Shown here in pieces: positions 1-64,000 of a stretch of DNA of 64,000 bases. Both the position numbers and the translations under genes were made by a program. The DNA lies in the NCBI GenBank assembly GCA_963827385.1, contig CAWHAR010000002.1, forward strand, positions 223,656 through 287,655. The letters are read 5' to 3'. The notes beneath the pieces are model-generated. The model made no database searches and was not told the DNA's origin. It was given only the letters and a program-made list of their open reading frames with translations. How positions within the stretch are numbered: the first letter of the stretch is position 1; the number at the start of each line of letters is the position of its first letter. The DNA is from an uncultured Actinomycetes bacterium. GTDB taxonomy: Bacteria > Actinomycetota > Acidimicrobiia > IMCC26256 > DASPTH01.

Positions 1-142
1 TATTTGAGCGAGTGCATGACGGCTGGATCACCTCTGTGCTCGGTCTCAACTTGGAAGCTCGCTGAGATGGTGACGTCGTGCCTACAAATCCGATGCCCCA
101 AGCCTCGGACGCCGCGGGGTCGACCGTCCCGCCCTGGCAGCG

Positions 143-394
143 TCAGGCGAACGCGGCCGTGCCGTCGCCTGACACGAAGGGTGTGCGCGAGGTGCGCACG
201 AGAAACTCCTCCATCCAGAACAACACGATCCGGCGCGTCACGAACTGGGGTCGCGGATCGTGCCCGTGCTGCCACTCCCACACGCGCTGGCCCGTGTCCA
301 TCTCGTGATGGACCAGCGTGAAGCCCTCCCGCCGCGCACGGTCGAGAATCACGTCGCCTTGATCGCTCGCCTGGGTGTCGCCGGTGAGTGTCAT
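143..394 (-). CDS. hypothetical small protein (about 84 aa)
   Basis: Internal start of ORF 143..646 (MTLTGDTQASDQGDVILDRARREGFTLVHHEM...). Its composition is balanced, unlike the Arg/Ser-rich upstream part, which overlaps the GAF-ANTAR gene. No family recognised. Confidence 0.35.
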   Translation of the reverse strand: MTLTGDTQASDQGDVILDRARREGFTLVHHEMDTGQRVWEWQHGHDPRPQFVTRRIVLFWMEEFLVRTSRTPFVSGDGTAAFA

Positions 395-509
395 GTGCAC
401 CTTGCTGCCCCATGGTGCGGCACCGCAAACCACGCGAGTCCATGTCACACGCGTCGATGATCGAGCCCCAGTGGCGGGGTTGCATCGTGCGCTGATCGTC
501 GCCGAACCC

Positions 510-1226
510 TCAGACCGTCGTGCCGCGCCTGCCGTCACGTGCCTCGTCGACGATCGCCTTCGCGACATCGCGCAACTTGCGGTTCGAGTCCTGCGATTCG
601 CGTTTGAGCCGGGCGAACGCTTCGTCGGCATCACACGGCACTTCACGGATCAAGATCCCCTTCGCCTGCTCGATGACCGCCCGCGACGCCAGCGCTTCTT
701 GGAGTTGCTCACCAAGCGCGTGCGCTGTCCAGTACGCCTGCGCGTTGGCAAGGGTCGACGCGGCGTGAGCCACGAACACCGCGGCGATCTGTTCGTCGCC
801 GGCGAATCCCGCGACCGTCTTGGAGTAGAGGTTCAGCGCACCGATCATCTGCTCGCCCGTGCGCAACGGCAAGGACAGGGTGCTGCGCACACCGTGACGC
901 AGCGCAGCCGCCGAGAACTCGGGCCACTGTCGGTCGCCGTTGGTGTCCTCGATGCGCATGATGTCGCCGCTGCGGAAGGCTTCGAGGCACGGGCCGCGGC
1001 CCGTCTCGTACTGGGCGGTGTCGATTTCGGGCGCGGCCGGGTCGGTGAACACCGCGGTCGTCGGGCCACTGGTTCCCATGAGCGTGACCCCAGCCATGTC
1101 ACACCCCTGGAGTTGCTCGGTTGCCAGTGTGGCGACGTTCCGCAGCGAGCCTTCCAGGTTGTCATCGGTGACGACGCTCCGCGACAGAGCCAAGATGGCC
1201 TCCACGAACTCCAGGGGATACTCCAC
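510..1226 (-). CDS. GAF + ANTAR domain RNA-binding antiterminator-type regulator
   Basis: 238-aa ORF. N-terminal GAF-like region and a C-terminal ANTAR signature (RAVIEQAKGILIREVPCDADEAFARLKRESQDSNRKLRDVAKAIV). Confidence 0.85.
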   Translation of the reverse strand: MEYPLEFVEAILALSRSVVTDDNLEGSLRNVATLATEQLQGCDMAGVTLMGTSGPTTAVFTDPAAPEIDTAQYETGRGPCLEAFRSGDIMRIEDTNGDRQWPEFSAAALRHGVRSTLSLPLRTGEQMIGALNLYSKTVAGFAGDEQIAAVFVAHAASTLANAQAYWTAHALGEQLQEALASRAVIEQAKGILIREVPCDADEAFARLKRESQDSNRKLRDVAKAIVDEARDGRRGTTV

Positions 1227-1314
1227 GACGCTCCGATCACACGGAAGCCAGTCGAGTCCCCTGTCAGCTCAAGGAAAGCGGCCGATGCCTAGTGGTGCCT
1301 TCAAACAGTGCGCG

Positions 1315-1776
1315 TCATATTACTGAGGGGTCCGCGCCGTCGATCGAGCGATCGGCCGACGTCCGGATGCGGGCCCACGTGACCTTGCCGTCGTCGACGT
1401 GGTCGCTCCCCCACTCGAGCGAGAGCGATTCGACGATCTGCAGTCCCCAGCCGCCGATCTCGCGCGCGGCGACTGCGCCTCGTCGCGCCAGCGTCGGGCT
1501 CGAGTCGAACACCTCGACACGGACGACATCGTCGCAGCAGATCAATGAGAGACGAATCGGCTCGGCACCATGCACGACCGCATTCGTCACCAGCTCGCTG
1601 GTGATCAGCTCCGCGGTCGCGTGCAGATCACCATGGCCCTCGTCGTCGAGCCACTGACGTACGACCTGACGCGCCGCGCCGGCGCTCGCCGTCGAACCCT
1701 CGAGGGGTGAAGAGAAGGCAGACACTGGCCGCTTTCTTGACCGAGTCGCGCATCGAATGTGTATGTGTCCTTTCAC
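1315..1776 (-). CDS. ATP-binding regulatory protein, RsbW/anti-sigma-factor-like (HATPase_c_2)
   Basis: 153-aa ORF. GTG start with GGAGG 5 nt upstream. Motifs ELVTNAVVHG and GGWGLQIV are typical of RsbW-like serine kinases. Confidence 0.75.
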   Translation of the reverse strand: MKGHIHIRCATRSRKRPVSAFSSPLEGSTASAGAARQVVRQWLDDEGHGDLHATAELITSELVTNAVVHGAEPIRLSLICCDDVVRVEVFDSSPTLARRGAVAAREIGGWGLQIVESLSLEWGSDHVDDGKVTWARIRTSADRSIDGADPSVI

Positions 1777-1808
1777 GGTACGCCTCCGGTCAAGGACAAC
1801 GTTCTGTG

Positions 1809-2369
1809 CTACTGCGATCCTTCGGCTCCGGCGCCCTCGTGCATGAGCTCTTCGAACAGGGCTCGGTACGCCACCACGCCCTGGCGCAGCTCTTCGGTGG
1901 AGACGCCGCCACCCACCGTCTTCTCCGAGATCGCGTGACCCTTCCGATAGCTGTCGACGACGTTCGAGTGGTCGACCGACAAGAGCGCGGCGTTCGTGTC
2001 GAACTCGTCCATCGGGTAGCCCATCTCGCTCATGAGCTGGCTCACGATCGCGTCCGCATCATGGACGGCGACCTGCGGCCGATCGACGAACCCCGCCTGC
2101 ACGCGGTCCCACTCAGCTTGGTAGCGCTCACGGGCCGCGGTGCTCAACGGATGGATGTCCAGGTCCGAACGACGCGCCTCACGTTCCTTGAGCTCTCGCT
2201 CCGCGTCGCGGCGACTGTCCGCGGACTCGACGGTCCGGTCATATTCAGTGCCGAAGCGATCCTGAAGGTGCGTCCGGCGGCGAGTGCTCGTCGTTCGCGC
2301 CACGCTGATGACAACGACCACGACGATCACCACGGCCGCCGCCACGATCAACCATGCCCACCACTCCAT
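1809..2369 (-). CDS. single-pass membrane protein (conserved actinobacterial type)
   Basis: C-terminal 187 aa of ORF 1809..2672, starting at MEWWAWLIVAAAVVIVVVVVISV (TM helix) followed by a charged soluble domain. ATG confirmed at 2367-2369. The upstream part of the ORF is not this gene. Confidence 0.6.
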   Translation of the reverse strand: MEWWAWLIVAAAVVIVVVVVISVARTTSTRRRTHLQDRFGTEYDRTVESADSRRDAERELKEREARRSDLDIHPLSTAARERYQAEWDRVQAGFVDRPQVAVHDADAIVSQLMSEMGYPMDEFDTNAALLSVDHSNVVDSYRKGHAISEKTVGGGVSTEELRQGVVAYRALFEELMHEGAGAEGSQ

Positions 2370-2843
2370 CTCGCCACCTCCATGTCGGGTCTCTCGTGAA
2401 TACCCCGTCGCTGAAGATCCCATGCGAAGCGACCTGCACGGCGCCTCTCGGCATCGAGCACGCACCGGCTTGAGTTCGCCCACGTCACACTTCTCTCTCG
2501 CTGAGTGGTTGGACTCACGCCGGCCCGAGGCCGCCTCGATGAGTGCCGCGAACACGCTCGCGACCTGCGACGAGCTCGTTCGGCCGGGGTCGGTCCGCCG
2601 ATGCAGACCGACGCCCTGCAGGCTGGCCATGAGTCCGCGGGCCACCCGCGCCTGCGGACCACTGCAGCTCACGGCCCTGGGCCTGCACGAGTTGCTCGAC
2701 GAGCTCGCCGGTTCGACGGATCATGCGACGTTGGTGCGCCGCGAACCGCTCGCGGACATCCTCGTTGCGCGTCGCGAGGAGGTCACGCGGAAGTCACGAA
2801 GCAGTTCGTCCGAGGACCACGACCCTTTGAGCGATCCGCGACC

Positions 2844-3497
2844 TCAGCGACCGGCGGCACCCTGACGTCGACGCGCAGGACGCTCGACGTCGCGCAGACC
2901 CCGTTCCAGGAAGGCCAACGCCTGCTCAGTGGTCTCCAACAGCGAGCCCTCAGCGCCGCCGTCGAGCCAGATCCGGGAGGCGTGATCGACTGCGGCGAAC
3001 ATCGTCGACGTGATCACGCCAGGTCGCAGATCGGTCGCGGCGTCCACTCCCAAGCGATGGGCGAGCACGTCGGTCACGGCGCGCCGGTGCGCTGACGCCA
3101 TCGCCGAGGCCTTGGCGAGCAGGTCAGGGTTCTCGGCGACCGTCTGATACCAGTCTTCCGGGACCACGCGTTCCACCCCGAGGACCGCCACCTGCGACAG
3201 GAGTGCATGGCGCAACGCTTCAACCGCGGACTCCTCGGTCGGTCGCGTCGCCAGGTCTGCGGCGATCCGGTCAATGGTGCGCCGGAGCTCCGCGACGAGC
3301 ACGTCGTCCTTCGCGGGGAAGTACCGGAAGAAGGTTCGTACCGAGATCCCGGCTGCCGACGCGATGTCGTCGACGGTGACGGCGGCGTAGCCGCGCTGCG
3401 CGAACTCACGGAGCGCGGCACGCTCGATCTCGCTTCGGAGCTGCTCGGACCGGCGCTGGCGCAGCGTGAGCACCGGCCGCTCGGTCGCCACTGTCAT
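2844..3497 (-). CDS. TetR/AcrR family transcriptional regulator
   Basis: ORF 2844..3548. Likely start is MTVATERP. HTH signature AALREFAQRGYAAVTVDDIASAAGISVRTFFRYFPAKDD. Confidence 0.85.
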   Translation of the reverse strand: MTVATERPVLTLRQRRSEQLRSEIERAALREFAQRGYAAVTVDDIASAAGISVRTFFRYFPAKDDVLVAELRRTIDRIAADLATRPTEESAVEALRHALLSQVAVLGVERVVPEDWYQTVAENPDLLAKASAMASAHRRAVTDVLAHRLGVDAATDLRPGVITSTMFAAVDHASRIWLDGGAEGSLLETTEQALAFLERGLRDVERPARRRQGAAGR

Positions 3498-3528
3498 CCG
3501 GGCACCATATGACACAAGGTGCCCTCGC

Positions 3529-4722
3529 TCATCGGTCGTCGAAGTCAAAATCCCCGAAGCCGAACAGGGCCTTGGCGTTCGAGTAGGTCATCTTCTCGAT
3601 CTCCGCCTCCGGCACCCCGGCGAACTGTTTCTCGACCATGGGCTGCGAGTCGGGGAAGATCCCCTCCCGGTGCGGGTAGTCGTTGCCCCAGAGGAGCGAG
3701 TCGGTACCCGTGAGGGACCGGTTGTGGATGGCGACGGGGTCCCACATGAAGGTGGCGTGGGCCTGGCGCTTCATGTAATGGCTCGGCAGCGCGTCGAGCT
3801 CGATCATCTGCCGCCCGAGCTCCCCGAACCGGCCCTGCCAGTGGTGGTCGCAGAAGTCCATCAACCCGGCCAGCCAGAACGCGTAGCCCTCGGTGACGAT
3901 CACGTGCAGGTCGGGGTACTTCTGGAAGATCCCCGAGAAGGTGAGATCGACGAGCGTGATGCCGATCTGCACCGACTGGCTGTAGAAGCCGGCAATTCCC
4001 GCGCCGGCATACGCCGGGTTGAGCAAGGGGTGCGCACCGGCGTACGTGTCCGGGTGCAGCTTGTTGCGCGTGCCCGCGATGTGCATGGTGACCGGGATCT
4101 GGAGACCGGCAGCCGCTTCCCAGAACGGCTCCCACTCGGCGCCGTAGTACGGCGAACCCCAGATCGCGTCCGGCAACAGCGCCGGCCGCATGCCCAAGGC
4201 CGCGCACCGCTCCAGCTCCTGCACGCACGCGGCCGGGTCGAAGAAGGGGAGGTAGATCCCCGCCGCGAACTTGTCGTAGTGGTCCTTGTACGTGTCGTGC
4301 AGCCAGTCGTTCACCGTGCGGCACCACGCGGTCTGCGCCTCGACGACCAACGGTCCCCGCTCCAGCGAGAGCGGGATGTTGGTGATGAGCACGGCGCCCA
4401 CCACGTTCTCGCGCTCCATGTCGATGAGGCGGCCCACCGGATCCCAGTGGGGCATCGCGTCCACACCGCGGAGCATGTTGATCTGCTCGAGGAGGTGCGC
4501 TTCGCTCTCGACCTTGATCTTGATCGGCTCGCCGGAATCCGCCGCCGAGGCGTCGGCCATGCCCATGGCGCGCATCTGCGGGATGACGATGTATCGCTCG
4601 CCGTCGATCTCCTCCACATTCATGAAGAGGTCGGGGAGGTGGGGACGGAGACGCTCGGGTACCTCGTTGACCAGCCACGGTGGTGGGACCATGTGGCTGT
4701 CAGTCGTGATCAGCTTGCGCAT
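3529..4722 (-). CDS. amidohydrolase family protein (amidohydrolase_2 / ACMSD-like)
   Basis: Intact 397-aa ORF. N-terminal ITTDSHMV and C-terminal LLWGNDYPHREG metal-binding motifs. Confidence 0.85.
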   Translation of the reverse strand: MRKLITTDSHMVPPPWLVNEVPERLRPHLPDLFMNVEEIDGERYIVIPQMRAMGMADASAADSGEPIKIKVESEAHLLEQINMLRGVDAMPHWDPVGRLIDMERENVVGAVLITNIPLSLERGPLVVEAQTAWCRTVNDWLHDTYKDHYDKFAAGIYLPFFDPAACVQELERCAALGMRPALLPDAIWGSPYYGAEWEPFWEAAAGLQIPVTMHIAGTRNKLHPDTYAGAHPLLNPAYAGAGIAGFYSQSVQIGITLVDLTFSGIFQKYPDLHVIVTEGYAFWLAGLMDFCDHHWQGRFGELGRQMIELDALPSHYMKRQAHATFMWDPVAIHNRSLTGTDSLLWGNDYPHREGIFPDSQPMVEKQFAGVPEAEIEKMTYSNAKALFGFGDFDFDDR

Positions 4723-4758
4723 CGGTGTGCCTTTCGAGATCGGTCAGGTCGGGTGCGG

Positions 4759-5244
4759 TCAGGTCGGGTCGGGAAGTGCATCTCCGAGGGACGACGCGGC
4801 GGCCATCAGCTTCTGGAGCGCTGCTGCCGCAGACGGTGCGCCGAAGATGAGGGCCATGGCCGCGGTCATCTCCGGCTCGATGTGGGTGGTCATGCCGGTC
4901 ACCGCGCCGCCCTCGACGGTCAGGTCCATGCGCATGGGGAAATCCACCGTTTGGTCCTCGACGGTTCCCCGCGATCGGCGATCGATCCGGATGGTCGTGT
5001 CGTCGACGACCTCGACCATCGTCTCGCTCTGCAGGTTGGGCGCCGCCACCTTGTAGACGTTCGACTCGAGCGCGCCGAGCTTGACCAGCTGCTCGCGGTC
5101 CATCGGCCCCTCGTGCTCGGTGGCGGGGACGTGTCGGATGTCGACCGTCTCCCCGTACAGCGACGTGAGCATCGCCTGCCCGTTGGCGGACCCGGCAGCG
5201 AAGGCGTCACGCAGGGCGGCCGCAGTGCCGTGGATGTCCGTCAT
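4759..5244 (-). CDS. hypothetical protein (possibly NTF2/SnoaL-like fold)
   Basis: Last 162 aa of ORF 4759..5619 from MTDIHGTAAALRDAF (ATG at 5242-5244). The upstream part of the ORF is Arg/Pro/Thr-rich shadow. Fold assignment is a guess. Confidence 0.5.
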   Translation of the reverse strand: MTDIHGTAAALRDAFAAGSANGQAMLTSLYGETVDIRHVPATEHEGPMDREQLVKLGALESNVYKVAAPNLQSETMVEVVDDTTIRIDRRSRGTVEDQTVDFPMRMDLTVEGGAVTGMTTHIEPEMTAAMALIFGAPSAAAALQKLMAAASSLGDALPDPT

Positions 5245-5266
5245 GTGTTCTCCCTCGGGCAGGTTT

Positions 5267-6959
5267 CTAGGTGGCGGCGCTGGGCGTGCCTGGACCGCCG
5301 GTGCTGGGACAGCCGGTGCAGGGGATGTCAGCCGACAAGGGCGTCGGCGGCGTGTCGAACGAGAACGCCGCGCCGGTCTTGTCGAAGAAGTTGAACGTCT
5401 TCGTCGGCCACGTCCCGGCGATGTAGCGCTTGCCGTCGTTGACGTACCAGGCGACGCCCTTGCCCTCCACGCGGATCGCGTTGGACGATCCGGTGGTGTT
5501 GGAGTCCCACCACATCGGCGCGAAGTCGATGCCGCTCTGGAAGTAGGCCGGGTAGGTGAGGCCGTTGGTCTTGCCGTAACCGTTCTGGATGGTGGTCGGC
5601 GAGTCCGACGCCGCGCCACCCCGAGCCGGCACCGCGAACAACCCCTTCTGGACGTTTGCCGGGGTCAGGTCGGGACCGGCATACATGATCGCGTTCGCCA
5701 GCCAGTTCACCATGTTCTGCGTGACGATTCCTTCGGAGGCGCGCCCCTTGCCCCAGTACCAATCGCTGAGGGTGGTGGCCATCGCGGAACCGGCGATGAG
5801 CGGAGCCAAGACCGACAACCCGAACGCGTGAGCGAACTGGTCCTGGTCGTACGCGTTGCGGGCGAGCAACGCGACGTCCTGGTACTGATACGCGGTCAGC
5901 ACCCACTCAGGCGAGTACTCCTGTTGGGTTGCCACCTTGGTCATCGCGCCGCCCTGGGCGATGTCGGTGAACATGATCACGCTGGTGACACCAGCGGTCT
6001 TGAGCTTCGTGATGATCCCCGGCGCGGCTTCCTGAGCGAGCGCGTCGTCACCGAGCGGCGCCCCGTTGGTGGGATACTCCAACGGCGGGGTCGCGAGCGT
6101 CCCGCCGTACTTGGCGAACGCCTTGGTGAAGGTGGCGATGTCGAAGCCTTTCGGGTACACGACCCCGAACGTGCGTTTCTCCGACTTGAACGACGAGTCG
6201 CCGGCCCACTGGGCCTTGCCCTTGACGAGTTGCTTCCCGATGAACTCGGCGGCGTTCAGGGACGAGCCGGACGGGTCGTTGTTCGCCCAGCGGTACGGGG
6301 CCTGGTCAAGCGAGTCCTGGGTAGTGGTGCCGTAGTCGTACACCAGGTACTTGTTCGCGGCAAGCACGCTGGCGAGCGTGCGCAAACCCCCGCTGAAGGT
6401 GTCGATCACGGCGAACGGCTTCAGCTGCTCGATCGTCACTGCGTCGGCTCGCTGCGCCGCTTCGTCAGAGCCGCTCGACGTGATGAACGAGAACTCGACC
6501 TTGCGACCCCACGTCTCGTAGGTGTGACTGAGTGCCGCCCAGACGTCGGTGACCACGTCCTGGACCCGAATCGGCTGACCAGTGGTCGCGTTCGTCCCCG
6601 CGCCCGCACCCGCGACCGAGCTCTGCTGCGCGTTCGGCACCACGATGGCCGCCTTGATGGTGGTGGCCGTGACCCCGCGAGGTTGCACCGCCGTTGTCGG
6701 CCGGGGCCGGCTTCACACAGAAGGGGCCGTCGGTCGAGGTGATCTGCGGGAACACACCCCAGCCGTCGATCGCGTCGGCGTTGCACTTCGGGTTCTCGAG
6801 CGCAGCCTTGGTGCCCATCCCGGCACCCTTCGGCGGCGTGCCGACGCCGTTGGCATTCACGACCGGCGGCTGCGAGGTCTGCGCCACCGCAGGCACCGCC
6901 AACGCGGAACCGGTGACCACAAGCACCGCGACCGCAAGGAACCAGTGACGCTTCACCAT
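5267..6959 (-). CDS. ABC transporter substrate-binding protein (type I periplasmic binding fold), one frameshift
   Basis: The signal peptide and N-terminus lie in ORF 6465..6959 (MVKRHWFLAVAVLVVTGSALAVPAVAQ...FCVKPAPADNGGA). The body lies in ORF 5267..6688 (...RGVTATTIKAAIVVPNAQQ...). The frames join at the C-run 6673-6676. Confidence 0.75.
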
Positions 6960-7218
6960 CGTCCCCCCCGGGCATCTCTGGACGGCCTACGACTGTCCGC
7001 GCACTCAGTCAAGCCTTGATGGCATTCCATGTCAAGATGCCATGAACTGGCGGGGTCGGCGCTGCTGGCGAGCGTTCGGACTGCGACACCAAGGCAGCTT
7101 CTCTTCTTCGATCCGAACCCCTTGGTGGCTCCGCCGGAACGCTCGCAACCGGCAACGTGGTGAATGTACCGTCACTTCGCGGACGCCGCCCGCGGCGCGA
7201 CACGACAGGAATCAGACG

Positions 7219-8439
7219 ATGAACATCCTCACTGGACTCAAGGTCGTCGATGTCACCGCTTGGGCGTTCGTGCCTTCCGCCGGCGGCGTCCTCGCGGACT
7301 GGGGCGCCGACGTCGTGAAGGTCGAAGCCCCGGACCGCCCCGACCCCATGCGGCTCCTCGGTGGCACCCTCGAGCCCGGCGCTGCGAGCCCGTTGTTCAA
7401 GCACTACAGCCGGGGCAAGCGCGCCATCGCCATCGATCTCACCACCGACGAGGGTCGCGACATCCTGTACCGGCTCGCGAGCGACGCCGACGTGTTCCTG
7501 ACGAGCTACCTCCCACGGACCCGCCAGGCGCTCGGCATCGACGTCGACGACATCCGCGCGGTCAACCCGCGGCATCATCTAGCGCGCGGGAGTGGCCAAG
7601 GCCCGAAGGGCCCCGAGGCCGACCGACCGGGCTACGACGGGATCACGTGGTGGGGCCGGGGCTCGCTCGCCCAGTCGGCGATGGACGTGACGGGTTCAAG
7701 CTGGCCGACCGGCATGGTCGGCCACGGCGACGGCATGTCGGGCATGACGCTCGCGGGTGGGGTGTGCGCCGCGCTGCTCCACCGCGGACTGACCGGGGAG
7801 TCGGTGGTGGTCGACGGCTCGTTGCTCGGTACCGCAACGTGGTTCAACGGCATGGCGCTCGTCATGGGCCAGAGCGTCTGGGCAAGGCCGCCGCGGACGT
7901 TCGAGGAGCCCACGCCCCCACCGGGACGCGAGGGGTCGCCGGCGACCAGCACGCCGTACGTGACCGTGGACCGCCGGTTCATCATGCTCATGTTCATGGG
8001 CGACGACGATCGCGACTTCGCCGACCTGTGCCACCACCTCGACCGGCCCGAGCTGGCGAGCGACGACCGCTTTGCGCGGGCCGCCGCCCGGCAGGAGAAC
8101 TCGCGCGAGCTGCTCGGGATCCTCGATGAGATCTTCCGCACGAGCACGCTCTCTGAATGGAAAGAACGGCTCGTCACGATGCGCGGCCCGTGGTCGCCGC
8201 TGCAGACGCCCGAGGAGTTGTTCGACGACCCGCAGACCATCGCGAACGGATTCCTGCGCCACGTCGACTACCCGGACGGTGGCCTGAAGGTCCCCGCGCC
8301 GCCGATCCTGTTCGACGAGGACCCTGGCGACCCGCCTCGCGCACCCGATTTCGCGGAGCACACCGACGAGATCCTCCGGGAGCTCGGGTGCTCCGACGAC
8401 GACATCAGCCGCTTGCGCGACTCGGGCGCCGTCGCCTGA
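7219..8439 (+). CDS. CoA transferase, family III (CaiB/BaiF)
   Basis: ORF 7042..8439. The real start is MNILTGLKVVDVTAWAFVPSAGGVLADWGADVVKVE (ATG 7219). Typical family III N-terminal motif. Confidence 0.85.
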   Translation: MNILTGLKVVDVTAWAFVPSAGGVLADWGADVVKVEAPDRPDPMRLLGGTLEPGAASPLFKHYSRGKRAIAIDLTTDEGRDILYRLASDADVFLTSYLPRTRQALGIDVDDIRAVNPRHHLARGSGQGPKGPEADRPGYDGITWWGRGSLAQSAMDVTGSSWPTGMVGHGDGMSGMTLAGGVCAALLHRGLTGESVVVDGSLLGTATWFNGMALVMGQSVWARPPRTFEEPTPPPGREGSPATSTPYVTVDRRFIMLMFMGDDDRDFADLCHHLDRPELASDDRFARAAARQENSRELLGILDEIFRTSTLSEWKERLVTMRGPWSPLQTPEELFDDPQTIANGFLRHVDYPDGGLKVPAPPILFDEDPGDPPRAPDFAEHTDEILRELGCSDDDISRLRDSGAVA

Positions 8440-8475
8440 CCGCACATCGTCGACGTTCGCGCCGTCAGCGGTGAC

Positions 8476-9617
8476 TCATGCCGCGGCGGAGGCGGCGATG
8501 ACTCCCTCGGCGTGCAGTGCTGCGATCTCGGCGGCGGTGTAGCCGGCGTCGGCCAGCACCGCGTCGGTGTGCTCGCCCACGGTCGGCGGCGCGGTGGCGG
8601 CGGTCGCCGTCCGTGGCCCGTCGAGATCGGCCATCCGGATGGGGTTCCCGGGGACGAGGGCTCCGTCGACCTCGATGACGCTGCCGCGGACTGCACCTGG
8701 GGGTCCGAGACGAGGTCGTCGCGGCGATTGACGGCTCCGATGGCGGCGCCCATCGGGCCCAGGCGGTCGACCCATTCAGCGGCCGGCCGGGTGGCGAAGG
8801 CGGCAGCCATCGTTGCGGTGACGCGTTCGGCGTCTTCCTGCGAGGGGCGCCCGTCTGCGGCGAGTTCGGACAGGCCCAGGCCCTCGCACAGTGCGGCCCA
8901 CGTCTTGGGTTCGGAGGCGGCCACCGTCACGTACCGGCCATCGCTGCACTCGTACAAACGCCGGTCAGGTGTGACCGGGATCGGATAGGGGGCGGCGAGG
9001 CCGCCGAAGTCGCCGGCGAACAGCCACGTGGCCGCCTCCGCGATGCTGATGTCGATCTGGGTTCCCCGCCCGGTCCGCTCCCGGTCGAGGAGGGCCGACG
9101 TGATCCCGGTCGCCGCCATCATCGCCCCCATCGGCACGGCCAACATCGCCTCCGGGTGCCACGGCATCTCCTGGTGCAGCGCGGCCATGAGCCCTGAGTG
9201 GGCGGTGTAGGTGAGGTCGTGGCCGGGACGAGTGGCGTAGGGACCGTCTTGGCCGAAGCCCGTCACCGAGCACCAGATGAGGCGAGGGAGCTCCGCCGCC
9301 GCCTGCGGGTAGCCGTACCCCCGCTTCTCCATGTCGCCGGGTCGGTTGTTCTCGACCAGGACATCGGCCCACCCTGCGAGCCGGCGCAGGACCTCGGTGC
9401 CACGGCGGTGCCGCTGGTCGAGCGCCACCGAGCGCTTGCCGCGACTCAGGCCCACCCCGACCCCGGAGAGGACTGGGTTCGATCCCGGGGCGTCCACTCG
9501 CACGACCTCGGCGCCGAGGTCGGCCAGGAGAAGCGTGCAGTAGGCGCCGGGGGGAAACCGGCACAGGTCGAGGACGCGGATCCCCTGAAGCGGGCCGGGC
9601 ACATGGTCGTCGGTCAT
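8476..9617 (-). CDS. CoA transferase, family III, one frameshift
   Basis: N-terminus and body lie in ORF 8268..9617 (LQGIRVLDLCRFPPGAYCTLLLADLGAEVVRVD). The C-terminus lies in ORF 8476..8775 (RGSVIEVDGALVPGNPIRMA...). Frames join near 8695-8705. Confidence 0.8.
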
Positions 9618-9760
9618 CGTCGCCTGCGGGGCTCGAACCCGCCGTCCTTCTCGTCGGAACCCTGCCGCATCCTCGCCGCCGCCGCCACGGTAGGGGGACC
9701 GGAACGCGCAGCAGCGGCCCCGAGAGGCATCTGACCGACGTGTTCGTGGAGCGGAGCCGA

Positions 9761-11386
9761 CTACCTTCCTCGCCGATGGAGCCGTCGTTCATGCTCGATG
9801 GCGAGCGCCTCGTGCCATCGCCGTCGACCGCCGGCCCGTGGGCCGAGGGAATGGTCAACGGGCGCCACGTCGGTGGACTGGTGGCGTGGGCAGTGGAGCG
9901 CGACCACGACCTCGCCGAGCTCCAGGTCGCGCGGCTCACCATTGACATGTTCCGTCCGGTTCCGATGAAGCCGCTGCGCGTCGCGACGACCGTCGAGCGC
10001 TCTGGCCGCCGCATCCGCCTCGTCGAGGTTGGCGTGTTCGACGGCGACGTCGAGGTGACGCGTGGCTCGGCCCTGCTCGTGGTGCGCTCGGAGATGCCGA
10101 CGGGAGGCCCCGACGCGCTCGCGCCGTGGGACTTTCCCGCACCGGAAGCGCTGCCGGCGACGGAGCCACTCAGCGGCCGAACGTGGGAGTTGCGCCAACA
10201 GCGTTCGTGGAACGACGGCGGTGGCAGCGTTTGGATGCGAGACCTCGCCCCCTTCGTGGCCGGCGAGTCGATCTCGCCTCTGCTCCGGGCGGCATTGGCC
10301 GCCGACTTCGCCAACCCCCTCGCCAACGGCGCGCCCGACGGCCTCGTGTTCATCAACGCGGACATCACGCTGTCCCTCACGCGCAACCCGGTCGACGAGT
10401 GGGTGGGCATGGAGCGAGTCGGTCACCTCAGCGGCGACGGCGTGGCACTTGGCACCACGTGGATGCACGACCGCGTCGGGCGCATCGGCCATTGCTCGGT
10501 CGCGGCGCTCCCGGATCCCCGGGCGCGTGCACGCACGGCGCGCGCCTGAGGCGCCACACTCGGAGGACCACCATGCCTCCGAGGGCGATCCTTGTCCTCG
10601 ATGAGGGTCGCGTGCGATGACAGATCTGCGACGAAGTCGCGCCCGTTGCGTGCCTGACCAGCCTTCGGTCCCCTCCCAATCCCAGACGGGCACGGGAAGG
10701 TCGTTCGGCACCGCTTCGGGCACGGACCATCTGTGATTGAGCATCGCCGTCGCCCAGGTGAACCAGGCGATGAGCTGGAACCGCAGACGCGGTTCGGTCG
10801 GGATCCCGGCGTCATCGAGGGCGAACACGAACGCCGCCACCGCACGCCCGTCCATCTGTTCATGCGGCCCGTTGCCGCTGTGGACGCGCACGACGTGGGA
10901 GTAATCGCCGATCGACTCCGTGTATGTGGCTGGTCCGCCGAGTTGCTCGGACCAGTAGGCAGCGAGTCGCTCGGTGTGCTGCGCGTGTATCCCGCCCTCG
11001 AAGGGGTGGGACAGGATCGGGTCGGCCAGACAACGTTTGTGCCACGCCTCAGCGAGCGCCAGCAGCGCCTCGGATCCGCCCATCACCTCGTAGATCGTGC
11101 GCTCCATGAGCAGTCCGTGGGTCTCTCTCCAAGCAGCCGCCGAGGGGTCCCGCCAGGCGATGGCTTGAGTTACGCCGATGTGCGTCCGACCGAGCCGCGC
11201 AGCGACCACGCAGCCAACGCATCCGATTGCGAAGGCTGCCATGGCGAGGTAACCGATCGATTGACCCGCCGTCAGCTTCGTCGCGAAGACCAAAAGGAAC
11301 ATCGCTCCGAGAAGCACGGCTCCGGCCCAGAAGACAAGCGCAGCAAGTCGGGACATGCGGTGCAGTTTACGCCCGTGGCCACTCAC
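9761..11386 (-). CDS. truncated-hemoglobin (group II-like globin) with a two-helix membrane N-terminus; 3' end unresolved
   Basis: Only about 10670-11386 looks like real coding sequence. That part has TM helices (LAALVFWAGAVLLGAMFLLVF, YLAMAAFAIGCVGCVVAA) followed by the globin (ERTIYEVMGGSEALLALAEAWHKRCLADPILSHPF...YWSEQLGGPATYTE). The ORF stays open to 9761, antisense to the thioesterase gene. No minus-strand stop exists in any frame between about 10430 and 10730. Confidence 0.55.
   Translation of the reverse strand: MSGHGRKLHRMSRLAALVFWAGAVLLGAMFLLVFATKLTAGQSIGYLAMAAFAIGCVGCVVAARLGRTHIGVTQAIAWRDPSAAAWRETHGLLMERTIYEVMGGSEALLALAEAWHKRCLADPILSHPFEGGIHAQHTERLAAYWSEQLGGPATYTESIGDYSHVVRVHSGNGPHEQMDGRAVAAFVFALDDAGIPTEPRLRFQLIAWFTWATAMLNHRWSVPEAVPNDLPVPVWDWEGTEGWSGTQRARLRRRSVIARDPHRGQGSPSEAWWSSECGASGARRACTRPGIRERRDRAMADAPDAVVHPRGAKCHAVAAEVTDSLHAHPLVDRVAREGQRDVRVDEHEAVGRAVGEGVGEVGGQCRPEQRRDRLAGHEGGEVSHPNAATAVVPRTLLAQLPRSAAEWLRRRQRFRCGKVPRRERVGASRRHLRAHHEQGRATRHLDVAVEHANLDEADAAARALDGRRDAQRLHRNRTEHVNGEPRDLELGEVVVALHCPRHQSTDVAPVDHSLGPRAGGRRRWHEALAIEHERRLHRRGR
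9776..10549 (+). CDS. acyl-CoA thioesterase-like protein (TesB-like double hot-dog)
   Basis: ORF 9740..10549. Balanced composition, with motifs HVGGLVAWAVE and FINADITLSLTR. Start taken at MEPSFMLDG. Confidence 0.7.
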   Translation: MEPSFMLDGERLVPSPSTAGPWAEGMVNGRHVGGLVAWAVERDHDLAELQVARLTIDMFRPVPMKPLRVATTVERSGRRIRLVEVGVFDGDVEVTRGSALLVVRSEMPTGGPDALAPWDFPAPEALPATEPLSGRTWELRQQRSWNDGGGSVWMRDLAPFVAGESISPLLRAALAADFANPLANGAPDGLVFINADITLSLTRNPVDEWVGMERVGHLSGDGVALGTTWMHDRVGRIGHCSVAALPDPRARARTARA

Positions 11387-11684
11387 TCAGCTCGCTGAAC
11401 TTCTGAACTGACGAACCAGATTGACATTGGTGGCGTCATGCGCCGCTCGCTCGCCGCATCTCTCCACGAGATCGGACAAGATGGCGTGCACGTGGAAGAA
11501 CGGACCGCAGAGTATTGGTTTCGTGCTTTCGTCGCGGCGGTGATCGGAGCCTCTGCGTTGCTCGTCTCGTCGTACACGACGACGGCAGACGCTGCTTCCG
11601 CCTTCAGTTTCAGCACGGATCGAACTGCACACACACCGTGAATTTCCGCGGACATGCGCCGCGTCACTCACCCGGAACGCGAAT

Positions 11685-11766
11685 CAGCGGCCCCGAAGGG
11701 CCGCTGACCTGGGTGTTCGTGGAGCGGACGACGGGATTCGAACCCGCGACCCTCACCTTGGCAAGG
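11685..11766. repeat. left direct repeat of the island: displaced 3' half of tRNA-Gly plus downstream hairpin (att-like)
   Basis: 11720-11766 is identical over 47 nt to 50605-50651 (CCA end through the anticodon loop of tRNA-Gly). The hairpin AGCGGCCC-CGAA-GGGCCGCT (11686-11705) matches the one at 50571-50590 with the same 14-nt spacing. No 5' half of a tRNA follows. Confidence 0.85.
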
Positions 11767-12282
11767 CCGCTGGCGGGGTCCTCTGACCTGCGGAACATGC
11801 CTCTTGAGCGCCAACGAGCAGCCTTGTGGTGCTGGCAGTTGCTGGGCGTCCGAGGACGCTTCTCGATGAGCCGCGGACTTGGCGCGGACTTGGCTCTATG
11901 CACGCCCCTCCCCCATACGGCCGAGTGATGAGTTCCACCGCTTCGCTTGTCGAAGGCCATGACGCTGGCGTGCGTGGGCGGACCCGCACTAGAACGGGGA
12001 ATTTGCGCGGAGGAGCCCCCAGAATGGTCGCCTCGAAGCCTCGAACCAGTCTTGCTGCCGGTTGCCAACATCACGGTCACTCGGGGTCAACGATGCGGCT
12101 CGACACTCCGTCGGCTTGGCGAATGGGTCGGCCTCGCGAAGTGCAATACCGTGGTCTGCTGCGACGCCATAACGTTAATTGAACCAGCAAGCCTGGTTTC
12201 GTATACGGAGGTTTTTCCTTGACAAAGCGACCACTCCTGCCTCAACATCACGCCAGCGTCGGGTGCGTGCAGGCGTGTCCTC

Positions 12283-15200
12283 TTGATGAAGTCGAGGGTT
12301 GGGATGCATTCGTCGGGCCGGGGAAGCACTCGACGCACCATTGCGAGCCTCGTGGCGATGTTCGCAGCCGTCTCGGGACTCCCAGTGGTCTTCGTAGTTG
12401 CCTCGCAGTCGGCGGCATTCGCTGTCTCGTCGGGCAGCCAGACCTTCGTCTACACGCCATCCGGCCAGAACTTCGTAGTTCCGGCAGGCGTCACCTCCGT
12501 GGCAGTCGACGCGTTTGGGGCCCAAGGCGTGGGCAGCGGGGCCCCAGAGGCGGACTAGGTGCACGGGCGCAAGGCGTGATCGCTGTTACGCCGGGTGAGA
12601 CGCTGCAAGTCCGAGTCGGTCCCAGTGGCGGGCCAGCGCCGACCTTCAATGGCGGCGGAACAGGCGGGGCGTCGAGCTCGAGCGGCGGAACAGGAGGCGG
12701 CGCGAGCGATGTTCGCCGGTCACCGTATTCCCTCGCGGACCGCCTGATTGTGGCGGCAGGGGGCGGTGGTGGGGGCGCCCGTGGTTCCCTGCCTTCAAGC
12801 GGCCCAGGCGGATACGGGGGAACCGGCGTCCGTTGGGGGGCGACGGGACCGATGGACCGCATGGTACTAAGGCTTGGGCGTGACTGGTGCCGCAGGCGGG
12901 CAACCAAGTCTGGATGCCGACAGCTGCAATAACAACCACAACGACGTAGCAACGGCAGGCGCTTTCGGCCAAGGCGGCAGTGGGTGGAGTGCCTCTGCCT
13001 GCCTGGACCTAGGCGGTGGTGGGGGTGGCGGTGGTTACTACGGCGGTGGTGGAGGAGGCCGTTCCAGCGGCGGAGGCGGCGGGACAAGCTATGTGGAGGA
13101 GCCTCGATCAGCTCTATGACGCCCGGCGTTCGAAGTGGGTCAGGCCAGGTCGTCCTCTCTTGGGGCCAGTTGATCCCCTTTGGTGGAGGGCTTGCGACGA
13201 ACGAGACCTTGGGCGATGGCCCGTGCCCTGGTACTGGATCTCAGGTCAGTGTGGCGGCTCCGATCAACACGGCAACGGGGGCACTTTTGGCATACGTTCA
13301 CAGACCTCACCGTTCCTGGCCGTGGCGCGGCGCTTGAGTTGACCCGGACTTTCAACTCGACGGACGCTAACGAACGACAGTTGGTTCGGTATGGGTTGGT
13401 CGTCGAGTTACGACATGAGCCTCAATGTCCAAGGCGTGACGGCGACCCTCAAGATGGACGATGGCAGCCGCGTTACGTTCACGCAGGCCAATGGAACAGG
13501 CGCTTGGTCTGCACCGGCACGCTCGGACTCGACCCTCGCGGCAAACGGCGACGGAACCTGGACCGTGGTCTGCCACGCAACCGACACCTACGTCTTCGAC
13601 GTGACCGGTCGCCTGATAGCGAAGCGCGATCCGAATGGGTACACGACATCGATCTCCTACCCGTCGGGTCAAACTGTGGTCACCGACCCTGCGAGCCGCA
13701 CGCTTACCTTCGTGTTCAACGGCACACACGTGACGTCCGTGACGGACTCGGGGTTCGCCGGCTCGGTCGTTGACATACACCTACAACGGCTCGGGGGAGC
13801 TGACAGACGTCATCGACGTGGGCGGCGGTCATTGGGTATTCACCTATGACGGTTCGCATCGCATGTTGACGATGCGCACCCCACGATTCTTCGGTGACAC
13901 AACCACGACTCCGACGCCGGTGACAACGAACCACTACGACGGTCAGGGGCGCGTCGATTCGCAGAATGATCCACTGGGCCGGCAAACGAGCTTCGATTAC
14001 ACGACGGCACCAGGCTCGACGATTGTGACCGACCCGAAGACCAACAAGGTCCAATACACGTACCTGTACGGACTGCTCGTCAGCGAAACAAGGGCCTATG
14101 GGACGGCTCAAGCCGCGACGCTGGCAATACCTCTACGATCCGGTGTCCACCGCGATGACCAGCGTCGTCGACCCGAACAATCACATGTGGTCGGCGGGCT
14201 ACGACGCGGACGGGGAATCAGTTGTCGAACTCCGATCCGCTCACTCGTTCGACCAGCGCGACGTACAACGCGGTCAACGAACCGCAACGCAGACTGACGC
14301 CAAGAACGTCACGACGACGTCGACCTACGATTTGGCGGCAATCTGTTGACGAGCTCGACGCCCTGGGTGGAGGGTCCACCGAACACGAACAGAGTGATGA
14401 CGTATCACTACGACGACGCAACCCATCGTGGTGACATCACCTCAGTGACGGACCCGGACAACAAGACGTGGGTGTACACCTACGACGGCGCAGGCAACCT
14501 GGCATCGGCCGCCGACCCGCTCGGGAACACCTCACAAATTCCGTTATGACGCGACGGCCGGCGGACGGCGGCGATCAGTCCACTTGGCACCGCCGGCGGG
14601 GTGTCGTGCGCGACCGCCTCTCCGGCACCGTACACGATCTACTTCACTCGCAACGCGTACGGCGCCACGCTGACCGTGACTGACCCGCTCGGGCATCAGT
14701 CGGTGCTGACCTACGACGTGGACCAGAACCTCAAGACGTCGAAGGATCCCGACAACAACCAGACCACCTACGTCTACGACCCGGCGGAGCAACGCACGCA
14801 GATCACTCGTCCCGATACGACGACGTTGAAGACCGACTACTGGCCCGACGGCACGCTCAAGTCACAAACCGACGGCGCGAACCAGACGACCAGCTACGCC
14901 TACGACGCGTCGGCGCATCTGACAACCGTCACCGACCCACCGCCGGGTGACCAGCACAGCTACACGGCGGTTGGGGACATGCTCGCGAACAGGACCCTGG
15001 TGGGAACTGCGCCGCGACCCCTAAGACGGGGTGCACGACGTACGGCTACGACCCCGCGAACCAGCTGACATCGGTCACCTACTCCGACGGCGTCACGCCG
15101 AACGTATCGAACATCGGCTACGACAACGACGGGCAACGCACCGCGATGACCGACGGCACCGGCAACTCGAGCTGGGTGTGGGACTCGCTGCACCGCATGA

Positions 15201-17322
15201 GTATCCACGACGGGCGCGGGTACGACGGTCGGGTACAGCTATGACCTCGCGGCAACCTGACAGATTGCGTATCCCGGCACGACCGGCACCGTGACCGCGC
15301 GGTACGACGACGCCGGCCGACTCCACACGGTCACCGACTGGCTCAGCCACACCACGACGTTCAACTACAACGCCGACAACTTCCTCGACGTCGCAGTTGT
15401 ACCTAACACAACGACCGCAACGTTCACGCCCGACGGTGCCGACCGGCTCATGGGCATCACCGACACCAAGGACGAACACCCTCGCGTCCGTTCACCTACG
15501 GCCGTGACAACGCAAACCAGGTCACCTCTGTCACCTCGACCGGCGTACCCGACCGACAACCACTCCTACAGCTACACCCAGCTCAACCAGCTCAAGACCC
15601 AAGACGCCAAGCAACTACAGCTACGACAACGCTGACAACCCCACCGGCCTCGCCGACGGCCCAACCCAGGCGTTCGACACTGCGAATCAGCTCACCGGCG
15701 CGACAAGCACATCACCTCGTCGGCGCCGCTGGTGGCGGAACGCCAGCACCCCGAACACCGTGACGGTCAACCTGCCCAGCGGCACAACGACTAACGACCA
15801 GATCGTCGTCGGCCGCCACCGTGCAGAAGAGCCAGACCGTCAACACGCCGACCGGTTATACGGTCGTCGGCACGTACACGTCGGGAAACCCAACGCTGAC
15901 ACCAAGACGGTCGTATTCCGCAGGACTGCCCAATCCGGCGACACCAACGTCGCTGATCACCTTCGGCGCCAGCATCGCCAAGAGTGTCGATCGTGGCCGT
16001 GTACCGCGGCGTCAACCCCAACACCCCGTCGACGTCCCCTCGAGCGCCGGCAACGACAAGGTCACCAGCATCGCCGTGCCGTCGGTCACGACAACGGCCG
16101 CGAACGAGCGACTCGTCAACATCGCCGGTGAAGCCAACGCCACCGGCGCCTGGACCGTCCCAACCGGATGACCAGCCGCAACACCGCGACCTTCGGAAAC
16201 AGCAGCACCGTCCTCGCCGACCAGACCCTCGCCGCAGCCGGCGCCACCGGCACCCGGACCGACACCTTCAGCACCAAGGCCAACCTCGTCGGCGTGCTGC
16301 TCGCCCTCAAGCCCGCACGACCCTACGGGTACGACCCGCGGCAACCGCACCACAGTCACGCCCGCAGGGGGCTCACCGACGACGCTCGGCTACGACCAAG
16401 CCAACCGGCTCAAGAGCTACGGCACCACCGCCACGTACGGCTACAACGGCGACGGGCTCCGCAGAACAAGACGTCGCAGGCACCACGACCCAACAAACCT
16501 GGGACGTCGCCGAAGGCTACCGCTCGTTCTCGCCGACGGCACCACGACTACGTCACGGGGCCCTGCGGACTCCCGCTCGAACAGATCAACGGCACCACCG
16601 TCCTCTACTACCACCAAGACCAGCTCGGCAGCGCCCGCAGCCCTCACCGACAGCGCTGGCAACATCGTCCTACATACACCTACGATTCCTATGGCAAACT
16701 CACCGCAGCATCGGCACCACCCCGAGACGCCCTTCGGATTCGCCGGTCAATACACCGACCCGGAGACTGGGATTCAGTACCTCCGTGCTCGGTACTTCGA
16801 TCCCAGCACGGCCAGTTCTTACCCGAGATCCCGCAACGACCTACACCCGAGGCGTGTACGCATACGCCGGCGCGAGTCCCTGTAACGCATCCGACCCTTC
16901 TGGCTACTGCACGGAAGAGATCTCCTCGATCTCATCCTGTGTGGACGGGTTCTGCCACAACCCGTTGACACGCGTGCTCATCACAGTCGGCAGCATCATT
17001 CCGTCGGCTCAGGGAATACGCGACCGGATACACGACGGATACTGCGATTCGATACTTGGCCGCTAGAGGCTTCGAAAGCGCAGCCCGCATCGCAGGAAAG
17101 GTCTCGACCATCGTTGCGGTTCTCGGCACCACAGCCGATGTGCTGTGCGGCGGGCTGAGTTCCCTCAATGCACTCAGCGAGCTATTCCAAGGCTCACGCT
17201 CGATCAACACAACCCCCTATCCCGATTCGAGCTCTCCAACTGGACAAACCTATGAGAGCGGCAGTGCGTCTGGCCCATACATGACTAACGAGGTGTTCCC
17301 ACAAACCCAACATCATCCTTGA
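12283..17322 (+). pseudogene. Rhs/YD-repeat toxin with signal peptide, glycine-rich N-terminal domain, RHS core and unknown C-terminal tip; many frameshifts
   Basis: The reading frame hops between all three + frames: ORFs 12283, 12219, 12874, 12984, 13180, 13391, 13770, 14098, 14346, 14601 and onward to 16691, 15984 and 17056. Signal peptide: RRTIASLVAMFAAVSGLPVVFVVASQSAAFA. Gly-rich domain: VIAVTPGETLQVRVGPSGG...GGGGGGGYYGGGGGG. Also PINTATGA and YD repeats (YTYDGAGNLASAADPLGN, YAYDASAHLTTVTDP). Core end is PFGFAGQYTDPETGIQYLRARYFDPSTA (16730-16813), then YAYAGASPCNASDPSGY, followed by a tail of about 140 aa. Confidence 0.8.
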
Positions 17323-17367
17323 ACCAGCTGAACCCGCCCACCCCGCAAGTCCCCAACTCCGGCAGCG

Positions 17368-18149
17368 GTGGACTCATGTACGGCGAGGACCTCGAACGCA
17401 CCCAACGACGCCGATGACCAGTCGCTATCTCATGCCAGCAGTTCGAAGTTGAGGAGACGTTCGACGCAGATAGCGGCGATCATCGTGGCCTGCACCGGGC
17501 TGCTGAGTTCTTGGAGCATGGCGCCCGACGCCACGGCAGTCGCTGTCGATCGCCAACCCGACATCGGTCAGCTCTACTACGTCACCACGTCGTCCTCGAC
17601 GCGTGCCGTCGTCATCGCTCGGTTGAACCTTTCGAATGGCAGCGAGCCGCCATTCCGCGTGCCCAGTGGCATGGCTGCGGGCGCTGCAGCTGCGGCTCCG
17701 CCGAATGGACGAGACATCGCCTTCGTGGCGTCCCGCCTGGCGGGGGGAAGTGGGTTCGGCGGGACATACGTCGATTACCGTGTGTACGTATCGGCACCCG
17801 ACGGATCCGACGCCCACCGCATCGATCCCGAGAACGTGGAGCAGCGTTGTCGGCTTCAATGCCTTCAGCGGGAGATCTCCTCGTTTACCGAGTGATCCGA
17901 ACGCGTATGGAAGCCCAGAGCTCCCGCGCGCTGTACCGAAGGCTGGCGGTACGCCCACGCCGATGACGCTTCGTGGAAGACGCGCCGGCCTGGGATGCGC
18001 TTCGTTCCTCGACGACACCACCCTCATCGCTGTGTACCAACCGAAAGGGAGTCAAGAAGAAGGTACTTGAAGCGATTGACATCAAGACAGGACGCGATGT
18101 GCTCTGGCTCCGAGCTGTCCCAGGATGTCAGCTTGGTATCCCTACGTGA
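17368..18149 (+). CDS. possible PD40/TolB-like beta-propeller repeat protein, frameshifted
   Basis: ORF 17368..17895 has a TM/signal segment (IAAIIVACTGLLSSW) and PD40-like strings (DIAFVASR...YVSAPDGSDAHRI). Plausible continuations lie in two other frames (SGDLLVY, LEAIDIKTGRDVLWL). The reconstruction is tentative. Confidence 0.3.
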
Positions 18150-19049
18150 TCACCCACCGAGAAGCTCGTAGCGTTTCCAATCGTGTGCACAGCGAGCGCA
18201 AAGAACCTTGCCGCTCGAAGATCGGACCTTGTGTCCATGCAGCCCGACACATCCGGCATCGCTCTAGCGACGACCAAGGACAAATTCCGTCGGGATACTT
18301 GTTGCTCAGCCGAACCCGAGTCGACCAACTTGGTCTCCCGATGGGCGATGGATCGCATTTTCAACGCATTCCTCTTCGATTAGCGATACACACATTGAAG
18401 TAGTCGATGCGGCCGGCAACGAGCGCGTGACCTCGTCGGCGCGGTGTCAGCAGACCCCGCCTGGGGTCCTTGACAGGCACACGTCGCAGGGCGACGCTCC
18501 ACACATCTAGATCTAGATGGCAGAGCGCCCGGAGCCGATACTCATGACTGATCGTCGTGTTGTCGCTGACCCGACGGGTGGCGTCTGGCACTTGCAACTC
18601 CGATGGGAGATCGTGAGCACCGCGGCGCTACAACGTGCCGTTGCTCGCGGAACGACCACACCCCAAAGCCACGGTGGAAACCGAGGGGTCGCGTCGGAGA
18701 CGGCACGAAGCCTCCGCACGGCCCGAGGCCCTTTTCCTCTGGGGCCTTGTGCCCCCAACTGAGTCGCAGCGATCGCACTCACGGGCGTGGGTCATCACTG
18801 CGGCTTCCGAAGGATCACTCCGGCAGCATCATGCATGGATCAGTGCCTCGTGGGACCGCATGGTGACGCTGTGCGAGACCTCGAAACGCTCGCAGAGCTA
18901 ATCGGCCAAGGCAAGATCGCTGTGGAATAGTTCCCGTCGCGGAAGGCCTACCGTGGGCCCATGACCGCCACGCTTTCACGTCCTGGCATCCGCAAATCCG
19001 CCAGACCTCACGAGCAGCCGCGGTAGCGAATTCGGATCGGCGTGGCCCG

Positions 19050-19362
19050 TCGCTCACGCTTCACCACTTGCGCATGCGACAAGGCGGCTGCCTTCCGCAG
19101 GATCTCCATGTCCATCTGCAGCTGCGCGTCGCTGACGCAGCCGACGGAGCTCGACACGTTCGGACTCGCTCAACGCTTCGGGATCGTGCGTCGCGTTCAC
19201 GACGCTGCTGATCGGCACGCACCCAGTTCGCCAACGTGTTGTCGCTGATCCCAAGACTCCTGGCGACCTCGGCACGAGACCGACCCGACGAACCGACCAA
19301 CTCGATCGCTTCACGCCGGAACTCGGAGCGGATACTTCGACGGACGACCCAACACGGGCTCC
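19050..19362 (-). mobile_element. IS3-family orfA (HTH transposase subunit) remnant, frameshifted; no orfB
   Basis: Pieces lie in three frames: GRPSKYP, then EFRREAIELVGSSGRSRAEVARSLGISDNTLANWV, then SESERVELRRLRQR, then AQLQMDMEILRKAAAL. No rve/DDE orfB was recognised downstream. Confidence 0.65.
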
Positions 19363-20012
19363 TTCCTCCAGGGCTTCCCCCCAGAATCAGGTGTCCACGC
19401 AACCGGGTTGACTCCACTTGTCCCAGCTCATGATTCGCCAGTCGGAATCGTCGGCTGACGGCCCACCGGCACGAACCCCCCAGGGGGTGATGCTGCCCCT
19501 CATCGGGGTCCCGCGCCTCCTGGTGACATTTGCGAACGCTGGCGTGTCGCTGCACGGCCACTCCAGAGCGGCAATCTGGCGTGCTCATCGGTGGGTGAAC
19601 CATTTCCAACTTTGCTCTGGAACTGCTGCGCTTCTCGGCTGGCTGCGCCACAATCTGTTCGTGAATCAGGACCAGTCCTCGAACCGGCAACCTCTCGAAT
19701 CACACCCATTCGACAACGATGGGAACGACCTCATCGCAAGGTTGAATTGGGTAGGCGGCGCTTTGCTCGTCGCAGCGATCAGCCTGATAGTTGGCGGGGT
19801 GGCCTACGCCAACTTCTTCACCGGTGCGTCACGCTGGGACTTCGTTCGGATCGCGGCGAGAACCGTGAGCCCCTGGGCAGCGTTGCTAACCCTTGCGGCG
19901 GCCTTGGCGTTCGCTGCCACCTTCAGCGGCCATCGATGATCTCGCCCCGGAGCGACCGCACTCCTGTTCGTGACAGCGTGCGTCGCGCGATCCAGTCGGC
20001 CGTGGAGGAATC

Positions 20013-20237
20013 ATGCTCGTCGGCCCGTACAGCGGCGCGGTCGTTGAGGGCCGACACACGCATCTCAGGGCGCCGAACGCAAACGACAGGGTCGTTTTCT
20101 ACGCGGCCGCCATCGGCGCGGTCGCACTCGTGGGCGTTGCACTGTTCATCGTCTGGTGGACGAGGAAGTCCAGGCGCACTCAGGAGGACAATGGTGCGTC
20201 GGTTGCTCCAAGCGAGATATCTGGAGCCACGACGTAA
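20013..20237 (+). CDS. small single-pass membrane protein (hypothetical)
   Basis: 74-aa ORF with a clear TM helix (VVFYAAAIGAVALVGVALFIVWW) followed by a basic stop-transfer (TRKSRR). It may belong to a larger frameshifted membrane protein starting near 19700. Confidence 0.35.
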   Translation: MLVGPYSGAVVEGRHTHLRAPNANDRVVFYAAAIGAVALVGVALFIVWWTRKSRRTQEDNGASVAPSEISGATT

Positions 20238-20320
20238 CAGCCGTTCGGCTCGGAAGCTCGGGGCACATTTACGCACGCTGGGGTGATCGACGAGGCCGTC
20301 CCTGGAACCGGCGTGCCCCG

Positions 20321-21150
20321 TCAGACCTTGGGTGCTGAAAGTGCGACAGCGGCGTCGGCCGCGAGCCTGAAGAGGGTGTGGCGTAGTTCGCGCTCGCCAG
20401 TCCAGCCGCGTCTGGCCTGGATCATCGCCAGCGTAGACATACTCGCCGAACCGTGCGCCGCGAAACTTGGCGACCGCAAGAAGTGAAGCCGCCTCTTGTT
20501 CGACGACCATGCAGCCTTCGCGCGAGCGGCGCTCGCTGGTCGAGGGAGTTGAACGAAAGAGCGCGTCGGTAGTCCACGCTCCACCGGTCGTGTAGGGGAC
20601 GTAGGCATCGTCGGCGGTTCGACAAAGAGTGTCGACGACGTCCGGTTGAGTGTGCACCCAGCGGGACCGAGCTAAGTAGTGATACGAGGTCCCCTCGTCT
20701 CGGAGTGCCGCGTCGATCACGACGATCTGCCCTTGGACTGTCTCTGGCGCCAGCGCTCCTGCACCGCCACACGCAACGATCGCTGGACCCCGCTGCGATC
20801 ACGCGTTCCATGACAACCGTGGCGCAACGGTCCTCCCTGACCGGGATAGAACACGGTCAGAGGAACGCCGTCCCAGTCGATTTCCCACAGTGGTTGCAGG
20901 CTCGGGAGCGCTGCGAGCTGGCTACCGTCCGACGTGAAGTCCGCGATGACATCGGGCCAGAAGCACGCGACGCCCGCGACCGGTGGACCCAAGTCGGTCT
21001 TGCAGACGCGCTGGTTCAAGGATTGCCGAACCAGAGTTGTCGTGTTCGAAAAGAGGGCACGGCTCGGGCTCGACGCTCACCACGCCAGTCTTGTCCTCAC
21101 TGCCGCAGTTCCAGGTGTCATTAACGAACGCTGGGGTGGGGTGGGGTGAT
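20321..21150 (-). pseudogene. nucleoside phosphorylase (PNP_UDP_1 family), multiple frameshifts
   Basis: Fragments lie in ORFs 20922..21359, 20717..21019, 20422..20811, 19923..20720 and 20321..20608. Strings: WDGVPLTVFYPGQGGP, MERVIAAGSSD, VIDAALRDEGTSYHY, GGAWTTDALFR, REGCMVVEQEAASLLAVAKFRG. Confidence 0.6.
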
Positions 21151-21219
21151 TGCTCGTGCCTTGACGTCGGGCTGCGGTTCCAGCGGGAGAGTGTCATACG
21201 GCTTCGGTAGGTTCGACCC

Positions 21220-21877
21220 ATGACTTCTGCGTCTCGCGACGGGCACACAGGACACGTCGAAGCTGGCCAGCCGCCGGTTGCTCGATGGTCGGATCTACCA
21301 GAGCCACAGGCCAGCCTCGCCAGTGGAGGATTCGAAGCCTGGCAGGCGGGAGATCTCAACGAGGCGAACAGAGCGCTGACTCTGCTTCTCGAAGCCGCGG
21401 AGGCGGTACCGGAGCCGGACGGCCTCTTTCACTCCTCCACCTTCTGGCCTGCGTCGCGTTCAGCGCAGCGAACTATGCGACGTCGTGTGCGCTCCATACG
21501 AAGGTGCTGGTCATGTGTGAGACGATCGGCTTCCTCGGCGGGCAGGCTTCGTCGCTCTTCGACCTTGCAATGATCGATCAAGTCGAAGGAGACACCCGCC
21601 TGCACGCCACCGCTTCGAGTTGGCGCGTGCCGCATTCGAGCAGGGTGGTTACAGCGATCGCATTGGCATCGTCGATGCCGCTCCTGTCACTTGGTTCGCA
21701 GAAAAACGGTTGACTGCTCGGGTGACATTGCCGAACGCTGGGGTGCCGGACGATCTGTCTCTAGACGAGCGCGGACATCGACGTGAACGCCGCTGCGCGA
21801 AGGCGTTCAACGGTCCGGGCAACGGCCGATGGGTAGGTCGCCAGTTCCTGCATGCTTCGCCACCCGCGACGCTATGA
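21220..21877 (+). pseudogene. TPR-like hypothetical protein, frameshifted
   Basis: Three consecutive + frame pieces (21220, 21285, 21620). Contains GGFEAWQAGDLNEANRALTLLLEAAEAV and LARAAFEQGGYSDRIGIVDAA. Weak assignment. Confidence 0.35.
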
Positions 21878-22400
21878 GGTCGAGTGGTACAACCACCTGA
21901 GCTCGATCCTCGGCAACGCATTCGCGAGCGCGATGGCCGTCGCCTCGACGCAGGTCGTCAGGAGAAACCCGACTACCAACAGAGTGGTGACGCCAGAGAC
22001 GAGATCAGTCGATCGATCTCTGACATGAAGTCGGCCGATGAGGTCGCGTCGGGTTGACGCTTGACAACGGTCGACCGCTCGTCGGGGAGGGCGCAAGTTG
22101 CGGGTGCCAGGCTCGATCCGTCTCATTGTCGAAGGTGCAGAGATTCTCGACGTCTTTCCCGAACTGACCCCGCTCGTAGAGGGAAGTTACCCAGACCGTT
22201 CGGTGACCGTCGCCAAATTCGCCTGCGCGGCACCCGCGAGGCGTGGAACCGTGTCGACGATGTACGCCATCTCGGCAGCCCCATGCCGTTTCCACAGCGT
22301 CCCCTCCGGTGCGGTGAAGGCAACGACGGGATCAATGACAACCAGAGCGACCTCTTCGAACTGCACCCGTCAACCCCTCGCCTCGAGATCCGTGCTGAAC
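21872..22400 (-). pseudogene. isochorismatase/cysteine-hydrolase-like protein, frameshifted
   Basis: Manual translation gives VQFEEVALVVIDPVVAFTAPEG (about 22300-22370). ORF 22005..22295 then gives SLYERGQFGKD and ORF 21872..22126 gives GVTTLLVVGFLLTTCVEATAIALA, which is the catalytic Cys region. Confidence 0.45.
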
Positions 22401-22649
22401 GCACAAGACAAGCGCGAGCCCCGATCTCCGGTAGCAACCCAACTCTGTTGGCACACCACAGCTTCTCGCCAACCTGGCGGTTCACCTGCTCCCAGGGCTC
22501 AAGGGACATTCCCGCACCCTGGGCTGCGCAAGCGGAGGCGCTCCAGAACGGGCGATCTGTATCACGAGTTGCGACCACGTCACTACGGTTGCGTCGTGGA
22601 CTCAGCGCAACCGTCCGATCGTCCGACCATCGTCACTCAACTCACCGCA

Positions 22650-23445
22650 CTACTTCGACGCGGCTGGGCGAGTGCATCTACTGCGGTGATTCCGACTCGC
22701 GCGTCACTGACGAGCACATCGTTCCGTGTGCCCTCAACGGGTCGCTCATCCTTCGGTCGGCAAGTTGTAGTCCCTGCGCGAAGATGACCTCGCGCTTCGA
22801 GCGCGTACGTGCTCCGGGGCTTCATGCTCGACGCCCGCACCGCGGGCAACTTCGCGACGCGACGCCCGGCGGAACGGCCGTCTCTAATCGCCGTGAGGCT
22901 GCTCGACGAGGACCAAAACGTGACGGTTGAGAACATCGACCGGTCAGAGGCGCCTGGCTTCCTCGTTCTGCCAAATGTTCGAACGGGCGGGCGCTATTGC
23001 TGGGGAGACCGCCGAGCCTTGGAATCAATATCAACGGCACGGAACTGATTGGCTTTGGAGCGGATCCTGCAGAATTTGTGTGGAAAAGGGCGCGGTCGGG
23101 TTACAACAGAGGTCGTCCCCGAGATCGAGGCCTTCTGCTGCCTGCTCGCGAAGATTGCGTACTCCTACGCCGTGGCGACGCAGGGTCTGTTCCCGCGGGA
23201 GGAGACGCCGCTCATCGAGTTGATGAAGCGCAACGGAGAGAATGCTGGCCACTGGATCGGATCGAGCGACATCGGCTCTGAACGCAGCGAGAGCAACCAG
23301 CACGTTGTGGGCATCGGCGTCGTGGCCTCCGACCCGTCCGAATTCCTGGCCCGCTGTCCACCTGTTCGCGAACGTGGGCGCAACGTCGTATGAGATCGTG
23401 ACTCGCTGGCCGCGTTGGCGTGACTACGCACGCGATGGCTCGTGA
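22650..23445 (+). pseudogene. HNH endonuclease-like protein (HNH_5-type), frameshifted
   Basis: CIYCGDSDSRVTDEHIVPCALNGSLILRSASCSPCAKMTS lies in ORF 22061..22930. It continues in ORFs 22809, 23049 (CCLLAKIAYSYAVATQG) and 23242 (VHLFANVGATSYEIV). The start is uncertain. Confidence 0.5.
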
Positions 23446-23493
23446 AGAGGGCGCCTCGTCGCCTAGCCGAGCCAGAGCGGGCAATATGCCCGG

Positions 23494-24294
23494 GTGACTG
23501 ACGACGTTGAGGTGCTACACGGTGGTGTAGCGAACGCGGGCCAGGTCGTGCGCGTCGGCGACGATGTGCTGCGACCAGCGCCATCAAATGGCGCGACCAT
23601 CCACCGCTTGCTTCGACACCTCGTCGACGGCGGCATCGGCATCGCGCCCGAACCGCGAGCCCTTGCCGACGGGCGAGAGAAGCTCGGTTTCATCCATGGC
23701 GATGTGCCGGTACCTCCGTATCCCGATTGGGCGCAGTCGGACCGGGCGTTGGCGTCAATCTCGGCACTGATTCGAGCGTTGCACGACGCGTCGCGCACCT
23801 TTGCTCATGAGAGCGGCGACGCTTGGAGTACCGAGATGGCTGACGAGCGCCCCGGTGGCTCGGTGGTGTGCCACAACGACGTGTGCTTGGAGAACGTCGT
23901 CTTTCAAGGCGGCGTCGCCGTCGCGCTCCTCGACTTCGACTACGCCGCGCCGGGCAGGCCGAGCCACGACTTGGCCTGCTTCGCCCGCATGTGCGTGCCC
24001 ATCGATGACGAGACGAGCCGCGCAAACCTCGGGTGGAGCGCAGTCGATGGTCCTTCGCGTTTGCGCCTGGTCGCCGATGAATATGGGTGCACAGCAACCG
24101 AGCGCAGAGAGATCTTGGAGACACTCGACCGACAGATCGCGCGTGGTGGCGAGTTCGTGCTGCGTCACGTCGAGGCGGGCGAACCGGGTTTCGTTGCGAT
24201 GTGGGCTTCGATCGGCGGAATGGCGCGCTTCGACCGTCGACGAGATTGGTGGAGCTCATACCGTGACGACTTCGCCACGGCGATGGACGCGTAG
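23494..24294 (+). CDS. phosphotransferase enzyme family protein (APH/choline-kinase fold)
   Basis: Intact 266-aa ORF. LHGGVANAGQVVRVGDDVLRP at the N-terminus, catalytic loop VVCHNDVCLENVVF and LLDFDYAAPG. Confidence 0.8.
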   Translation: MTDDVEVLHGGVANAGQVVRVGDDVLRPAPSNGATIHRLLRHLVDGGIGIAPEPRALADGREKLGFIHGDVPVPPYPDWAQSDRALASISALIRALHDASRTFAHESGDAWSTEMADERPGGSVVCHNDVCLENVVFQGGVAVALLDFDYAAPGRPSHDLACFARMCVPIDDETSRANLGWSAVDGPSRLRLVADEYGCTATERREILETLDRQIARGGEFVLRHVEAGEPGFVAMWASIGGMARFDRRRDWWSSYRDDFATAMDA

Positions 24295-24566
24295 CCACGC
24301 CATAACTGCCGACTTGTCTCGGTAGTTGTGTGAATTGGCGAATGCTCGCCTGTTGCATGGCGGCCGCCCCAGACGAGGAAGATCCGGCGTGGCCCGGTCG
24401 GGTGCTTCGGGCGCGTACGACTATCTCACGGCGCGTGTCGGCTTCACGGGGCGCACCGCTATTGCACGATCGATCCCGGTCCAACAATGATCCAGCATGC
24501 GCTACGACCGATTGGCGAACAGCGCTCGTGCGGCGGTCTCGTCCGCCGACGATGATCCCGTGGAGC

Positions 24567-25397
24567 ATGGCTTCTCGCGCTCTGTCGGGGGGCATGACGA
24601 ACGACGTGTTCGTCCCGGTCGAGCGTCCGGACCTTGTCGTGAAGGTCTTTCAAGGCGGCCGCGCCGACGAGCCGGAGCAGGAATGGGACGCGGCCTGATG
24701 GCTCTCACGGGCTCCGGGATCGTGCCGGGACCCGGTCCACTTCGAGCGCAGCAGTCCAGCCGTCGTTGTGATGACGCGAGTGCCCGGTTCGGCCCTGCAC
24801 GCGGGGCGCTTGCACAGGAACACGCCCACGCGATCGGCAACACACATCGCCTCGTGCACGCGGCCGTCCCGGAACACCGACGAATCCCCGCCCACACAGA
24901 GCTGCGCAGCACCCAGGCTATCCCTTATGCAAGACAGACCAACCCGACCTTGGCGCACACCACCGACGCGGACGGATCTCGTCGCAACAGCATGGCGGGC
25001 AGCTCGGGCGTGGATCGCTGACGCCGACATCGATCGCCTCTTTGCCGCCGAGCGACTTCGGTTCTGCCGCGGCGACCCGAACGCGAGCAACTACCTGTGG
25101 AGCGACGACAGCCTCATGCTCATCGACTGGGAGAACAGCGGCTACAACGACCCGGCCCTTGAGCTTGCGGACATGGCCGAGCACGCGAGCACTCGGACTC
25201 TCGGGCAAGACTTCTGGAGTTCCGTTGCTGACGCCACCGAACTCACCGCCGAAGACCGAGCACGCGTCGTGCACGGTCGACGGTTCATGGCGTGCTGCTG
25301 GCTCGTCATCATCGACAGCAGACACCGCCAAGGGCGACCAACAACCGTGACACCTGAAGAACAAGCCCATCGCACGCTCGCCACACTCGATCTCTGA
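24567..25397 (+). CDS. phosphotransferase enzyme family protein, frameshifted
   Basis: ATG at 24567 (MASRALSGGMTNDVFVPVERPDLVVKVF). The middle lies in ORF 24497..25021. The C-terminus lies in ORF 24768..25397 (FCRGDPNASNYLWSDDSLMLIDWENSGYNDPALELAD). Confidence 0.6.
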
Positions 25398-25490
25398 CGA
25401 TCATTCATCGACGCCGGAATCGCCGCATCGCTCCAGCTCCACCTCTAGACGCGGTCGCGCCGCAGACAGCGCTGTTCAACCAGCAACGTC

Positions 25491-25733
25491 ATGGTGCCGA
25501 TCAGTTCGTATGAAGGCACACAACGGCCAACGGATAGACGCGTGCTCGGTTCCTTCGCCGTGGCGTCGCTGTTCTTGCTTGCTGCATGCACTGGAACAGC
25601 GGGCGGGAGCGCTCCGTCCGGCCCTCGGATTCCGTACCCGGGCAATGGTGGGGGGCCGACTCAGTGCCAAGACGGGACGGTTAGCGGTTCTTCGGGTCCC
25701 GGGACATGCTCGCACCACGGGGGTGAAGCGTGA
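25491..25733 (+). CDS. small lipoprotein with DUF3761-like C-terminus
   Basis: Lipobox-like FLLAAC, followed by CQDGTVSGSSGPGTCSHHGG, which resembles the DUF3761 motif. Confidence 0.55.
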   Translation: MVPISSYEGTQRPTDRRVLGSFAVASLFLLAACTGTAGGSAPSGPRIPYPGNGGGPTQCQDGTVSGSSGPGTCSHHGGEA

Positions 25734-25977
25734 TCCCGGCATGGATCGTGGTCGCCCTCGCGATCGGTGGCTACTGGTTCTAAGCGCGGCGCGACAGTGA
25801 CATGAAGGAATGGCGAGAAGAGGCTCTGCGCCAGAGGCGCCAACGCTGTCCTCGAGCACCTCCGTAGCGTGGGTGCCGCCGAATCAGATGATGACTTGTT
25901 GATGTCGATGCCGCCGGCGGTGCTGTTCGCGGCACTGACTCTGGGAGCAGACGTCATACCAGACGACGCTTCGCGGG

Positions 25978-26268
25978 TTGCCCGCCCGTGCTGGCAAGCT
26001 GGTGGTCGAAGGGGACACGACATCTCCAGAGGACTCCAACGGAACCCCGCTCAATCCCTGCCTCTCATGGTCCTGGCGGGTCTACCTGCCCGACCCGGAC
26101 GCCTCATACGGCTTCAGCACGATTGAAACTGGGACGGCTCCAACCGAGCAAGGGGCACAGGAGGCTGCTGAGGCATGGTTTCGGGCCGCCGCGAAACGCG
26201 GATTCTTTCCGTACCGCGTGTTGAAGATTGATCCCGCGAAGCGAAGATTCGGCTCGCTTCGAGGCTGA
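25978..26268 (+). CDS. hypothetical protein
   Basis: 96-aa ORF with non-biased composition (WSWRVYLPDPDASYGFSTIETGTAPTEQGAQEAAEAWFRAAAKRGFFPYRVL). No family recognised. Confidence 0.4.
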   Translation: MPARAGKLVVEGDTTSPEDSNGTPLNPCLSWSWRVYLPDPDASYGFSTIETGTAPTEQGAQEAAEAWFRAAAKRGFFPYRVLKIDPAKRRFGSLRG

Positions 26269-26547
26269 AGCCGCTCCATGCCCGAGAGCTGCTGCGCAAA
26301 ACGGCGAAGCCGAAGTTCGTTGTCCCCCGCCGAGACGAGCGAGCGTGACCACGGCGCCCGAGTGCCCGCGCCTGTCGAGGGGAGCGTGCTAGAACCTCGC
26401 CATGCAGGTACAAGGTGCGGATCCGCGGCGCGGCGCATGGCGATGAGAGATGAATGACGCGACGCAATGCGCCGTCGTCGCCATCGCGATCGCCACAGGG
26501 TCCATGGTGTTCGCGGCCGGGCAGTCTTGGTCGACAGGAGCCCGAGC

Positions 26548-27222
26548 ATGAACGACGATTTCGCGACCCGAGTGAACCAGTTCGTCACAGGCCCCGAAAC
26601 GAAACGAGCAGCCGAATCGCTAGAGGAGTACCTCGACAGATACAGCGGCAGGCACTTCGAACAACTCGCCGACTCTGACGGCGACCACTTCACCGCGAAT
26701 GACATCGTGGCGGTCAGCATGCTCAGCGTGACTGTTCCCGCCGAAGCAGCGAGCTGGCTCCTAGGCGACGACGGCGCGGATCAAACATCGGCGTTACTTC
26801 AGCTGATCCAGCCCGCGAATCTCGAGATCTGGGATGACCGCGCCGATCTGTCGAACGGCAGCCCCGCCTCGCAGCTCTGGCGATCCGTGAAGGATCTCAA
26901 GGGGGTTGGGCGAACGACTGCGAGCAAGCTGCTCGCGACCAAACGTCCTCACCTGTTCCCGATCTACGACAGTGTGGTGAGCGCTGCGCTCGGTATCGGG
27001 CGTCGCGACGACTGGCAGCTCTGGCAGACATTCCTGCGATCCCCTGAGGCTGAACCGGCGAAGGACGCAGTACAGCAGCTCCACCATGAGGTCCCGAGAA
27101 GCGAACACCTCTCGACACTCCGCACGCTCGACATCATCATCTGGATCCGCGTCCACGGCTACAAATTCTCGAAACAGCTCTCTCACTTCGCGGATGTTCC
27201 AGCACCGGATCCCAGCAGCTAA
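26548..27222 (+). CDS. hypothetical protein (DUF6308-like by recollection)
   Basis: ATG at 26548 preceded by GACAGGAG. 224 aa, balanced composition (FTANDIVAVSMLSVTVPAEAASWLL...VGRTTASKLLATKRPHLFPIYDSVV). Confidence 0.55.
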   Translation: MNDDFATRVNQFVTGPETKRAAESLEEYLDRYSGRHFEQLADSDGDHFTANDIVAVSMLSVTVPAEAASWLLGDDGADQTSALLQLIQPANLEIWDDRADLSNGSPASQLWRSVKDLKGVGRTTASKLLATKRPHLFPIYDSVVSAALGIGRRDDWQLWQTFLRSPEAEPAKDAVQQLHHEVPRSEHLSTLRTLDIIIWIRVHGYKFSKQLSHFADVPAPDPSS

Positions 27223-27364
27223 GTACTCACAGCGAACCAACTAATCGCGCAAGTCGGAACATGGCCGACGATTAGCACGACGGGGCTACGCGACGCTCTC
27301 CTGATCCACTGGTCGTAACGATGGATAGTCGATCAGCTCGCGGGCCGAAGCACGAGCTGCACAG

Positions 27365-27556
27365 TCAACCGCTACTTGAACATCTTCCAGAACATCCGCC
27401 GACCTTGCGCTGGCGGCCGGACTTGCTCCACGGGATACCGGTCGCCCGCGAAACCTTTCGTTTCGCATTGGTGATCCCCACCGCACGCCTCCAGCTGAAG
27501 CCACCTCTGTTCACGGCCCGGACCTCTTTCGCGTTATCCGACACCGATGCGCCTAG
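27365..27556 (-). pseudogene. small ORF interrupted by the IS481-family element (distal 62 codons)
   Basis: Removing 27557-28608 and one CTAG copy joins ATGCACCAGCACCAAGCCGCG (28613-28633, minus strand) in frame to LGASVSDNAKEVRAVNRGGFSWRRAVGITNAKRKVSRATGIPWSKSGRQRKVGG. The result is a 70-codon ORF. Confidence 0.45.
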
Positions 27557-28608
27557 CTGTTGTGCCCTGGGACGTTGTTGACATCCGCTGAGTAGTTGGC
27601 CCCCTGGGTCGAGTGTGGAGCTGTCGAAGGCAACACACACACCCAGGAGGGCCGATGCACGGTAACGCTCCACTCACGCCGGAAGGTCGGCTGCGGCTGT
27701 GCCGGCGGATCGAGGACGGTTGGACGGTCGCGGCGGCGGCCGAGTCGATGAACATCTCCCGCCAGTGCGCCCACAAGTGGTGGCGCCGTTACCGCGCACG
27801 AAGGCGTCGCCGGGCTGCGGGACCGGTCGAGCCGGCCGTGGTCGTGTCCGCATCAGACCCCGGCGCGGGTCGAACGGCGGATCGTGGCGTTGCGTCAGTC
27901 CCGCAAGCTCGGCCCGGCCCGCCTGGCCGGCATCGTCGGCGTCCCGGCGTCGACCGTGCATCGGGTGCTGGTCCGTCACGGCGTGAACCGGTTGCGGTGG
28001 ATGGACCGCCCGACCGGTCGGGTGATCCGGCGGATCGAGACCAGCCGCTGCGGCGAGCTGGTCCACATCGACGTCAAGAAACTGGCCCGGATCCCGGACG
28101 GTGGCGGCCACCGCAAGCTCGGGCGGACGCACCGCAGACCGCCGCGAGCGCACCAAGCGCGAGGCGGCTACACCCACATCCACACCGCCATCGACGCCTA
28201 CCGCCGGCTCGCGTACTCGCGAGTTCGCCGGCGTCGAGAACACCATCAACTGCGTCGCGTTCCTCGACCGCGCCGTCGCCTGGTTCGCCGCAACAGGGCA
28301 TCGCGATCGAACGGGTCCTGACCGACAACGGCAACGGCTACCGCAGCCATCGCGCTGGCGAGACCGCTGCGCCGAGCTCGGCATCCGCCACACCCGCACC
28401 CGGCCCTACCGGCCCGCCACCAACGGCAAAGTCGAACGGTTCAACCGCACCCTCGCCGACGAATGGGCCTACGCCCGGCTCTGGAAATCAGAAGCCGCCC
28501 GAGCCCGCGCCCTTGACCGCTTCCTCCACCGCTACAACCATCACCGACACCACACCGCCATCGGCGGCCCACCCGCCAGCCGAGTCACAACCTGGCAGGG
28601 CACAACAC
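27557..28608 (+). mobile_element. IS481-family insertion sequence (about 1.05 kb) flanked by CTAG
   Basis: Terminal inverted repeats are CTGTTGTGCCCTGGGACG (27557-) and the reverse complement of the right end, GTGTTGTGCCCTGCCAGG (-28608). CTAG occurs on both flanks (27553-27556 and 28609-28612), which is the known IS481-family target. Confidence 0.8.
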
Positions 28609-28612
28609 CTAG
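27655..28612 (+). pseudogene. IS481-family DDE transposase, several frameshifts
   Basis: MHGNAPLTPEGRLRLCRRIEDGWTVAAAAESMNISRQCAHKWWRRY (ATG 27655). Then LRQSRKLGPARLAGIVGVPASTVHRVL...GELVHIDVKKLARIPDGGGH (ORF 27884). Then RPYRPATNGKVERFNRTLADEW (ORF 28101). The predicted stop TAG at 28610-28612 is supplied by the flanking CTAG. Confidence 0.8.
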
Positions 28613-29044
28613 CGCGGCTTGGTGCTGGTGCATGGGCGCGTTATTTCCCCGGTAGCTGGGCGTCAAACCGCTCAGGAGCAAAACACAAATCGAGGGCACG
28701 AGCGATGGAGCGCGAGCGAACCGCCGGGATCCCTATGCGACGCTCGAGAAGCATCGCCCATCCAGCTGCGGTCGAGCTGGATCGTCTGATGAGTGACACG
28801 GTGCCGCACGCGGTCGAACTCGTGATCCTCGCCCGCCACGCGAAAGACGCTCGGACCCGCCACCGTCGCCAACTCCTCGGGCTTCATCGTCACTGGGCAC
28901 TGACGGTCCCGCCGAGCCAAACGTCACTGACGATCAATGATGAACAGCCACGCCTGCGTGGTCAGCGTGATGTGTTGTTCGGCGCAAGCACCCTCGACAT
29001 CCAGTCTGCCACCGAGGACGACGTCCACCCCCAAGGTGTCCCCG

Positions 29045-29548
29045 TCAGCCTTCCGGCGTGGGTGGGATTGAGAGTCCGCTCCATCCGACGTCGATCGCAG
29101 GATCAAGCACTAGCGGGAACGTCTCTGTGCGTGTCCCCGTACCGTCCTTCCAATGCGCTTCAACCTTCACGAATACGTGTCGCGGATGTGGGGCTCCAAT
29201 AACGATCGGAAGTTCGAACCGCTGTCGGGGAGACAAGGTGACTGGGAACGCGTCAGCGATCAATGCCAAATCAAGGAACGCGTTGCCGTCGTCGCGTGCA
29301 GCGAGCTGAATGTCGGTGGCGCTCGAGGGTCCTTCGTTGCTGATCACTAGAACCCTTTGGACCGCGTGCCGAATCGTGATGTTGATCGTCGCCGTTGCTC
29401 GGTCGCTGCGGTCAGCCGACATCCGCTCTGACTCGTTGCGAGCGATCAACTCTGAAGCACGTGCCGCTCGCCAAGCGCTCACGGCTGCGACGGCTGCGAA
29501 TCCGGCAGCAAAGGCACTCACGATGAGGCCAGCGGTTGCCGCCGTCAT
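29045..29548 (-). CDS. N-terminally membrane-anchored hypothetical protein
   Basis: Intact 167-aa ORF. TM helix GLIVSAFAAGFAAVAAVSAW, then a beta-rich soluble domain. Its start overlaps the upstream stop as ATGA (29545-29548). Confidence 0.6.
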   Translation of the reverse strand: MTAATAGLIVSAFAAGFAAVAAVSAWRAARASELIARNESERMSADRSDRATATINITIRHAVQRVLVISNEGPSSATDIQLAARDDGNAFLDLALIADAFPVTLSPRQRFELPIVIGAPHPRHVFVKVEAHWKDGTGTRTETFPLVLDPAIDVGWSGLSIPPTPEG

Positions 29549-30220
29549 CGTCGCCGCCGTGGGCGACGCCCGTGCATGTTCACCTTGCGGCGGAAGCTTT
29601 CAGGCGATTCGACGTGAAGATCCCGCTGACGGTGCTGAAACCAGGCCGTTCGCGCTGCCCATCGATGGTATTCATCCCACAGCCGCCCGTCGAAGTGCAA
29701 CGCGTCATCGAAGGTTTTCACCACGAGAGGGTTCGGTTCGGCGTGCGGGCGAGCCGCACACACTCGCCTAAGCGCGATGTCTGGCGCAACCCCAGCCGCG
29801 CACAGAACCCCCAGCGCGAGAGCGGGCGACCGTCCATATGCGCCGGCGCACGAAACTAGGAGCGTGTCGCGACCGCCGAGGTTTCGACGCACGAAGGAAA
29901 TAGACCGCTCCGCGAGGTCGCTTGTGAATGCGCCGGGACTCGAAGTGCTCTACGACATCCCTGAACGCTAAGCAAAGGTACGGAGTCCAGTCCGTCAGAG
30001 GTTCACCACAGTTGGCCTCGTCGTCCACGATCTCGATCATCGCCACGTCAGACCATTTCCAGCCACCCAAGTCTGATCGTCTGCAAAGTCGAACATCGAG
30101 ATCCATCGAAGGTGATCCCTTCCTTGTACGTGAACGCAGATCGTCTGGAAGCCAGCGAGTCTCATCAACCTGACCCGACGTCTGACTCGGGACCCAGACG
30201 TGCGCTGATGCGGGCTTCAT
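29545..30220 (-). CDS. predicted Cys-based phosphatase (COG5350-type protein tyrosine phosphatase-like, CX5R), one frameshift
   Basis: The N-terminal part lies in ORF 29768..30247 and the C-terminal part in ORF 29545..29892, with LLVSCAGAYGRSPALALGVLCAAG (P-loop C-x5-R) and PNPLVVKTFDDAL. The start ATG at 30218-30220 overlaps the MazG-like stop as ATGA. Confidence 0.6.
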
Positions 30221-30497
30221 CCGCATGCACATGGCAGCGCCCCGCAATGTGGGCAGCCGTCCGCGAACCGTGTCACAGCGTCTTCCAGCGACAGGCCGAG
30301 TTGATGTGCGAGAGAGGCGAGCCAGGCCAAGACGTCGCCAAGCTCGTGGAGCTGTTGGTCCGTCGATCCCTTGCGCACGGCTTGGGCGAGCTCACCAACT
30401 TCCTCAACGAGCCAGGCGACGCTCGCGGGATCCCGCGGGAAGAGTCGCGTTCGCCGTAGGTGGCTATAACTCGATCTTGGAACGAACTGAGCTCCAT
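30217..30497 (-). CDS. MazG-like all-alpha nucleotide pyrophosphohydrolase, one frameshift
   Basis: The N-terminus MELSSFQDRVIATYGERD lies in ORF 30273..30497 (RBS AAGGGAG). The rest lies in the frame of ORF 30217..30732: VAWLVEEVGELAQAVRKG ... ELGDVLAWLASLAHQLG ... CPHCGALPCAC. EExxE and ExxD metal motifs are present. Confidence 0.65.
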
Positions 30498-31594
30498 CCC
30501 TCGGACTCCCTTGACTTAGGCGGACGAGTTCCGCGATGCCATCAGCGACCGCCGCCGCCGTACCGATCCAGAATCCTGCCTCGCGCCAGACCGACTCCAC
30601 GCCACAGGATCCCAAGAACTCGGTGTACGCCTCGCCGACCGATTCGGTGAACAGCGCCACGAGACGCACCGGCGAGCCCGCGGCGTAGAGGAAGTGGCGG
30701 TAGCTGAACAGCTGGCCGAGCGCGGCACGCACCGCGCTCGTCGCGTCGGTGCAAGTACACGACTTTCGCTTCGATCAACCACTCGTCATCACCGCGACGC
30801 AACACCAGATCTCGGGGATGTTCGGTCGAAGGAACCAGACCTTGGTGATGCACCCACTCGCCGTATTGGCGCACCAAGGTTTCGTGGCGGCGCGACTTCC
30901 CGAGCTTGCGGCCGACGATGTACGACACGTACTCGGAGTCGTCTTTCGGTTTGAAGTTACGCAGTGGGTCTTCATTGAGACCGTCACCGGTCGTGGGCGA
31001 TGCGACCGAGCCGGGATTCGTGAGCAGCAGTTCGCGTTTCACGGCAATCGCGTCTTCGTAGAGCCCGAGGTAGCGATCGAGGTCTCGCTCGAGGACAGCG
31101 TCGTCTGGAAGTGCGACAAGTTCGTAGCGTGTCGCGATGATGTTGCCTGCTTGGTAGTTCCGTTGCCGATCACCATTCGATGACAGGTCCATCTCGGTCA
31201 GCAGGCCTGTGGTGGTCCCGTCCGTGAGGCCTTCCCTGATTGCGAGCGCATCTACCGCGAGTCGTGCGCGGGCCTTGCTGTTACCGATCTCGCTGCGCAG
31301 GTGCTCCATCCCCTGGTTCAAAGTCAACGTGACGCTTGCAAGGTCTTGCGCGAACAGGTAAACGACGTAGATGCCTTCCTGAGGGTCGGTTGTCTCGTCA
31401 GGATCGAAGAACCCGACCCATGGCGTGTACGTCGCTGAGCCTTTCCCTCCACTTCCGACGATGGTGACGCCGCCCGGCGCATAGTCAGCCAGTTCGGTGC
31501 CGGCGTGTCGCAGCAGCTGCTGCGCAGAGGTCTGAAGCCCGTCTTCGCGGCGATAGGTCATCGCGATTTCTTGAAGGAACTCGCGAAGCTTCAC
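30498..31594 (-). CDS. DUF3578 (McrB N-terminal-like DNA reader) fused to a PD-(D/E)xK nuclease-like domain; frameshift, stop unresolved
   Basis: GTG at 31594 with GGGGGAG upstream. VKLREFLQEI...VGSGGKGSATYTPWVGFFDPDETTDPQEGIYVVYLFAQD...LTLNQG is the DUF3578/MrcB_N pattern. The C-terminus DEWLIEAKVV continues in another frame as VRAALGQLFSYRHFLY. No in-frame stop occurs before the MazG-like gene. Confidence 0.6.
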
Positions 31595-31798
31595 CCCGCT
31601 CCCCCGCAAGCGGGTCGACCCGACTTGCCGCACAATGAGGCGACCACGGACCAGGTGCGCACCACGTCGTTCGGTATCGGTTCGTCACCCATCGAGTTGC
31701 GCCCCTCCGCTCGCGATCTCGTGCAGTCTTGCCTACTTTGGGCAGCCGTCGTTCCCCCGCACCTGAACGAGCAAGAAGCGACGCGGCGGCGCTTGCGA

Positions 31799-32827
31799 TC
31801 AAGATTTGGCGGTCTGTTCTCGGGATCGTTTTGCGGCGTCTCGTAGTTCGCTTCGTAGTTCTTGGCGGGCGATCGACGCCGCGGCGAGTTCGTTCAGGAA
31901 GGCGTCGGCGTTCCAAGCCAGCAGTTTTGGATGGCGAGCGGAGTAGAGACCGACGTCGGTCATGTTGTATTCGTCGTCGTAGTCCAAGAGGAGGTAGCCC
32001 GCGAGTTGCCAGAGGTGTTCTCGTTTACAGCTTGTCGATTCGGTGGTCTTCACGTCGATGAGGCACCGGTCGAGGATCAGGTCAGCGTCCGCACCACCAA
32101 CGTCGCGACTTCCCCGGAAGGTCGGGTTCAACGCGTGAGATCGAACTCCGCTTGCCGGGAACTGCGTCCCGAACGCTTCCGTGAGGACAGCAAGGTCGTC
32201 GAGCCATGCAGGCTCCGCGAGGGCGAGTAGGTCTTCAACGCTCGCGCTCGGCCCAGCCTCGACCAGCGCTCGAGCGACGCGACCGGAGCGTCCGCATTGC
32301 TCGAAGAACGCGAGCACGATGCAGAACCGTCCGAGCTGTGCCTCGTCACTGGTGGGCAGCGTTCGTCCGATGGGAGATGTCTCGGCCAGGAATGTGTCGA
32401 GCGCGTCCGCTAGCGGCAAGAACGGGTCTCGGATGGTGTCTTGCCACACGATCTGGTCGCCTTCGAGGTGGAGATCTCTCACGTCTGGCGGAAGATCGGC
32501 CGCAGCGTCGATCGGCGCCGAGCGCGACGGGTTGAACGCCGAGTGGTGCAACAGCCGCTGCGCGCCCTGGGCGGCAAAGAGCTCGCGGGTCGGGGTGACC
32601 GCGAACAGGTACCGCAGCCGGTAATCGAACGCGGTACCGACAAGCGAGGCATCCCCGGGTGCGCCGCGGCGAACCAGCGTGGGACGACCGAGCGCATGCC
32701 ACTCCCGCTGGAACTTCTCGACTCGGGGCAGTCTGCTCTCAAACCATTCCCGAACCGGGTTGGACCGACTTTTCAGGAGGCTGCTCAACGACACGCCACG
32801 AAAGTAGCGACCACCTGTGACACTCAA
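31799..32827 (-). CDS. PD-(D/E)xK nuclease superfamily-like hypothetical protein
   Basis: Intact 342-aa ORF with balanced composition. Candidate catalytic motif GADADLILDRCLIDVKTT followed by LWQLAGYLLLDY. Confidence 0.6.
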   Translation of the reverse strand: MSVTGGRYFRGVSLSSLLKSRSNPVREWFESRLPRVEKFQREWHALGRPTLVRRGAPGDASLVGTAFDYRLRYLFAVTPTRELFAAQGAQRLLHHSAFNPSRSAPIDAAADLPPDVRDLHLEGDQIVWQDTIRDPFLPLADALDTFLAETSPIGRTLPTSDEAQLGRFCIVLAFFEQCGRSGRVARALVEAGPSASVEDLLALAEPAWLDDLAVLTEAFGTQFPASGVRSHALNPTFRGSRDVGGADADLILDRCLIDVKTTESTSCKREHLWQLAGYLLLDYDDEYNMTDVGLYSARHPKLLAWNADAFLNELAAASIARQELRSELRDAAKRSREQTAKS

Positions 32828-32920
32828 TCTGCCGAGGCCACACGCGGGCGGTCGGTTGAGCTGAACGGGAGCCCTCAGCTGAGAGTTCTTTCCAGCGTTT
32901 GCTTCTGGCTTCTGCCTGGT

Positions 32921-33355
32921 TCAGCAGGGTCCGCTCTGATCGGCACCGACGACGATGAAGGGGTGTGACCCGTTCTTGTCTGCACCGATCACGACTGTGA
33001 GAACATCGGTGGTGCCGACATGGGTCCAGATCCGTGAAACGAAGGCCTTGCCGTTCAGGCCGTCGCACCACGTCCAGTCCTGCCACGGCTTCTTCCATGG
33101 CAATCGTGTCTGATACCACGCGATGACGTCCGCGCGCACCACACCGCGCGGCAAGACGTAGGCCATATCGCCCGGCTTGTCGGCGAACTTCTCGCTGAGG
33201 GTCGCAACCGAAGGGACCGGCAGACCCGCGACCGGCGAGCTCACCACGACACCGAGCGACGGCTTCTTCGTCGCCGCGATGGCAAGAGGCGGCCACACGG
33301 CCAACAGCATGGCGCCAATCGCCGCAGTCACCATCGTGCGCCGCGTACCGCTCAA
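32921..33355 (-). CDS. secreted hypothetical protein
   Basis: Intact 144-aa ORF with a signal peptide (MVTAAIGAMLLAVWPPLAIAA). No family recognised. Confidence 0.55.
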   Translation of the reverse strand: MSGTRRTMVTAAIGAMLLAVWPPLAIAATKKPSLGVVVSSPVAGLPVPSVATLSEKFADKPGDMAYVLPRGVVRADVIAWYQTRLPWKKPWQDWTWCDGLNGKAFVSRIWTHVGTTDVLTVVIGADKNGSHPFIVVGADQSGPC

Positions 33356-33429
33356 GGCTCACCTCCGGTCCAGGGAAGGTAGATTCATAGTCTCTAGACG
33401 CAAAGACTGCAACGGTCTCGACTCTGGGC

Positions 33430-33660
33430 ATGCCTGGCCGTCGACGTCCGCCCCCCGTCGAGTTCGGCAATCGTGTCCGCGCCTCCCGTCGCGAGGCCGG
33501 AATGTCCCAGGAAGCCCTCGGCCACCTCGTCGGGCTTCACCCCACCTACATCTCGTCAATCGAGCGCGGCCTACGCAACGTGTCGCTCGTCAACATCGTG
33601 CGTATCGCCGCGGGACTCGGCGTCGACCCCGGAGAGCTCGTGAAGGGCATGCGGCCCTAG
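33430..33660 (+). CDS. XRE-family helix-turn-helix transcriptional regulator
   Basis: FGNRVRASRREAGMSQEALGHLVGLHPTYISSIERGLRNVSLVNIVRIAAGLGV is a canonical HTH_3 (Cro/C1-type) pattern. Confidence 0.8.
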   Translation: MPGRRRPPPVEFGNRVRASRREAGMSQEALGHLVGLHPTYISSIERGLRNVSLVNIVRIAAGLGVDPGELVKGMRP

Positions 33661-33667
33661 CTAGCAG

Positions 33668-34804
33668 TCACACTGCGGGTTCCGCGTGTTCGAACGCGTC
33701 GCACGCGGCTTCGAGCATGTGTTGCAGTGCGTTCGTCTCGATGAGTGATCGCATCGTTGGAACTCGGTGGTTGAGCAGTGCGATGGTCACATGATTCAGA
33801 GCGATGAGCGCCGCGGAAGCGGGTTCGGCGAGTCCATGCGTGGTGGAGCCGCCGAGGGTGACGAAGGTGCCGTCGGGGAACTCGACTCGATTGAGGTACG
33901 AGCCTTTCGAGCCGCCGTGGTTCGTGTGATTTGCGAGGTTCACATACGGCCGATGATGCGCGAGGTCTACGCGTTCCGCGAGGTCGACGAACGTGACGCT
34001 CGAACGACCCGGGAACAGGGGCAGTGCCCAACCCCAGTCGTTGCAGTAGTCCGCGCCGAATTGATCGCGAAGCTCGTCTCGAGCATCAGCGAGTTCTTGC
34101 ATCTCGGCATCGGTGAATCGTTCGTGCCCGAGCGTCTCGGCGTGATCCTGCCAGCGCTGCGCGTCTTTCCAGTTCCCGACGGCTACATGCGAGACGAATC
34201 GTTCGGAGAGTGTCTCATCCGCGTCGGCGAGGAGAAACGCGACGACCGCGAGTTCGTGCATCGTGCGCCACCGTGCGAACGCGCCGTTCGGGTGACCGGT
34301 GCGCAGCAGCGCATGCACCTCAGATGCCGTCGTACATGCTCGGGCATGCACCATCAAGAGTGCGCCGGTGCGCCATTCGTACTCGTCGTCGGTGTCGGCG
34401 ATGTACAGAGCCTGGATTCGGCCACCGACCTCGAGACACGAGTTGTAGAACAGCCGGTAAAGGTCGAGCGCTGCCCCCCATTGGCGACGCAACATCCGTT
34501 CGACACGACGCAAGTCTCGTGCATCCGCACGCGCAAACTTGCGCACCTTGGCGAGGACCTCTTGGCTGACGAGTTCGCCACCGGTGGCGGTCGAGTTCGA
34601 GATTACGTCGGACCATCCATCTGCAATCTCGGCTTGCTTCTTCTCCCAGAGGTCGAGCATCTCGTCTTCGCTCAGACCACGCTGCTGGCCCGTCGCGATG
34701 AATTCGTCGATCAGCTGCTCGAAGAGATCTTCCGGTTGGGCATCGAAGAACGCCTCATCAGTCACCACGGATGCAACGGTACGTGCCACCAGCTCCAACA
34801 GCAT
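33668..34804 (-). CDS. DUF5677-like protein
   Basis: Last 378 aa of ORF 33668..35152 from MLLELVARTV. Contains LLRTGHPNGAFARWRTMHELAVVAFLL, which I recall as DUF5677-like. The upstream part of the ORF is shadow and overlaps the next gene. Confidence 0.6.
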   Translation of the reverse strand: MLLELVARTVASVVTDEAFFDAQPEDLFEQLIDEFIATGQQRGLSEDEMLDLWEKKQAEIADGWSDVISNSTATGGELVSQEVLAKVRKFARADARDLRRVERMLRRQWGAALDLYRLFYNSCLEVGGRIQALYIADTDDEYEWRTGALLMVHARACTTASEVHALLRTGHPNGAFARWRTMHELAVVAFLLADADETLSERFVSHVAVGNWKDAQRWQDHAETLGHERFTDAEMQELADARDELRDQFGADYCNDWGWALPLFPGRSSVTFVDLAERVDLAHHRPYVNLANHTNHGGSKGSYLNRVEFPDGTFVTLGGSTTHGLAEPASAALIALNHVTIALLNHRVPTMRSLIETNALQHMLEAACDAFEHAEPAV

Positions 34805-34851
34805 CGGCCGATGGCACCGGGCTCTCTGTCGTCCGGTGTACTGAAGGTCCC

Positions 34852-35628
34852 CTAGCCGGACGCGTCGCCGCATGCTGCGTGCAGCAGAGCAGCGTCGGCC
34901 GCGACGCCGACCTCCCCGTCGTACGAGCGGAGTCGCGCGCTGACCGGATACATCGACGGGTGTGCCAGCGCGACCGCCCGACAGCGATGTCCGTCGATCG
35001 TGACAGCGGCAACGTTTATGTTCGATCTGCGCGACCATACGGCGAGGTCTGGACTGAGCCGGGCGCAGAATCGCCGAGCGGGCGCGCCCAAAGCCACCAG
35101 CACCGACGGGCGCATCCGGTCGATCTGGAGACGCAAGAATCCCTCGCACCACGCGACGAACGTGGGATCTGACTCGCCCGGGAACCGGCCCGTCGGGCCG
35201 CCCTTCTCGATGAGACCGACGTACGCGTTCGTGAAGAAGCAGTTGGTCGGCTCCACACCCGCGGCGGGTAACAGGCGGTAGAGGCCACGCCAGGTCGCCA
35301 TCGGGTGCTCGCGATCACCATGAGCGCGGCCTTGTGCGAGCCGGTTCTGGTAGGCGGTGAGCACGTCGAGGTTGTGGCCGACGAACATCACGCCACCGAA
35401 TGGGAATGGTGGCAGCCCAACCTGGGAGGGCGGCGCCTCGCAGTAGAGCCCGGGACCGGCGGCGAAGAACGCCGTGCCATCTACCGCTTCCGGAACCGCG
35501 ACGACACCATCCGCATACCCGTCGAATTCGCCGAGCACGGCACGGAACTCGTCGACAGGATGCACACCCTCATCATCACATCGGACCTCGTGCAGCGCAC
35601 GCCGAGCCCACCCGAGCAGGCACGCCAT
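34852..35628 (-). CDS. uracil-DNA glycosylase superfamily protein
   Basis: Intact 258-aa ORF. Motif-A-like VMFVGHNLD, FFTNAYVG and motif-B LAHPSMY (HPS), as in the UDG superfamily. Confidence 0.65.
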   Translation of the reverse strand: MACLLGWARRALHEVRCDDEGVHPVDEFRAVLGEFDGYADGVVAVPEAVDGTAFFAAGPGLYCEAPPSQVGLPPFPFGGVMFVGHNLDVLTAYQNRLAQGRAHGDREHPMATWRGLYRLLPAAGVEPTNCFFTNAYVGLIEKGGPTGRFPGESDPTFVAWCEGFLRLQIDRMRPSVLVALGAPARRFCARLSPDLAVWSRRSNINVAAVTIDGHRCRAVALAHPSMYPVSARLRSYDGEVGVAADAALLHAACGDASG

Positions 35629-35712
35629 TCGCCACCAGGCGTGGACGGAGCCTCCGTCGACTGCGGCCGCGCAACTACGAGCGCGGGAGACGCCCTTGCG
35701 ATTTCGACTGAG

Positions 35713-36030
35713 TCAGAGCGACTGCATTGTCGGATCCGTCAACGAACCTCCGCGCGCGCCCGCTTCCTGTGCGTAACGGTTCAACAGGGTCAGAGTTACT
35801 TCGTCGGCAGGCAGCCCAAGAAGCCGGTCGGTTTGGACCCGGTCCAGCACCCGCTGCCGCATCAGCGCAGATCGATCGTGCGACGCCGTCAGCTCTGCCC
35901 CGCTTTCGCCTCCGCGGTGAGCGTGGCCACGCTCTGTTTCGAAACCCATGGCGGCGTGAGCACGGACTCGTTGTCGATCCCGGGTGGGAAGAGGTGCGGT
36001 TGTCGTTGGGTGGCGCTCATGGTGAACTCG
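35713..36030 (-). CDS. small hypothetical protein, probable frameshift
   Basis: ATG at 36028-36030 gives MSATQRQPHLFPPGIDNESVLTPPWVSKQSVATLTAEAKAG. This then joins the frame of ORF 35713..36069 (ELTASHDRSALMRQRVLDRVQTDRLLGLPADEVTLTLLNRYAQEAG). An AT-rich palindrome lies upstream. Confidence 0.35.
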   Translation of the reverse strand, partial: RVHHERHPTTTAPLPTRDRQRVRAHAAMGFETERGHAHRGGESGAELTASHDRSALMRQRVLDRVQTDRLLGLPADEVTLTLLNRYAQEAGARGGSLTDPTMQSL

Positions 36031-36430
36031 TTCGGCTGTATATGCATAGGTATATTCTACTCGTATCACCCATTGGCTATGGGACGGCGACGGCTACTTT
36101 CACCCCCTCATCCGTCCCCTCCTGGCCGAGGGACTTTGCCCCTCGACACACCAGCGGACGCACCAATAGCGCGGAAATCTTGAAAACCTCTCCGGCGTGT
36201 CAGGCAGGAGGCAGGTCACGGTGAGCGGTCAAGCAGCCACTATTAGGACATTCTTCTCGCTCACGCCGTGCCGGGTATTCGACACGCAAGAGTCTTGGCT
36301 CGTCATCGGCTGCAGGCGTGGACGAAGCAAGCCCCGACTGCAGTCCCCCTCCTCGTGCATGTCCGGAACGCCAACGGAGACGACGCATGTGCCCAGGTTT
36401 CTGCGGACCGAACGGGAAGGGCTCCAACGG

Positions 36431-36457
36431 ACCACGTGAACCACATGGACCACTTGG
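36431..36457. repeat. three tandem 9-bp repeats ACCAC-N-TGR (iteron-like)
   Basis: ACCACGTGA (36431-36439), ACCACATGG (36440-36448), ACCACTTGG (36449-36457). Related CCACATG copies occur at 36664-36670 (+). Inverted copies occur at 36587-36593 (exact) and 36596-36602 (ACACATG, one mismatch). Confidence 0.6.
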
Positions 36458-36688
36458 AACTTGCCTCACGCCTGGCGCGTACCGTGTACGCATCCTGACC
36501 CGTGACCCGCTCCACGCCAGGTCTACCCGTTCTATAAACCCAACACCACTCCAACAAAGAATCTTGTTATGACTTCTCAAGTAGTTCATGTGGGTCATGT
36601 GTACGCACTGCCTCCACGGGCGGGGTACGGGGGTCGAGAGCCCGACATATGCTGCGACGGCGTCCACATGTATGTAGGTCGCCGCCAG

Positions 36689-38450
36689 TCAGGGGTCCAC
36701 CTTCTCGATGCGCCAGGTGTTCGCTTGTCCGCGTCGAGGGACCTGAATGAGCTTGAGACCAGCGGCGATACGGTCCCGGCGCGCTCGGAGGTACGCACCG
36801 ACCGAGTTTTGGTTCCACTGCGACACATGCGGTTCCACATGGCCTCGGAGCTGTCCGTCCTCGACGAGTTCCAACGCCGTGAGCTCCTGGTCGCCGTACG
36901 CGACGGACCAGGCGCTCAGGAACTCCGCAAGCTCGTCACGTTCGGGGTCCTCTCCCGTGTCGAGGTCGCTGAGGTTGTCGAGGAACCCAGACACCCCGGC
37001 TGTCTGGAGGAGCCCACCGATCACCGAGTCCCACGATTCGTAGGATCCGATCCGTCCCGGCTGTCCGAGCGGACTCCCTTGTTGGACCCACCACTGGACG
37101 ATCACGAGTGAGGCCCACACCAGATGACGGCGGTTCTCCAGCGCCCAACCCGGCAGAGAGTGTCGCCACTGCACGCCGGGGCCAGGTCCGGTCCGTCGGG
37201 CGGGCTCCTCGACTTTGGCATCGAGACGAATCGGCACGCAACGACGTTTGAGATCGGTCCCCGGGGTTGCGTTGTTGGCGGTGAGCGTCCACAGCTGCGT
37301 GACCGGCACGTCAATGCTCGCGTTGACGCCCAAGAGGCGATCAGTCCAGCGTGCCTCGGTGAGCGCCTGTTCGAGTACCGCCGACTTCACTGTGCCCTTG
37401 ACGTTGTCCCACTTGATTGCCGGTGCGCCCTCACGCAGCTTGGACGTGACGGCCTTGCGGCGCTCGCTCTCGTTGTCGGGAAACGAGTACGAGGCGACCA
37501 CTCCACACGCGGGGGCGAGGAGGCAGTCGACGAGTTTGCCCTTCCCCGTACCTGGCTCGGGTGCACCAACCCAGTGCAGCGGTGTCGGGCCTTGAATCAC
37601 GTTGCGGACGAACGGAGTGAACAACACACTCAGTGCGTTCGCACGGTCAGCGTCGCTCACGAAGGGAAAGTCGCCGAGCAGCTCATCGAGGAGCCAGCGC
37701 TTGGCGAGCACGAGGTCCCCCACGGTGATGGTCTCAGGCAGCTTCAGGTTCCGAAGCTCCCGAGGCGGTCGGTAGTACGTGCGAGTGCCGCGGGCCATAG
37801 CCCTCCGTGGATTGCAAGGCCCCGTTCGAGTCCAACACCGGGACCGTCACGACACGATCGAGAAAGGGGAAGGGCGCGTTGCTGGCGCTCCTAAGCACCG
37901 CCGCGGCAAGAGTCGCGGGCGGATCGATGTGGCGACGTTCCAGTTCAGACTTGCGTTCGTCCGCCTGGACCCACACCGCAGCCTCAGCCAGTCGCCGTCG
38001 CAGTGCCAAGGTGGTCAGTGTCGCGACGGTGCCATTGTCAGCGACGGTGACGAGTTCGTCGCCACGTCGGAACGTCTCGGGAGCGCCATACTCGGCATCT
38101 CCCAGCGCCGACAACGCCGGACCGACGAGCGCGAACTGTGTGGTTCCCACTTCGATCCTCGGCAGCGTCAGGAACCTCACCGCTGTCCGGGGGAAGCGCG
38201 GATCACGACTCCAGAAGTGGGCGACCTCGCAACCGCGTCCCGAAGTACAACGCACCTCAATCAGGCGCGGTGACCGCAACGTGTACTTGACGCTCTTCTC
38301 AGCGTGGCAGTTCGGACACTGAATGAACTCGTCGGGCTGATTCGCTAACCACGCGCAGTAGTGGTCGGCGTCATCCAGATCGAGGGGCCCTCCGTCGTCG
38401 TCCCAATCATCGGGATCACCATCCTCAGGAATCTCGATCTCTTCACGCAA
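36689..38450 (-). CDS. replication protein of the integrative element: zinc-finger N-domain plus P-loop NTPase (primase/helicase-like), one frameshift
   Basis: ORF 37734..38450 (CPNCHAEKSVKY...VPVLDSNGALQSTEGYG) joins ORF 36689..37798 (RGTRTYYRPP...WVGAPEPGTGKGKLVDCLL, Walker A) near 37790-37800. Confidence 0.6.
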
Positions 38451-38684
38451 AGTCGTGCCTTTCCGGTCGAATCGAAACCAAGCCTTAGCCGCGGCGCGCG
38501 CCGTATGGCGTTCCGCGTGCCTGAGCGAACGTCCACAGTCTCACAACCTCAGCGCTGCAGCCCGACAACCCATCGCGATTCCAGCAGGTCGGGTTCGCCC
38601 CCACGGCGGAGCGCTAAGCCGTCCCCGTGCTCCAGCCCGGTACCACCCCCTCGGTAGGGCGCGGTACCGGTCTGGTCAGCGTCG

Positions 38685-38945
38685 CTAGACAGGCCCCGTC
38701 TTGTAGAGGTATGCGTTGCTCTCGGTGCAGTTGTCCGGGCCGAAGAACCGCTTCACGTCGCGGAAGTTGTCCCAGACCCAGTCCTGAACCTCGTCGGCCC
38801 GGTAGAACTCGACGGCGCGGTCCGGACCAAGTCCGACTTCGCAGAGCGCCCAGACGACCTCGACGGGAAGGTGCGTGTAGTCGGCAACCTCTTCGAGGGT
38901 TAGGAACTCGTGTTCGAGCTTGAGGAAAACTTGCTCTGGCTGCAA
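38685..38945 (-). CDS. hypothetical protein
   Basis: 86-aa ORF with balanced composition (FLTLEEVADYTHLPVEVVWALCEVGLGPDRAVEFYRADEVQDWVWDNF). Possibly a winged-helix/HTH fold. Confidence 0.5.
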   Translation of the reverse strand: MQPEQVFLKLEHEFLTLEEVADYTHLPVEVVWALCEVGLGPDRAVEFYRADEVQDWVWDNFRDVKRFFGPDNCTESNAYLYKTGPV

Positions 38946-39077
38946 CTTGTTCTCCGGTCTCTTGTGGGCGCTGGCAGTGACCCACCAGCTAGGTGCCAGT
39001 CTACACTAAATAGGCCACTCTATCTGGTTTCGACCCAATTGCAAAAGGGCAGCGCGTCGAGCTACAGCACTGCACCT

Positions 39078-39254
39078 CTAGGCGTTGACCCTCGTGTCCA
39101 CCCACGCGTCGACGTCCTCGCGCCGGTAGCGCAGGTGGCGGCCCATCCGGGCTGCTTGGGGGCCGGTGCCTTGGTAGCGCCACTGGTACAGGGTCGCGAC
39201 GGGGATGCCCAGGTAGGCGGACACGTCCTGGATGGTCAACAGCGGGTCATGCAC
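39078..39254 (-). CDS. excisionase-type helix-turn-helix DNA-binding protein (HTH_17/MerR-like Xis)
   Basis: Absent from the ORF track (58 aa). Manual translation from GTG 39254 (GGAGA upstream): VHDPLLTIQDVSAYLGIPVATLYQWRYQGTGPQAARMGRHLRYRREDVDAWVDTRVNA, stop at 39078-39080. Confidence 0.7.
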   Translation of the reverse strand: MHDPLLTIQDVSAYLGIPVATLYQWRYQGTGPQAARMGRHLRYRREDVDAWVDTRVNA

Positions 39255-39515
39255 AACAGTTCTCCGTTCGGGGGTAGGCGGTTTGTATGGGTTCGTCCCA
39301 TTGTACCTCAGCCTTGCGGGACCCGTGGTCGCGCTCGCGCACCCTTCCTGACCAGCCCAAATGAACCCTGGAACGCCCCCACCCCTCCCCGCAAACAGAG
39401 GTACGTTAGGAGCACCTAACCACCATCCTGGAGAGCCCCTCGTGCACCACCCGGAACCCGCCCCTGACCCGACGACACCGCCGCTTCCCGTCCCGCAACT
39501 GGCAGGCGTCTAGCG

Positions 39516-40628
39516 GTGGGGCACGTCGCGCGACGCCACAACGTGGGCGGGTCGATCAGCTACCAAGGCGTCACCCGGACCCCCGAAGGCAAAGAACAAA
39601 CCCGAACCTTCGTCCGCAAACTCGACGCGCAACGCTGGGTCACCGCCCAAGACGCCGCCCGTCAACGCGGCGACTGGATCGACCCCACCGCGGGGCGCCA
39701 ACCCTTCGAGCCCTACGCCAAAGAATGGCTCACCACCAAACGCGCCACCGTCGCGCCCCGCACATACGTGAACCTCGAAGGACGGCTCCGCAACCACCTT
39801 CTCCCCGCCTTCGGGACACGGGCGCTCGCGTCGATCCACCCCGCCGACATCCGCACCTGGATCACAAAGCTGGTCGACGCCGGTCAGTCCCCAGCCAGCG
39901 TCAAGAAGAACTTCCAAATCCTCAACCAAATCCTGCGCACCGCCGAAATCGACCGACTCATCGGCCGCAACCCCGCCACGGGCATCGCACTCCCCCGCGA
40001 TACCCACCACCAAGAAATGACCTTCCTCAACCCCGCACAGATCACCCAACTCGCCGACAAGATCGCGCCCCGCTACAAGGCGCTCATCTACACCGCCGCC
40101 TACACCGGACTACGCGCCGGAGAACTCGAAGCGCTGCGCATCGCGGACCTCGACCTCCTCCACGGCACCATCTCCGTCCACGCGTCCCTCGCCGAAATCC
40201 ACGGCGAACTCCACGAAGGCCCCACCAAAACCGGACACAACCGCACCGTCGCACTCCCCCGGTTCCTGGTCCGGATGCTCGAGGGCCACCTCAGCGCACA
40301 CCCCTCCCACACGGGACACCTGTTTACGGCACCCGAAGGCGGCCCCATCCGCCACCGCGCCTTCATGGCCCGCCACTACCGACCCGCCGTCACCAAGGCT
40401 CAACTCGCACCCACGCTCCGATTCCACGACCTCCGCCACACCTGCGCCGCCCTCCTCATCGCCGCAGGCGCACACCTCGAAGAAATAAAAGACCACCTCG
40501 GCCACGCCACCATCCGCACCACCTCAGACCGCTACGGCCACCTCTACCAAGAAGCCCGCGAACGGCTCCGCGACCACCTCGACCACACCTACAGCGAGGC
40601 GCACACAACCGGAGCCGCGAGCGCATGA
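39516..40628 (+). CDS. tyrosine-type site-specific recombinase/integrase
   Basis: 370-aa ORF. SAM-like N-domain (TYVNLEGRLRNHLLPAFG) and catalytic residues in AAYTGLRAGELEALR, RFHDLRHTCAALLIAAG and LGHATIRTTSDRYGHLY. The N-terminus looks slightly short. Confidence 0.9.
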   Translation: MGHVARRHNVGGSISYQGVTRTPEGKEQTRTFVRKLDAQRWVTAQDAARQRGDWIDPTAGRQPFEPYAKEWLTTKRATVAPRTYVNLEGRLRNHLLPAFGTRALASIHPADIRTWITKLVDAGQSPASVKKNFQILNQILRTAEIDRLIGRNPATGIALPRDTHHQEMTFLNPAQITQLADKIAPRYKALIYTAAYTGLRAGELEALRIADLDLLHGTISVHASLAEIHGELHEGPTKTGHNRTVALPRFLVRMLEGHLSAHPSHTGHLFTAPEGGPIRHRAFMARHYRPAVTKAQLAPTLRFHDLRHTCAALLIAAGAHLEEIKDHLGHATIRTTSDRYGHLYQEARERLRDHLDHTYSEAHTTGAASA

Positions 40629-40915
40629 CCGAACGCAACGACTGAAGACTTAGCGACACCACGGACTGGAACTTCGGCGGTGTCCGTAGTCCAGCGATCT
40701 CACCCGGGAGTGGTCGTCGGTCGGATGGGCGGTCTTCCGCTTGACGGGGGGACGTGCGTGGCATCAAGATGGGTGTGGCGAGATCCGCGCCGAACCCCCA
40801 CGAGCGTCACCCAGCGACGCTTCTCCCGGGGGGCAAAGGGGGCTTCAGCCCTCGGGTCGCTGTCCGGTTGGATCGCGTGGGCTAGAGCAGCTGGGATTGC
40901 CGTGCTCGCGCGTTC

Positions 40916-41771
40916 GTGAGGCCGATGACAGCGAAGAAGCGGTTCAAGCAACATGTGCGCGACCGTGCCCGCAAGACGGGCGAGTCGTACACAACCGCGC
41001 TTGCACACGCTCGTCGTCGGCCGGCGGAGGAGCACTCTGTGCTGTACGACACCATCGGAGCTACATACATCCAGACCCGACACACCGAGCCGCGAATCGC
41101 CGCCCGAATCGTGGGCAGCCCTCGGGGATGCTGAAACCGTGCTGAACGTCGGTGCGGGCACCGGGTCCTACGAGCCACTCGACCGCTACGTCCTGGGGGT
41201 CGAACCGTCGAAACTCATGCGCTCGCAGCGAGCCCGAGGCGCGGCACCGTGTATGGCGGGATCGGCCGAGAGCCTGCCGTTCGATGATCAATCCTTTGAC
41301 GCGGCGATGGCGTTCTCAACCATTCATCACTGGCGGGACCCGATCGCTGGCCTGCGCGAGATGCGACGCGTGGCCCGCCGCGTCGTTGTGCTCGCATTCG
41401 ACACGAGTAAACCGAACCAGTTCTGGCTGACCCGTGACTACCTGCCCGAGGTCGTGGGCTTGAAGGGGTTCAGTCTCCTCGCATCACTGCCTGAGTTAGC
41501 GAATGCGATTGGGGCCCGCATGGAACCAGTGCCTATTCCATGGGACTGCGCTGACGGTTTCTACGAGGCCTACTGGCGTCGACCCGACGCATACCTCGAC
41601 GAGAACGTTCGCCGCGGCATCTCGACCTGGACCGCAGTCGGTACCGATGTAGAAGAGAGGGCGGTGCGCAAGCTGCGCAATGACCTGGACTCGGGCCGTT
41701 GGTCGGAGCGCAACAGCGACCTCGCCGACATGGATGCCGCCGAGCTTGGCGCTCGTCTCCTTATCGTCTGA
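40916..41771 (+). CDS. class I SAM-dependent methyltransferase, one frameshift
   Basis: The N-terminus MTAKKRFKQHVRDRARKTGESYTTAL...VLYDTIGATYIQTRHTEPRIAARI lies in ORF 40916. The body lies in ORF 40953..41771 (VLNVGAGTGSYEP, DDQSFDAAMAFSTIHHW). The junction is near 41110-41125. Confidence 0.7.
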
Positions 41772-42033
41772 ACGCCGTCGCTCGACGAACATCGCGACAC
41801 ACCGGGGTGCCGAGGCCCAGCCGCTCCGCAACGGGCAAATCTGTGCGGGTAGACGACGAGCCAGGAGAGGCGTCGAATCACGGTGCTGCTCGCAGCGTGG
41901 TCGCCCGCGTGTTGGGCTCGGGCGGGGGGCTCGGCGTGTGGAACTTCGGCAGCACCAGCCACACCAGGTCGATAACTCGGCGCGTCCCGCAATGAGTTGG
42001 TTGCGGTTTGCCGAGCCGCGAGCGTGGTCGACG

Positions 42034-42937
42034 TCAGGCACCGTGCTGAAAGCGCTCCGGCACGTGCTCCTCGAAGGCCGTCAGCATCTCGCCCATGAAG
42101 ACCCGGACAGCATCCCAGATCGCTTCGCAGACGGCCTGCGCATCGCGATCCTCGTCGTAGGTCAACCCCTCGCGATGCTCGACTCGTGCGGTAACCGGGT
42201 CGGGAAACGGCAGGACGAGCCGACCCTCGCGGACGATCCCGCTCTTCGACCCCGCGAACGGGCTGCATGTGCAGGTTCAAGTTCGCGAAGTGTTCCGCCT
42301 CGACGAACGGCGTGGAAAGCAGCTTCGATCGCGCCGCGATCACAGCGTCACGACGTGGTCCTTCAGCAAGAGCCATGACAAGACCTTGATCGGGTAAGCC
42401 CCTGGGTCCTCGACGTCGAAGCCGATCATCCAGGGTGGGCGCGCCCACATCAATAGCTCTTCGACCGAGTACCAAGCGTCTTCTGTCCTCGGGTCCATGA
42501 TCCCTGTCGGAAATGTCGGATCGGATTCAGCGATGAACACGGCGTGAGTCGTCTCCGCTTGAGTGATGGAGCTTCGCAGCGCGTCGATTGCACGTTCGAC
42601 GCCACCTGCAGCGTCGATGACGTCCCACAACATCGACCGTGTCGCTGTGACGACGATTTCGATGTCGTCGTACTCCCGGCCGAGGGAGTGAAGCCGCGGG
42701 GCCAATGACGTCGGCGCCCTCGTAGCGCATCGGATCGGATACCCATAGTTCAAGCCCAAAGTCAAGCGCGACGCCATGCTTACTGAAGTTGGCGGCTGAC
42801 GTTGCCATTCCCATGCTTGCGGAGGCATGGGCACGAAGGTAGGCCCGGTCATCCGGCGTGCCACGGATAGCACGACTCCCGAGTCGTCTTCTTACCGGGT
42901 CAAGGTCGGGCAATCTCGATGGATGTCGCCAGGACAT
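42034..42937 (-). CDS. hypothetical protein (about 300 aa), about three frameshifts
   Basis: Pieces, in order: ORF 42527..42937 (ANFSKHGVALDFGLELWVSDPMRYEG), ORF 42340..42873 (REYDDIEIVVTATRSMLWDVIDAAGGVERAIDALR), part of ORF 41570..42475 (VIAARSKLLSTPFVEAEHFANLNLH). A manually translated tail follows (IVREGRLVLPFPDPVTARVEH...FEEHVPERFQHGA), with stop at 42034-42036. Confidence 0.4.
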
Positions 42938-43072
42938 ACGACGGCCAACGACTAGCCGACTTCCACGGCGCGACGCCGGCCTTCGTCATCGGTCATTTCG
43001 TCTTTTGTCACTCGAGACTTACTCGGGCAGATAGATGGACTTGACGTTGGCACGGTGCGGTCAGTGATCAGC

Positions 43073-43608
43073 TCAGTTCATCGCCTTGGCCGCTAACGCA
43101 CCAATGAGTGCGGCGATGATCGCTGTGCCAAGAAGGATCCAGATCTGTCGCCACGTATCGGCCGAGAGACCAGCTGCTTCGGCCCGCTTCGTCGGCACCA
43201 CGCAGAAACCGATGTGCTCGGTGGGATGTAGACAGCGGCAAGAAAGATCACGACGAGGGTCGTGAGCACACACGGCGCAAGCCAGGGCAACACATCTCCG
43301 AAGTTGCCCTGGTCTTGCGCTGCGACGCCGTACGCGACCAGCGCGACGAGTAAGCCCACACACCAAGCAATCACGCCAGGGGCATATCGAACGCCCGACC
43401 AGATTGATCCACGATCCGAGATCCAGAGAGCGATGTCGTCGACGATCCTCCGCGCTACCGAATCGTCGTCGTCGCAGCTCACTGAGGCAACGTCACCGAG
43501 AAAGACATGCACGCGTGGGTTGAAGCAGTACATGCTCACGGAGCGCAGCTCGTCCTTGGTTGCCTCCGCGGAGGTCGTCGACCTCGGGAGCGCGGGCACC
43601 GCCAGCAC
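43073..43608 (-). CDS. multi-pass membrane protein, one frameshift
   Basis: ORF 43093..43608 (GVIAWCVGLLVALVAYGV, VLTTLVVIFLAAVYI) continues in ORF 43073..43366 (WRQIWILLGTAIIAALIGALAAKAMN). Confidence 0.45.
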
Positions 43609-43774
43609 TGAGCCTCGGACCGTCGTTGAGAGAGTGCGCCGAGTGGCGCGTCCGCCGCCGCCTTCTCGATTTCGTTCCAGAAGATCTCCAGGTCATCGAG
43701 GTAAAAGGCGCGCGGGACCGACACGTCTTCGGTAGTCGCCGTGGGACTGATGAAGCTCGCGTTCCAGCTTGGAC

Positions 43775-45166
43775 TCACGGTCGAGAACGATAACGCTCTG
43801 CGCGCTTGGTGAGGGTCTGGTCTAGAACAGTGTGTCGAAGTTGTCGTTCCAAGCACAGCCAGACGCCATGGCGAGCGCACAGGTCTCGCCATCGAGGATC
43901 GGCAGGCTTGCTTTCGAGCGCGACCGCCGCACTCACTGTGTCGAAATGGTCTTCGAGCCGGTGTTGGTAATCGAGTACCTGACCGAGCGCGAGTCGGATC
44001 TGACTGGCCTCGTTCGTCCCGGTCAGGCTCTTGACCTCGACGACCGTGACGCCCGCTGGGTGGTGCCAAGCGATATCGAAGCTTGGGTCGCCAGGACCAG
44101 GGGACAGCGGCATGTACCCGTGACGGGCGATGGCGTTCTTCAGTGCCTGTTGCGTCGCCTGGTGGCCGCGTAGCCCACGGTCGATCCGCACTTCGAGGAT
44201 CCACCTCGAACGGATCACGTGGCGGGCTGGCGTGGTCGGGATCAACGTCGCGGTAGGGCGTGGCGAGGAGTGGACGAATGATTCGCCGGTCCGGCTTTGC
44301 GACATGTTCGATCACCGTGGTACCGACGGGATGCAGTCGGAACATGACCACCTTGCGAAGTTGGCCGGAACCGCTTTCGTGGACGTTGACCCAGTAGATG
44401 GGGTCTGAATCGTCGAGCGTGAACTCGCCGGCGTATTCGACAGTGCCTTTCGATCCCCAGAACACGCGGAGGGCCCGACCATCGGATTGATGGTGCAAGA
44501 TTGCCCCATTACCAGCATCGAGGGTTTGGTCGCCGTGTTGGCCCTCGCCGGCGTAGTGAAACTCGTTACCGTCCCATCGGTCGTAGTAGCCGTGCTGCTC
44601 ACCGCTCCCGGCGTCCGAGAGAGGAACACGTTCGGTGTCTGCGCGGAAGGTCCGATGCCGCCCCGGCGGCTGCCGCCGTACCGCTCGTGCAGCTCAACGT
44701 GACGTAGCTGGGCGCCGGCCTCCAACTCCCAGTCCGTGAGCTGCGTAAAGAGGGGGAACTCGACACGAGTCACGGCGCCGATCATGGCCATCGCTTGTTG
44801 TTCGCCGCCGAGTTCTTGCAGCGAACTGGCGGGGACTCGGTGTTGGAACTCGAGATCGATCGCCGAGTACCCGGCAAGACCACGCGGGTTGTCGATCGGC
44901 CAGTCGCCATCGAGGGAGTAGCCGATCAGTGGCTCGTTGCTCGCGTTGGCGACGACGAACACGTACCGACCGTTGAGCCCAACTACGCGGAACGCCGCGA
45001 CGGTTGCGAGCTCGGCGTCAGTGCGCGCCTGGGTGATGTCGTATCCGATCCGGAAGCGACGGCCACCAGCGGCGCGCAACGTTCGCCGCGATCCCATGAA
45101 GTGGCGAGGCCACCAGCCGCCCGTGCCATCCGGGAGCGTGTAAGGACGGTGATCGAAGCGAGCCAC
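43775..45166 (-). CDS. type IV (modification-dependent) restriction endonuclease-like protein: SRA/YDG-like reader plus PD-(D/E)xK nuclease; frameshifted
   Basis: The N-domain lies in ORF 44312..45166. Manual and track translation gives GYYDRWDGNEFHYAGEGQHGDQTLDAGNGAILHHQSDGRALRVFWG (SRA-like). The C-terminus in ORF 43775..44305 has DIAWHHPAGVTVVEVKSL...LALGQVLDY (D...EVK nuclease motif). Confidence 0.6.
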
Positions 45167-45283
45167 AAGCCCATTCTTCCTCGTCCGGACGCGACGGTCG
45201 GTAACTCCAAGCCTTACTGCGGCTTACACCAAGATGATCGTGACGTGAGGAGCCAGCGGCGCTCGGGTCAACAGCACGTCATG

Positions 45284-45375
45284 CACGCCACCATCCGCAC
45301 CACCTCCGACCGCTACGGCCACCTCTACCAAGAAGCCCGCGAACGCCTCCGCGACCACCTCGACCATACGTACGC
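45284..45375 (+). pseudogene. remnant copy of the integrase 3' end (copy B)
   Basis: About 92 bp aligning to 40503-40594 with few mismatches. It encodes HATIRTTSDRYGHLYQEARERLRDHLDHTY, and no upstream integrase body is present. Confidence 0.8.
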
Positions 45376-45571
45376 GGATGCGCGACCGGTTGCGAGAGCG
45401 CCTGACACACCACGTGGCACGCACCAGCGGGCCGTCACCGATCGAAGTCTCAAGCAGGCACTTCGGGGAGGCTTGTGGTCGCGACTAGGGCCCGAGCGCG
45501 TGCAGGTTCTTAACAAAGCAAGCGTCGACAAGTTGCTCGCGGGTCAAGCACGGGTGCGGTATCACTATCCG

Positions 45572-46351
45572 ATGGACGACCGGGAGATTCCGCTCGCGGG
45601 CGGGAACCTCAACCCTTCTGTGGTGCGCGTGGGCGAGACGGTTCGTCGAACGGCCGGGCCGTGGACTCCTGCCGTGCACTCGCTCCTTCGGTATCTCGCA
45701 GGGGTCGGCTATCCCGCGCCCGTGCCATTCGGTATCGACGACAGGGGTCGTGAGGTGTTGTCGTTCGTCGACGGCGTTGCCGTGCACCCGGACCACGTGG
45801 AATTGATGGCGCATCTTCCTGCGCTCACCCGGGCTGCGAGTTTGATCGCCGATTATCACGACGCCCAACAGCACTTCATCCCACCCGCTGATGCGCAGTG
45901 GCAAAACAACGGACGTGATCCGTCTGGATCAGAGGAGGTGTTGGCGCACAACGACTTCGCTCGTGGAATCTGATCGTCGGACCCCGATGGGTGTACATCG
46001 ACTGGGACCTCGTCGCTGCCAGGCCGTCGCTATTGGGATCTCGCATGGGCGTTGCATTCGCTCGGCGGCCTCTGGCCCGGAAGTGGGTTCTCGGACACGG
46101 ACACGGTTGCTCGGATCGTCGCGTTTTGCGATGGGGCCCGTGTGCCGCTTCAAGATCGAGCGCAGCTTCTCGGCACAGTCGTAGAGCGGACCGCCTACTG
46201 CGCGGAGGAGATTCGGCGTCGCAGCGAGGCGAGAGAACCCGCATATGTGCGGATGATGGACGACGGACACGCCGAGGGTTGGGCGCAGGGCTCGACTCAC
46301 GTGGAGCAACACCTAGAACTATGGACGCGACTTCTTAACGGCGACGGCTGA
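45572..46351 (+). CDS. phosphotransferase enzyme family protein (APH-like), two frameshifts
   Basis: ATG 45572: MDDREIPLAGGNLNPSVVRVGETVRRTAGPW...EVLAHNDFA. Then WVYIDWDLVAARP (ORF 45991). Then WDLAWALHSLGG... to the stop at 46351 (ORF 46052). Confidence 0.65.
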
Positions 46352-46563
46352 TCACGCCGACCACCCCGGCGATGGCCACAGGCGTCAGCAGCGCCCCGCG
46401 GAGGGTGGAGCGCAGTGGTATCCGGCAACTGTTTCGGCAGCTCGTACTCACACGCCAGACGAAGACGTCGTCAAGCAGGTAACAATTTGCTTCTTCGGCA
46501 GCGTGACTCTGGCGAGTCTGCGTCCAGGGAAAGCACAGGCCGTCTGAATGAATGGGCGGTTGA

Positions 46564-47377
46564 GTGATGGACCATCTCGCGCACACCAGTACGGACCGTT
46601 GGGACGTGGTCGCCGACTCCTACGGCATTTCGCCAATGATTTCCCGACTCGCCAACGGGCTGGTCGATGCGGTGGGGATTGCAAGTGGAGAGTCGGTCGT
46701 CGACGTGGGAACGGGCACTGGGCTGGCGCTGTTTGCGGCGGCGCGACGAGCTCGGGACGGAGTGGCGGTCGGCGTCGATCGCAGCTACCAGATGTTGAAG
46801 GTCGCGTCGAGCGCGATGTCGAGCCCAACAATGGTCGTCGGCGGTCTTGTCCGTGCCGACGCACTCTCACTTCCTCTCCGGTCCTCAACCGTCGACGTCG
46901 CTTTGGCGGCGTCCGTGTGGCAGTTCGTCGGTTACTCCCAAGACGCTCTTGTCGAATGGTCGCGGGTGCTGCGTCCCGGCGGCCGTCTGGGCATGTCAGT
47001 GCCCGGCGGCGGCTCCGAAGCAAGCATTCCAGGCGACCTCACCGCCAAGTACTTCGACCGCCTCACACCGTCCGCGCAGGCGGACTTCGCATCGAGGGCC
47101 TCGTCGGCTCGCGCCCAACCTGATCTGTGCGAGACGCTCACCGAAGCGGGCTTCTCGGACGTGGAGGTGCTCCAACGCAGCTGGAACGATGTCCTGTCCG
47201 GGCCGGAAGACTGGTGGGCGCTCCAGTGGACCCACGGCTCCCGGTTCTTTCTTCAAGGTCTCGAGCCCGACGCGGCTGAGCGCTCTCAAAGCAGAGGCGC
47301 TGGATCGGCTCGGGCGCTCCGACGATGGCGGAGTGACAGTCACCACCAAGGTGACCTACTGCGTAGCGCGTCGCTAA
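46564..47377 (+). CDS. class I SAM-dependent methyltransferase, C-terminal frameshift
   Basis: ORF 46564..47427 with VVDVGTGTGLALFAAA and VLRPGGRLGM. The tail continues in ORF 46847..47377 (SALKAEALDRLGRSDDGGVTVTTKVTYCVARR). Confidence 0.7.
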
Positions 47378-47423
47378 GCGTCACTTGTAGTGGAGGAGGC
47401 AGCGGTGACTGTGTCGGATCGTC

Positions 47424-47999
47424 GTGACTCCCAGTTCCGAAAGCCGGTCGACGCCAGGTATCGCATTGAGTGAGCGTGTTCGAGTGGACGAGGTCATCAC
47501 CGGTGCGGAGATGGAACTGCGCCGCTGGATGCCGTCCGATCGCGAGGCGCTGGCAGAAATCGTTACCTCATCGCTGCCCCACATCGCGACGTACATGCCA
47601 CAGGCCGCGACGGAGCTCGCCGACCCCGCAGCGTTCCTCGCGCTTGCGAGTCGACTGTGGGCTGCCGGGTCCGTCTTTGCGTACTCGATTGTTCGCGCCG
47701 GTCGAGTCGTCGGCCACATCACGCTGACTCCAGAGAGATCGGGTGCCGTAGTGGGCTATTGGGTTCGTTCTGAGGACGTCGGGCTTGGCTACGCCACGGC
47801 CGCGATCGGTGTCCTGGCCGACGCAGTGTTCTGCAGCACAGACATCATTGAGCTGCGTGCCGACTGCAATGTTGCGAATGCCGCGAGCGCGCGCGTGCTC
47901 GCCAAGGCCGGCTTTCGCCTCGCGGGCCGGCGCTCGTGGCAGCCCCGCACCGAAGCCGAGGCGCCTGAGGAACTTCTTTGGGTCCTCGATCGATACTGA
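47424..47999 (+). CDS. GNAT family N-acetyltransferase (RimJ/RimL-like)
   Basis: Intact 191-aa ORF. GYWVRSEDVGLGYATAAIGVLADAVF and NVANAASARVLAKAGFRLAG. Confidence 0.8.
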   Translation: MTPSSESRSTPGIALSERVRVDEVITGAEMELRRWMPSDREALAEIVTSSLPHIATYMPQAATELADPAAFLALASRLWAAGSVFAYSIVRAGRVVGHITLTPERSGAVVGYWVRSEDVGLGYATAAIGVLADAVFCSTDIIELRADCNVANAASARVLAKAGFRLAGRRSWQPRTEAEAPEELLWVLDRY

Positions 48000-48036
48000 G
48001 ACGCGACTTGCCCCCATAGCACCCGCTCGCGGGTGC

Positions 48037-48122
48037 CCTCAGACACCAGCACCGCCACGGCAACCTCTATCAAGAAGCCCGCGAACGGCTCCGAAACACA
48101 GTGACCAGACCTACGCCGAGCG
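48037..48122 (+). pseudogene. degenerate remnant copy of the integrase 3' end (copy C)
   Basis: Aligns to about 40520-40605 with indels. It encodes ...HGNLYQEARERLRNTVTRPTPSE, compared with YGHLYQEARERLRDHLDHTYSE in the intact gene. Confidence 0.6.
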
Positions 48123-48258
48123 AACAACGAGTCTCGGTTGCCGCAAGAGGTCCCAGGTGCAGTGTTGGTGGTGGCACCTGAATGGGTCAGGCGGTTCGAC
48201 ACGGCAGAAAACACGTCGGTCGGAAGGTGTGCGGCGCTTCTGTTGGAAGGAGCCGCCG

Positions 48259-48881
48259 ATGTTCCACGCGAGACCGGTACCTTCGCAAGCCGTGACTTTC
48301 ACCGAAGCGCAGGTCAGGGACGCCGCGGGCGGGCTCTCGGTATCGCGCCCTCCAACTCTCTGGTGTCGCCGGCATGACGGTCGTGAAGGCCGCGTGGTCG
48401 ACTCAGAATCCGTACTTCTCGCAGACGATCAAGAACGCGCTAATCGAGTCGTCGCTTACCACCGCGGGCGCTCGCGTACTTCTTCACCCGGCAGCCGTAC
48501 GACGTCGGGTACGACGACATCCCTTCGACTTGGAAGCCGAGCAACGGCTTCGTCAACCTGGCAAAGCGCATCGCGGGACCGATCTCAACAGCACACAGTC
48601 ACTCCCAACCTGCGAGCCCGGAAGGTGATCCGCACCCGGGCGAGTGGCCAGTTGTCGAGATGGCAGTTGTGCTTGTCGGCGAGCTCGCGGTTCGTTGAGC
48701 GCATCGACCCAGACGCATGCGATCCGGGCTGGTTCGACCCGTCGCCGATCGCAACATACGAAGAGCTCATGTCTGTCGACCCACTCCGCGAGTTCACAGC
48801 TGTCAGCAATCACGAGAGGGTGGGCGACTCGACGAACTCCTGTGCGACTATCTCGGCGAGTTCGGCCACCCGCTCGTCTGA
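48259..48881 (+). CDS. hypothetical protein, about four frameshifts
   Basis: ATG 48259 with GGAAGGAG upstream. Pieces, in order: MFHARPVPSQAVTFTEAQVRDAAGG, MTVVKAAWSTQNPYFSQTIKNALIESS, YFFTRQPYDVGYDDIPSTWKPSNGFVNLAKRIAG, FVERIDPDACDPGWFDPSPIATYEELMSVDPLREF, RLDELLCDYLGEFGHPLV. Stop at 48879-48881. The reconstruction is tentative. Confidence 0.35.
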
Positions 48882-48898
48882 TCACGGAGGCGAATCGG

Positions 48899-49663
48899 GT
48901 GCGACGCGAAGAGACTCTTGCCTTCGAGCTCGTAGCGCGGGTCCTGGGCATCGCCGTCGAGTCACACGACGACGGCAGCGAGCCGGGCATGGTCGACGCC
49001 CTGATCCAGTACGGCGATGGTGAGGTCGGCGCGCTCGAAGTCACGACTCTCGCCGACCAGGCGACCATGCAACTCGAAGGCGAGCTCGGCGACGGGACAT
49101 ACACGGTCGCGGGAGCATCGTTGGCGTGGCACGTTCGCATTCCGACTGGGGTGAGCCTCCGCGAGTTCCGCAAGCGCCTCGATCAGGTGGTGCACGAGTG
49201 CGAGAGCGCCGGTCATACCAACGTCGAGGGGCTCCGTTGGTCTGGCAGCGACGACGCCCGGTGGTTCGTCGAGTCCCGGATCGACCTGCAGGGGTTCCCA
49301 ACGTCCGCCCACCCGGGCGCGGTTCATGCGATCGCACGGGGTGGTGGCGGCGGGGCAATCGACCATGAGCTCACGAAGCTCGTCCCATGGCTCCACGACG
49401 AGTTCGAGAACGAGCCGTTCGCCGGTCACATTGCGAAACTCGAGCGGACGGGTCTGCGCGAGCGCCATCTCTTCGCCCACGTACACGACTCGACGCCGCT
49501 GCTCCCCGAGGACCTCATGCTGAGCATGACCTTCAACGAAACGTTGCCGGTCGCGCCGCTCGATCCGCCAGGCGGGCTTACCTGCTTGTGGCTGGTGCCG
49601 AAGTTCACGAGTAGCGCGCTCGTGTGGCACGCGTACAAGGGATGGCTCCGAGTAACCCTCTGA
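48899..49663 (+). CDS. hypothetical protein, possible nuclease fold
   Basis: In-frame GTG at 48899 with GGAGG 8 nt upstream, 18 nt after the upstream stop. 254 aa, balanced composition (ETLAFELVARVLGIAVESHDDGSEPGMVDALIQYGDGEVGALEVTTLAD). Confidence 0.5.
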   Translation: MRREETLAFELVARVLGIAVESHDDGSEPGMVDALIQYGDGEVGALEVTTLADQATMQLEGELGDGTYTVAGASLAWHVRIPTGVSLREFRKRLDQVVHECESAGHTNVEGLRWSGSDDARWFVESRIDLQGFPTSAHPGAVHAIARGGGGGAIDHELTKLVPWLHDEFENEPFAGHIAKLERTGLRERHLFAHVHDSTPLLPEDLMLSMTFNETLPVAPLDPPGGLTCLWLVPKFTSSALVWHAYKGWLRVTL

Positions 49664-49831
49664 TGCTCGCACCCGCGCACCCTCCGACAGGTACCTCGCT
49701 GGTCACTGTCCCCCGGAACGTCGGTCCCGAGCCGCACTCCTTTCCGGCTTGTGAAGTCTGGGCGGCACGGAGAGCCGGCACTCGCCGCTGAGGCCGCTCT
49801 CTCGACTCCACCGGCCCGAGGTCCGGCTGGC

Positions 49832-50391
49832 TCAGTGTTCCACGGTCGCGGCAGACGAGTTTCCCAGGATCGGCGCGTTGCAGTTCGAGACCTTCCAGTG
49901 ACCGTGATGGAGCGTGAACTCGACCCAGTTGTCGTTCCCGACCTTCGCGACCGGGAGGTTGTACACCACTTGGGCCTCGCCGTGGTTGGACGTCAGGTTG
50001 CGCAGCTCGACGTCACGGATACGAACGCGGTCAAGCGCGACACCCAGTTCGTGTTGCATCGACGCTCGCAAGCCACGGAGATAAAGAGCGGCCTGAGCCT
50101 TTGACAACGACACGCCCGTCGAGTTGCGGTGCATTCCGGGCCTTGCAGACGGCGAATTTCGTCCGCGCTTCCCGTCAGGAACGTTTGTGCCCACGCGACT
50201 GCCGCGGCTCGCACCTTCGACGTCGATTCAGCCGTTGCAGGAGCATCCGTCGTCGGCGGCGTCGGCGACAAAGAGCCGGAGTCCGACACCGAGCTGCTCG
50301 CTCTCACCGGAAGAGTCGAAGCGAACAGGGTGATCAGCCCCACCATGGCGATTAACGCGACTGATCGGCGTACCTCGGACCAGGACATCAC
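49832..50391 (-). CDS. secreted hypothetical protein, one frameshift
   Basis: The signal peptide lies in ORF 49993..50391 (VALIAMVGLITLFASTLPVRA). The C-terminal domain lies in ORF 49832..50194 (LSKAQAALYLRGLRASMQHELGVALDRVRIRDVELRNL...FTLHHGHWKVSNC). Confidence 0.5.
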
Positions 50392-50569
50392 CGCACTCTG
50401 TCACGCTGCGCATCTCTGGTCACGACACGTCCACTCGGTCACTGCGCCGCTGCGGGCATCCACGCGGGAGCCTGACTCCACACGCCGGACGGCTCCGTAG
50501 AGAGCCCGCGAATCACGGCCACGGACTTTCCGCGGACTTGGTGCCTGACTACGGAGCCCCGACGCGGAG

Positions 50570-50651
50570 CAGCGGCCCGAAGGGGCCGCTGACCTGCAGT
50601 TCTCTGGAGCGGACGACGGGATTCGAACCCGCGACCCTCACCTTGGCAAGG
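50570..50651. repeat. right direct repeat of the island (3' half of the intact tRNA-Gly plus its downstream hairpin)
   Basis: Counterpart of 11685-11766. It has the 47-nt identical core 50605-50651 and the hairpin AGCGGCCC-GAAG-GGGCCGCT at 50571-50590. The 14-nt spacer is diverged. Confidence 0.85.
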
Positions 50652-50680
50652 TGATGCTCTACCAGCTGAGCCACGTCCGC
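50605..50680 (-). tRNA. tRNA-Gly (anticodon GCC), CCA encoded
   Basis: The reverse complement GCGGACGTGGCTCAGCTGGTAGAGCATCACCTTGCCAAGGTGAGGGTCGCGGGTTCGAATCCCGTCGTCCGCTCCA folds as a cloverleaf. It has a 7-bp acceptor GCGGACG/CGTCCGC, a D-arm GCTC/GAGC, an anticodon loop TTGCCAA and a T-loop TTCGAAT. Confidence 0.92.
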
Positions 50681-50772
50681 GTGGGTGAGCAGGATAGCCC
50701 CTTGCGGTTGCATCAGCCGCCTCCGCTGCGTGCATAGGATCACGCCTCGGAAGCGGCCTGAGGGGGCGTGGC

Positions 50773-51650
50773 GTGGCAACAGTCGAGAAGCCGCTTCGAA
50801 GTGTCAGCGGGTACCTCGCGCTCGCCGCCGGTGCGATCGTCACGTTCGCGGGGCTGGCCCTCATCGGCGCCGGCTCACCGAGCAACGGCAACAGCAACGA
50901 CGGAACGCCTGCGCTGGTGGTGTTGGGGGTGGTCTTCATCACGGCGGCGGTCGTATCGCTGCGCGGGTTCGTCGTGGTCGCTCCGAACGAGTCGAAGGTC
51001 GCCACGTTGTTCGGTCGATACCGCGGCACCGTACGCGCGGGCTTCCACTGGATCAACCCGTTCACCAGTCGATCCACCGTGTCGCTGCGGGTGCGCAACT
51101 TCGACAGCAGCAGTCTGAAGGTCAACGACGCCGCAGGCAACCCGGTCGAGATAGCGGCGGTGATCAACTGGCAGGTCGCCGATACCGCCACCGCGCTGTT
51201 CGACGTCGAAGACTTCGAGGCATTCGTCAGCATCCAGGCCGAGACCGCGGTCCGTCACGTCGCGAGCGAGTTTCCGTACGAGGCGTACGAGGAGGGGCAG
51301 CTCTCACTGCGTGGGAACGCCGATGACGTCGCAGACACGCTCACCCGCGAGCTCCAGCAGCGGCTCGACATCGCGGGCGTGCACGTACTCGACACGCGAC
51401 TACGCCGGCTCGCGTACACGCCCGAGATCGCGGGCGAGATGCTCCGACGCCAACAGGCCACGGCGGTGGTGGCGGCTCGCCAACTGATCGTCGAAGGCAC
51501 GCTCAGCATGGTGGAGGGCGCCCTCGCAACCTCGAAGCAACCGAGACGATCCGGCTCACGCCTGACCAGCGCGCCAACCTGGTCTCGAACCTCCTGGTCG
51601 TCCTGGTCAGCGACCGCGGTGCGCAGCCAGTGGTGAACAGCGGCGCCTGA
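50773..51650 (+). CDS. SPFH/band-7 domain membrane protein, C-terminal frameshift
   Basis: ORF 50773..51636 ([30 protein letters not shown]...). The manually shifted tail [39 protein letters not shown] ends at TGA 51648-51650. Confidence 0.8.
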
Positions 51651-51692
51651 CCAACGTCCGACGCGGCATCGCCGCGGCGGCGAGCTGCCCGG

Positions 51693-52127
51693 TCAGACGC
51701 CGGTGGAGCCGAAACCAAAGGTGTCACGGGCGGTCGCGTCGAGCTCGTCGACCTCCACCCACTCGACGGCCTCGACCCGCTGCACCACGAGCTGCGCGAT
51801 TCGAGCCCCACGCTCCACTGTGTACGGCATGGTCGGATCGGTGTTCACGAGCAGCACCTTGATCTCACCGCGGTACTGCGCGTCGATCAGCCCCGGCGTG
51901 TTGAGACACGTGACCCCGTGGCGCAGCGCGAGCCCCGACCGCGGCAACACGAACCCGCCGTAGCCCGGCGGGATGGCGATCGCGATGCCGGTGGGCACCA
52001 TGCCGCGGCCGCCAGCAGGCGCGAGCACCACCTCTTCGCGCGCGTGCAGATCGACACCCGCGTCGTCGGTGTGCTGCTGACGCGGCAACGGGAGGTCGGG
52101 ATCGAGACGTACCACGGAGATCTGCAC
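51693..52127 (-). CDS. dut: dUTP diphosphatase
   Basis: 144-aa [35 protein letters not shown] and GFGSTG are canonical dUTPase motifs. Confidence 0.9.
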
Positions 52128-52147
52128 GGCGAGAACCTACGCGCCGA

Positions 52148-52735
52148 TCACTCGAAGTCGTGGGCCAACTCGGTCCGTTGCTCGTCGGTGAGCTCGGTGC
52201 TCGACTGGTACTCGGCGTGGTCGACCACGATGCGTGCCGCGCCACCCTCACCGTCGGCCAGCAACCCCTTTTGCGCGGGCGTGAACCGGAACTTGAGGTA
52301 GTGCACGGTGGCCGCGACCGTGTCGCGCGTGAGGCGTTCCTCGTCTTCGGGCACGGCATCGACGCGAGAACCGTCGGCGAGCTCGAAGGAGATGTGGTGC
52401 TGCACGTCGACCAGCTTGGGCAGCCACTCGCGCAGCAGCGCGTCGTTGGTGAGCTCGATGAACAACGTGCCCGACAACTCACCGTCGTTCGGAATGAGAT
52501 CGTTGTATGTGGCGATCTCGGTCTCGATCGCCGTGTCGGTGAGCATGCGCTCGGCGCGCGCCATCTCCTGCACTTGGAAGCGCATCGTGTCGGTGTTCTC
52601 GAACACGATGGTGAGCAGGTCGCCAAGCGCGATGCGACGGCGGCGCTTCAAGGCGATGATGCGCGCCCGGAACTCGGGCCGCTCACGTTCGTAGGCGCGA
52701 TGGTCGACGATGTCGTCGACGGTGAGCTTCCTCAT
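52148..52735 (-). CDS. DUF3501 family protein
   Basis: 195-aa ORF (IVFENTDTMRFQVQEMARAERM...TLFIELT). Its position downstream of rubrerythrin is the usual context for this family. Confidence 0.7.
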   Translation of the reverse strand: MRKLTVDDIVDHRAYERERPEFRARIIALKRRRRIALGDLLTIVFENTDTMRFQVQEMARAERMLTDTAIETEIATYNDLIPNDGELSGTLFIELTNDALLREWLPKLVDVQHHISFELADGSRVDAVPEDEERLTRDTVAATVHYLKFRFTPAQKGLLADGEGGAARIVVDHAEYQSSTELTDEQRTELAHDFE

Positions 52736-52837
52736 GACGCCGCTACCCCATTCGCGAACCGGCGTCAGCAGCGTCGGGCAAGCCGACTCTGCTGACGCCA
52801 GTTCGAGTGATGCCGGTTCGTGAACCAGCGAGTGAAC

Positions 52838-53257
52838 TCAGCTGACGTTCTCGAGGCCCTGGGTGAAGCGGCCGGCGTGGCTCTTCTCGGCGCGGGCGAG
52901 CGTCTCGAGCCACTCCGCGATCTCCTCGAGGCCCTCGTCACGCGCCGTGCGCGCGAAGCCCGGGTACATCTCGGAGTACTCGTAGGTCTCACCCTCGATG
53001 GCCGACTTCAGGTTGTCGGTGGTGGCACCCACCGGCACACCCGTCACCGGGTCGCCGACCTCGGCGAGGAAGTCGAAGTGACCGAACGCGTGGCCGGTCT
53101 CACCTTCGGCGACCGAGCGGAAGAGCGCGGCCACATCGGGGTAGCCCTCGACGTCGGCCTTCTGGGCGAAGTAGAGGTAGCGGCGGTTGGCCTGGCTCTC
53201 CCCCGCGAACGCGGCCTTGAGGTTGTCGTGGGTCTGCGTGCCGTTCAGGTCGGGCAT
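52838..53257 (-). CDS. rubrerythrin family protein
   Basis: 139-aa ORF. Di-iron ligand motifs [24 protein letters not shown] and [14 protein letters not shown]...AEKSH. Confidence 0.85.
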
Positions 53258-53332
53258 GTTGGTGCTCGCTTTCTTGGTTGTCGTTGATCGATCGGATGGA
53301 AGGGTCGTGCACCCGTCGCGGCGATCGGATGT

Positions 53333-53761
53333 TCAGGGCGCGGCGGCGGCACAGGTGTCGCACACCCCGCGGAACACCACCTCGACCGCGTCGACCGTGA
53401 AGTCGCGGCGGTAGCGGCTGGGCACGCGGAGGTCGGCGACATCGACGAGCACGTCGCGCACGGTACCGCAGCGTGTGCACACGAGATGTTGGTGCGAGTG
53501 CTCCACGTTGGGATCGACGCGGAGGCTGCCGGTGCCGACGTCGAGCAGCTCGACCTCGCCCATCGACTCGAGGTCGTGGACGGTCTGGTACACGGTCTTG
53601 CGCGAGATGGTCGGCATCTCGCTGCGCGCCGCGTCGTAGAGCGAGTCGACGGTCGGGTGCGTGTCGACGCCACACAGCAACTTGAAGATGGCCTGGCGCT
53701 GCGGCGTGACGCGCAGTCCGCGCGCTCGGAACTTCGTGGTGAGCTCGTCGGCCGATTTCAC
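53333..53761 (-). CDS. Fur family transcriptional repressor (PerR/Fur-like)
   Basis: 142-aa ORF with GTG start. LRVTPQRQAIFKLL, HQHLVCTRCG and GVCDTC metal-site motifs. Confidence 0.85.
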   Translation of the reverse strand: MKSADELTTKFRARGLRVTPQRQAIFKLLCGVDTHPTVDSLYDAARSEMPTISRKTVYQTVHDLESMGEVELLDVGTGSLRVDPNVEHSHQHLVCTRCGTVRDVLVDVADLRVPSRYRRDFTVDAVEVVFRGVCDTCAAAAP

Positions 53762-53770
53762 ACCACCAAC

Positions 53771-56700
53771 TTATCGTAAATCATTGTCAATAGCGAGCTC
53801 GCCCCCGCTGACCGGCGGTGCGTCAGCCGCGGGATCGGCCTCAACCGGCTCGCCGCGGCGGTGCCACACCCACCCGACGAACACGTCGGTGGCCAGCAGG
53901 GCGACGGCCAACCAACCCAGTTCGGGAACGTCGAGCGCACGCCCGAGCACGACGGCCAAGGGCGCGCCGGCCGAGAGCAGGATCCTGCCGTGGCTGACGC
54001 GCGACGCGATCACCACGGCCACCGCCACCACGGCGCCGACCCACCATCGGCTGACGAACGCGGCGACGAGGCCCGATCCGATGGCGAGGATGCTCAGCAC
54101 CCGAGTCGACGGGGTCCGCCCGACGAACGACATCGGCGACGTCACCTTTGGGGCGGCCGCCAACTCGTCCGACTTGGGGCGGCGCCGCCCCACGAGCACG
54201 AGCACCAGGCACACCAGCACCGCGAACGCGGAGACGCCGAGACCGATCCACACCAGGCGCTGCGGCGTGAAGCTCAGTTTCACATGCATCGTTCCGGCAC
54301 CGGTCGGCGTCACCAGCCACCCGTTGGCGAAGCCGTTCACGAGATGGGACGCGCCCGCGATGCACGCCGAGTCGCCACACACGTCGCCGCTGCCCGAGGC
54401 GCGCCAGCCGTCGCTGTAGCTCTCCCCCAACACCAGCCAGAAGGGACGACCGTCGGTGGTGATGTCGACGCTGTGCGCGCCGCGCCCGTTGCTGACGACC
54501 TTCACCTCGGCGCCTGAGGTGCTGAGCGGCGCGCCGAGCGTGGTGACCGGTGCCGGCGCACCGTCCTTTCCGGACGACAACACCACCTGGTCGAGGTCGA
54601 TCCCGGTGTCGAGACCGGTCGCAGCCACCACGGTGTTGCTGCCCTTCGCCAACGCGACCGACGGCTCACACGCGGTGAGCGTGAGACCGCTGCGCGCGGC
54701 ACGTTGCGTGCCGGTCACCTGCACCGGCAGCGGCGTACCGTTCACCGAGAGCAGGTCGGAACGACACGGGATGTCGATCGTGGCCGGCGCGAGCGGTCGC
54801 GGCACGTTGGCCACCCCAACCTCTGCGATGGCGACCGGCAGCGGCGGCGCGCCGGTGACCTCAGCGCCAGTCATGCCGGCCCGCACTGCCTCGATCGTCA
54901 CGCGCACATCGCTCGCCGTGATCGGATCGATCGGGATGGTGACGGTCTGCGTCGCGTTGCGAGTCGCGGAGTCGACGATCGGGGGAACGGCGACGCTCTG
55001 CACGCGACCACCGCCCTCGACCCGAATCTGCGTCGGTACGGGGTGACGACCATCGGCGACCACCGTCATCGTCAGCTGATCGACCGGCACCGGTGTCGCG
55101 CAGCGCGACCGCCACGTACTGCCCCTCCGACGCGGCGTACGGCGCGATCCACGCGGTCGTCGGGTCCCCGTCGAACGCGCGACGACGCGCGTGCGTCGAG
55201 GTCACCGGCGAGGTGGCCGGAGGCCGAGTACACCGCGCCGGGCCCGGTCGTGCCGAGGAGCGAGTCGAGCAGGGTGTCGTTGGCGTTGGGATCGATGCGC
55301 GCCGTCCCGGTGATCGCGGCGTCGCGCGCGTCAGGAAGGACGAAGCGACGATCGAGGGCGAGCTCCTCGTCGAGACGATCGCGACGTGCGGGCTCGTACC
55401 GCAGGCGAGACAGCACCACGTCGAGCCGATGGCTCGCCGCATCGTTGCCAGTTCGCGTCGCGAGGTCGATCGGGAGCCGCACCGTCTCGTGCACCTTCAC
55501 GTCACCGAGCTCGACTTCGGCGAAGCCCACCACGTTGCGCGGCGCGCCTTCGTCACTCGCCGGATCGATGCTGCCCGCGGGAAGGTTCGCCGCGAGCGGC
55601 TCGACCTCGAGCGTGCTCACGACGTGTCGACGGGAACGACACGACCTGACCGGCAGGGAGACGCGACTCCGGGCCGAGGTCGACCGTGGTCCACGCACCA
55701 CCGTTGAGGCGCACGCGCGCCTTGGTGAGGTAGCGCTCCTGTCCGCCGCTCTGCGGTTGCACCAGGGTCACGTGGTCGGTGGTGACCGGGTCATCCGGTC
55801 GGAGCGTCAGCGTCTGACCGTTCACGTCGCCACCAAATCGCCATGCGGTGCGGAGATCCCCGTCGAAGGCACGAGCAGCGCGGTCGGCCGGACTGAACGA
55901 GTCGGTCGCGTCGGCCGTGCCGCCGCTCTGTTCGACGACGGTGCGTGACGGATCGCCGGTGCCGGGAAACACATTCAACCGGAAGTCGTCGTCGGCCGAC
56001 GACGCGGGTTGGTCGACTCGCTCGGTCGCGCCGGTGTTGTCACGCACCCGGCTGAACCAGCGCTCGCTGCGCTTGCGGTTCGTGTCGGTGAGCACGAGAT
56101 CGGCGTTCGCGCTGAGCGCATGCCGCAGCTGCGCGGCGTCGAGCGAGCCCGTCTCGAGCACGAGTTGACGTCCGTCGAGCAACCCGGCCGCGATCGCGTC
56201 GAGGATGCCGTCGGCGTCGCCGGTCACGAGCACCGGTTGGTCGCTCGGTGCGCTGTGCACGATCGGGACCGGGTTGTCGACGTCGAACAGTGCGACGGGT
56301 GGCGGGTCGACGGCCGACTCGGGCGTTCCCAGTTCCAGCTCGTCGATGATCGGCAGCGCCGGCGGCGGGGGGTTCGGTACCGGATCGCCGAAGGTGTCGG
56401 GCGCGCGCGAAGCCGGCGGGAACCGGATCGGTGAGCAGGTCCCACAAGATGCGCGGTCGCGGCGTGTCGAAGCGTTCAAATGCGAGGTCCGATCGCAGCA
56501 CCACGGTGCCTGCGCCGATCAATCGTGCGTACGACGCCAGCGTCGCGGGATCGAACGTGCCTTCTTGGATGCGATTGTCGAGCGCCACCAGCATGTTCAC
56601 CGATGGTGGTGTGCCGTACGGCAGCACTTCGCGCGACATAGGGACGATCCGTCAATCCGGGCGTGACCGGCTCGATCGCGTTCCCCCACCGATATCCCGC

Positions 56701-58147
56701 GAAGTCGGCACCGGGAATCTCGAGGATGCGCGTGTTGTGGCTCTGCGCGTCGAGCGCCGCGGCGGCGTCGGTCCAGTACGCGGGGAGCGTCTCGGGGCGC
56801 GACACGCCTTCCGACATGAAGCCGATCTTCCACACCGGGCTGAGCGCCGCGAACGCGACGAGCACGACGACGATGCCGGACACCACGGCGATGCGCGTGG
56901 GTGTGGCCCCGCGCGGGAGATGCCACCGCGGACTCGGCCGCCACGTGGCGAGGGCACTCACTGCCGCAGCCAAGAGACCGGCGAGGCCGAGCACGATCAC
57001 GGGCGCGACGCGTGCTGTGTTGCGGAAGGCGAGACCGATCGAGCTGTCGTTGGCGAAGGTCTTGAACACGCTGCCGTACGGGCTCGGATCGTTGTACGGC
57101 CATGCGCCGACACCGATCACCGTGCCGACCACCACCAGCGCGGCGAAGTGTGCGCGGTAACGCCACCGCAGCACCGCAGCCGCGGTGAGCGCGAGCACCG
57201 GAATCGCGAACGTCGCGGCGATCACGCCGGTGTTGTCCACGTAGTAGCGCGCCTGATCGATCGAGTACCCGATCGCATCGAAGCCGTAGAAGAACCAGTT
57301 GCCGAGGCCGCGGAGGAGATCGGTCGGATCGGAGGCTCCGCTCACGGTGCGCAGCGATTCCGTGAGCTGGAGGACCGGAAGCCCGTAGCTCCCCTGAATT
57401 CCGAGCGCGACGATCCACCAGAGCGACGTGGCGCCGGTGAGCACTCCGATCCGGAGCACGGCACCACCCACGGCGCGTGCTGCGGCGCGGCCCCGCGTCG
57501 CCTCGATCGCGAGCCAGATGAGTGGCGCGACCCCCACCAGCAGCAACGACGATGCGTTCACCCCGCCGATCGTGAGCACCACGAGCGCGAACAGCGCGGG
57601 ATCGGTCCATCCGCCACGCTTCGCCGAGCGCATGGCGAGGCCGACGAGCCACGGGAGCCCCGCCCAGGCGAGCAGGATCACCGAGATACGAGCCGTGAAC
57701 GCGAGCTGGTACGGCGTGAGCATGTAGACGAACGCACCCGTCAACGCCCCGACGTGCCGCACCCCGAGGCGACGGAACAGCCAGAGCGCGCCGAGCCCGG
57801 CGGCAAACGAGATCGTGCCGAGCCACAACCGCTGCGCGACCCAGTCGGGCGCGCCCGAGCGCGTCCATGAGCCAGAAGTACGGGCCCATCGGCCACAGGT
57901 AACCGATCTGCTGGTGCGGCACCGTGCCCATCCCGACCTGCGGATCCCACAAGAAGAGGGTGCGCGCGAGATATGCACCAGGGTCGAGGTACAGGTACTG
58001 CTTCGTGTCGCTGCTCAGCTCGCCCGGCGACGAGAGGAGGAACGGCACGTAGGCCACCACGGCCAGAACGACGATCTCGATCAGGCGACCGACACGCGGA
58101 CGACCGACGCCATTGGCGCGCGCCGTCGACGCCGATTCAACCGTCAT
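53771..58147 (-). CDS. alpha-(1->3)-arabinofuranosyltransferase-like (AftD/DUF3367 family) large membrane glycosyltransferase, about 6-7 frameshifts
   Basis: ATG at 58145-58147 (MTVESASTARANG...SSDTKQYLYLDPGAYLARTLFLWDPQVGMGTVPHQQIGYLWPMGPYFW). It continues through ORFs 56476..57978, 56040..56639, 55553..56479, 55072..55701, 54861..55442 (FDGDPTTAWIAPYAASEGQYVAV) and 53771..55090. Confidence 0.7.
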
Positions 58148-58257
58148 TCGGCCCGGGATCGTAGTGCCGCGACGTCGGACAAACCCCGCGCCGTGGCCGC
58201 TATCTCCGTGCGCGACACAGATCCGAACGCGCCCACGCAACCGGATAGATTCCGGCG

Positions 58258-60231
58258 GTGCGCGGCCCGGGAACCGAGAGGTTGAGCGAGCAGACGCGCC
58301 CTGTGCTGCGCCGCTACTGGCCGCTCGCGCTGCTGCTTCTCGCCACGTTCGTGCTCGCGCTCCTCGTGCACCACCTGGTGTTCCCGGCCTACTCGTGGAA
58401 CCGCGACGAACCCGTGTACCTCTGGCAGGTCGCCAACCTCCGCGACGGCCGGATCTTCGCGAGTGGCGGCGCCACGCCACTGTTCTTCCAGCCGTGGTTG
58501 AGCGGCGTGACCGGCAACATGTTCTTCTCCCAGTACACCTTGGGTTGGCCGCTCGTGCTGCTCGTCGGCGACCTGCTCGGGAGCGCGGTCCTCGGCATCG
58601 CCTTCGGTGCTGCGTTGGCGACATTCGGCACGTACTGCCTGGCGCGGGAGCTCACGCGGCAACGACCGCCTGTCGCTGGTCGCCGCCGCGCTCGATGACG
58701 GCGTGTCCGCTCCTGATCGTGCAGAGCGGCGTGTATCTCAGTTATCTGTTCTCGCTCGGGCTCGGTCTGCTGTTCGGCGCGGCGCTGCTCGCCGGCCTCC
58801 GCCGCCGCAGTCGCGGGCTGCTCGTCACCGCCGGCGTGATGATCGGGTACCTGTTCATGACCCGGCCCTTCGACGCGGTGATGTGGGGCGCGGCCTTCGG
58901 CGCATACGCCGTCGTCATCACATGGCGCGATTGGCGCACGCTGGCGCGCGGGATCGGTTGGGCGCTCCTCGGGTTCGTCCCGCTCCTGATCGCCACGTTG
59001 CTCTACAACCGCCACGTCACTGGGAGCCTCACGACGTTCCCGATCGTCGCCGCCGATGCACGCGACACGTTCGGCTTCGGTACCAAGGGAATCGGTACCC
59101 GCTGGCCGAGCACCTACTTCGGACTCGGACGAGCGGTCCGCGGCGTCGCCCACAACCTCTGGGAACTTCCGCCCTTCCTCGTGGGAAGTTGGGTCGGGCT
59201 CGCCGCAGTGTTCGCCGGCCTCTGGCTGCGGCGACGCGACCGCAGCACCCTCGCGCTGCTGTTCGTCGCGCTGGCGTTCGTCGGCGGGTACTTCTTCTTC
59301 TGGGGCATCTACCTGTCGTCGACGTTTGCGTCGGTGTCGGGGCCGATCTACTACATCCCGCTGTACCCGCTCGGGTGCATCCTGATCGCGACCACCCTGC
59401 TCGCACTCTGGGCCCACCGCCGCGCGTTCGGTGTGATCAGCCTTGCGCTGCTCGTCGTGGCGACCGCGCCGTATCTCGTGCAGCGCGTTCGTCACAACTA
59501 CCGGCTCAGCGAGGCGCAGGTGCCGTGGCGCGAACGCGGCGTCACAGGTCGACGGCCGAGCGCTCGTATTCGTCGAGAATTCCGGCCCGTACCTGCTACA
59601 CCTCAACCCGTTCTCCCGCAACAGTGCGGACCTCACCGGACCGATCCTCTATGCGACCGACCGCGGCTTCGAGAACCTCGACCTGATCACTCGACACCCA
59701 GAGCGCACCGCCTACGTCGAGTGGTCCGACGTGCCGCGCGACACCTCGCTCGGCGATCCGAAGGCTCCGGTTCCGAAGATCACCGTCGATCCGGTGACCG
59801 TGATCAACAGCCACGCGTACCGCGTGCACGTGCGACTGACGAACTACTCCGACGCGCCGATCGGGATCCTGTCATTCCGTGTCGGTGCGCAGGAGATCCA
59901 GACCACGCTCAGCACCGACGCCCAGCCGAATCAGACCTTCGAGGCCGACGTCACGCTCACCACGTCGACGGCGGACGCGGGCGCGCCGAACACCTTCGTC
60001 GTGCCGGAGCCGGGCGGCAGCTTGATCATCAGGGCCGGCTTCGCCAGCGCGGCCGACCAGGTCTTCCCCAACGCCCACTACCGCCAGCGTTACGACTTCG
60101 CGGTCAAGGACGGAACCATCTCGGTGATGATGCCGGGTCGCGACTACATCGTGCAGCCGTTCGAGGGGAGTTTCGTGTACCAGCGCATCACCGACTCGCC
60201 CCTGACGTCGACGTTCGTCCCGTTGCCGTAG
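58258..60231 (+). CDS. GT-C fold membrane glycosyltransferase (ArnT/PMT-like), two frameshifts
   Basis: ORF 58258..58698 (RRYWPLALLLLATFVLALLVHH...YSWNRDEPVYLWQ) comes first. The middle of ORF 58113..60692 follows, with many TM helices. ORF 59443..60231, a soluble C-terminal domain, comes last. Confidence 0.55.
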
Positions 60232-60263
60232 CGCCCGTCGACGACCGCGACGGGCCCAAGCAG

Positions 60264-61513
60264 TTACGACTGGGCCCGGTGATGCAGCGCGGCGCGCGCG
60301 AGCACTTCGAGGGTGCCGCGCCGGTGGCTTCCCACGTGAGGGTCTGCGCGTACTCGAGCGCGCTCGCCGACATGCGTGCGCGCAGGTCGTCGTCGCGAAG
60401 GAGCACGTCGAGTGCGCCCGCGAGCTCGTCGCGACCAGTACCGAGCAGACCGGTCTCGCCTTCGATCACCGCGTCGACGAAACCGGGCACCCTGGTCGCG
60501 ACCGACGGGGTGCCACAAGCGGCGGCCTCCGTGATGATCATGCCCCAGCCTTCGCGCGACGACGTCATCGCCAGCGCCCACGCGCGCCGGTACAGATCGA
60601 CCTTCTCGTCGTCGGTGATCCGACCCGGAAGGCTGATCCAGTCGCTCGCGTTGGCTGCCCGCACCTGCGCTTCGAGGTCTTCGCGGCAGTAGCCCTCCCC
60701 CACGATCACCGCGTGGAGCTCGGGGTGCTTCGGCTTCACGGCCACCAGGGCCTCGATCAACAGATCGAAGCGCTTCACCGGCACGAGACGTCCGACGGCG
60801 ACCACGAGTGGCGTGAGCGACTTCTCGCCGCCCGGCGTGTATTCGGCGTCGATGCCCGGTGGCACCACCGTGACCATGTCATCGTGGAACTTGAGGTCGT
60901 GGACGAGCTCGGTGCGACTCGATTCCGACAGGGTCACGATCGGCGTACCGCGGTAGATCGGCGGTGCGAATCGCGATTCGACGAAGTTGCCGAACGCAGC
61001 GAGGCGCGGCGGCAGCGACATCTTCCACATCTCGGCGTGGACGTGGTGGAGCCAGACCACGTGTGGAGTGCGCGACCACACCGGCGAGAAGAACGGCATC
61101 CCGTTCCAGATCTCCACGAGGCCGTCGCGTCCGCCGTGCCAGCCCATCATCTCGCTGAACGCGGCGCGTGGGAAGACCAGGTAGCGGCCGCCCTTGCGGA
61201 TCACCCGATATCCGTCGCGCCAGCTCACCACCGGTCGGTTGGCCGCATACGACGTGCGCATCGTGACCTCGATGCCGGCCTCGGCCCAGAGCGCAGCGAT
61301 GTTCGACACGTGCAGCTCCGAACCACCGGCTTCCGGGTCGTCGAGGTCGCGCCACGCCAGGATGCTCACCCGCTCGAGCCCTGCCTCACCGGCGATGTCG
61401 CCGAGCTTCGCGACCTCGAGTTGGTGGTCGGGACGACCGCTCGGGCCGGCCGCGGCAGCCGCTCCCGCAGCTCTCGTGGTGGCGCCGCGTGGGGGCTTGC
61501 GAGACCGGAGCAT
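60264..61513 (-). CDS. glycosyltransferase family 4 (GT-B), C-terminal frameshift
   Basis: ORF 60188..61513 with GGSELHV and the EGWGMIITEAAACGTPSVATRVPGFVDAVIEGETGLL (E-x7-E) motif. The tail lies in ORF 60264..60581 (GTLEVLARAALHHRAQS). Confidence 0.8.
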
Positions 61514-61574
61514 GATCGGGAAACACTAGGCCTCACACCCTCGTGCGCACGGGACGCGCACGTACACTCCTGCG

Positions 61575-62360
61575 ATGCCGCGCCTCACTGGTGAGCGCCC
61601 GATGGAGGGCTCCACCCCCGATTCACTGCTCGCGTTCCACGATGCCGGGTACCGCGAGATCCGCGATCGCCTGGGCCCTGGGACGGTGCTCGACGTTGGC
61701 TGTGGGGTCGGCACCGAGACGCTCGGGCTGGCCGCGCCCGACCGTCGTGTCATCGGGATCGACTACTCGCCCCAAACTGCCGTCGACGCGGAACGCGACC
61801 TCGGCACCGACGGCCTGCGCTTCGCGGCGATGGACGGCGCGCGACTCGGTGTGCGCGATCACACCATCGACTACGTGTGCTCGTCGCACATCATCGAGCA
61901 CTTCACCACGCCGGAACGCCACGTTGCCGAGCTGGCACGCGTGGCCACCGCCGACGGCGCCACCTTCGTGATCACCCCGAACCGTCCGGCCGACTTCGAG
62001 AATCCGTTCCACGTGTACCTGTTCGAAGCTGACGAGCTGGCGTCGATGTTGCACCTCTTCTTCGACGACGTCCGCGTGTACGGCCTCGAAGGGTCGTCGC
62101 AGCTCCACGAAGACTTCGCCAAGCGGCGCGCCAGCGGCGAGAAGCTGCTGAAGCTCGATCCGTTCCGGCTCCGTCAGAAGGTGCCGCGCAGCTGGTACGT
62201 GTACGGCTACACGCACGTGCTCCCGGTGGTCTACGGGATGCTGGGCTCAGACCGTACCGGCATCGGGTCGGGCCTCGACGCGTCGCACTTCTTCCTGAGC
62301 GACACGATCTCGCCCACCACGCCAGGCCTGTTCGCGGTCGCCCGCAAGCCTCGCATCTGA
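61575..62360 (+). CDS. class I SAM-dependent methyltransferase
   Basis: Intact 261-aa ORF. VLDVGCGVGTETLGLA and IDYVCSSHIIEHF. Confidence 0.8.
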   Translation: MPRLTGERPMEGSTPDSLLAFHDAGYREIRDRLGPGTVLDVGCGVGTETLGLAAPDRRVIGIDYSPQTAVDAERDLGTDGLRFAAMDGARLGVRDHTIDYVCSSHIIEHFTTPERHVAELARVATADGATFVITPNRPADFENPFHVYLFEADELASMLHLFFDDVRVYGLEGSSQLHEDFAKRRASGEKLLKLDPFRLRQKVPRSWYVYGYTHVLPVVYGMLGSDRTGIGSGLDASHFFLSDTISPTTPGLFAVARKPRI

Positions 62361-62375
62361 CGCGTCGGAGCTCGG

Positions 62376-63860
62376 CTACTCCGCGAGCTCTTCGTGGTAC
62401 TCCTCATCGACGTTCACCGACCACACGTCGTGGTGGGCGCCGAAGATGTTCTCGACCGAGAGCATGGCGGTGTACATCGAGTGGTCCTGGTTGTTGTAGC
62501 GGTGCATGCCGTTGCGCCCGACGGGATACACGTTTGGCGTGTTCTCTGCGATCCACTTCCGGAGCGTCTCGACGTTGGCCTTGTAGCTCGCGTCGTAGAA
62601 CGGGTACGCCTTGGGCGTGCGGACCACGTATCCGGCCTCGACGCGCGAACCATCGATCAGGCCGATCTGGGTGAGCTCACGCGCGCCGGTCTCGATGAGC
62701 TCGTCGTCGGGCTTGTTCCACCACTCGTCGTCTTCGTTGACGAACAGCTCGAGACCAAGGCAGTTGCGCCCGTCTTTCACGAGGTACGGCGACCAGGCAC
62801 TGAAGTTCTGGACGCGACCGACCTTCACGTTGGCGTCGTTGATGTAGATCCAGTTGTCGGGGAAGCTGAACTCCTTCGGCACCACGAGGCCGACCGTGAT
62901 GTGCGCGCGATAGCGCAGGTCGTCGGCGGCCTGCAGGACCTCCGGTGGCGCCGGCGGATCCATCGCCCGCACGAGGGCACTGATCGGCATCGATGAGATG
63001 ACCTCGGTGGCTTCGTAGCGGTTGGTGGTGCCGTTGTTGTCGGTGACGACTGCGGTGGCGCGCCCTTCGGCGTGCTCGATCTTCACGACCTTTGATTCGA
63101 AGACAACCTTCGAGCCCTTGTCTTCGACGAGCTCGGTGGCCTTCTCCCACATCTGGCCCGGGCCGTACTTCGGGTAGTTGAACTCGTCGATGAGGCTGGT
63201 GATCTGCTTGCCCTTGGCGCGGCGCGCCTTCACTGACTTCGGGGTCAGCGCGTCGACCACCGCGCGCCAGATCGAGAGGTCCTTGATGCGCTGCGCGCCC
63301 CAGTCGGCCTGGATCTCGGTGCAGGGCACGCCCCACACCTTCTCGCTCTGCGTCTTGAAGAAGTGCTCGTACAGCCGCCAGCCGAAACGCGAAGCGACGA
63401 AGCCTTCGAGCGTGTTCTGGTCCTTCGGCGGCTTGATGCGCACCCACACGTACGACGCCATGCATCGCACCGCTTCAACCGGGCCGAGGTTGATCAGCGC
63501 GTTCTTGGCGTTGATCGGGTAGTCGTAGAACTTGCCGCGGTAGTAGATCCGACTCACACGCGGGCGACGGAGGAACTCCTCCTTGCCGAGGATCTCGAAC
63601 CAGAGATCGTCGACCGGCTTCACCTTGGTGAAGAAGCGATGACCACCGATGTCGAAACGCCAGCCGTCACGCACCGCAGTCTTGGAGATGCCGCCGACCA
63701 CGTCGTCGGCTTCGAGGATGGTCGACGCGACGCCGTGCTTGGTGAGCATGTAGGCAGCCGTGAGGCCAGCCGGGCCGGCACCGATGACCACGATGTCGTG
63801 GTCGGAAGCGGCGGCGCCACCAGCGGACTCGGGCGCAGCAGTGGACGAGGTGTCGGTCAC
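62376..63860 (-). CDS. NAD(P)/FAD-dependent oxidoreductase (amine-oxidase/UDP-galactopyranose-mutase-like fold)
   Basis: Intact 494-aa ORF. Dinucleotide-binding motif DIVVIGAGPAGLTAAYML...LEADDVVGG. Confidence 0.8.
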   Translation of the reverse strand: MTDTSSTAAPESAGGAAASDHDIVVIGAGPAGLTAAYMLTKHGVASTILEADDVVGGISKTAVRDGWRFDIGGHRFFTKVKPVDDLWFEILGKEEFLRRPRVSRIYYRGKFYDYPINAKNALINLGPVEAVRCMASYVWVRIKPPKDQNTLEGFVASRFGWRLYEHFFKTQSEKVWGVPCTEIQADWGAQRIKDLSIWRAVVDALTPKSVKARRAKGKQITSLIDEFNYPKYGPGQMWEKATELVEDKGSKVVFESKVVKIEHAEGRATAVVTDNNGTTNRYEATEVISSMPISALVRAMDPPAPPEVLQAADDLRYRAHITVGLVVPKEFSFPDNWIYINDANVKVGRVQNFSAWSPYLVKDGRNCLGLELFVNEDDEWWNKPDDELIETGARELTQIGLIDGSRVEAGYVVRTPKAYPFYDASYKANVETLRKWIAENTPNVYPVGRNGMHRYNNQDHSMYTAMLSVENIFGAHHDVWSVNVDEEYHEELAE

Positions 63861-64000
63861 GAGGAAGGCGCTCCGGTGCGGCTCAGGGACTCGTTGGTCG
63901 GCGGCGGGACGAGCACTGACGTGCCCCCCGGCGTCCGCGACCGGTGATTGTACGGCTCAGGCGCACATTTCACGGGGTTCGCTCTGTCCGGATGTCCGAG

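Follow-up and report, generated by a model that had tools for sequence, protein, structure and literature searches.

Islander has defined genomic islands integrated into tRNA genes (tDNAs), as well as the tandem arrays that such islands can form (PMC4383910). Mycobacteriophage L5 targets a tRNA-Gly gene through a 43-bp common core (PMC2884959, Table 3), and in phage Mx8 the attP site lies inside the integrase gene, intP (PMC6070905). The site-specific accretion of ICEs, IMEs and CIMEs, with ICESt1/ICESt3 of Streptococcus thermophilus as a model, is reviewed in PMC5704250, and the tycheposons of Prochlorococcus are described in bioRxiv 10.1101/2020.12.28.424599. The locus described here, in a 64-kb stretch of DNA from an uncultured, Acidimicrobiia-like actinobacterium analysed as a whole ("the window"), holds ~41 kb of mostly decayed foreign DNA at tRNA-Gly(GCC), brought there by repeated small integrase-carrying elements. 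It is an ordinary kind of genomic island that is unusually well delimited (Table 1).

tRNA-Gly(GCC) is the sole tRNA of the window per ARAGORN and Rfam (Rfam 71.8 bits). Its positions 30-76, i.e., the anticodon stem and loop through the CCA end, recur elsewhere in the window, 11720-11766 being identical to 50605-50651 at 47 of 47 nt (BLAST E 6e-22), just as a sequence-only reading of this DNA had noticed. That reading took 11720-11766 for an orphan fragment and not for part of a second, complete tRNA gene, which holds, since no tRNA-like match at E<=1 was found in 9600-12000. The GC hairpins that it had seen beside both copies proved to be real stem-loops when folded, lying on the tRNA strand within 1 nt of the coordinates first given, at 11685-11706 (-27.1 kcal/mol, z -4.8) and 50570-50591 (-24.3 kcal/mol, z -2.7), each 13 nt from the 47-nt core. 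The spacer between hairpin and core differs between the two copies, again as first described, and a longer version of the repeat (11677-11766 and 50562-50651) spans 90 nt at 87% identity. The G+C profile that had been proposed as a check gave 0.62-0.65 within the repeats and 0.67-0.71 beyond them. The locus is a tRNA-integrated tyrosine-integrase island, with an intact tRNA and a displaced 3' copy in direct orientation, and both 47-nt copies are supported as genuine att cores.

An empty-site allele, which the sequence-only reading had proposed to look for, is present in a relative, L038 (~90% nt identity), where the tRNA-Gly gene, identical in sequence to those of the window and of the related locus L036, is directly followed by a hairpin trailer and a CoA-transferase gene. 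The gene order there is rubrerythrin, DUF3501, dUTPase, tRNA-Gly, trailer, CoA-transferase, and the contig is colinear with window positions 53257..51693 and 9755..8500 at about 85-92% nt identity. L038 is the only empty-site relative found, as the more distant relatives have no tRNA/CoA-transferase adjacency. The join, however, falls at the 9.7-kb flank (window position 9755) and not at the 11.6-kb flank that had been expected, with window 9520-9755 colinear with L038 2203-2420 across the tRNA end, the trailer and the start of the CoA-transferase gene. A third partial copy of the repeat sits at 9699-9755 and is made up of the hairpin, the spacer and no more than the initial 9 nt of the core; it is 84% identical to 11672-11728 (E 1e-6), and its hairpin is weakened (-18.3 kcal/mol, z -1.3). 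Because the native trailer and the last 9 nt of the tRNA are located here and not at 11685, the inserted DNA amounts to ~40.9 kb. The extent first proposed for the island, 11685-50651 or ~38.9 kb, stops short of the left limit at 9699-9755. The idea that one of the two compared copies was the native tRNA tail is wrong for both, the native trailer being 9699-9746, which had been overlooked. The trailer copy at 11672-11719 is therefore internal, and it may come from an older element.

The segment between these two trailers, 9756-11719 (unit A), carries an acyl-CoA thioesterase gene and a globin segment that are extra relative to the L038 empty site, so that not everything outside the 47-nt repeats is housekeeping, as had been supposed. 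In relatives, the SPFH gene 5' of the tRNA is likewise missing at the corresponding place. Unit A is flanked by att copies, the outer of which is cut to 9 nt, and contains no integrase gene, only a putative integrase-tail relic; the globin domain lies in a long ORF (9761-11386) with no proper stop codon. The trailer region 11636-11719 probably formed the end of an older element on its integrase side, and we infer that unit A as a whole is element-derived. Its host-like G+C (~0.67-0.71 in 2-kb windows overlapping it), its metabolic genes and the similar thioesterase found within the CoA-transferase clusters of more distant relatives count against a foreign origin. The same G+C, together with genes suited to the neighboring CoA-transferase genes and an orphan trailer that shares ~83% identity with the native L038 trailer across 48 nt (counted on the alignment), would agree with a left boundary at 11720, in which case 9756-11719 would be ancestral DNA lost in the L038 lineage and 9699-9755 a local duplication of the trailer. 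We consider this improbable: positions 9747-9755 are the last 9 nt of the tRNA and run unbroken into the L038-aligned trailer and the start of the CoA-transferase gene, as expected of a displaced and later truncated att core and not of a duplicated trailer, and the tRNA of L038 is intact at that place, with no scar.

That both outer flanks match a single relative contig, L038, also bears on whether unrelated metagenomic DNA was wrongly joined at repeated tRNA-derived sequences. The DNA comes from a 1.13-Mb contig assembled from a metagenome, and a flanking gene has a 1-nt indel relative to L038, so some of the "pseudogenes" could be assembly errors. A wrong join of this kind is nevertheless highly improbable, as a long assembly would not be misled by a repeat of only 47 nt and both ends show a coherent att architecture.

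Table 1. Features of the tRNA-Gly(GCC) island, with window coordinates.
Feature	Position	Strand	Basis and remarks
Ancestral attB remnant: native tRNA-Gly trailer (decayed hairpin) and last 9 nt of tRNA (9747-9755)	9699-9755	-	Outermost left limit of inserted DNA; colinearity with L038
Acyl-CoA thioesterase	9776-10549	+	Pfam 4HBT_3 and 4HBT_3C; missing between tRNA and CoA-transferase in L038
Truncated-hemoglobin-like domain	10799-11098	-	Pfam Bac_globin E 8e-8; residues 97-196 of long ORF
Trailer adjoining orphan core, with intact hairpin 11685-11706 and, 64 nt from that core, a single decayed arm-like repeat CGCGGACAT (11647-11655)	11636-11719	-	Alignments, folding
Orphan 47-nt copy of tRNA-Gly 3' part	11720-11766	-	att core, left junction of unit B
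Putative tandem arm-type repeats CGCGGACTTggCGCGGACTT	11872-11891	+	105 nt inside island from core; same position and sequence in L036 element
Rhs/YD-repeat toxin gene, pseudogene	12219-17066	+	At least 6 ORF pieces (frameshifts, stop codons); Pfam ALK_LTK_GRD, DUF6531, RHS_repeat on separate ORFs
IS3-family OrfA remnant, no OrfB after it	19008-19690	-	Pfam HTH_Tnp_1; translations
Nucleoside phosphorylase gene fragment	19923-20720	-	Pfam PNP_UDP_1, match limited to profile positions 94-196
Two partial APH-family phosphotransferase ORFs (23494-24294, 24768-25397)	23494-25397	+	Pfam APH, partial
DUF6308 protein	26467-27222	+	Pfam E 6e-43
MrcB_N-domain protein (McrB-like DNA-binding N-terminal domain)	30542-31633	-	Pfam E 2e-32
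ORF with PD-(D/E)XK-like C-terminus	31799-32827	-	PADLOC RTasPDDEXK E 1.5e-9; phrog_34041
DUF5677 protein (33668-35152) and UDG-superfamily protein (34852-35628)	33668-35628	-	Pfam
Replication module	36689-38450	-	36689-37798 like primase-helicase C-terminal part, Walker A; overlapping zinc-finger ORF 37734-38450
Excisionase-type HTH_17 protein (xis/AlpA-like)	39078-39254	-	Pfam HTH_17 E 3.5e-15; phrog_66 "excisionase"
Intact tyrosine integrase int1, 370 aa	39516-40628	+	Pfam Phage_integrase (PF00589, E 2e-25), SAM_3, Int_M
SAM-dependent methyltransferase, cargo	40953-41771	+	Pfam
Integrase remnant 2	45269-45463	+	tblastn, blastn: last ~38 aa of int1, continuing along L036 integrase tail
Methyltransferase (46564-47427) and GNAT acetyltransferase (47424-47999), cargo	46564-47999	+	Pfam
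Integrase remnant 3	48053-48145	+	Roughly the C-terminal 30 aa; 83% identical to int1 at the nt level
Integrase-side arm, right junction: tandem repeats CACGGACTTtcCGCGGACTT (50520-50539), hairpin 50570-50591, 13-nt spacer	50520-50604	+	Repeat search, folding
Intact tRNA-Gly(GCC)	50605-50680	-	Its 3' 47 nt (50605-50651) form the att core, right junction

The DNA between the 47-nt repeats, unit B (11767-50604, 38.8 kb), is accessory, as the first reading had it: an Rhs pseudogene, an IS3 remnant, nuclease-like genes, int, xis and rep. The left half of the island is decayed (the Rhs pseudogene, the IS3 remnant and the APH fragments). The MrcB_N protein is possibly a modification-dependent restriction component, and it had no PADLOC or NCBIfam match. 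The replication module matched phrog_19930, "DNA polymerase/primase" (E 3e-38), and phrog_10537 (E 2e-57). No conjugation module (FtsK/TraSA-type translocase; relaxase plus type IV secretion system) was found by Pfam among 40 island ORFs, nor were capsid, portal, terminase or tail genes among the same 40 ORFs by Pfam or among 10 by PHROGs, scans that gave only integrase, excisionase and primase-type matches in this regard. The content of int, xis/AlpA and primase-helicase, and the 4-10 kb size of relatives, fit a phage satellite or tycheposon-like layout.

The integrase int1 retains all of its catalytic residues (R200, K238, H304, R307, H330 and Y340, which are invariant columns in the alignment), and its gene has the HTH_17 excisionase and primase-helicase-like genes as neighbors. 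Neither int1 nor its closest relative, P0122, has a Pfam Integrase_N_phage match, and IMG/VR contigs yielded no close int1 relative (at most 40% identity). The gene ends at 40628, which puts the only intact integrase 9,976 nt from the tRNA, in line with the ~10 kb noted before. Remnant 2 aligns with the 3' end of int1 across 127 nt at 86% nt identity, a value that rises to 92% in a stretch of 100 nt. The right-junction segment 50520-50604 is homologous to aa 372-404 of the L036 integrase tail and, judged by this homology, is a relic of a fourth integrase tail, so that apparent tail relics are found at both junctions (50520-50604 and 11636-11719). One intact integrase, two 3' remnants and these relics bear out the view of the island as an accretion of several events. 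Three distinct integrase 3' ends (83-92% nt identity) and a separate tail relic cannot stem from one gene, as they would have to if unit B were a single 38.9-kb element (an ICE, prophage or large island) that entered in one integration, with later internal insertions or rearrangements giving rise to the stumps and to the 10-kb gap between int1 and the tRNA. Such an element would account for the same arm-repeat sequence, CGCGGACTT, at both ends, for the perfect outer 47-nt repeat and for the lack of internal att fragments. Intact relatives, however, measure 3.9-10 kb with the integrase adjoining the tRNA, and neither the 40 island ORFs searched with Pfam nor the 10 searched with PHROGs showed a conjugation, capsid, portal or terminase domain; one large element is thus unlikely. 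For an island built by repeated entry, the integrase stumps are the only guide to how many inner units there were and where they ended, as no tRNA fragments or arm repeats were found at the junctions that join int1 to remnant 2, remnant 2 to remnant 3 and remnant 3 to the right end.

The target of the integrase was assessed with the four integrases closest to int1 for which DNA was on hand (52-58% identical), P0122 standing outside this set. These occur at five loci (L036, L037, L040, L041 and L042), all of which adjoin tRNA-Gly(GCC) with the same int-to-tRNA orientation at a distance of 0-90 nt; L042 reaches its contig end there and shows the tRNA-Gly 3' core in place of the full tRNA. An integrase only 34% identical to int1 (L027) adjoins tRNA-Thr. 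Three of the relatives are complete elements bounded by 45-49-nt repeats of the tRNA-Gly(GCC) core, namely L036 (7.1 kb), L040 (3.9 kb) and L041 (10.0 kb to the orphan core). These loci show tRNA-Gly(GCC) to be the target of the integrase family that contains int1; int1 itself, which lacks the Integrase_N_phage match, may recognize the same att sites. In L036, L037 and L040, the integrase ORF extends through the arm repeats, hairpin and core, and integration would therefore change its 3' end. Since int1, P0122 and P0128 end before the att region, this overlap is not conserved in the family and may be incidental.

Mycobacteriophage L5 uses arm-type integrase sites, and the arm repeats of the window look like the same kind of site. 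On both arms, tandem repeats spaced by 11 nt lie at distances of ~65 nt and ~105 nt from the core, and those at the ends of the island within the window carry CGCGGACTT; the search found 2 such repeat pairs vs 0.24 expected. Their positions are the same across elements, with both arms seen at the window, L036, L040 and L041 and one arm at L037. Within one element the two arms share a repeat sequence, which changes from element to element: CGCGGACTT for the window and L036, CGCGGCCCA for L040 and GACGGGACCGA for L041. By analogy, we regard them as putative integrase-binding sites of the lambda/L5 type.

Taken together, we think it quite likely that a family of small integrative elements with a heterobivalent tyrosine integrase uses tRNA-Gly(GCC) as its attachment site in the chromosome, and that repeated entry and decay of these elements built the island. 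Going by the anatomy of the locus and the lambda/L5 paradigm, the integrase would bind the tandem arm-type repeats on both attP arms and also core sites around the tRNA anticodon stem-loop, where strand exchange would take place. Each element would bring its own copy of the 3' 45-49 nt of the tRNA and of the terminator hairpin, so that the tRNA stays intact, and the old 3' part would be displaced to the far end of the element. As attB would be regenerated by each integration, later elements could use the same site and earlier ones would be pushed outward, which is the order of events that we infer. Deletions, an IS and point decay would have eroded the older units, leaving at least two that are repeat-bounded, unit A as a 2-kb stump and unit B. 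With one complete int-xis-rep module, two integrase 3' stumps and a tail relic, unit B would go back to three or four related elements at least, their internal junctions having been deleted. As the arm-plus-core architecture is preserved in full in the outer attL and attR, int1 and xis might still be able to excise the 38.9-kb array as a unit. A bolder reading, which we offer tentatively and with more doubt than belief, is that of an undescribed family in Acidimicrobiia-like soil actinobacteria: 4-10 kb cargo-shuttling tRNA-Gly(GCC) elements with a tycheposon/satellite-like layout, a lineage-specific arm-site "code" and, in some, integrase C-termini rewritten on integration as in Mx8, with the whole decayed array here movable by int1 and xis as a CIME-like composite.

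No concept is changed by this locus, as tRNA-gene integration, tandem accretion and island decay are already well established. It is a clean example, from an uncultured actinobacterial lineage, of a tRNA gene as a long-lived dumping ground for mobile DNA. An empty-site relative and intact elements of 4-10 kb are available as references, and the locus itself shows decay products in a graded series. The covarying arm repeats give testable predictions of integrase specificity and could yield new tRNA-Gly-targeting integration tools for high-G+C actinobacteria.

With Islander-type islands (PMC4383910), the locus shares a tyrosine integrase, limits formed by a regenerated tRNA gene and a displaced 3' fragment in direct orientation, an attP centered on the anticodon and tandem arrays at a single tDNA. 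It falls outside the Islander definition of a tandem array, the inner units having lost their fragments and the outermost fragment being cut to 9 nt; unit A has no integrase gene and unit B no internal tRNA fragment, so that none of the units combines an integrase with a tRNA fragment of its own. Like L5 (PMC2884959), it combines an actinobacterial host, a tyrosine integrase, a ~45-nt core over the 3' part of tRNA-Gly and a tRNA rebuilt on integration, but int1 is only ~30% identical to actinophage integrases, the core sequence differs and the elements are 4-10 kb with no virion genes seen. ICE/IME/CIME accretion (PMC5704250) likewise gives rise to composite islands that contain several att copies and may move jointly; compared with ICESt1/ICESt3, no conjugation or mobilization genes were found here, the internal att sites are lost, and the host phylum and target gene are different. 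The Mx8 intP arrangement (PMC6070905), an integrase ORF running through the att region, is shared by the relatives L036, L037 and L040, in contrast to int1, P0122 and P0128, which stop before it. Tycheposons (bioRxiv 10.1101/2020.12.28.424599) belong to another host phylum, the elements here are tied to one tRNA, tRNA-Gly(GCC), and the likeness is one of layout. Both layouts combine a small size and a tRNA target with a tyrosine recombinase, a replication module and cargo, and successive integrations, in tycheposons and probably here as well, push older elements into the island, leaving fragmented integrases and partial tRNAs behind.

ARAGORN found a single tRNA in the 64-kb window, the tRNA-Gly(GCC) gene at 50605-50680 on the minus strand, and Rfam supports the same assignment (71.8 bits) with nothing further at the gathering threshold. 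As the sequence-only reading of this DNA had claimed, the 3' part of the gene occurs twice: 50605-50651, which takes in the anticodon stem and loop and everything from there to the CCA end (tRNA positions 30-76), is exactly repeated over 47 nt at 11720-11766 (BLAST E 6e-22). That reading had also allowed for a second, complete tRNA at the orphan copy; no tRNA-like match at E<=1 was found in 9600-12000, which rules this out. The hairpin that it described beside each copy was borne out by folding, i.e., GC-rich stem-loops at 11685-11706 and 50570-50591 lie 13 nt from their respective 47-nt copies and fold on the tRNA strand at -27.1 and -24.3 kcal/mol. The extended repeat around the two copies is 90 nt long at 87% identity, and the G+C profile that had been suggested as a check gave 0.62-0.65 between the repeats versus 0.67-0.71 outside.

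A repeat search returned a third partial copy at 9699-9755, in which the hairpin and spacer are followed by no more than the first 9 nt of the tRNA core, and which is 84% identical to 11672-11728. Homologues of the CoA-transferase at 8268-9617 on the minus strand led to contig L038 (protein 88% identical), in which the gene order is rubrerythrin, DUF3501, dUTPase, tRNA-Gly(GCC), hairpin trailer and CoA-transferase. The right flank of the window carries FUR, rubrerythrin, DUF3501 and dUTPase in the order shared with L038, the dUTPase genes align over their full length at an estimated ~85% identity, and the CoA-transferase genes are an estimated ~90% identical up to the stop codon. The shared flank order, together with the unbroken alignment of 9520-9755 to the L038 tRNA end, trailer and CoA-transferase start, makes L038, the only empty-site relative found, an unoccupied allele, relative to which the window has ~40.9 kb extra (9756-50604). 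An empty site was thus found as anticipated, with the join at 9755 and not at 11.6 kb. Neither of the two trailers compared earlier, one of which had been taken as native, is so: the native trailer, the similarity of the trailers being judged from alignments, is the copy at 9.7 kb, whose hairpin is decayed (-18.3 kcal/mol, z -1.3) and no longer preceded by the tRNA. Relatives of the CoA-transferase at 72-75% identity were uninformative as empty-site evidence, their neighbours being different, and the one scanned (L039) has no tRNA gene. The sequence comes from a metagenome assembly, and in it the flanking CoA-transferase gene has a 1-nt deletion relative to L038 near 8680; the frameshift replaces the C-terminus with a ~118-aa extension overlapping the convergent gene at 7042-8439, and points to either a genuine pseudogene or an indel introduced in assembly.

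The relatives of int1, the intact integrase of the island, that were retrieved in the protein search were 68% identical and below. Locus context covered the four integrases ranking after P0122, the 68% relative; these are 52-58% identical to int1 and lie in five loci (L036, L037, L040, L041 and L042). At all five, the 3' end of the plus-strand integrase gene is separated by 0-90 nt from that of a minus-strand tRNA-Gly(GCC); in L042, where the contig ends, the distance is to the tRNA 3' core. A 34% relative (L027) adjoins tRNA-Thr instead. A metagenome scan with int1 returned only short contigs with distant integrases, one of them adjoining tRNA-Thr. A viral origin was rejected, the best IMG/VR integrase being <=40% identical to int1; the tRNA-Gly core was absent from all 80 kept IMG/VR integrase loci. 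Six IMG/VR predicted viral contigs (L046-L051) contain the identical 45-nt 3' fragment of tRNA-Gly(GCC) and lack a complete tRNA. The fragments may represent attP or junction sites used by other elements with the same target; one large ORF next to such a fragment (L051 4406-5530) was tested and showed no relationship to int1.

Orphan copies of the core are also present in L036, L040 and L041, 7.1, 3.9 and 10.0 kb away, with a repeat of 45-49 nt, and these three loci are intact reference elements. In the junction alignment, the integrase side has tandem 9-11-nt repeats spaced 11 nt, followed by ~65 nt including the hairpin and then the core, and the far side has the core, ~105 nt and the same tandem pair. 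The repeat sequence varies between elements and is the same on both arms of each, the pattern that would be expected for arm-type sites of a heterobivalent integrase. The window contains only two such tandem pairs, versus 0.24 expected by chance. Because they match the reference architecture exactly, both ends of the 38.9-kb unit are genuine element ends.

The integrase ORFs of L036 (10001-11215), L037 (7423-8700) and L040 (10001-11032) continue past the arm repeats and hairpin, cross the tRNA core in antisense and end at a TGA just beyond it, with the C-terminus ...ERTTGFEPATLTLAR. Excision in these loci would change the integrase C-terminus. The read-through of the att region may be incidental, because int1, P0122 and a further related integrase, P0128, end before it.

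Using tblastn with int1 and related integrases, we found two more integrase 3' stumps on the plus strand (45269-45463 and 48053-48145), with 83-92% nucleotide identity to the int1 3' end. In addition, homology to aa 372-404 of the L036 integrase tail extends over 85 nt at the inner side of the tRNA junction (50520-50604), and 11636-11719 may be a more decayed version of a tail of this type. Two stumps and one or more tail relics beside int1 therefore indicate that the locus has held at least three integrase genes over time, and probably more. One alternative is that the 38.9-kb unit arrived as a single large element. This is weakened by the several distinct integrase 3' ends, by the size of the intact relatives (just 4-10 kb) and by the failure to find transfer and virion genes, there being no conjugation or virion domain anywhere in the island in the Pfam scan of 40 ORFs or in PHROGs searches of a subset. 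No tRNA fragments or arm repeats were found at the inner junctions of the island, and a search for a separate direct repeat bounding the int1 module alone found none. An IS insertion as the source of the gap between the 48053-48145 stump and the tail relic was rejected, as no convincing IS-like inverted repeats or target duplications were seen across ~48.1-50.5 kb.

Features of the island, the probable older unit to its left and the reference elements
Feature	Location	Remarks
Acyl-CoA thioesterase and globin domain	9756-11719	globin domain without proper stop codon
Rhs / YD-repeat gene	12.2-17.1 kb	at least 6 ORF pieces, split by frameshifts and stop codons
IS3 OrfA remnant	island left half	OrfB absent
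Nucleoside phosphorylase gene	island left half	partial
Two APH-type kinase genes	island left half	both partial
GGTGACATTnnCGAACGCTGGGGTG copies, window	19522-19546, 20261-20285, 21114-21138, 21721-21745, 22502-22526	plus strand
GGTGACATTnnCGAACGCTGGGGTG copies, related contigs	L019 10975-10992 (-), L020 3176-3193 (-)	one per contig, intergenic
MrcB_N-domain protein	within 30.5-40.6 kb	
ORF with PD-(D/E)XK-like C-terminus	within 30.5-40.6 kb	
DUF5677 protein and UDG-superfamily protein	within 30.5-40.6 kb	
Protein resembling C-terminal part of primase-helicase	within 30.5-40.6 kb	phrog_19930, E 3e-38
HTH_17 excisionase-type protein	39078-39254	
int1, intact tyrosine integrase	39516-40628	370 aa, all catalytic residues present
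Two methyltransferases, GNAT acetyltransferase, unknown ORFs	40.6-50.6 kb	
Tandem pair	11872-11891	CGCGGACTTggCGCGGACTT; 105 nt from orphan core
Tandem pair	50520-50539	CACGGACTTtcCGCGGACTT; 65 nt from tRNA core
Arm repeat, L036		CGCGGACTT
Arm repeat, L040		CGCGGCCCA
Arm repeat, L041		GACGGGACCGA
Arm repeat, L037		CGCGGCCTG; one arm visible only

The left half of the island is wreckage. Genes across 30.5-40.6 kb appear intact, and int1 and the excisionase-type gene are divergently transcribed. Like PHROGs, PADLOC and NCBIfam were run on subsets of ORFs; a defence-system identity for the cargo was dropped, PADLOC giving one weak PD-(D/E)XK match, and NCBIfam gave no match for ten hypothetical ORFs. 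A ~25-nt motif, GGTGACATTnnCGAACGCTGGGGTG, is present in five same-strand copies 600-850 nt apart within 3 kb of the decayed part (5 matches in the window versus 0.14 expected), and could be a promoter, operator or cassette boundary. Just downstream of the 45269-45463 stump, a plus-strand frame at 45580-45973 resembles by eye the N-terminal part of an APH-type phosphotransferase (…VVRVGETVRRTAGPWTPAVHSLLRYL…), a likeness that would bring the APH-like pieces of the island to three. The L036 element, too, has an APH gene just beyond its boundary.

The claim that everything outside the repeats is housekeeping did not survive, as the 2 kb left of the orphan copy and an SPFH gene are also variable. 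The former, lying between two att copies, appears to be a second, older unit; its foreign origin is likely but not proven, given a host-like G+C and the presence of a thioesterase of this type in the CoA-transferase clusters of more distant relatives. Its globin domain falls within a 541-aa ORF (9761-11386, minus strand) that has no stop and runs antisense across the whole thioesterase gene, which suggests a deletion that removed the 3' end of the globin gene. The SPFH / Band 7 gene (50773-51636, plus strand) separates the dUTPase gene from the 5' side of tRNA-Gly. L038 and L041 have no SPFH gene here, their dUTPase gene directly adjoining the tRNA, and L040 has two luciferase-like genes in its place; variability thus extends to the 5' side of the tRNA, and integrase att sites do not account for it. 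As an empty-site anchor the SPFH gene was dropped in favour of the CoA-transferase, which worked: SPFH relatives at 88-89% identity (L018, L019) are non-syntenic and in unrelated contexts, the SPFH protein of the window itself has no database entry, and those relatives that came from the genome-contig scan are <=60% identical, with no tRNA-Gly in a tRNA scan of six of their loci.

The best-supported account of the locus is serial site-specific integration into a regenerated tRNA-Gly(GCC) attB by related small elements. Each would integrate at the attB, bringing its own terminator hairpin and a substitute for the 3' part of the tRNA; later deletion would account for the loss of the inner junctions and of most older integrases. 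The repeats, the choice of target, the unoccupied allele, the layout of the arm repeats and several integrase relics are observed directly, whereas the sequence in which events occurred, the binding of integrase to the arm repeats and whatever mobility remains are inferred. The main proposal of the sequence-only reading, an island built at tRNA-Gly by accretion, holds.

The locus fits a well-known kind, the tDNA island with tandem accretion. Like the classical tDNA islands formalised by Islander, it is anticodon-centred and tandemly accreted (PMC4383910), and it conforms to the scheme of accretion and decay known from ICE, IME and CIME composites (PMC5704250) and from tycheposon-built islands (bioRxiv 10.1101/2020.12.28.424599). 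The integrase ORFs across the att region in L036, L037 and L040 recall phage Mx8, in which attP lies within the integrase gene intP (PMC6070905). Among studied integration systems, that of mycobacteriophage L5, which uses a tRNA-Gly target with a 43-bp core (PMC2884959), comes closest in target and host phylum; int1, however, is only ~30% identical to actinophage integrases.

Follow-up and report, generated by a model that had tools for sequence, protein, structure and literature searches.

Two probable two-gene cassettes, a putative type IV nuclease with a MazG protein and a phosphatase with a membrane protein, lie side by side in a mobile island

Four co-directional reading frames on the minus strand fill positions 29045–31594 (2.55 kb) of the window, by which we mean the whole 64,000-nucleotide stretch of DNA that was analysed. 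We read them, with a probability of roughly 60%, as two unrelated and independent two-gene cassettes standing head to tail in an acquired island, the first a type IV nuclease with a MazG protein and the second a phosphatase with a membrane protein, and not as one new four-gene defence system. The initial annotation had proposed such a system, a single operon of an McrB-N-like PD-(D/E)xK nuclease, a MazG protein, a CX5R phosphatase and a membrane protein; the tight co-directional packing is plain from the reading-frame map and each of the four domain assignments was confirmed, but no other locus examined carries all four genes. The comparison of gene neighbourhoods showed that genes 1 and 2 recur as a pair, as do genes 3 and 4, whereas the trio and the quartet are absent elsewhere, and the single system fails because the four genes are not found together in other genomes. 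What the analysis establishes is the identity and fold of the domains, the intactness of the catalytic motifs and a co-occurrence that is pairwise, not four-way. After repair of the small indels discussed below, the gaps between genes 1 to 4 are 18, about 111 and −4 nt. Co-transcription of all four genes in the source genome could still occur, and a functional link between the two modules may have evolved locally.

Table 1. Features of the four-gene stretch and of the neighbouring insertion sequence, in positions of the window.
Feature	Positions	Strand	Basis or remark
Gene 1, McrB-N (DUF3578/ADAM) reader fused to PD-(D/E)xK nuclease	30516..31594	-	about 358 aa after repair
Gene 1, modified-base reader domain, residues 48–194	31013..31453	-	Pfam MrcB_N, Foldseek
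Gene 1, PD-(D/E)xK nuclease domain, about residues 224–358	30519..30925	-	alignment, Foldseek
Gene 1, lesion A, apparent 1-nt insertion (TTG-C-ACC)	30751	-	frame map, sequences of relatives
Gene 1, lesion B (probable), 1-nt indel in CGCC just 5' of TAA	30519..30522	-	ends of relatives
Gene 2, small MazG-type NTP pyrophosphohydrolase, 93 aa after repair	30217..30497	-	Pfam, PDB match
Probable non-coding spacer between modules	30107..30216	-	GC by codon position; relatives without extension
Gene 3, Cys-based DSP/PTP-superfamily phosphatase, about 187 aa after repair	29545..30106	-	HMMER, alignment
Gene 4, intact 167-aa ORF, membrane anchor and beta-rich domain	29045..29548	-	hydropathy, one relative
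IS481-type insertion sequence, 26-nt terminal inverted repeats	27553..28612	+	inverted repeat, transposase-like ORFs

Gene 1 starts at a GTG (31594), and its proposed stop, a TAA at 30518–30516, comes into frame only once two 1-nt indels have been repaired. The product matches the Pfam profile MrcB_N (E = 2.3e-32, 112.6 bits against a cutoff of 25) over profile positions 34–180 of 183, and has 163 relatives of about 356–360 aa, covering 96% of the repaired query. An AF2 model (pLDDT 81.5) gave Foldseek matches for both of its domains: the reader matched the DNA-binding domain of EcoKMcrB (3ssc, 6gcd and 6gcf, probability 1.00, TM 0.54–0.60 relative to the target), and the nuclease matched the Hjc resolvase 4tkd (probability 0.97), AF1548 (1y88, probability 1.00) and the nuclease domains of Cdn1, Card1 and Can2. 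W59, Y76 and L80 of the reader align with W49, Y64 and L68 of McrB; within the family these residues are either invariant or the consensus. The nuclease carries the motif series RRHE ... PRDLVL ... WLIEAK ... GQLxxYRHF, with E238, D262, E275, K277 and Q294 invariant or nearly so in a 17-sequence alignment, and the catalytic motif D262...E275-A-K277 is intact. Pfam gives MrcB_N alone and the model consists of reader and nuclease only, with no AAA+ GTPase domain in gene 1 or its relatives, and no McrC/DUF2357 partner gene was matched among the neighbours scanned. The MrcB_N match and the D...EAK motif support the type IV restriction logic first suggested for this gene, and the best reading of sequence and model is that gene 1 encodes a putative single-chain type IV restriction enzyme. 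No experimental characterisation of the DUF3578–PD-(D/E)xK fusions was found in the searchable literature, so the fusion appears to represent an uncharacterised family of compact, NTP-independent actinobacterial enzymes; modification-dependent enzymes of this sort have served as reagents to map modified cytosines.

The MazG gene begins with an ATG at 30497–30495, preceded by an SD sequence (AAGGGAG, 30512–30506) which lies inside the 18-nt spacer after gene 1; the abutment of the two genes originally described appears only after repair, and the spacer then intervenes. Its Pfam score (41.4 bits against a cutoff of 22) comes from the unrepaired C-terminal frame, and the structure 1vmg (SSO3215) matches residues 1–76 (E = 1e-15) straight across the repaired junction. 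The metal-binding motifs EEVGE...ELGD (EExxE ... ExxD) are identical in the orthologue at the locus L001, and there is a C-terminal cysteine cluster, CPHC-x4-C-x-C.

Co-occurrence was assessed by tblastn of all four products against 22 loci, and the neighbourhoods read comprised only about 8 independent ones for gene 1 and about 12 for gene 3. At L001 a relative of gene 1 (61%) is followed after 7–10 nt by a MazG sharing 70% identity with that of the window, and on the P0003 contig a 93-aa MazG begins at the stop codon of the gene-1 relative (about 60%). At L004 a different MazG-like gene (PF12643) lies divergently 50 nt upstream of the gene-1 relative (57%), an arrangement that suggests independent recruitment. 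At none of these three loci was there a tblastn match to gene 3 or gene 4. MazG is absent beside the gene-1 relatives of L002/L003 (55%), L016 (43%), L017 (47–49%) and L018, that is, in 4 of the 8 independent gene-1 neighbourhoods with the window included, and its absence at these more distant loci suggests that the pairing is confined to one subclade and could in part be inherited synteny. At L002/L003 a C5-methyltransferase sits right beside the gene-1 relative, which is awkward for a general 5mC-dependent nuclease. Scans of viral contigs found three partial loci, all of gene 1, with gene 3, MazG and gene 4 unrepresented; the plasmid and phage collections held one full-length gene-1 match, without MazG, and none to the other three genes.

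These neighbourhoods bear on whether the two genes belong together at all. We consider it unlikely that gene 1 acts alone and that MazG is a hitch-hiker with an unrelated housekeeping or phage-derived role, left adjacent by inherited synteny. Such a reading accounts for the half of the neighbourhoods that lack MazG, the MazG-bearing loci are the closest relatives (57–61%), as shared ancestry predicts, and single-chain type IV enzymes as a rule work without a partner (PMC3874153, Loenen and Raleigh review). However, the flanking genes differ wholly among the window, L001 and the P0003 contig, which indicates that gene 1 and MazG moved as a unit, L004 places a non-orthologous MazG-like gene in another orientation beside a gene-1 relative, and the spacing is tight, from overlap to 18 nt; moreover, genomes carry few MazG genes, which by estimate makes repeated chance adjacency improbable.

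In the two-cassette reading that we prefer, module A (31594–30217) would comprise a single-chain, NTP-independent, modification-dependent endonuclease and the 93-aa MazG. The McrB-N/DUF3578 domain would read a flipped-out modified cytosine and the fused PD-(D/E)xK nuclease would cut the DNA, and MazG, by analogy, may hydrolyse modified dCTPs, of the 5-methyl- or 5-hydroxymethyl-dCTP type, down to the monophosphate. Phages that make modified DNA would thereby be starved, and modified nucleotides released from degraded foreign DNA would be kept out of the host chromosome, which would prevent self-cleavage. On our best reading the recurring nuclease–MazG pairing is the modestly novel part of the locus, and searchable papers offered no link of MazG with McrB or type IV restriction. 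That MazG is a true partner of this McrB-N–nuclease clade, a sanitiser of modified dNTPs in an undescribed two-component type IV variant, is a tentative proposal to which we give about one chance in a few; in its strongest form the source genome may have added the CX5R phosphatase and the membrane protein to give a local four-gene pathway. If genuine, the partnership would reveal by what means a modification-dependent nuclease spares its own chromosome during the recycling of modified nucleotides; it would also assign a concrete and testable defensive role to MazG domains, whose part in defence has so far only been predicted (PMC13092281).

Gene 3 has the catalytic loop VSCAGAYGRS, that is CX5R(S), a general-acid Asp in FRDV, an RPxAxPN motif and a W-rich basic C-terminal tail. 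Word-indexed searches returned nothing for gene 3 or gene 4, and relatives of gene 3 surfaced only with exhaustive HMMER, which found 211 at E ≤ 1e-3 (best P0121, 51% identity). D88, C125, R131, S132 and N164 do not vary among the 25 sequences compared, in agreement with the Cys phosphatase assigned earlier from the loop. By itself the gene-3 product of the window has no match in Pfam or NCBIfam and reaches an E-value of 0.37 against the PDB; 22 of 25 relatives match Pfam DSPc at E ≤ 0.01, with the scores inspected mostly below the gathering score of 33.5, and the family profile matches 134 PDB DSP/PTP chains (best 5e-11). The family appears rare. Genome and metagenome scans turned up no more than 8 loci, all distant and lacking partner genes, and the IMG clusters of the close relatives looked up are singletons or have two members, three relatives (P0121, P0130 and P0273) carrying the IMG label 'predicted protein tyrosine phosphatase'. 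Two distant relatives are fusions, P0148 of a dCMP deaminase with the DSP domain and P0206 of an MptE-like (pyrophosphokinase) domain with it, which hints at a nucleotide or small-molecule substrate for gene 3, rather than a protein.

Gene 4 encodes one N-terminal hydrophobic segment (residues 5–23, Kyte-Doolittle mean 2.03) with positive charges after it, as the earlier description of a single-pass membrane protein had it, and a beta-rich domain of about 120 aa in which the motifs LVIxNEGP, QRFELPxVxGxPHPR and WxDGTG are conserved. It has no match in Pfam, NCBIfam or PADLOC, and its single-sequence AF2 model is of low confidence (pLDDT 54). Its ATG overlaps the gene-3 TGA as ATGA (29548–29545), just as had been reported. 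Just one relative of gene 4 is known (tblastn, 43% identity, E = 5e-33), and it lies about 20 nt beyond the closest gene-3 relative (51%) at L013/L014, where neither MrcB_N nor MazG is present and where, in L013, an IS481 transposase adjoins the pair. This is the one independent locus outside the window at which genes 3 and 4 were seen to be adjacent; no gene 4 adjoins the relatives P0122, P0123 and P0126, for two of which only 160–260 nt downstream can be read. Module B (30106–29045) would thus be a rare CX5R phosphatase, ATGA-coupled to a membrane-anchored beta-rich protein, that travels with transposable elements and whose functions are all putative. No locus examined except the window puts a member of genes 1 and 2 next to a member of genes 3 and 4.

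The two pairs also appear to be parted by a seam. The MazG TGA overlaps an ATG as ATGA (30220–30217), and the initial annotation took this for coupling between MazG and the phosphatase; the letters are present, but the GC pattern and the starts of relatives indicate that this ATG is probably not the functional start, so that on sequence grounds the coupling is probably spurious. Across 30220–30107 (114 nt) GC at the three codon positions is 0.61/0.61/0.55, with no coding signature, whereas in every other gene segment the second position is lowest. Most gene-3 relatives start about 5 residues ahead of 'MDLDVRL', and the ATG at 30106 is preceded by a strong SD sequence, AAGGAAGGGA, at 30125–30116. 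If gene 3 starts there, a seam of about 111 nt lies between the modules. The ATG at 30220 is an alternative start, and the initial annotation had counted the spacer as the first 38 codons of gene 3. Junction repeats were sought at the seam, where only short, chance-level direct repeats occur.

The mobile-island setting was borne out, the genes lying in a horizontally acquired, low-GC stretch that bears an insertion sequence and an integrase. The AftD domain of a core cell-wall gene elsewhere in the window is the one feature that would place the source among Corynebacteriales-type actinobacteria. The IS481-type element is about 430 nt beyond the gene-4 stop and its transposase is frameshifted; as it is single-copy in the window, a composite transposon was ruled out. 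Other neighbours were considered as conserved partners and rejected: a CCA-adding/HD enzyme beside gene 3 recurs in L015 only, and no fetched locus has a counterpart of the upstream PD-(D/E)xK protein, DUF5677, DUF6308 or an HTH protein. The upstream 342-aa protein matches only a PADLOC PD-(D/E)xK model.

As the sequence stands, genes 1–3 are each broken, with at least four small indels in 2.55 kb. Removal of lesion A from gene 1 gives YLTDATSAVRAALGQ, where relatives have YLGNATEAVRAALGQ; if lesion B is left unrepaired, the frame of gene 1 enters the C-terminal frame of MazG and meets no stop, and the relatives terminate only a few residues from the '...AELVR' of the window. MazG has a 1-nt deletion in or beside a C run at about 30428, and gene 3 is shifted at about 29938, beside a C run. 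The lesions are all indels of 1–2 nt, two of them in or beside C runs, and after repair neither nonsense codons nor large deletions remain; the catalytic and invariant residues are intact. An AftD-like core cell-wall gene outside the island has about 3 lesions in 4.2 kb, and the difference from about 4 in 2.55 kb is not significant (Poisson estimate, p about 0.1); the view that the frameshift rate is close to the window background therefore holds roughly. The similar rate in AftD points to a window-wide problem of sequence quality or decay, and the simplest account of the indels is sequence error or very recent decay, common to the rest of the window. It is improbable that the locus consists of decaying pseudogenes, with genuine frameshifts and nothing functional any longer. 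Three of the four genes are broken, as are the adjoining IS481 transposase and, at another place in the island, a YD-repeat toxin gene, but the AftD-like gene argues for sequence error or genome-wide noise over locus-specific decay, and the kind of lesion and the preservation of every catalytic and invariant residue argue the same way.

Least probable, and in our view very doubtful, is that all four genes form one defence system combining restriction, nucleotide hydrolysis, dephosphorylation and a membrane component: the genes are co-directional and tight, genes 3 and 4 share one solid ATGA, an uninformative promoter and terminator scan gave no terminator that convinces, a phosphatase acting after MazG (NTP to NMP) would make chemical sense as a path in two steps, nucleotide enzymes are fusion partners of distant gene-3 relatives and another PD-(D/E)xK protein adjoins in the mobile island, yet genes of modules A and B are never combined at another locus, the MazG/gene-3 ATGA is probably no real start and a spacer parts the pairs, PADLOC-DB v2 returned no match at E ≤ 0.1 for six fragments of genes 1–4, and the closest relative of module B stands in an unrelated context beside an IS. 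One form of this four-gene reading has MazG and the phosphatase taking modified dNTPs stepwise to nucleosides, with the nuclease destroying modified DNA. Tight spacing and ATGA overlaps within a mobile island were here insufficient to define a system, and comparing just a few neighbourhoods split the candidate into two.

Set against known systems, gene 1 shares with EcoKMcrBC the family and fold of the McrB DNA-binding domain, which in McrB flips out 5mC, 5hmC or 4mC, and cutting by a PD-(D/E)xK nuclease, like McrC. It differs in having reader and nuclease in one chain of about 358 aa, with neither an AAA+ GTPase motor nor a McrC/DUF2357 partner, and with this one-chain, motor-less build one would not expect two-site cleavage that depends on translocation. 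Gene 1 has a Lys in place of the McrB pocket residue Y41, so the base specificity of the reader is not predictable. The logic of one reader and one nuclease domain is that of MspJI, PvuRts1I/AbaSI, Mrr and the wH-fusion enzymes (PMC3874153, PMC11037411), with which gene 1 would share NTP independence and the lack of a cognate methyltransferase; those enzymes use SRA, EVE, Mrr-N or winged-helix readers, whereas gene 1 uses DUF3578/ADAM. Gene 2 is, like human DCTPP1 and the house-cleaning MazG proteins, an all-alpha MazG-type pyrophosphohydrolase with EExxE...ExxD motifs. Two papers (PMC4491611, PMC13291643) describe the MazG-like DCTPP1 as hydrolysing 5-methyl-dCTP, thereby clearing it from the pool and preventing misincorporation, and by analogy this is the activity that gene 2 may have. 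Gene 2 differs in being a 93-aa single domain with a C-terminal Cys cluster, whose closest solved relative is the uncharacterised Sulfolobus SSO3215, and in lying beside a type IV nuclease, a placement undescribed in searchable papers. Gene 3 resembles the atypical DSPs and COG5350-like proteins in its CX5R(S) P-loop, its upstream general-acid Asp and, for the family profile though not for its own sequence, a match to the DSP fold, and departs from them in a Ser for the usual His ahead of the catalytic Cys, in scoring on its own below Pfam DSPc, and in its RPxAxPN motif, W-rich basic tail and paired membrane protein.

Four co-directional reading frames fully occupy the minus strand from 31594 to 29045, three of the four being interrupted (see table). 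The initial annotation read them as one defence operon; its observations are largely correct and its domain assignments hold, namely a McrB-N-like reader with a PD-(D/E)xK nuclease (gene 1), a MazG-like NTP pyrophosphatase (gene 2, hereafter MazG), a Cys phosphatase (gene 3) and a single-pass membrane protein (gene 4), but a single four-gene defence system is unsupported. The test it had proposed, whether the four genes co-occur elsewhere, was run here, and in the fetched loci of other genomes the four were never found together. In locus L001 the gene 1 relative (61% identity) is followed 7-10 nt downstream by a MazG 70% identical to that of the window, and on the contig of relative P0003 (about 60%), in a prophage-like setting with an integrase, a 93-aa MazG begins at the gene 1 stop codon. 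L004 (57%) has a different, divergent MazG-like gene (PF12643) 50 nt upstream, and no MazG-type neighbour is present in L002/L003 (55%), L016 (Nonomuraea, 43%), L017 (Kitasatospora, 47-49%) or L018 (50%), a viral contig whose end cuts gene 1. Relatives of gene 3 or gene 4 occur in none of the gene 1 loci examined. In L013/L014 the gene 3 relative, P0121, is followed after ~20 nt by a gene 4 relative and directly preceded by an IS481 transposase, with no MrcB_N and no MazG; in L015 the gene 3 relative (P0122) precedes a CCA-adding/HD-type ORF, L021 and L022 have no gene 4-like start within the 160-260 nt available downstream, the gene 3 relative in L022 is flanked by transposase fragments, and none of eight distant gene 3 loci (Magnetospirillum, Rhizomicrobium, peat metagenomes) shows a partner gene. 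Of the remaining genes around the four in the window, none has a counterpart in the fetched loci. The set therefore resolves into two pairs, gene 1 with MazG (module A) and gene 3 with gene 4 (module B), the seam falling exactly at the 111-nt spacer, a verdict whose confidence is tempered by how few neighbourhoods could be read.

Coordinates of the four genes and of neighbouring features in the window
Feature	Position	Strand	Detail
Gene 1 (McrB-N/PD-(D/E)xK nuclease)	start GTG 31594; frame change ~30751	-	second frame without a stop, merging into the MazG C-terminal frame
Gene 2 (MazG)	ATG 30497; frame change ~30428; TGA 30219-30217	-	
Gene 3 (putative CX5R phosphatase)	frame change ~29938; TGA 29547-29545	-	
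Gene 4 (membrane protein)	ATG 29548 to TGA 29047-29045	-	sole intact ORF of the four
YD-repeat/Rhs-type polymorphic-toxin gene fragments	13800-17100	+	several frames, e.g. YTYNGSGELTDVID...FTYDGSHRML, TYVYDPAEQRTQITRPD
APH-type phosphotransferase (kinase) fragments, two	23467-25397	+	
DUF6308 protein	26467-27222	+	E 5.8e-43
IS481-type element	27553-28612	+	26-nt terminal inverted repeats, 85% complementary; transposase frameshifted
342-aa PD-(D/E)xK protein	31799-32827	-	C-terminal part matches PADLOC RTasPDDEXK, E 1.5e-9
DUF5677 protein	33668-35152	-	E 1.9e-20
Tyrosine integrase	39468-40625	+	
tRNA-Gly(GCC)	50605-50680	-	
HTH protein	within the 12-50 kb low-GC stretch		
SAM methyltransferases and GNAT acetyltransferase	within the 12-50 kb low-GC stretch		

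Other genes adjoin some of these relatives. In L002/L003 (4200-7100) a Vsr endonuclease and a C5 DNA methyltransferase immediately precede the gene 1 relative, which also lies downstream of two further genes, for a 1803-aa DEAD/YjiV helicase and for a PDDEXK_1 protein; with a 5mC writer beside a putative 5mC-dependent nuclease, either the two act in different sequence contexts or plain 5mC is not a target of this clade. In L001 a 547-aa Cas1-domain protein (4181-5824), near which no further cas genes were called, lies directly upstream of the gene 1/MazG pair and may be a solo Cas1 or casposase-like. The 357-aa ORF of L015 (710-1780), 80 nt after P0122 and not seen beside other relatives, resembles, judging by its sequence, the head domain of a CCA-adding/poly(A) polymerase together with an HD domain.

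Lesions were placed by alignment with intact relatives. The first in gene 1 is a surplus base (TTG-C-ACC), after repair of which the window reads YLTDATSAVRAALGQ versus YLGNATEAVRAALGQ in relatives; a second 1-nt indel probably lies in CGCC right before TAA 30518-30516, since relatives terminate at most a few residues away from the '...AELVR' of the window. In MazG a single base is missing at or next to a C run (window RGIP/ASVAW vs. RGISATVAW in L001), and the alignment to PDB 1vmg crosses the repaired junction without a break, whilst the gene 3 lesion adjoins a CCC run (window ...VEHFES/PGAFT... vs. P0121 ...VVEE-QSPHAIT). The repaired genes contain no nonsense codons and retain all family-invariant residues; gene 1 and MazG are then 18 nt apart, with AAGGGAG inside the gap. 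An AftD-like arabinofuranosyltransferase gene that lies beyond the low-GC island, a core Corynebacteriales cell-wall gene (58014 to 53774, minus strand), is distributed over four open segments that alternate in frame; Pfam GT-C_AftD is matched partly in one frame (profile positions 68-464) and partly in another (562-656). It carries ~3 lesions in 4.2 kb vs. ~4 in 2.55 kb for genes 1-4, a difference that is not significant (our Poisson estimate, p about 0.1), which roughly bears out the earlier observation that the frameshift rate at the locus is near the window background. As this gene, the IS481 transposase and the YD-repeat toxin gene are broken too, the simplest reading of the frameshifts is window-wide sequencing/assembly error or general decay.

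Pfam MrcB_N covers residues 48-194 of gene 1 (E 2.3e-32), and the 163 relatives from the indexed search are mostly 354-367 aa long, with MrcB_N as their only Pfam domain and 96% of the repaired query covered; those named come from Kitasatospora, Streptomyces, Amycolatopsis, Nonomuraea, Streptomonospora, Streptosporangium and Nocardioides. Across a 17-sequence alignment, H237-E238, D262, E275-x-K277 and G293-Q294-L295...Y298 are invariant or nearly so. The AlphaFold2 model built from this alignment (mean pLDDT 81.5, linker 200-233 disordered) was searched against the PDB: its N-terminal domain is matched by the DNA-binding domain of E. coli McrB (probability 1.00, TM 0.54-0.60 relative to the target) in structures that are complexes with 5mC, 5hmC, 5fC and 4mC DNA, and its C-terminal domain matches PD-(D/E)xK enzymes, namely Hjc resolvase, AF1548 and the Cdn1/Card1/Can2 nuclease domains. 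In a profile alignment to 3ssc, W59, Y76 and L80 stand opposite McrB W49, Y64 and L68, and a Lys stands opposite Y41, four McrB residues whose pocket roles were reportedly described by Sukackaite et al. in 2012; W59 and Y76 are invariant in the 17 sequences and Leu is the consensus at position 80. Base flipping by gene 1 is plausible; base specificity is not readable from these residues. MazG scores 41.4 bits against Pfam MazG (cutoff 22) and carries EEVGE and ELGD motifs, its C-terminal CPHC-x4-C-x-C cluster is common to the L001 orthologue, and among solved structures it is nearest to SSO3215 of Sulfolobus, an uncharacterised protein (E 1e-15).

Gene 3 had no matches in the word-indexed search; exhaustive HMMER recovered 211 relatives at E<=1e-3, 18 of them reaching 1e-10, with P0121 the best (51% identity over residues 84-214). 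D88, C125, R131, S132 and N164 are invariant in an alignment of 25 sequences, the family pattern being F-x-D ... (H/S)C-x-G-x-(I/Y)-G-R-S ... R-P-x-A-x-P-N, and the residue before the catalytic Cys is Ser, not the usual His, in gene 3 and P0121. Pfam DSPc (dual-specificity phosphatase, DSP) is matched by 22 of the 25 members, many also matching the DSP-PTPase families PTP-SAK and Tc-R-P, and the family profile matches 134 PDB DSP/PTP chains (best 5e-11); three relatives are named 'predicted protein tyrosine phosphatase' in IMG, in clusters that are singletons or pairs. On its conserved residues, gene 3 reads as a genuine CX5R phosphatase, rare and divergent. ATG 30106 is roughly twice as likely to be its start as ATG 30220, because most relatives start ~5 residues ahead of the window's MDLDVRL, AAGGAAGGGA stands before ATG 30106, and the 114-nt stretch that begins with ATG 30220 and ends at 30107 has atypical GC1/2/3 (0.61/0.61/0.55), GC2 being lowest in every accepted gene segment. 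The ATGA at 30220-30217, where the MazG stop overlaps an ATG and which had been taken for coupling to gene 3, is accordingly regarded as coincidental. Among distant relatives, P0148 fuses a dCMP/cytidine deaminase to the DSP domain, P0206 fuses a MptE-like (pyrophosphokinase) domain to it, and P0129/P0131/P0133 join it to an unannotated ~160-aa N-terminal domain; at this distance such fusions hint, as a lead only, at a nucleotide or small-molecule substrate.

Profile searches in Pfam, NCBIfam and PADLOC gave no match to gene 4, nor did the indexed search give a homologue; the only relative known (43% identity, E 5e-33) has in common with it the motifs LVIxNEGP, QRFELPxVxGxPHPR and WxDGTG. A single hydrophobic segment (residues 5-23, Kyte-Doolittle mean 2.03) is followed by Arg-rich sequence, which by the positive-inside rule suggests a cytoplasmic C-terminal domain, and a low-confidence single-sequence AF2 model (pLDDT 54) supports only a long N-terminal helix and a beta-rich domain.

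GC content is ~0.62-0.65 from about 12 to 50 kb (12000-50000) and 0.67-0.72 in the flanks, and with the IS481 element (single copy within the window), the integrase and the tRNA-Gly, the mobile island of the initial annotation is a fair description; integrase, tRNA-Gly and low GC together suggest that at least one element has integrated here. The plus-strand asymmetry of the toxin-gene region (AT skew +0.27 to +0.45, GC skew -0.14 to -0.24) is due to the YD-repeat/Rhs-type fragments, and tandem repeats were looked for there and not found. The APH fragments look like one split kinase gene or two adjacent copies. The 342-aa ORF is co-directional with gene 1 and precedes it by ~200 nt, with no Pfam match, no reverse transcriptase nearby and no counterpart in the fetched loci; RTasPDDEXK models a DRT-associated PD-(D/E)xK domain.

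In module A, the reader domain of gene 1 would flip and inspect a modified cytosine, with cleavage nearby by the PD-(D/E)xK domain fused to it and no need of NTP hydrolysis. MazG may hydrolyse modified dCTPs, a proposal based on the MazG-like DCTPP1, which removes 5-methyl-dCTP and so prevents it from being misincorporated (PMC4491611, PMC13291643); beside a modified-DNA nuclease such an activity would guard the chromosome of the host against modified nucleotides that come from salvage, and it would deprive phages of modified precursors. Alternatively, MazG might act by general dNTP depletion or hydrolyse a signalling nucleotide; a defensive role of MazG domains has been predicted, not validated (PMC13092281), and our literature search found no paper that connects MazG with either McrB or type IV restriction. 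In module B, translational coupling would link the phosphatase to its membrane-anchored partner, and the phosphatase is associated with mobile elements. The gene 1 family is an apparently uncharacterised McrB-N/PD-(D/E)xK fusion with a MazG companion recurrent in one subclade, a variant of type IV restriction, and module A is adjoined here by a rare phosphatase-membrane pair. As gene 1 joins reader and nuclease domains, and lacks both a GTPase domain and a McrC partner, it is not a McrBC system; its logic is that of type IV enzymes, with reader and nuclease on one chain, and other single-chain type IV enzymes parallel it (PMC3874153).

Follow-up and report, generated by a model that had tools for sequence, protein, structure and literature searches.

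The window, as the whole 64 kb stretch of DNA that was analysed is called here, comes from an Acidimicrobiia-like host genome and contains a low-GC island of 39 kb (GC 0.62-0.65 within the island versus 0.67-0.71 outside) in the 3' end of a tRNA-Gly(GCC) gene. The island is bounded by an exact 47-nt direct repeat of the tRNA-Gly(GCC) 3' half, at 11720-11766 and 50605-50651, and the tRNA gene at 50605-50680 (minus strand) is called intact by ARAGORN, indicating that it was regenerated at the island end. The identity segment of the attachment (att) sites is formed by the 3' 47 nt of the tRNA (50605-50651) and ends in the anticodon loop, while homology in the terminator and P arm extends past the repeat at both borders. 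The left site, attL, spans 11677-11766 on the plus strand (90 nt, 87% identity to 50562-50651) and comprises a P-arm-like stretch, whose single arm-type site (11646-11655) lies slightly upstream of 11677, a terminator hairpin (11685-11706), and the tRNA half; the stretch is homologous to the P arms of two related loci, L003 and L004 (z 6-10). The P arm of attR (50505-50604, plus strand) is homologous to the integrase gene end and P arm of the same two loci and to the copy at 11.7 kb (z 5-12), and it contains the predicted arm-type sites CACGGACTT (50520-50528) and CGCGGACTTGG (50531-50541), followed by a terminator hairpin (50570-50591). A predicted P' arm with two tandem arm-type repeats CGCGGACTTGG is located at 11872-11893 (plus strand), 106-127 nt inside attL. 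The 11-mer CGCGGACTTGG has three exact copies in the 64 kb, all in the two arms, and matched arm-type repeats lie just inside both island ends. Both the P and the P' arms are accordingly annotated as carrying putative arm-type binding repeats.

The island body is a mosaic that includes RHS fragments, an IS-type gene, two APH genes, and MrcB_N, UDG, and DUF genes, and no inner att sites were found in it. To the left of attL, a partial third copy of the P-arm end, the terminator hairpin, and the first 9 nt of the tRNA 3' end is present at 9699-9755 (plus strand, 84% identical to 11672-11728), and may be an old att relic. Ordinary-looking genes are encountered between this copy and the next, including one for an acyl-CoA thioesterase (9740-10549).

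The integrase gene (int; 39516-40628, plus strand) is intact and encodes a tyrosine integrase of 370 aa with Pfam matches to Phage_integrase, SAM_3 (Phage_int_SAM_3), and Phage_int_M, which has every invariant catalytic column (R..K..HxxR..H..Y) of a 30-member family alignment. No second integrase body was detected in the window by tblastn with int (E<=100). Divergent from int lies xis (39078-39254, minus strand), an excisionase-type HTH_17 gene (Pfam HTH_17, E=3.5e-15; PHROG 66 'excisionase') that shares 51-63% amino acid identity with its HTH_17 counterparts ahead of int in L003 and L004. The module further includes replication-type genes (36689-38450, minus strand) that match PHROG 10537 (E=1.8e-57) and PHROG 19930 'DNA polymerase/primase' (E=2.9e-38), and that encode a 369-aa protein resembling the C-terminal part of phage primase/helicases and an overlapping 238-aa ORF. 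With a recombinase, a tRNA direct repeat, arm repeats, and an excisionase, the island has the characteristics of a tRNA-targeting island of a lambda-type tyrosine integrase. The closest homologue of the integrase, P0002, has 68% identity, and its gene is apparently followed by other genes without an adjoining tRNA. A match to Integrase_N_phage was absent in P0001 and P0002 and present in the L003 integrase.

The last ~90-140 nt of int occur in three copies on the same strand, as the sequence-only reading had proposed; alignments confirmed all three, and a 23-nt core pattern matched at exactly three places versus 0 expected (100 shuffles). Tail 1 is the repeated part of the live int (40489-40629, plus strand) and contains, as had been claimed, the codon of the catalytic Tyr (40533-40535), and also the stop codon at 40626-40628. 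Tail 2 (45270-45406, plus strand) corresponds in its alignment to int to codons ~316 to stop of a second, closely related integrase. The ungapped alignment covers int 40489-40602 and 45270-45383 at 88% identity, and the gapped alignment (40489-40629 versus 45270-45406, with a 4-nt indel) reaches the stop-codon region. Exact runs between tails measure 38 nt, the longest shared by tails 1 and 2, and 23 nt. Over the 30 codons HATIR...HTY, tail 2 has four differences from int, and all four are synonymous third-position changes (P ~0.003 if changes were neutral); its C-terminal extension, which is ~30% different from int, contains the indel. Since all core changes are synonymous, tail 2 must derive from a second, functional integrase, and the combination of a synonymous-only core with a diverged extension argues that it is no local duplicate. 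The codon pattern thereby shows a separate integrase that was under selection and functional until recently.

Tail 3 (48051-48126, plus strand) is an older stub that matches int 40528-40605, with 40 of 43 nt identical in its core, and is degenerate, as described earlier, with the catalytic Tyr changed to His, a His changed to Asn, and a 1-nt deletion causing a frameshift. Local alignment to the int 3' end of L003 additionally detected tail 4 (50332-50495, plus strand), a heavily degraded stub of an L003-type integrase (score 61, z=4.8; 0 of 500 shuffles as high, real control segments at most 50), which begins near the DLRHT motif, contains many indels, and runs straight into the P arm, terminator, and tRNA. 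Degradation rises with distance from int, tails 3 and 4 being progressively more degraded, and the similarity of all copies ends near the same point, 40602-40629, which is the end of the conserved int core. The left boundaries, which had been expected to coincide in a three-way alignment if they marked a crossover site, are found at 40489 and 40528, 39 nt apart, and the blocks have no recombination site in common at their flanks. The absence of an integrase body upstream of both remnants was corroborated by tblastn and by aligning five int genes with the 350 nt that precede each stub, where no score rose above shuffles (25 tests allowed for). Besides one intact int, at least two or three other alleles are represented in the island by stubs.

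The tails divide the interval between int and the tRNA into three blocks, in agreement with the earlier description. Block 1 (40630-45269) contains a class I methyltransferase gene (40953-41771, plus strand; Pfam Methyltransf_11) that shares 80% nucleotide identity with a gene from a remnant without int, on the left of the L004 attL; the other ORFs of the block have no family match, and the labels 'SRA-type nuclease' and 'membrane protein' given to two of them before are backed by no library searched. Block 2 (45407-48050) has all its genes on the plus strand and holds the three genes previously named, i.e., an APH-like gene (~45491-45973, truncated at 45973), a methyltransferase gene (46564-47427), and a GNAT acetyltransferase gene (47424-47999). 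Pfam backs the GNAT and both methyltransferases, and the latter two share only 26% identity over 100 aa. Block 3 (48127-50331) contains ORFs without family matches, for example at 48644-49663 (plus strand). The blocks measure 2.2-4.6 kb, with several ORFs each and in mixed orientation. The GNAT stop codon lies 51 nt before tail 3, and the genes adjoining the junctions look intact. No common motif, core-like sequence, or P' arm was detected at the block junctions, no tRNA half-site, terminator, or P' arm after tails 1, 2, and 3, and no conserved element or inverted-repeat pair at the block ends.

In five related loci (L003, L004, L085, L087, and L088) the int ORF overlaps the tRNA-Gly(GCC) gene or stops at most 121 nt from it, and the ORFs of several integrase homologues read into the tRNA. 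In this family int normally abuts the tRNA, with a P arm that overlaps or directly follows the int 3' end. The variable cargo that had been anticipated at this position in related elements was not encountered, as none of the five loci carries any cargo between int and tRNA. The related loci do have tandem arm repeats after the int core that co-vary between the P and P' arms, and the arm motif also co-varies between elements (L003, L004, L085, and L087); in L003 the arm layout is the same as in the island, with two copies of CGCGGACTT at 4248-4269 and two at 11079-11100. Moreover, remnants that lack int but retain an integrase 3' stub or a P arm are common in related loci. For example, L003 has a stub (4006-4034) directly against the stop codon of an APH gene, with a terminator and a tRNA half after it; a stub in L016 (residues 288-360) precedes attL, a stub in L057 (residue 268 to the end) lies beside an intact tRNA, and to the left of the L004 attL there are P-arm repeats but no int. 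The relatives' stubs begin at codons ~268, 288, and 343, and the six clear stubs in the window and its relatives all retain at most 100 of 370 codons. A close relative, L096, has an empty site, in which a dUTPase gene is followed 43 nt later by the tRNA without an island, and the right flank of the window is syntenic with L004, L095, and L096. No close relative of the island was found.

The repeated int ends most likely represent related integrases that came earlier and survive as dead stubs in a patchwork island, without a role in cassette capture. Of the two explanations offered by the sequence-only reading, tandem elements reduced by deletion fits the data better than the stacking of cassettes. 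It is judged probable, by a modest measure, that several related elements piled up and that the older integrases, like the inner attachment sites, were lost to deletion, and on balance the window is best described as holding a composite, partly decayed genomic island in the tRNA-Gly(GCC) 3' end. Small elements of one family, each with a lambda-type tyrosine integrase, an excisionase, and arm-type sites, would have inserted at tRNA-Gly(GCC) and accumulated there, in the present genome or as a composite formed in earlier hosts. Deletions would then have stripped the older integrases of nine-tenths of their length from the 5' end, along with the associated excisionases and the inner attachment sites, and could have been illegitimate or homologous between a stub and the neighbouring int 3' end. 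The survivors would be one live int/xis pair (39078-40628), the dead stubs of tails 2, 3, and 4, and the cargo genes between them, with the outer attachment sites alone remaining (11720-11893 and 50520-50651). The order and mechanism of the deletions are to be taken as a reconstruction, and the surviving integrase may be able to move the whole 39 kb.

Accretion followed by decay has its difficulties. Because no tRNA half-site, terminator, or P' arm follows tails 1-3, each junction requires the deletion of an inner att site, and a second deletion, of the int 5' part, is needed per junction unless cargo was already present downstream of each int. Given that stubs retain at most 100 of 370 codons and have intact neighbours, random deletion endpoints would be insufficient without selection or progressive erosion. 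Moreover, the newest element is expected beside the regenerated tRNA, whereas the most degraded stub is observed there and the intact int lies farthest away. The apparent presence of genes rather than a tRNA right after the int of P0002 also counts against it.

The earlier proposal that int is regenerated by incoming DNA, which displaces the old tail, is unsupported as a site-specific process; a homology-driven version has a low but appreciable probability. In that version the conserved int 3' core would be a portable segment of homology, and RecA would recombine the int tail of a related element, together with its downstream genes, into the resident int tail, by Campbell-type or unequal exchange in a tandem array; the int end would be renewed, the old tail pushed outward, and a new block placed beside int. 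Blocks flanked by tails could later loop out or be exchanged. The idea of tail displacement draws on the degradation gradient away from int, the absence of tRNA half-sites between blocks, and the right end shared by all copies at ~40602-40629, where the conserved core ends; the origin of tail 2 from a functional allele, the 38- and 23-nt exact runs, which could support RecA exchange, and the intact genes next to the junctions are also in line with serial capture. Against this, crossover with an excised element of the family would import a P arm, a tRNA half, and a P' arm, none of which was seen between the blocks, and a circle of tail plus block requires an earlier duplication. The 39-nt offset of the left boundaries and the lack of cargo between int and tRNA in any relative likewise argue against serial capture, and the shared right boundary coincides with the end of family conservation and may reflect divergence instead of a breakpoint. 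Slightly less probable still is the wider proposition that the conserved final ~90 nt of this integrase family, located between the catalytic domain and the P-arm sites, provide a landing pad at which RecA-dependent exchange captures and shuffles blocks of several genes in the stretch from int to attR. Each capture would renew the int end and leave the prior tail as a spacer, giving a homology-based, cassette-like array in which int and the attachment site stay intact.

It is very unlikely that the integrase acts as in integrons and inserts cargo circles at a site inside its own 3' end, since the likeness is one of layout only (an integrase followed by blocks that are each preceded by a repeat) and is superficial. 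The att site of the integrase is predicted elsewhere, in the tRNA anticodon-loop region, and would consist of the tRNA 3' half and the arm-type repeats at the island ends, without the int tail; the tail copies have no significant similarity to the att core, the multi-gene blocks of mixed orientation lack a conserved terminal element, the boundaries are ragged, and no array exists in the five related loci. Local duplication of the int 3' end in this genome, by slippage or unequal exchange and followed by neutral decay, would account for direct repeats on the same strand within 8 kb, yet is most improbable, as tail 2 lacks the neutral mix of synonymous and non-synonymous changes expected of a dead copy and the blocks are mutually unrelated, down to their dissimilar methyltransferases. 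An assembly artefact, in which strain variants sharing the int tail were strung in series, might be suspected from a source that looks like a metagenome-assembled contig (1.13 Mb) and relatives that are all MAGs, but is hardly credible, because a false join would fall inside the repeat and leave an int body upstream, whereas the stubs are preceded by unique non-int DNA, the copies differ from each other, and similar stubs occur in independent assemblies.

Read as the remains of accretion and decay, the island provides a worked example of integrase 3' stubs that record successive elements at a tRNA hot spot even without inner att sites, and of a synonymous-only test that tells a stub left by a formerly functional allele apart from a local duplicate. 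It also offers a predicted att anatomy for an uncharacterised integrase family in Acidimicrobiia-type genomes, with a putative core on the anticodon-loop side of tRNA-Gly(GCC) and arm repeats that overlap or directly follow the int 3' end. Should the rival capture reading be true, islands could stack cargo beside the integrase without harming int or att, which would matter more.

Among known systems, the SSV-type archaeal integrases have attP inside the int gene, and integration splits int. The overlap of an attachment site with integrase coding sequence is shared with these systems, but here only a non-catalytic C-terminal extension and arm sites overlap, and int stays whole. Integrons are similar in having an integrase gene followed by an ordered array of cargo units, and differ in the integrase subfamily and in the tRNA att site of the present island. 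Neither attI nor attC (imperfect inverted repeats) was found; the repeats consist of coding sequence from int and are ragged on their left side. Single promoterless ORFs in one orientation are absent, the blocks being 2.2-4.6 kb with several ORFs. Horizontally acquired tandem islands, integrated at a single small-RNA gene, ssrA, by a mechanism common in the genus, are described in Dehalococcoides (PMC3146451); they differ from the present case in target, phylum, and integrase family.

Closer are the AICEs, including pSAM2, SLP1, pMEA300, and the tandem AICESav3728/3708 (PMC2440964), which resemble the island in their Actinomycetota host, tRNA 3' end target, attP directly downstream of int, xis/int module, and replication gene. 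They differ in their FtsK-type transfer gene, Nudix, and regulator module, which were not identified in the island; a primase/helicase-like gene is present, and a transfer gene was absent among the subset of island ORFs scanned. Tandem integration of AICEs into a regenerated tRNA is documented, and in the Streptomyces avermitilis tandem a 44-bp att site still separates the members (PMC2440964). Integrative elements are documented to accrete in tandem and then decay (PMC5704250, PMC2440964), in particular in arrays of CIMEs with ICEs or IMEs, such as ICESt1/ICESt3 of Streptococcus thermophilus, and composites are movable via the outer att sites and one integrase (PMC5704250). These arrays and the island alike have integrases of the same specificity at one target 3' end, with older members that lose their integration genes, and more than one such integrase remnant is present at the tRNA studied here. 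CIME arrays keep inner att sites between members, whereas members separated in this way were not found in the int-tRNA interval, which is marked by integrase stubs of 76-164 nt instead; inner att sites of the CIME type occur only at the left side of the island (at 11.7 kb and, in part, at 9.7 kb) and in L003 and L004. The int-tRNA interval is not itself a CIME array, but it works like the end state of an accretion array.

The tyrosine integrase gene int (39516-40628, + strand) is intact: it carries the Phage_integrase, SAM-like and central domains and all the catalytic columns that are invariant in an alignment of 30 family members. Two further copies of its 3' end lie in the same orientation. 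Copy 2 (45270-45383) is 88% identical to int 40489-40602 in an ungapped alignment, and with one 4-nt gap the match extends to 40629/45406, across the stop-codon region; copy 3 (48051-48126) aligns to int 40528-40605 and includes a 43-nt core with 40/43 identical positions. A 23-nt core pattern was encountered at exactly three sites in the window, the int end and the two copies, with none expected by chance. A tblastn search with the integrase, run at a very permissive threshold, detected no second integrase body in the 64 kb, and the 350-nt stretches preceding the stubs aligned to five integrase genes of the family no better than shuffles did. The sequence-only reading had described a threefold int 3' end in one orientation, as borne out by the alignments and the core pattern, and remnants lacking an integrase body upstream, as confirmed by the tblastn search and the upstream alignments; the feature is therefore real and its description correct. 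On the minus strand, the tail core (40556-40573 and 45337-45354) reads as a short GC hairpin with a T-rich stretch after it, resembling a terminator, and the count of such hairpins in the region was not above that in shuffles. A likeness of the tail core to an anticodon stem-loop was rejected, being apparent by eye only and misfitting the flanks in geometry.

The 3' 47 nt of the tRNA-Gly(GCC) gene (50605-50680, - strand) have an exact second copy at 11720-11766, where homology also covers the terminator hairpin and some sequence beyond it, on the side facing away from the tRNA body. GC content is 0.62-0.65 between the two tRNA repeats and 0.67-0.71 beyond them. Just inside the left repeat (11872-11893), CGCGGACTTGG occurs twice in tandem, and CACGGACTT plus CGCGGACTTGG lie just before the tRNA (50520-50541); the 11-mer CGCGGACTTGG has only three exact copies in the window, all in these two arms. 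The tRNA repeats, the GC contrast and the arm-type repeats thus give 11.77-50.6 kb the anatomy of one integrated unit with predicted arm-type sites in both arms, and the putative att core is the tRNA 3' half, identity stopping in the anticodon loop. The DNA preceding the 11.7k repeat is a P arm (the tRNA-side arm of such a unit) without integrase. Furthermore, a third copy of the P-arm end, terminator hairpin and TGGAGCGGA, 84% identical to the 11.7k copy, lies at 9699-9755, 2 kb left of attL (the left tRNA repeat); the intervening genes (9740-11640), including an acyl-CoA thioesterase and a globin-like ORF, look ordinary rather than island-borne.

The tails differ in their history. Over the 30 codons HATIR...HTY, tail 2 (45270-45406) shows four differences from int, 4/4 of which are synonymous third-base changes; 24% of possible single changes in these codons are synonymous, which gives P ~0.003 for 4/4 under neutrality. 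The adjoining, non-conserved C-terminal extension is ~30% different from int and carries a 4-nt indel. The synonymous-only core and the diverged extension identify tail 2 as what is left of a second integrase allele, which was under selection and has recently lost its body; a local duplicate in decay and a recent tract of gene conversion were both rejected. Tail 3 (48051-48126) has lost the catalytic Tyr (TAC to CAC) and carries a His to Asn change and a frameshift. Moreover, the segment 50332-50495, which continues directly into the P arm, aligns with many indels to the integrase 3' end of the related locus L003 (z=4.8, 0/500 shuffles) with a score exceeding every real-sequence control, and is a fourth integrase stub, much more degraded than tail 3. 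Degradation thus rises from int toward the tRNA, with tail 2 selected, tail 3 broken and tail 4 worst. The notion of block 3 (48127-50331) as a clean insertion parting tail 3 from the P arm was dropped in view of this separate degraded stub.

Coincident left homology boundaries, as would mark a crossover site, were not found: in int coordinates the left ends of tails 2 and 3 lie at 40489 and 40528, 39 nt apart. Their right ends fall at ~40602-40629, the point where family-wide conservation also ends, and the exact runs common to the tails measure 38 and 23 nt. A common end with shared distal post-stop sequence for tails 1 (the int end) and 2 was not significant. No tRNA core, terminator or P'-type sequence was detectable after any of tails 1-3, candidate degenerate tRNA cores or P' arms there did not score above shuffles, and the block ends share no k-mers or motifs.

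Among 5.8 billion proteins the nearest integrase is 68% identical, followed by homologues of 50-58% identity from Acidimicrobiia and Actinomycetota MAGs. In 5/5 related loci (L003, L004, L085, L087 and L088) the integrase ORF enters tRNA-Gly(GCC) or stops 88-121 nt short of it, and several family ORFs translate the tRNA as their protein end. Just downstream of the conserved integrase core, each element carries its own tandem pair of 9-11-nt repeats, which recurs ~100 nt inside its other end: CGCGGACTT in L003, the same as in the window, CGCGGCCCA in L004, GACGGGACCGAG-type in L085 and TGGACGGAA in L087. From these positions, the predicted P arm of this family overlaps or directly follows the integrase 3' end, and the int-tRNA interval is empty. 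Set against these five loci, the window is an exception, with ~10 kb between integrase and tRNA, and the expectation that relatives would carry the integrase with other cargo and tail numbers did not hold, since none of the five has an array. The excisionase gene xis (39078-39254, - strand) lies left of int and is divergent from it in the window and apparently also in the contig of the closest integrase homologue, and is co-directional with int in L003, L004 and L087; the divergent arrangement marks a sub-lineage with a rearranged module.

The locus is orthologous across these genomes, and L004, L095 and L096 share synteny with the right flank of the window (dUTPase, DUF3501, rubrerythrin, Fur). 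In L096, ~81% nt-identical at the right flank, the tRNA comes 43 nt after dUTPase and has a terminator of its own; as no island is present, this is an empty site. The L095 contig (JGI 3300081038; ~80% nt identity) breaks off within the dUTPase gene, ~300 nt beyond DUF3501 and shortly before the expected tRNA-Gly locus; an assembly break is expected at a variable island. An SPFH/Band 7 gene (50773-51636) lies between tRNA and dUTPase in the window, is absent from L096 (5853-5971) and is replaced by other genes in L004 and L087; the tRNA 5' side is therefore variable too. As a synteny anchor this gene was discarded, its close homologues occurring in different contexts, and anchoring on DUF3501 returned the empty site and the broken contig and no sister island. 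An exact-protein look-up of the integrase from three possible starts gave no match, and an integrase search of genome contigs gave only two distant integrases. For the 11.8-kb int-to-tRNA region no near match was found among phages, and only the tRNA or one weak match among plasmids. The tail pattern is absent from viral contigs, and metagenome and viral locus scans yielded mostly distant integrases (<=39% identity) or short contigs, adding only L016, L057 and L103 as stub candidates.

Integrase stubs are common in the family. Left of attL in L003, an APH stop codon abuts a 29-nt integrase-end piece ('DRLDATF...'), followed by a terminator and the tRNA half; L016 has a stub of residues 288-360 ahead of its attL; and L057 has, beside an intact tRNA-Gly, a stub that begins at residue 268 and keeps the whole remaining C-terminus, without a body upstream. 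Left of attL in L004 there are arm-type repeats and no integrase whatever: ACATGTCAAGACCCGGTACCGAC twice (a 23-nt tandem pair) and GGATGGACA twice at 6959-7040, just left of the attL terminator, which look like the arm sites left by an older element that has lost its integrase entirely.

Block 1 (40630-45269) encodes a class I methyltransferase, of which 41043-41773 shares 80% nt identity with L004 4828-5557, above the 69% between the window and L004 integrases. The L004 counterpart belongs to the remnant without int on the left side of attL; relative to the tRNA, its orientation is opposite to that of the block 1 gene. Either this element family shares the gene as cargo, or the gene has long resided at the locus. 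For block 2 (45407-48050), the reported APH-like gene, methyltransferase and GNAT were all recovered, the APH-like gene (+ strand) being truncated and the methyltransferase unrelated to that of block 1. One long ORF (44795-45973, + strand) runs in frame from upstream of tail 2, across it, and into the N-terminal half of the APH-like gene; this half and the window APH at 23494-24294 are 36% identical. The common frame is probably due to chance. Other block ORFs matched no family or defence system, and the only PADLOC match in the blocks was a methyltransferase domain. Left of int, a primase/helicase-like gene (36689-38450) encodes a 369-aa protein matching only the C-terminal third of phage primase/helicase profiles and overlapping an upstream, same-strand ORF of 238 aa; together they may represent a single replication gene, split or frameshifted. 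The remainder of the island, likewise without inner att sites, is a mosaic in which RHS fragments occur alongside an IS-type gene, two APH genes, MrcB_N, UDG and DUF genes. Fragmented RHS-repeat ORFs, an IS-type transposase HTH, two adjacent APH-family genes and MrcB_N (McrBC-like) occupy 13770-15068, 19064-19690, 23494-25397 and 30545-31633, and by gene content the island body looks like a decayed mosaic rather than a phage or conjugative element.

The most likely mechanism is ordinary accretion and decay at a tRNA hot spot, seen in an unusually 'cleaned' state. Related small integrase elements would have arrived repeatedly at tRNA-Gly(GCC), after which deletion would have left the older integrases only as 3' stubs, removed the inner att sites and spared one int/xis pair and the outer att sites. 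One economical route to the joint loss of an inner att site and a neighbour's int body would be homologous deletion between a stub in the P-arm region of one member and the int 3' end, still intact, of the member that follows. The fit is not comfortable in three respects: not one inner att site is left, the stubs are all short with apparently intact adjoining genes, and the most degraded stub, not the newest element, lies beside the tRNA. A homology-driven process in which the tail is renewed and the old one displaced, close to what was first proposed, is allowed by the same facts and is kept as a possible but rather doubtful alternative. A site-specific, integron-like mechanism is not supported, as the att site of the integrase lies elsewhere, the tail boundaries are ragged, there is no terminal element, and arrays are lacking in the five related loci. 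An assembly artefact is unlikely given the unique non-integrase DNA ahead of each stub, the differences between tail copies and the similar stubs in independent assemblies. Of the cassette stacking or deletion-reduced tandem elements originally put forward, accretion with deletion is thus the best-supported form. Accretion followed by decay is a documented route for integrative elements (PMC5704250), and tandem AICEs have been documented as well (PMC2440964).
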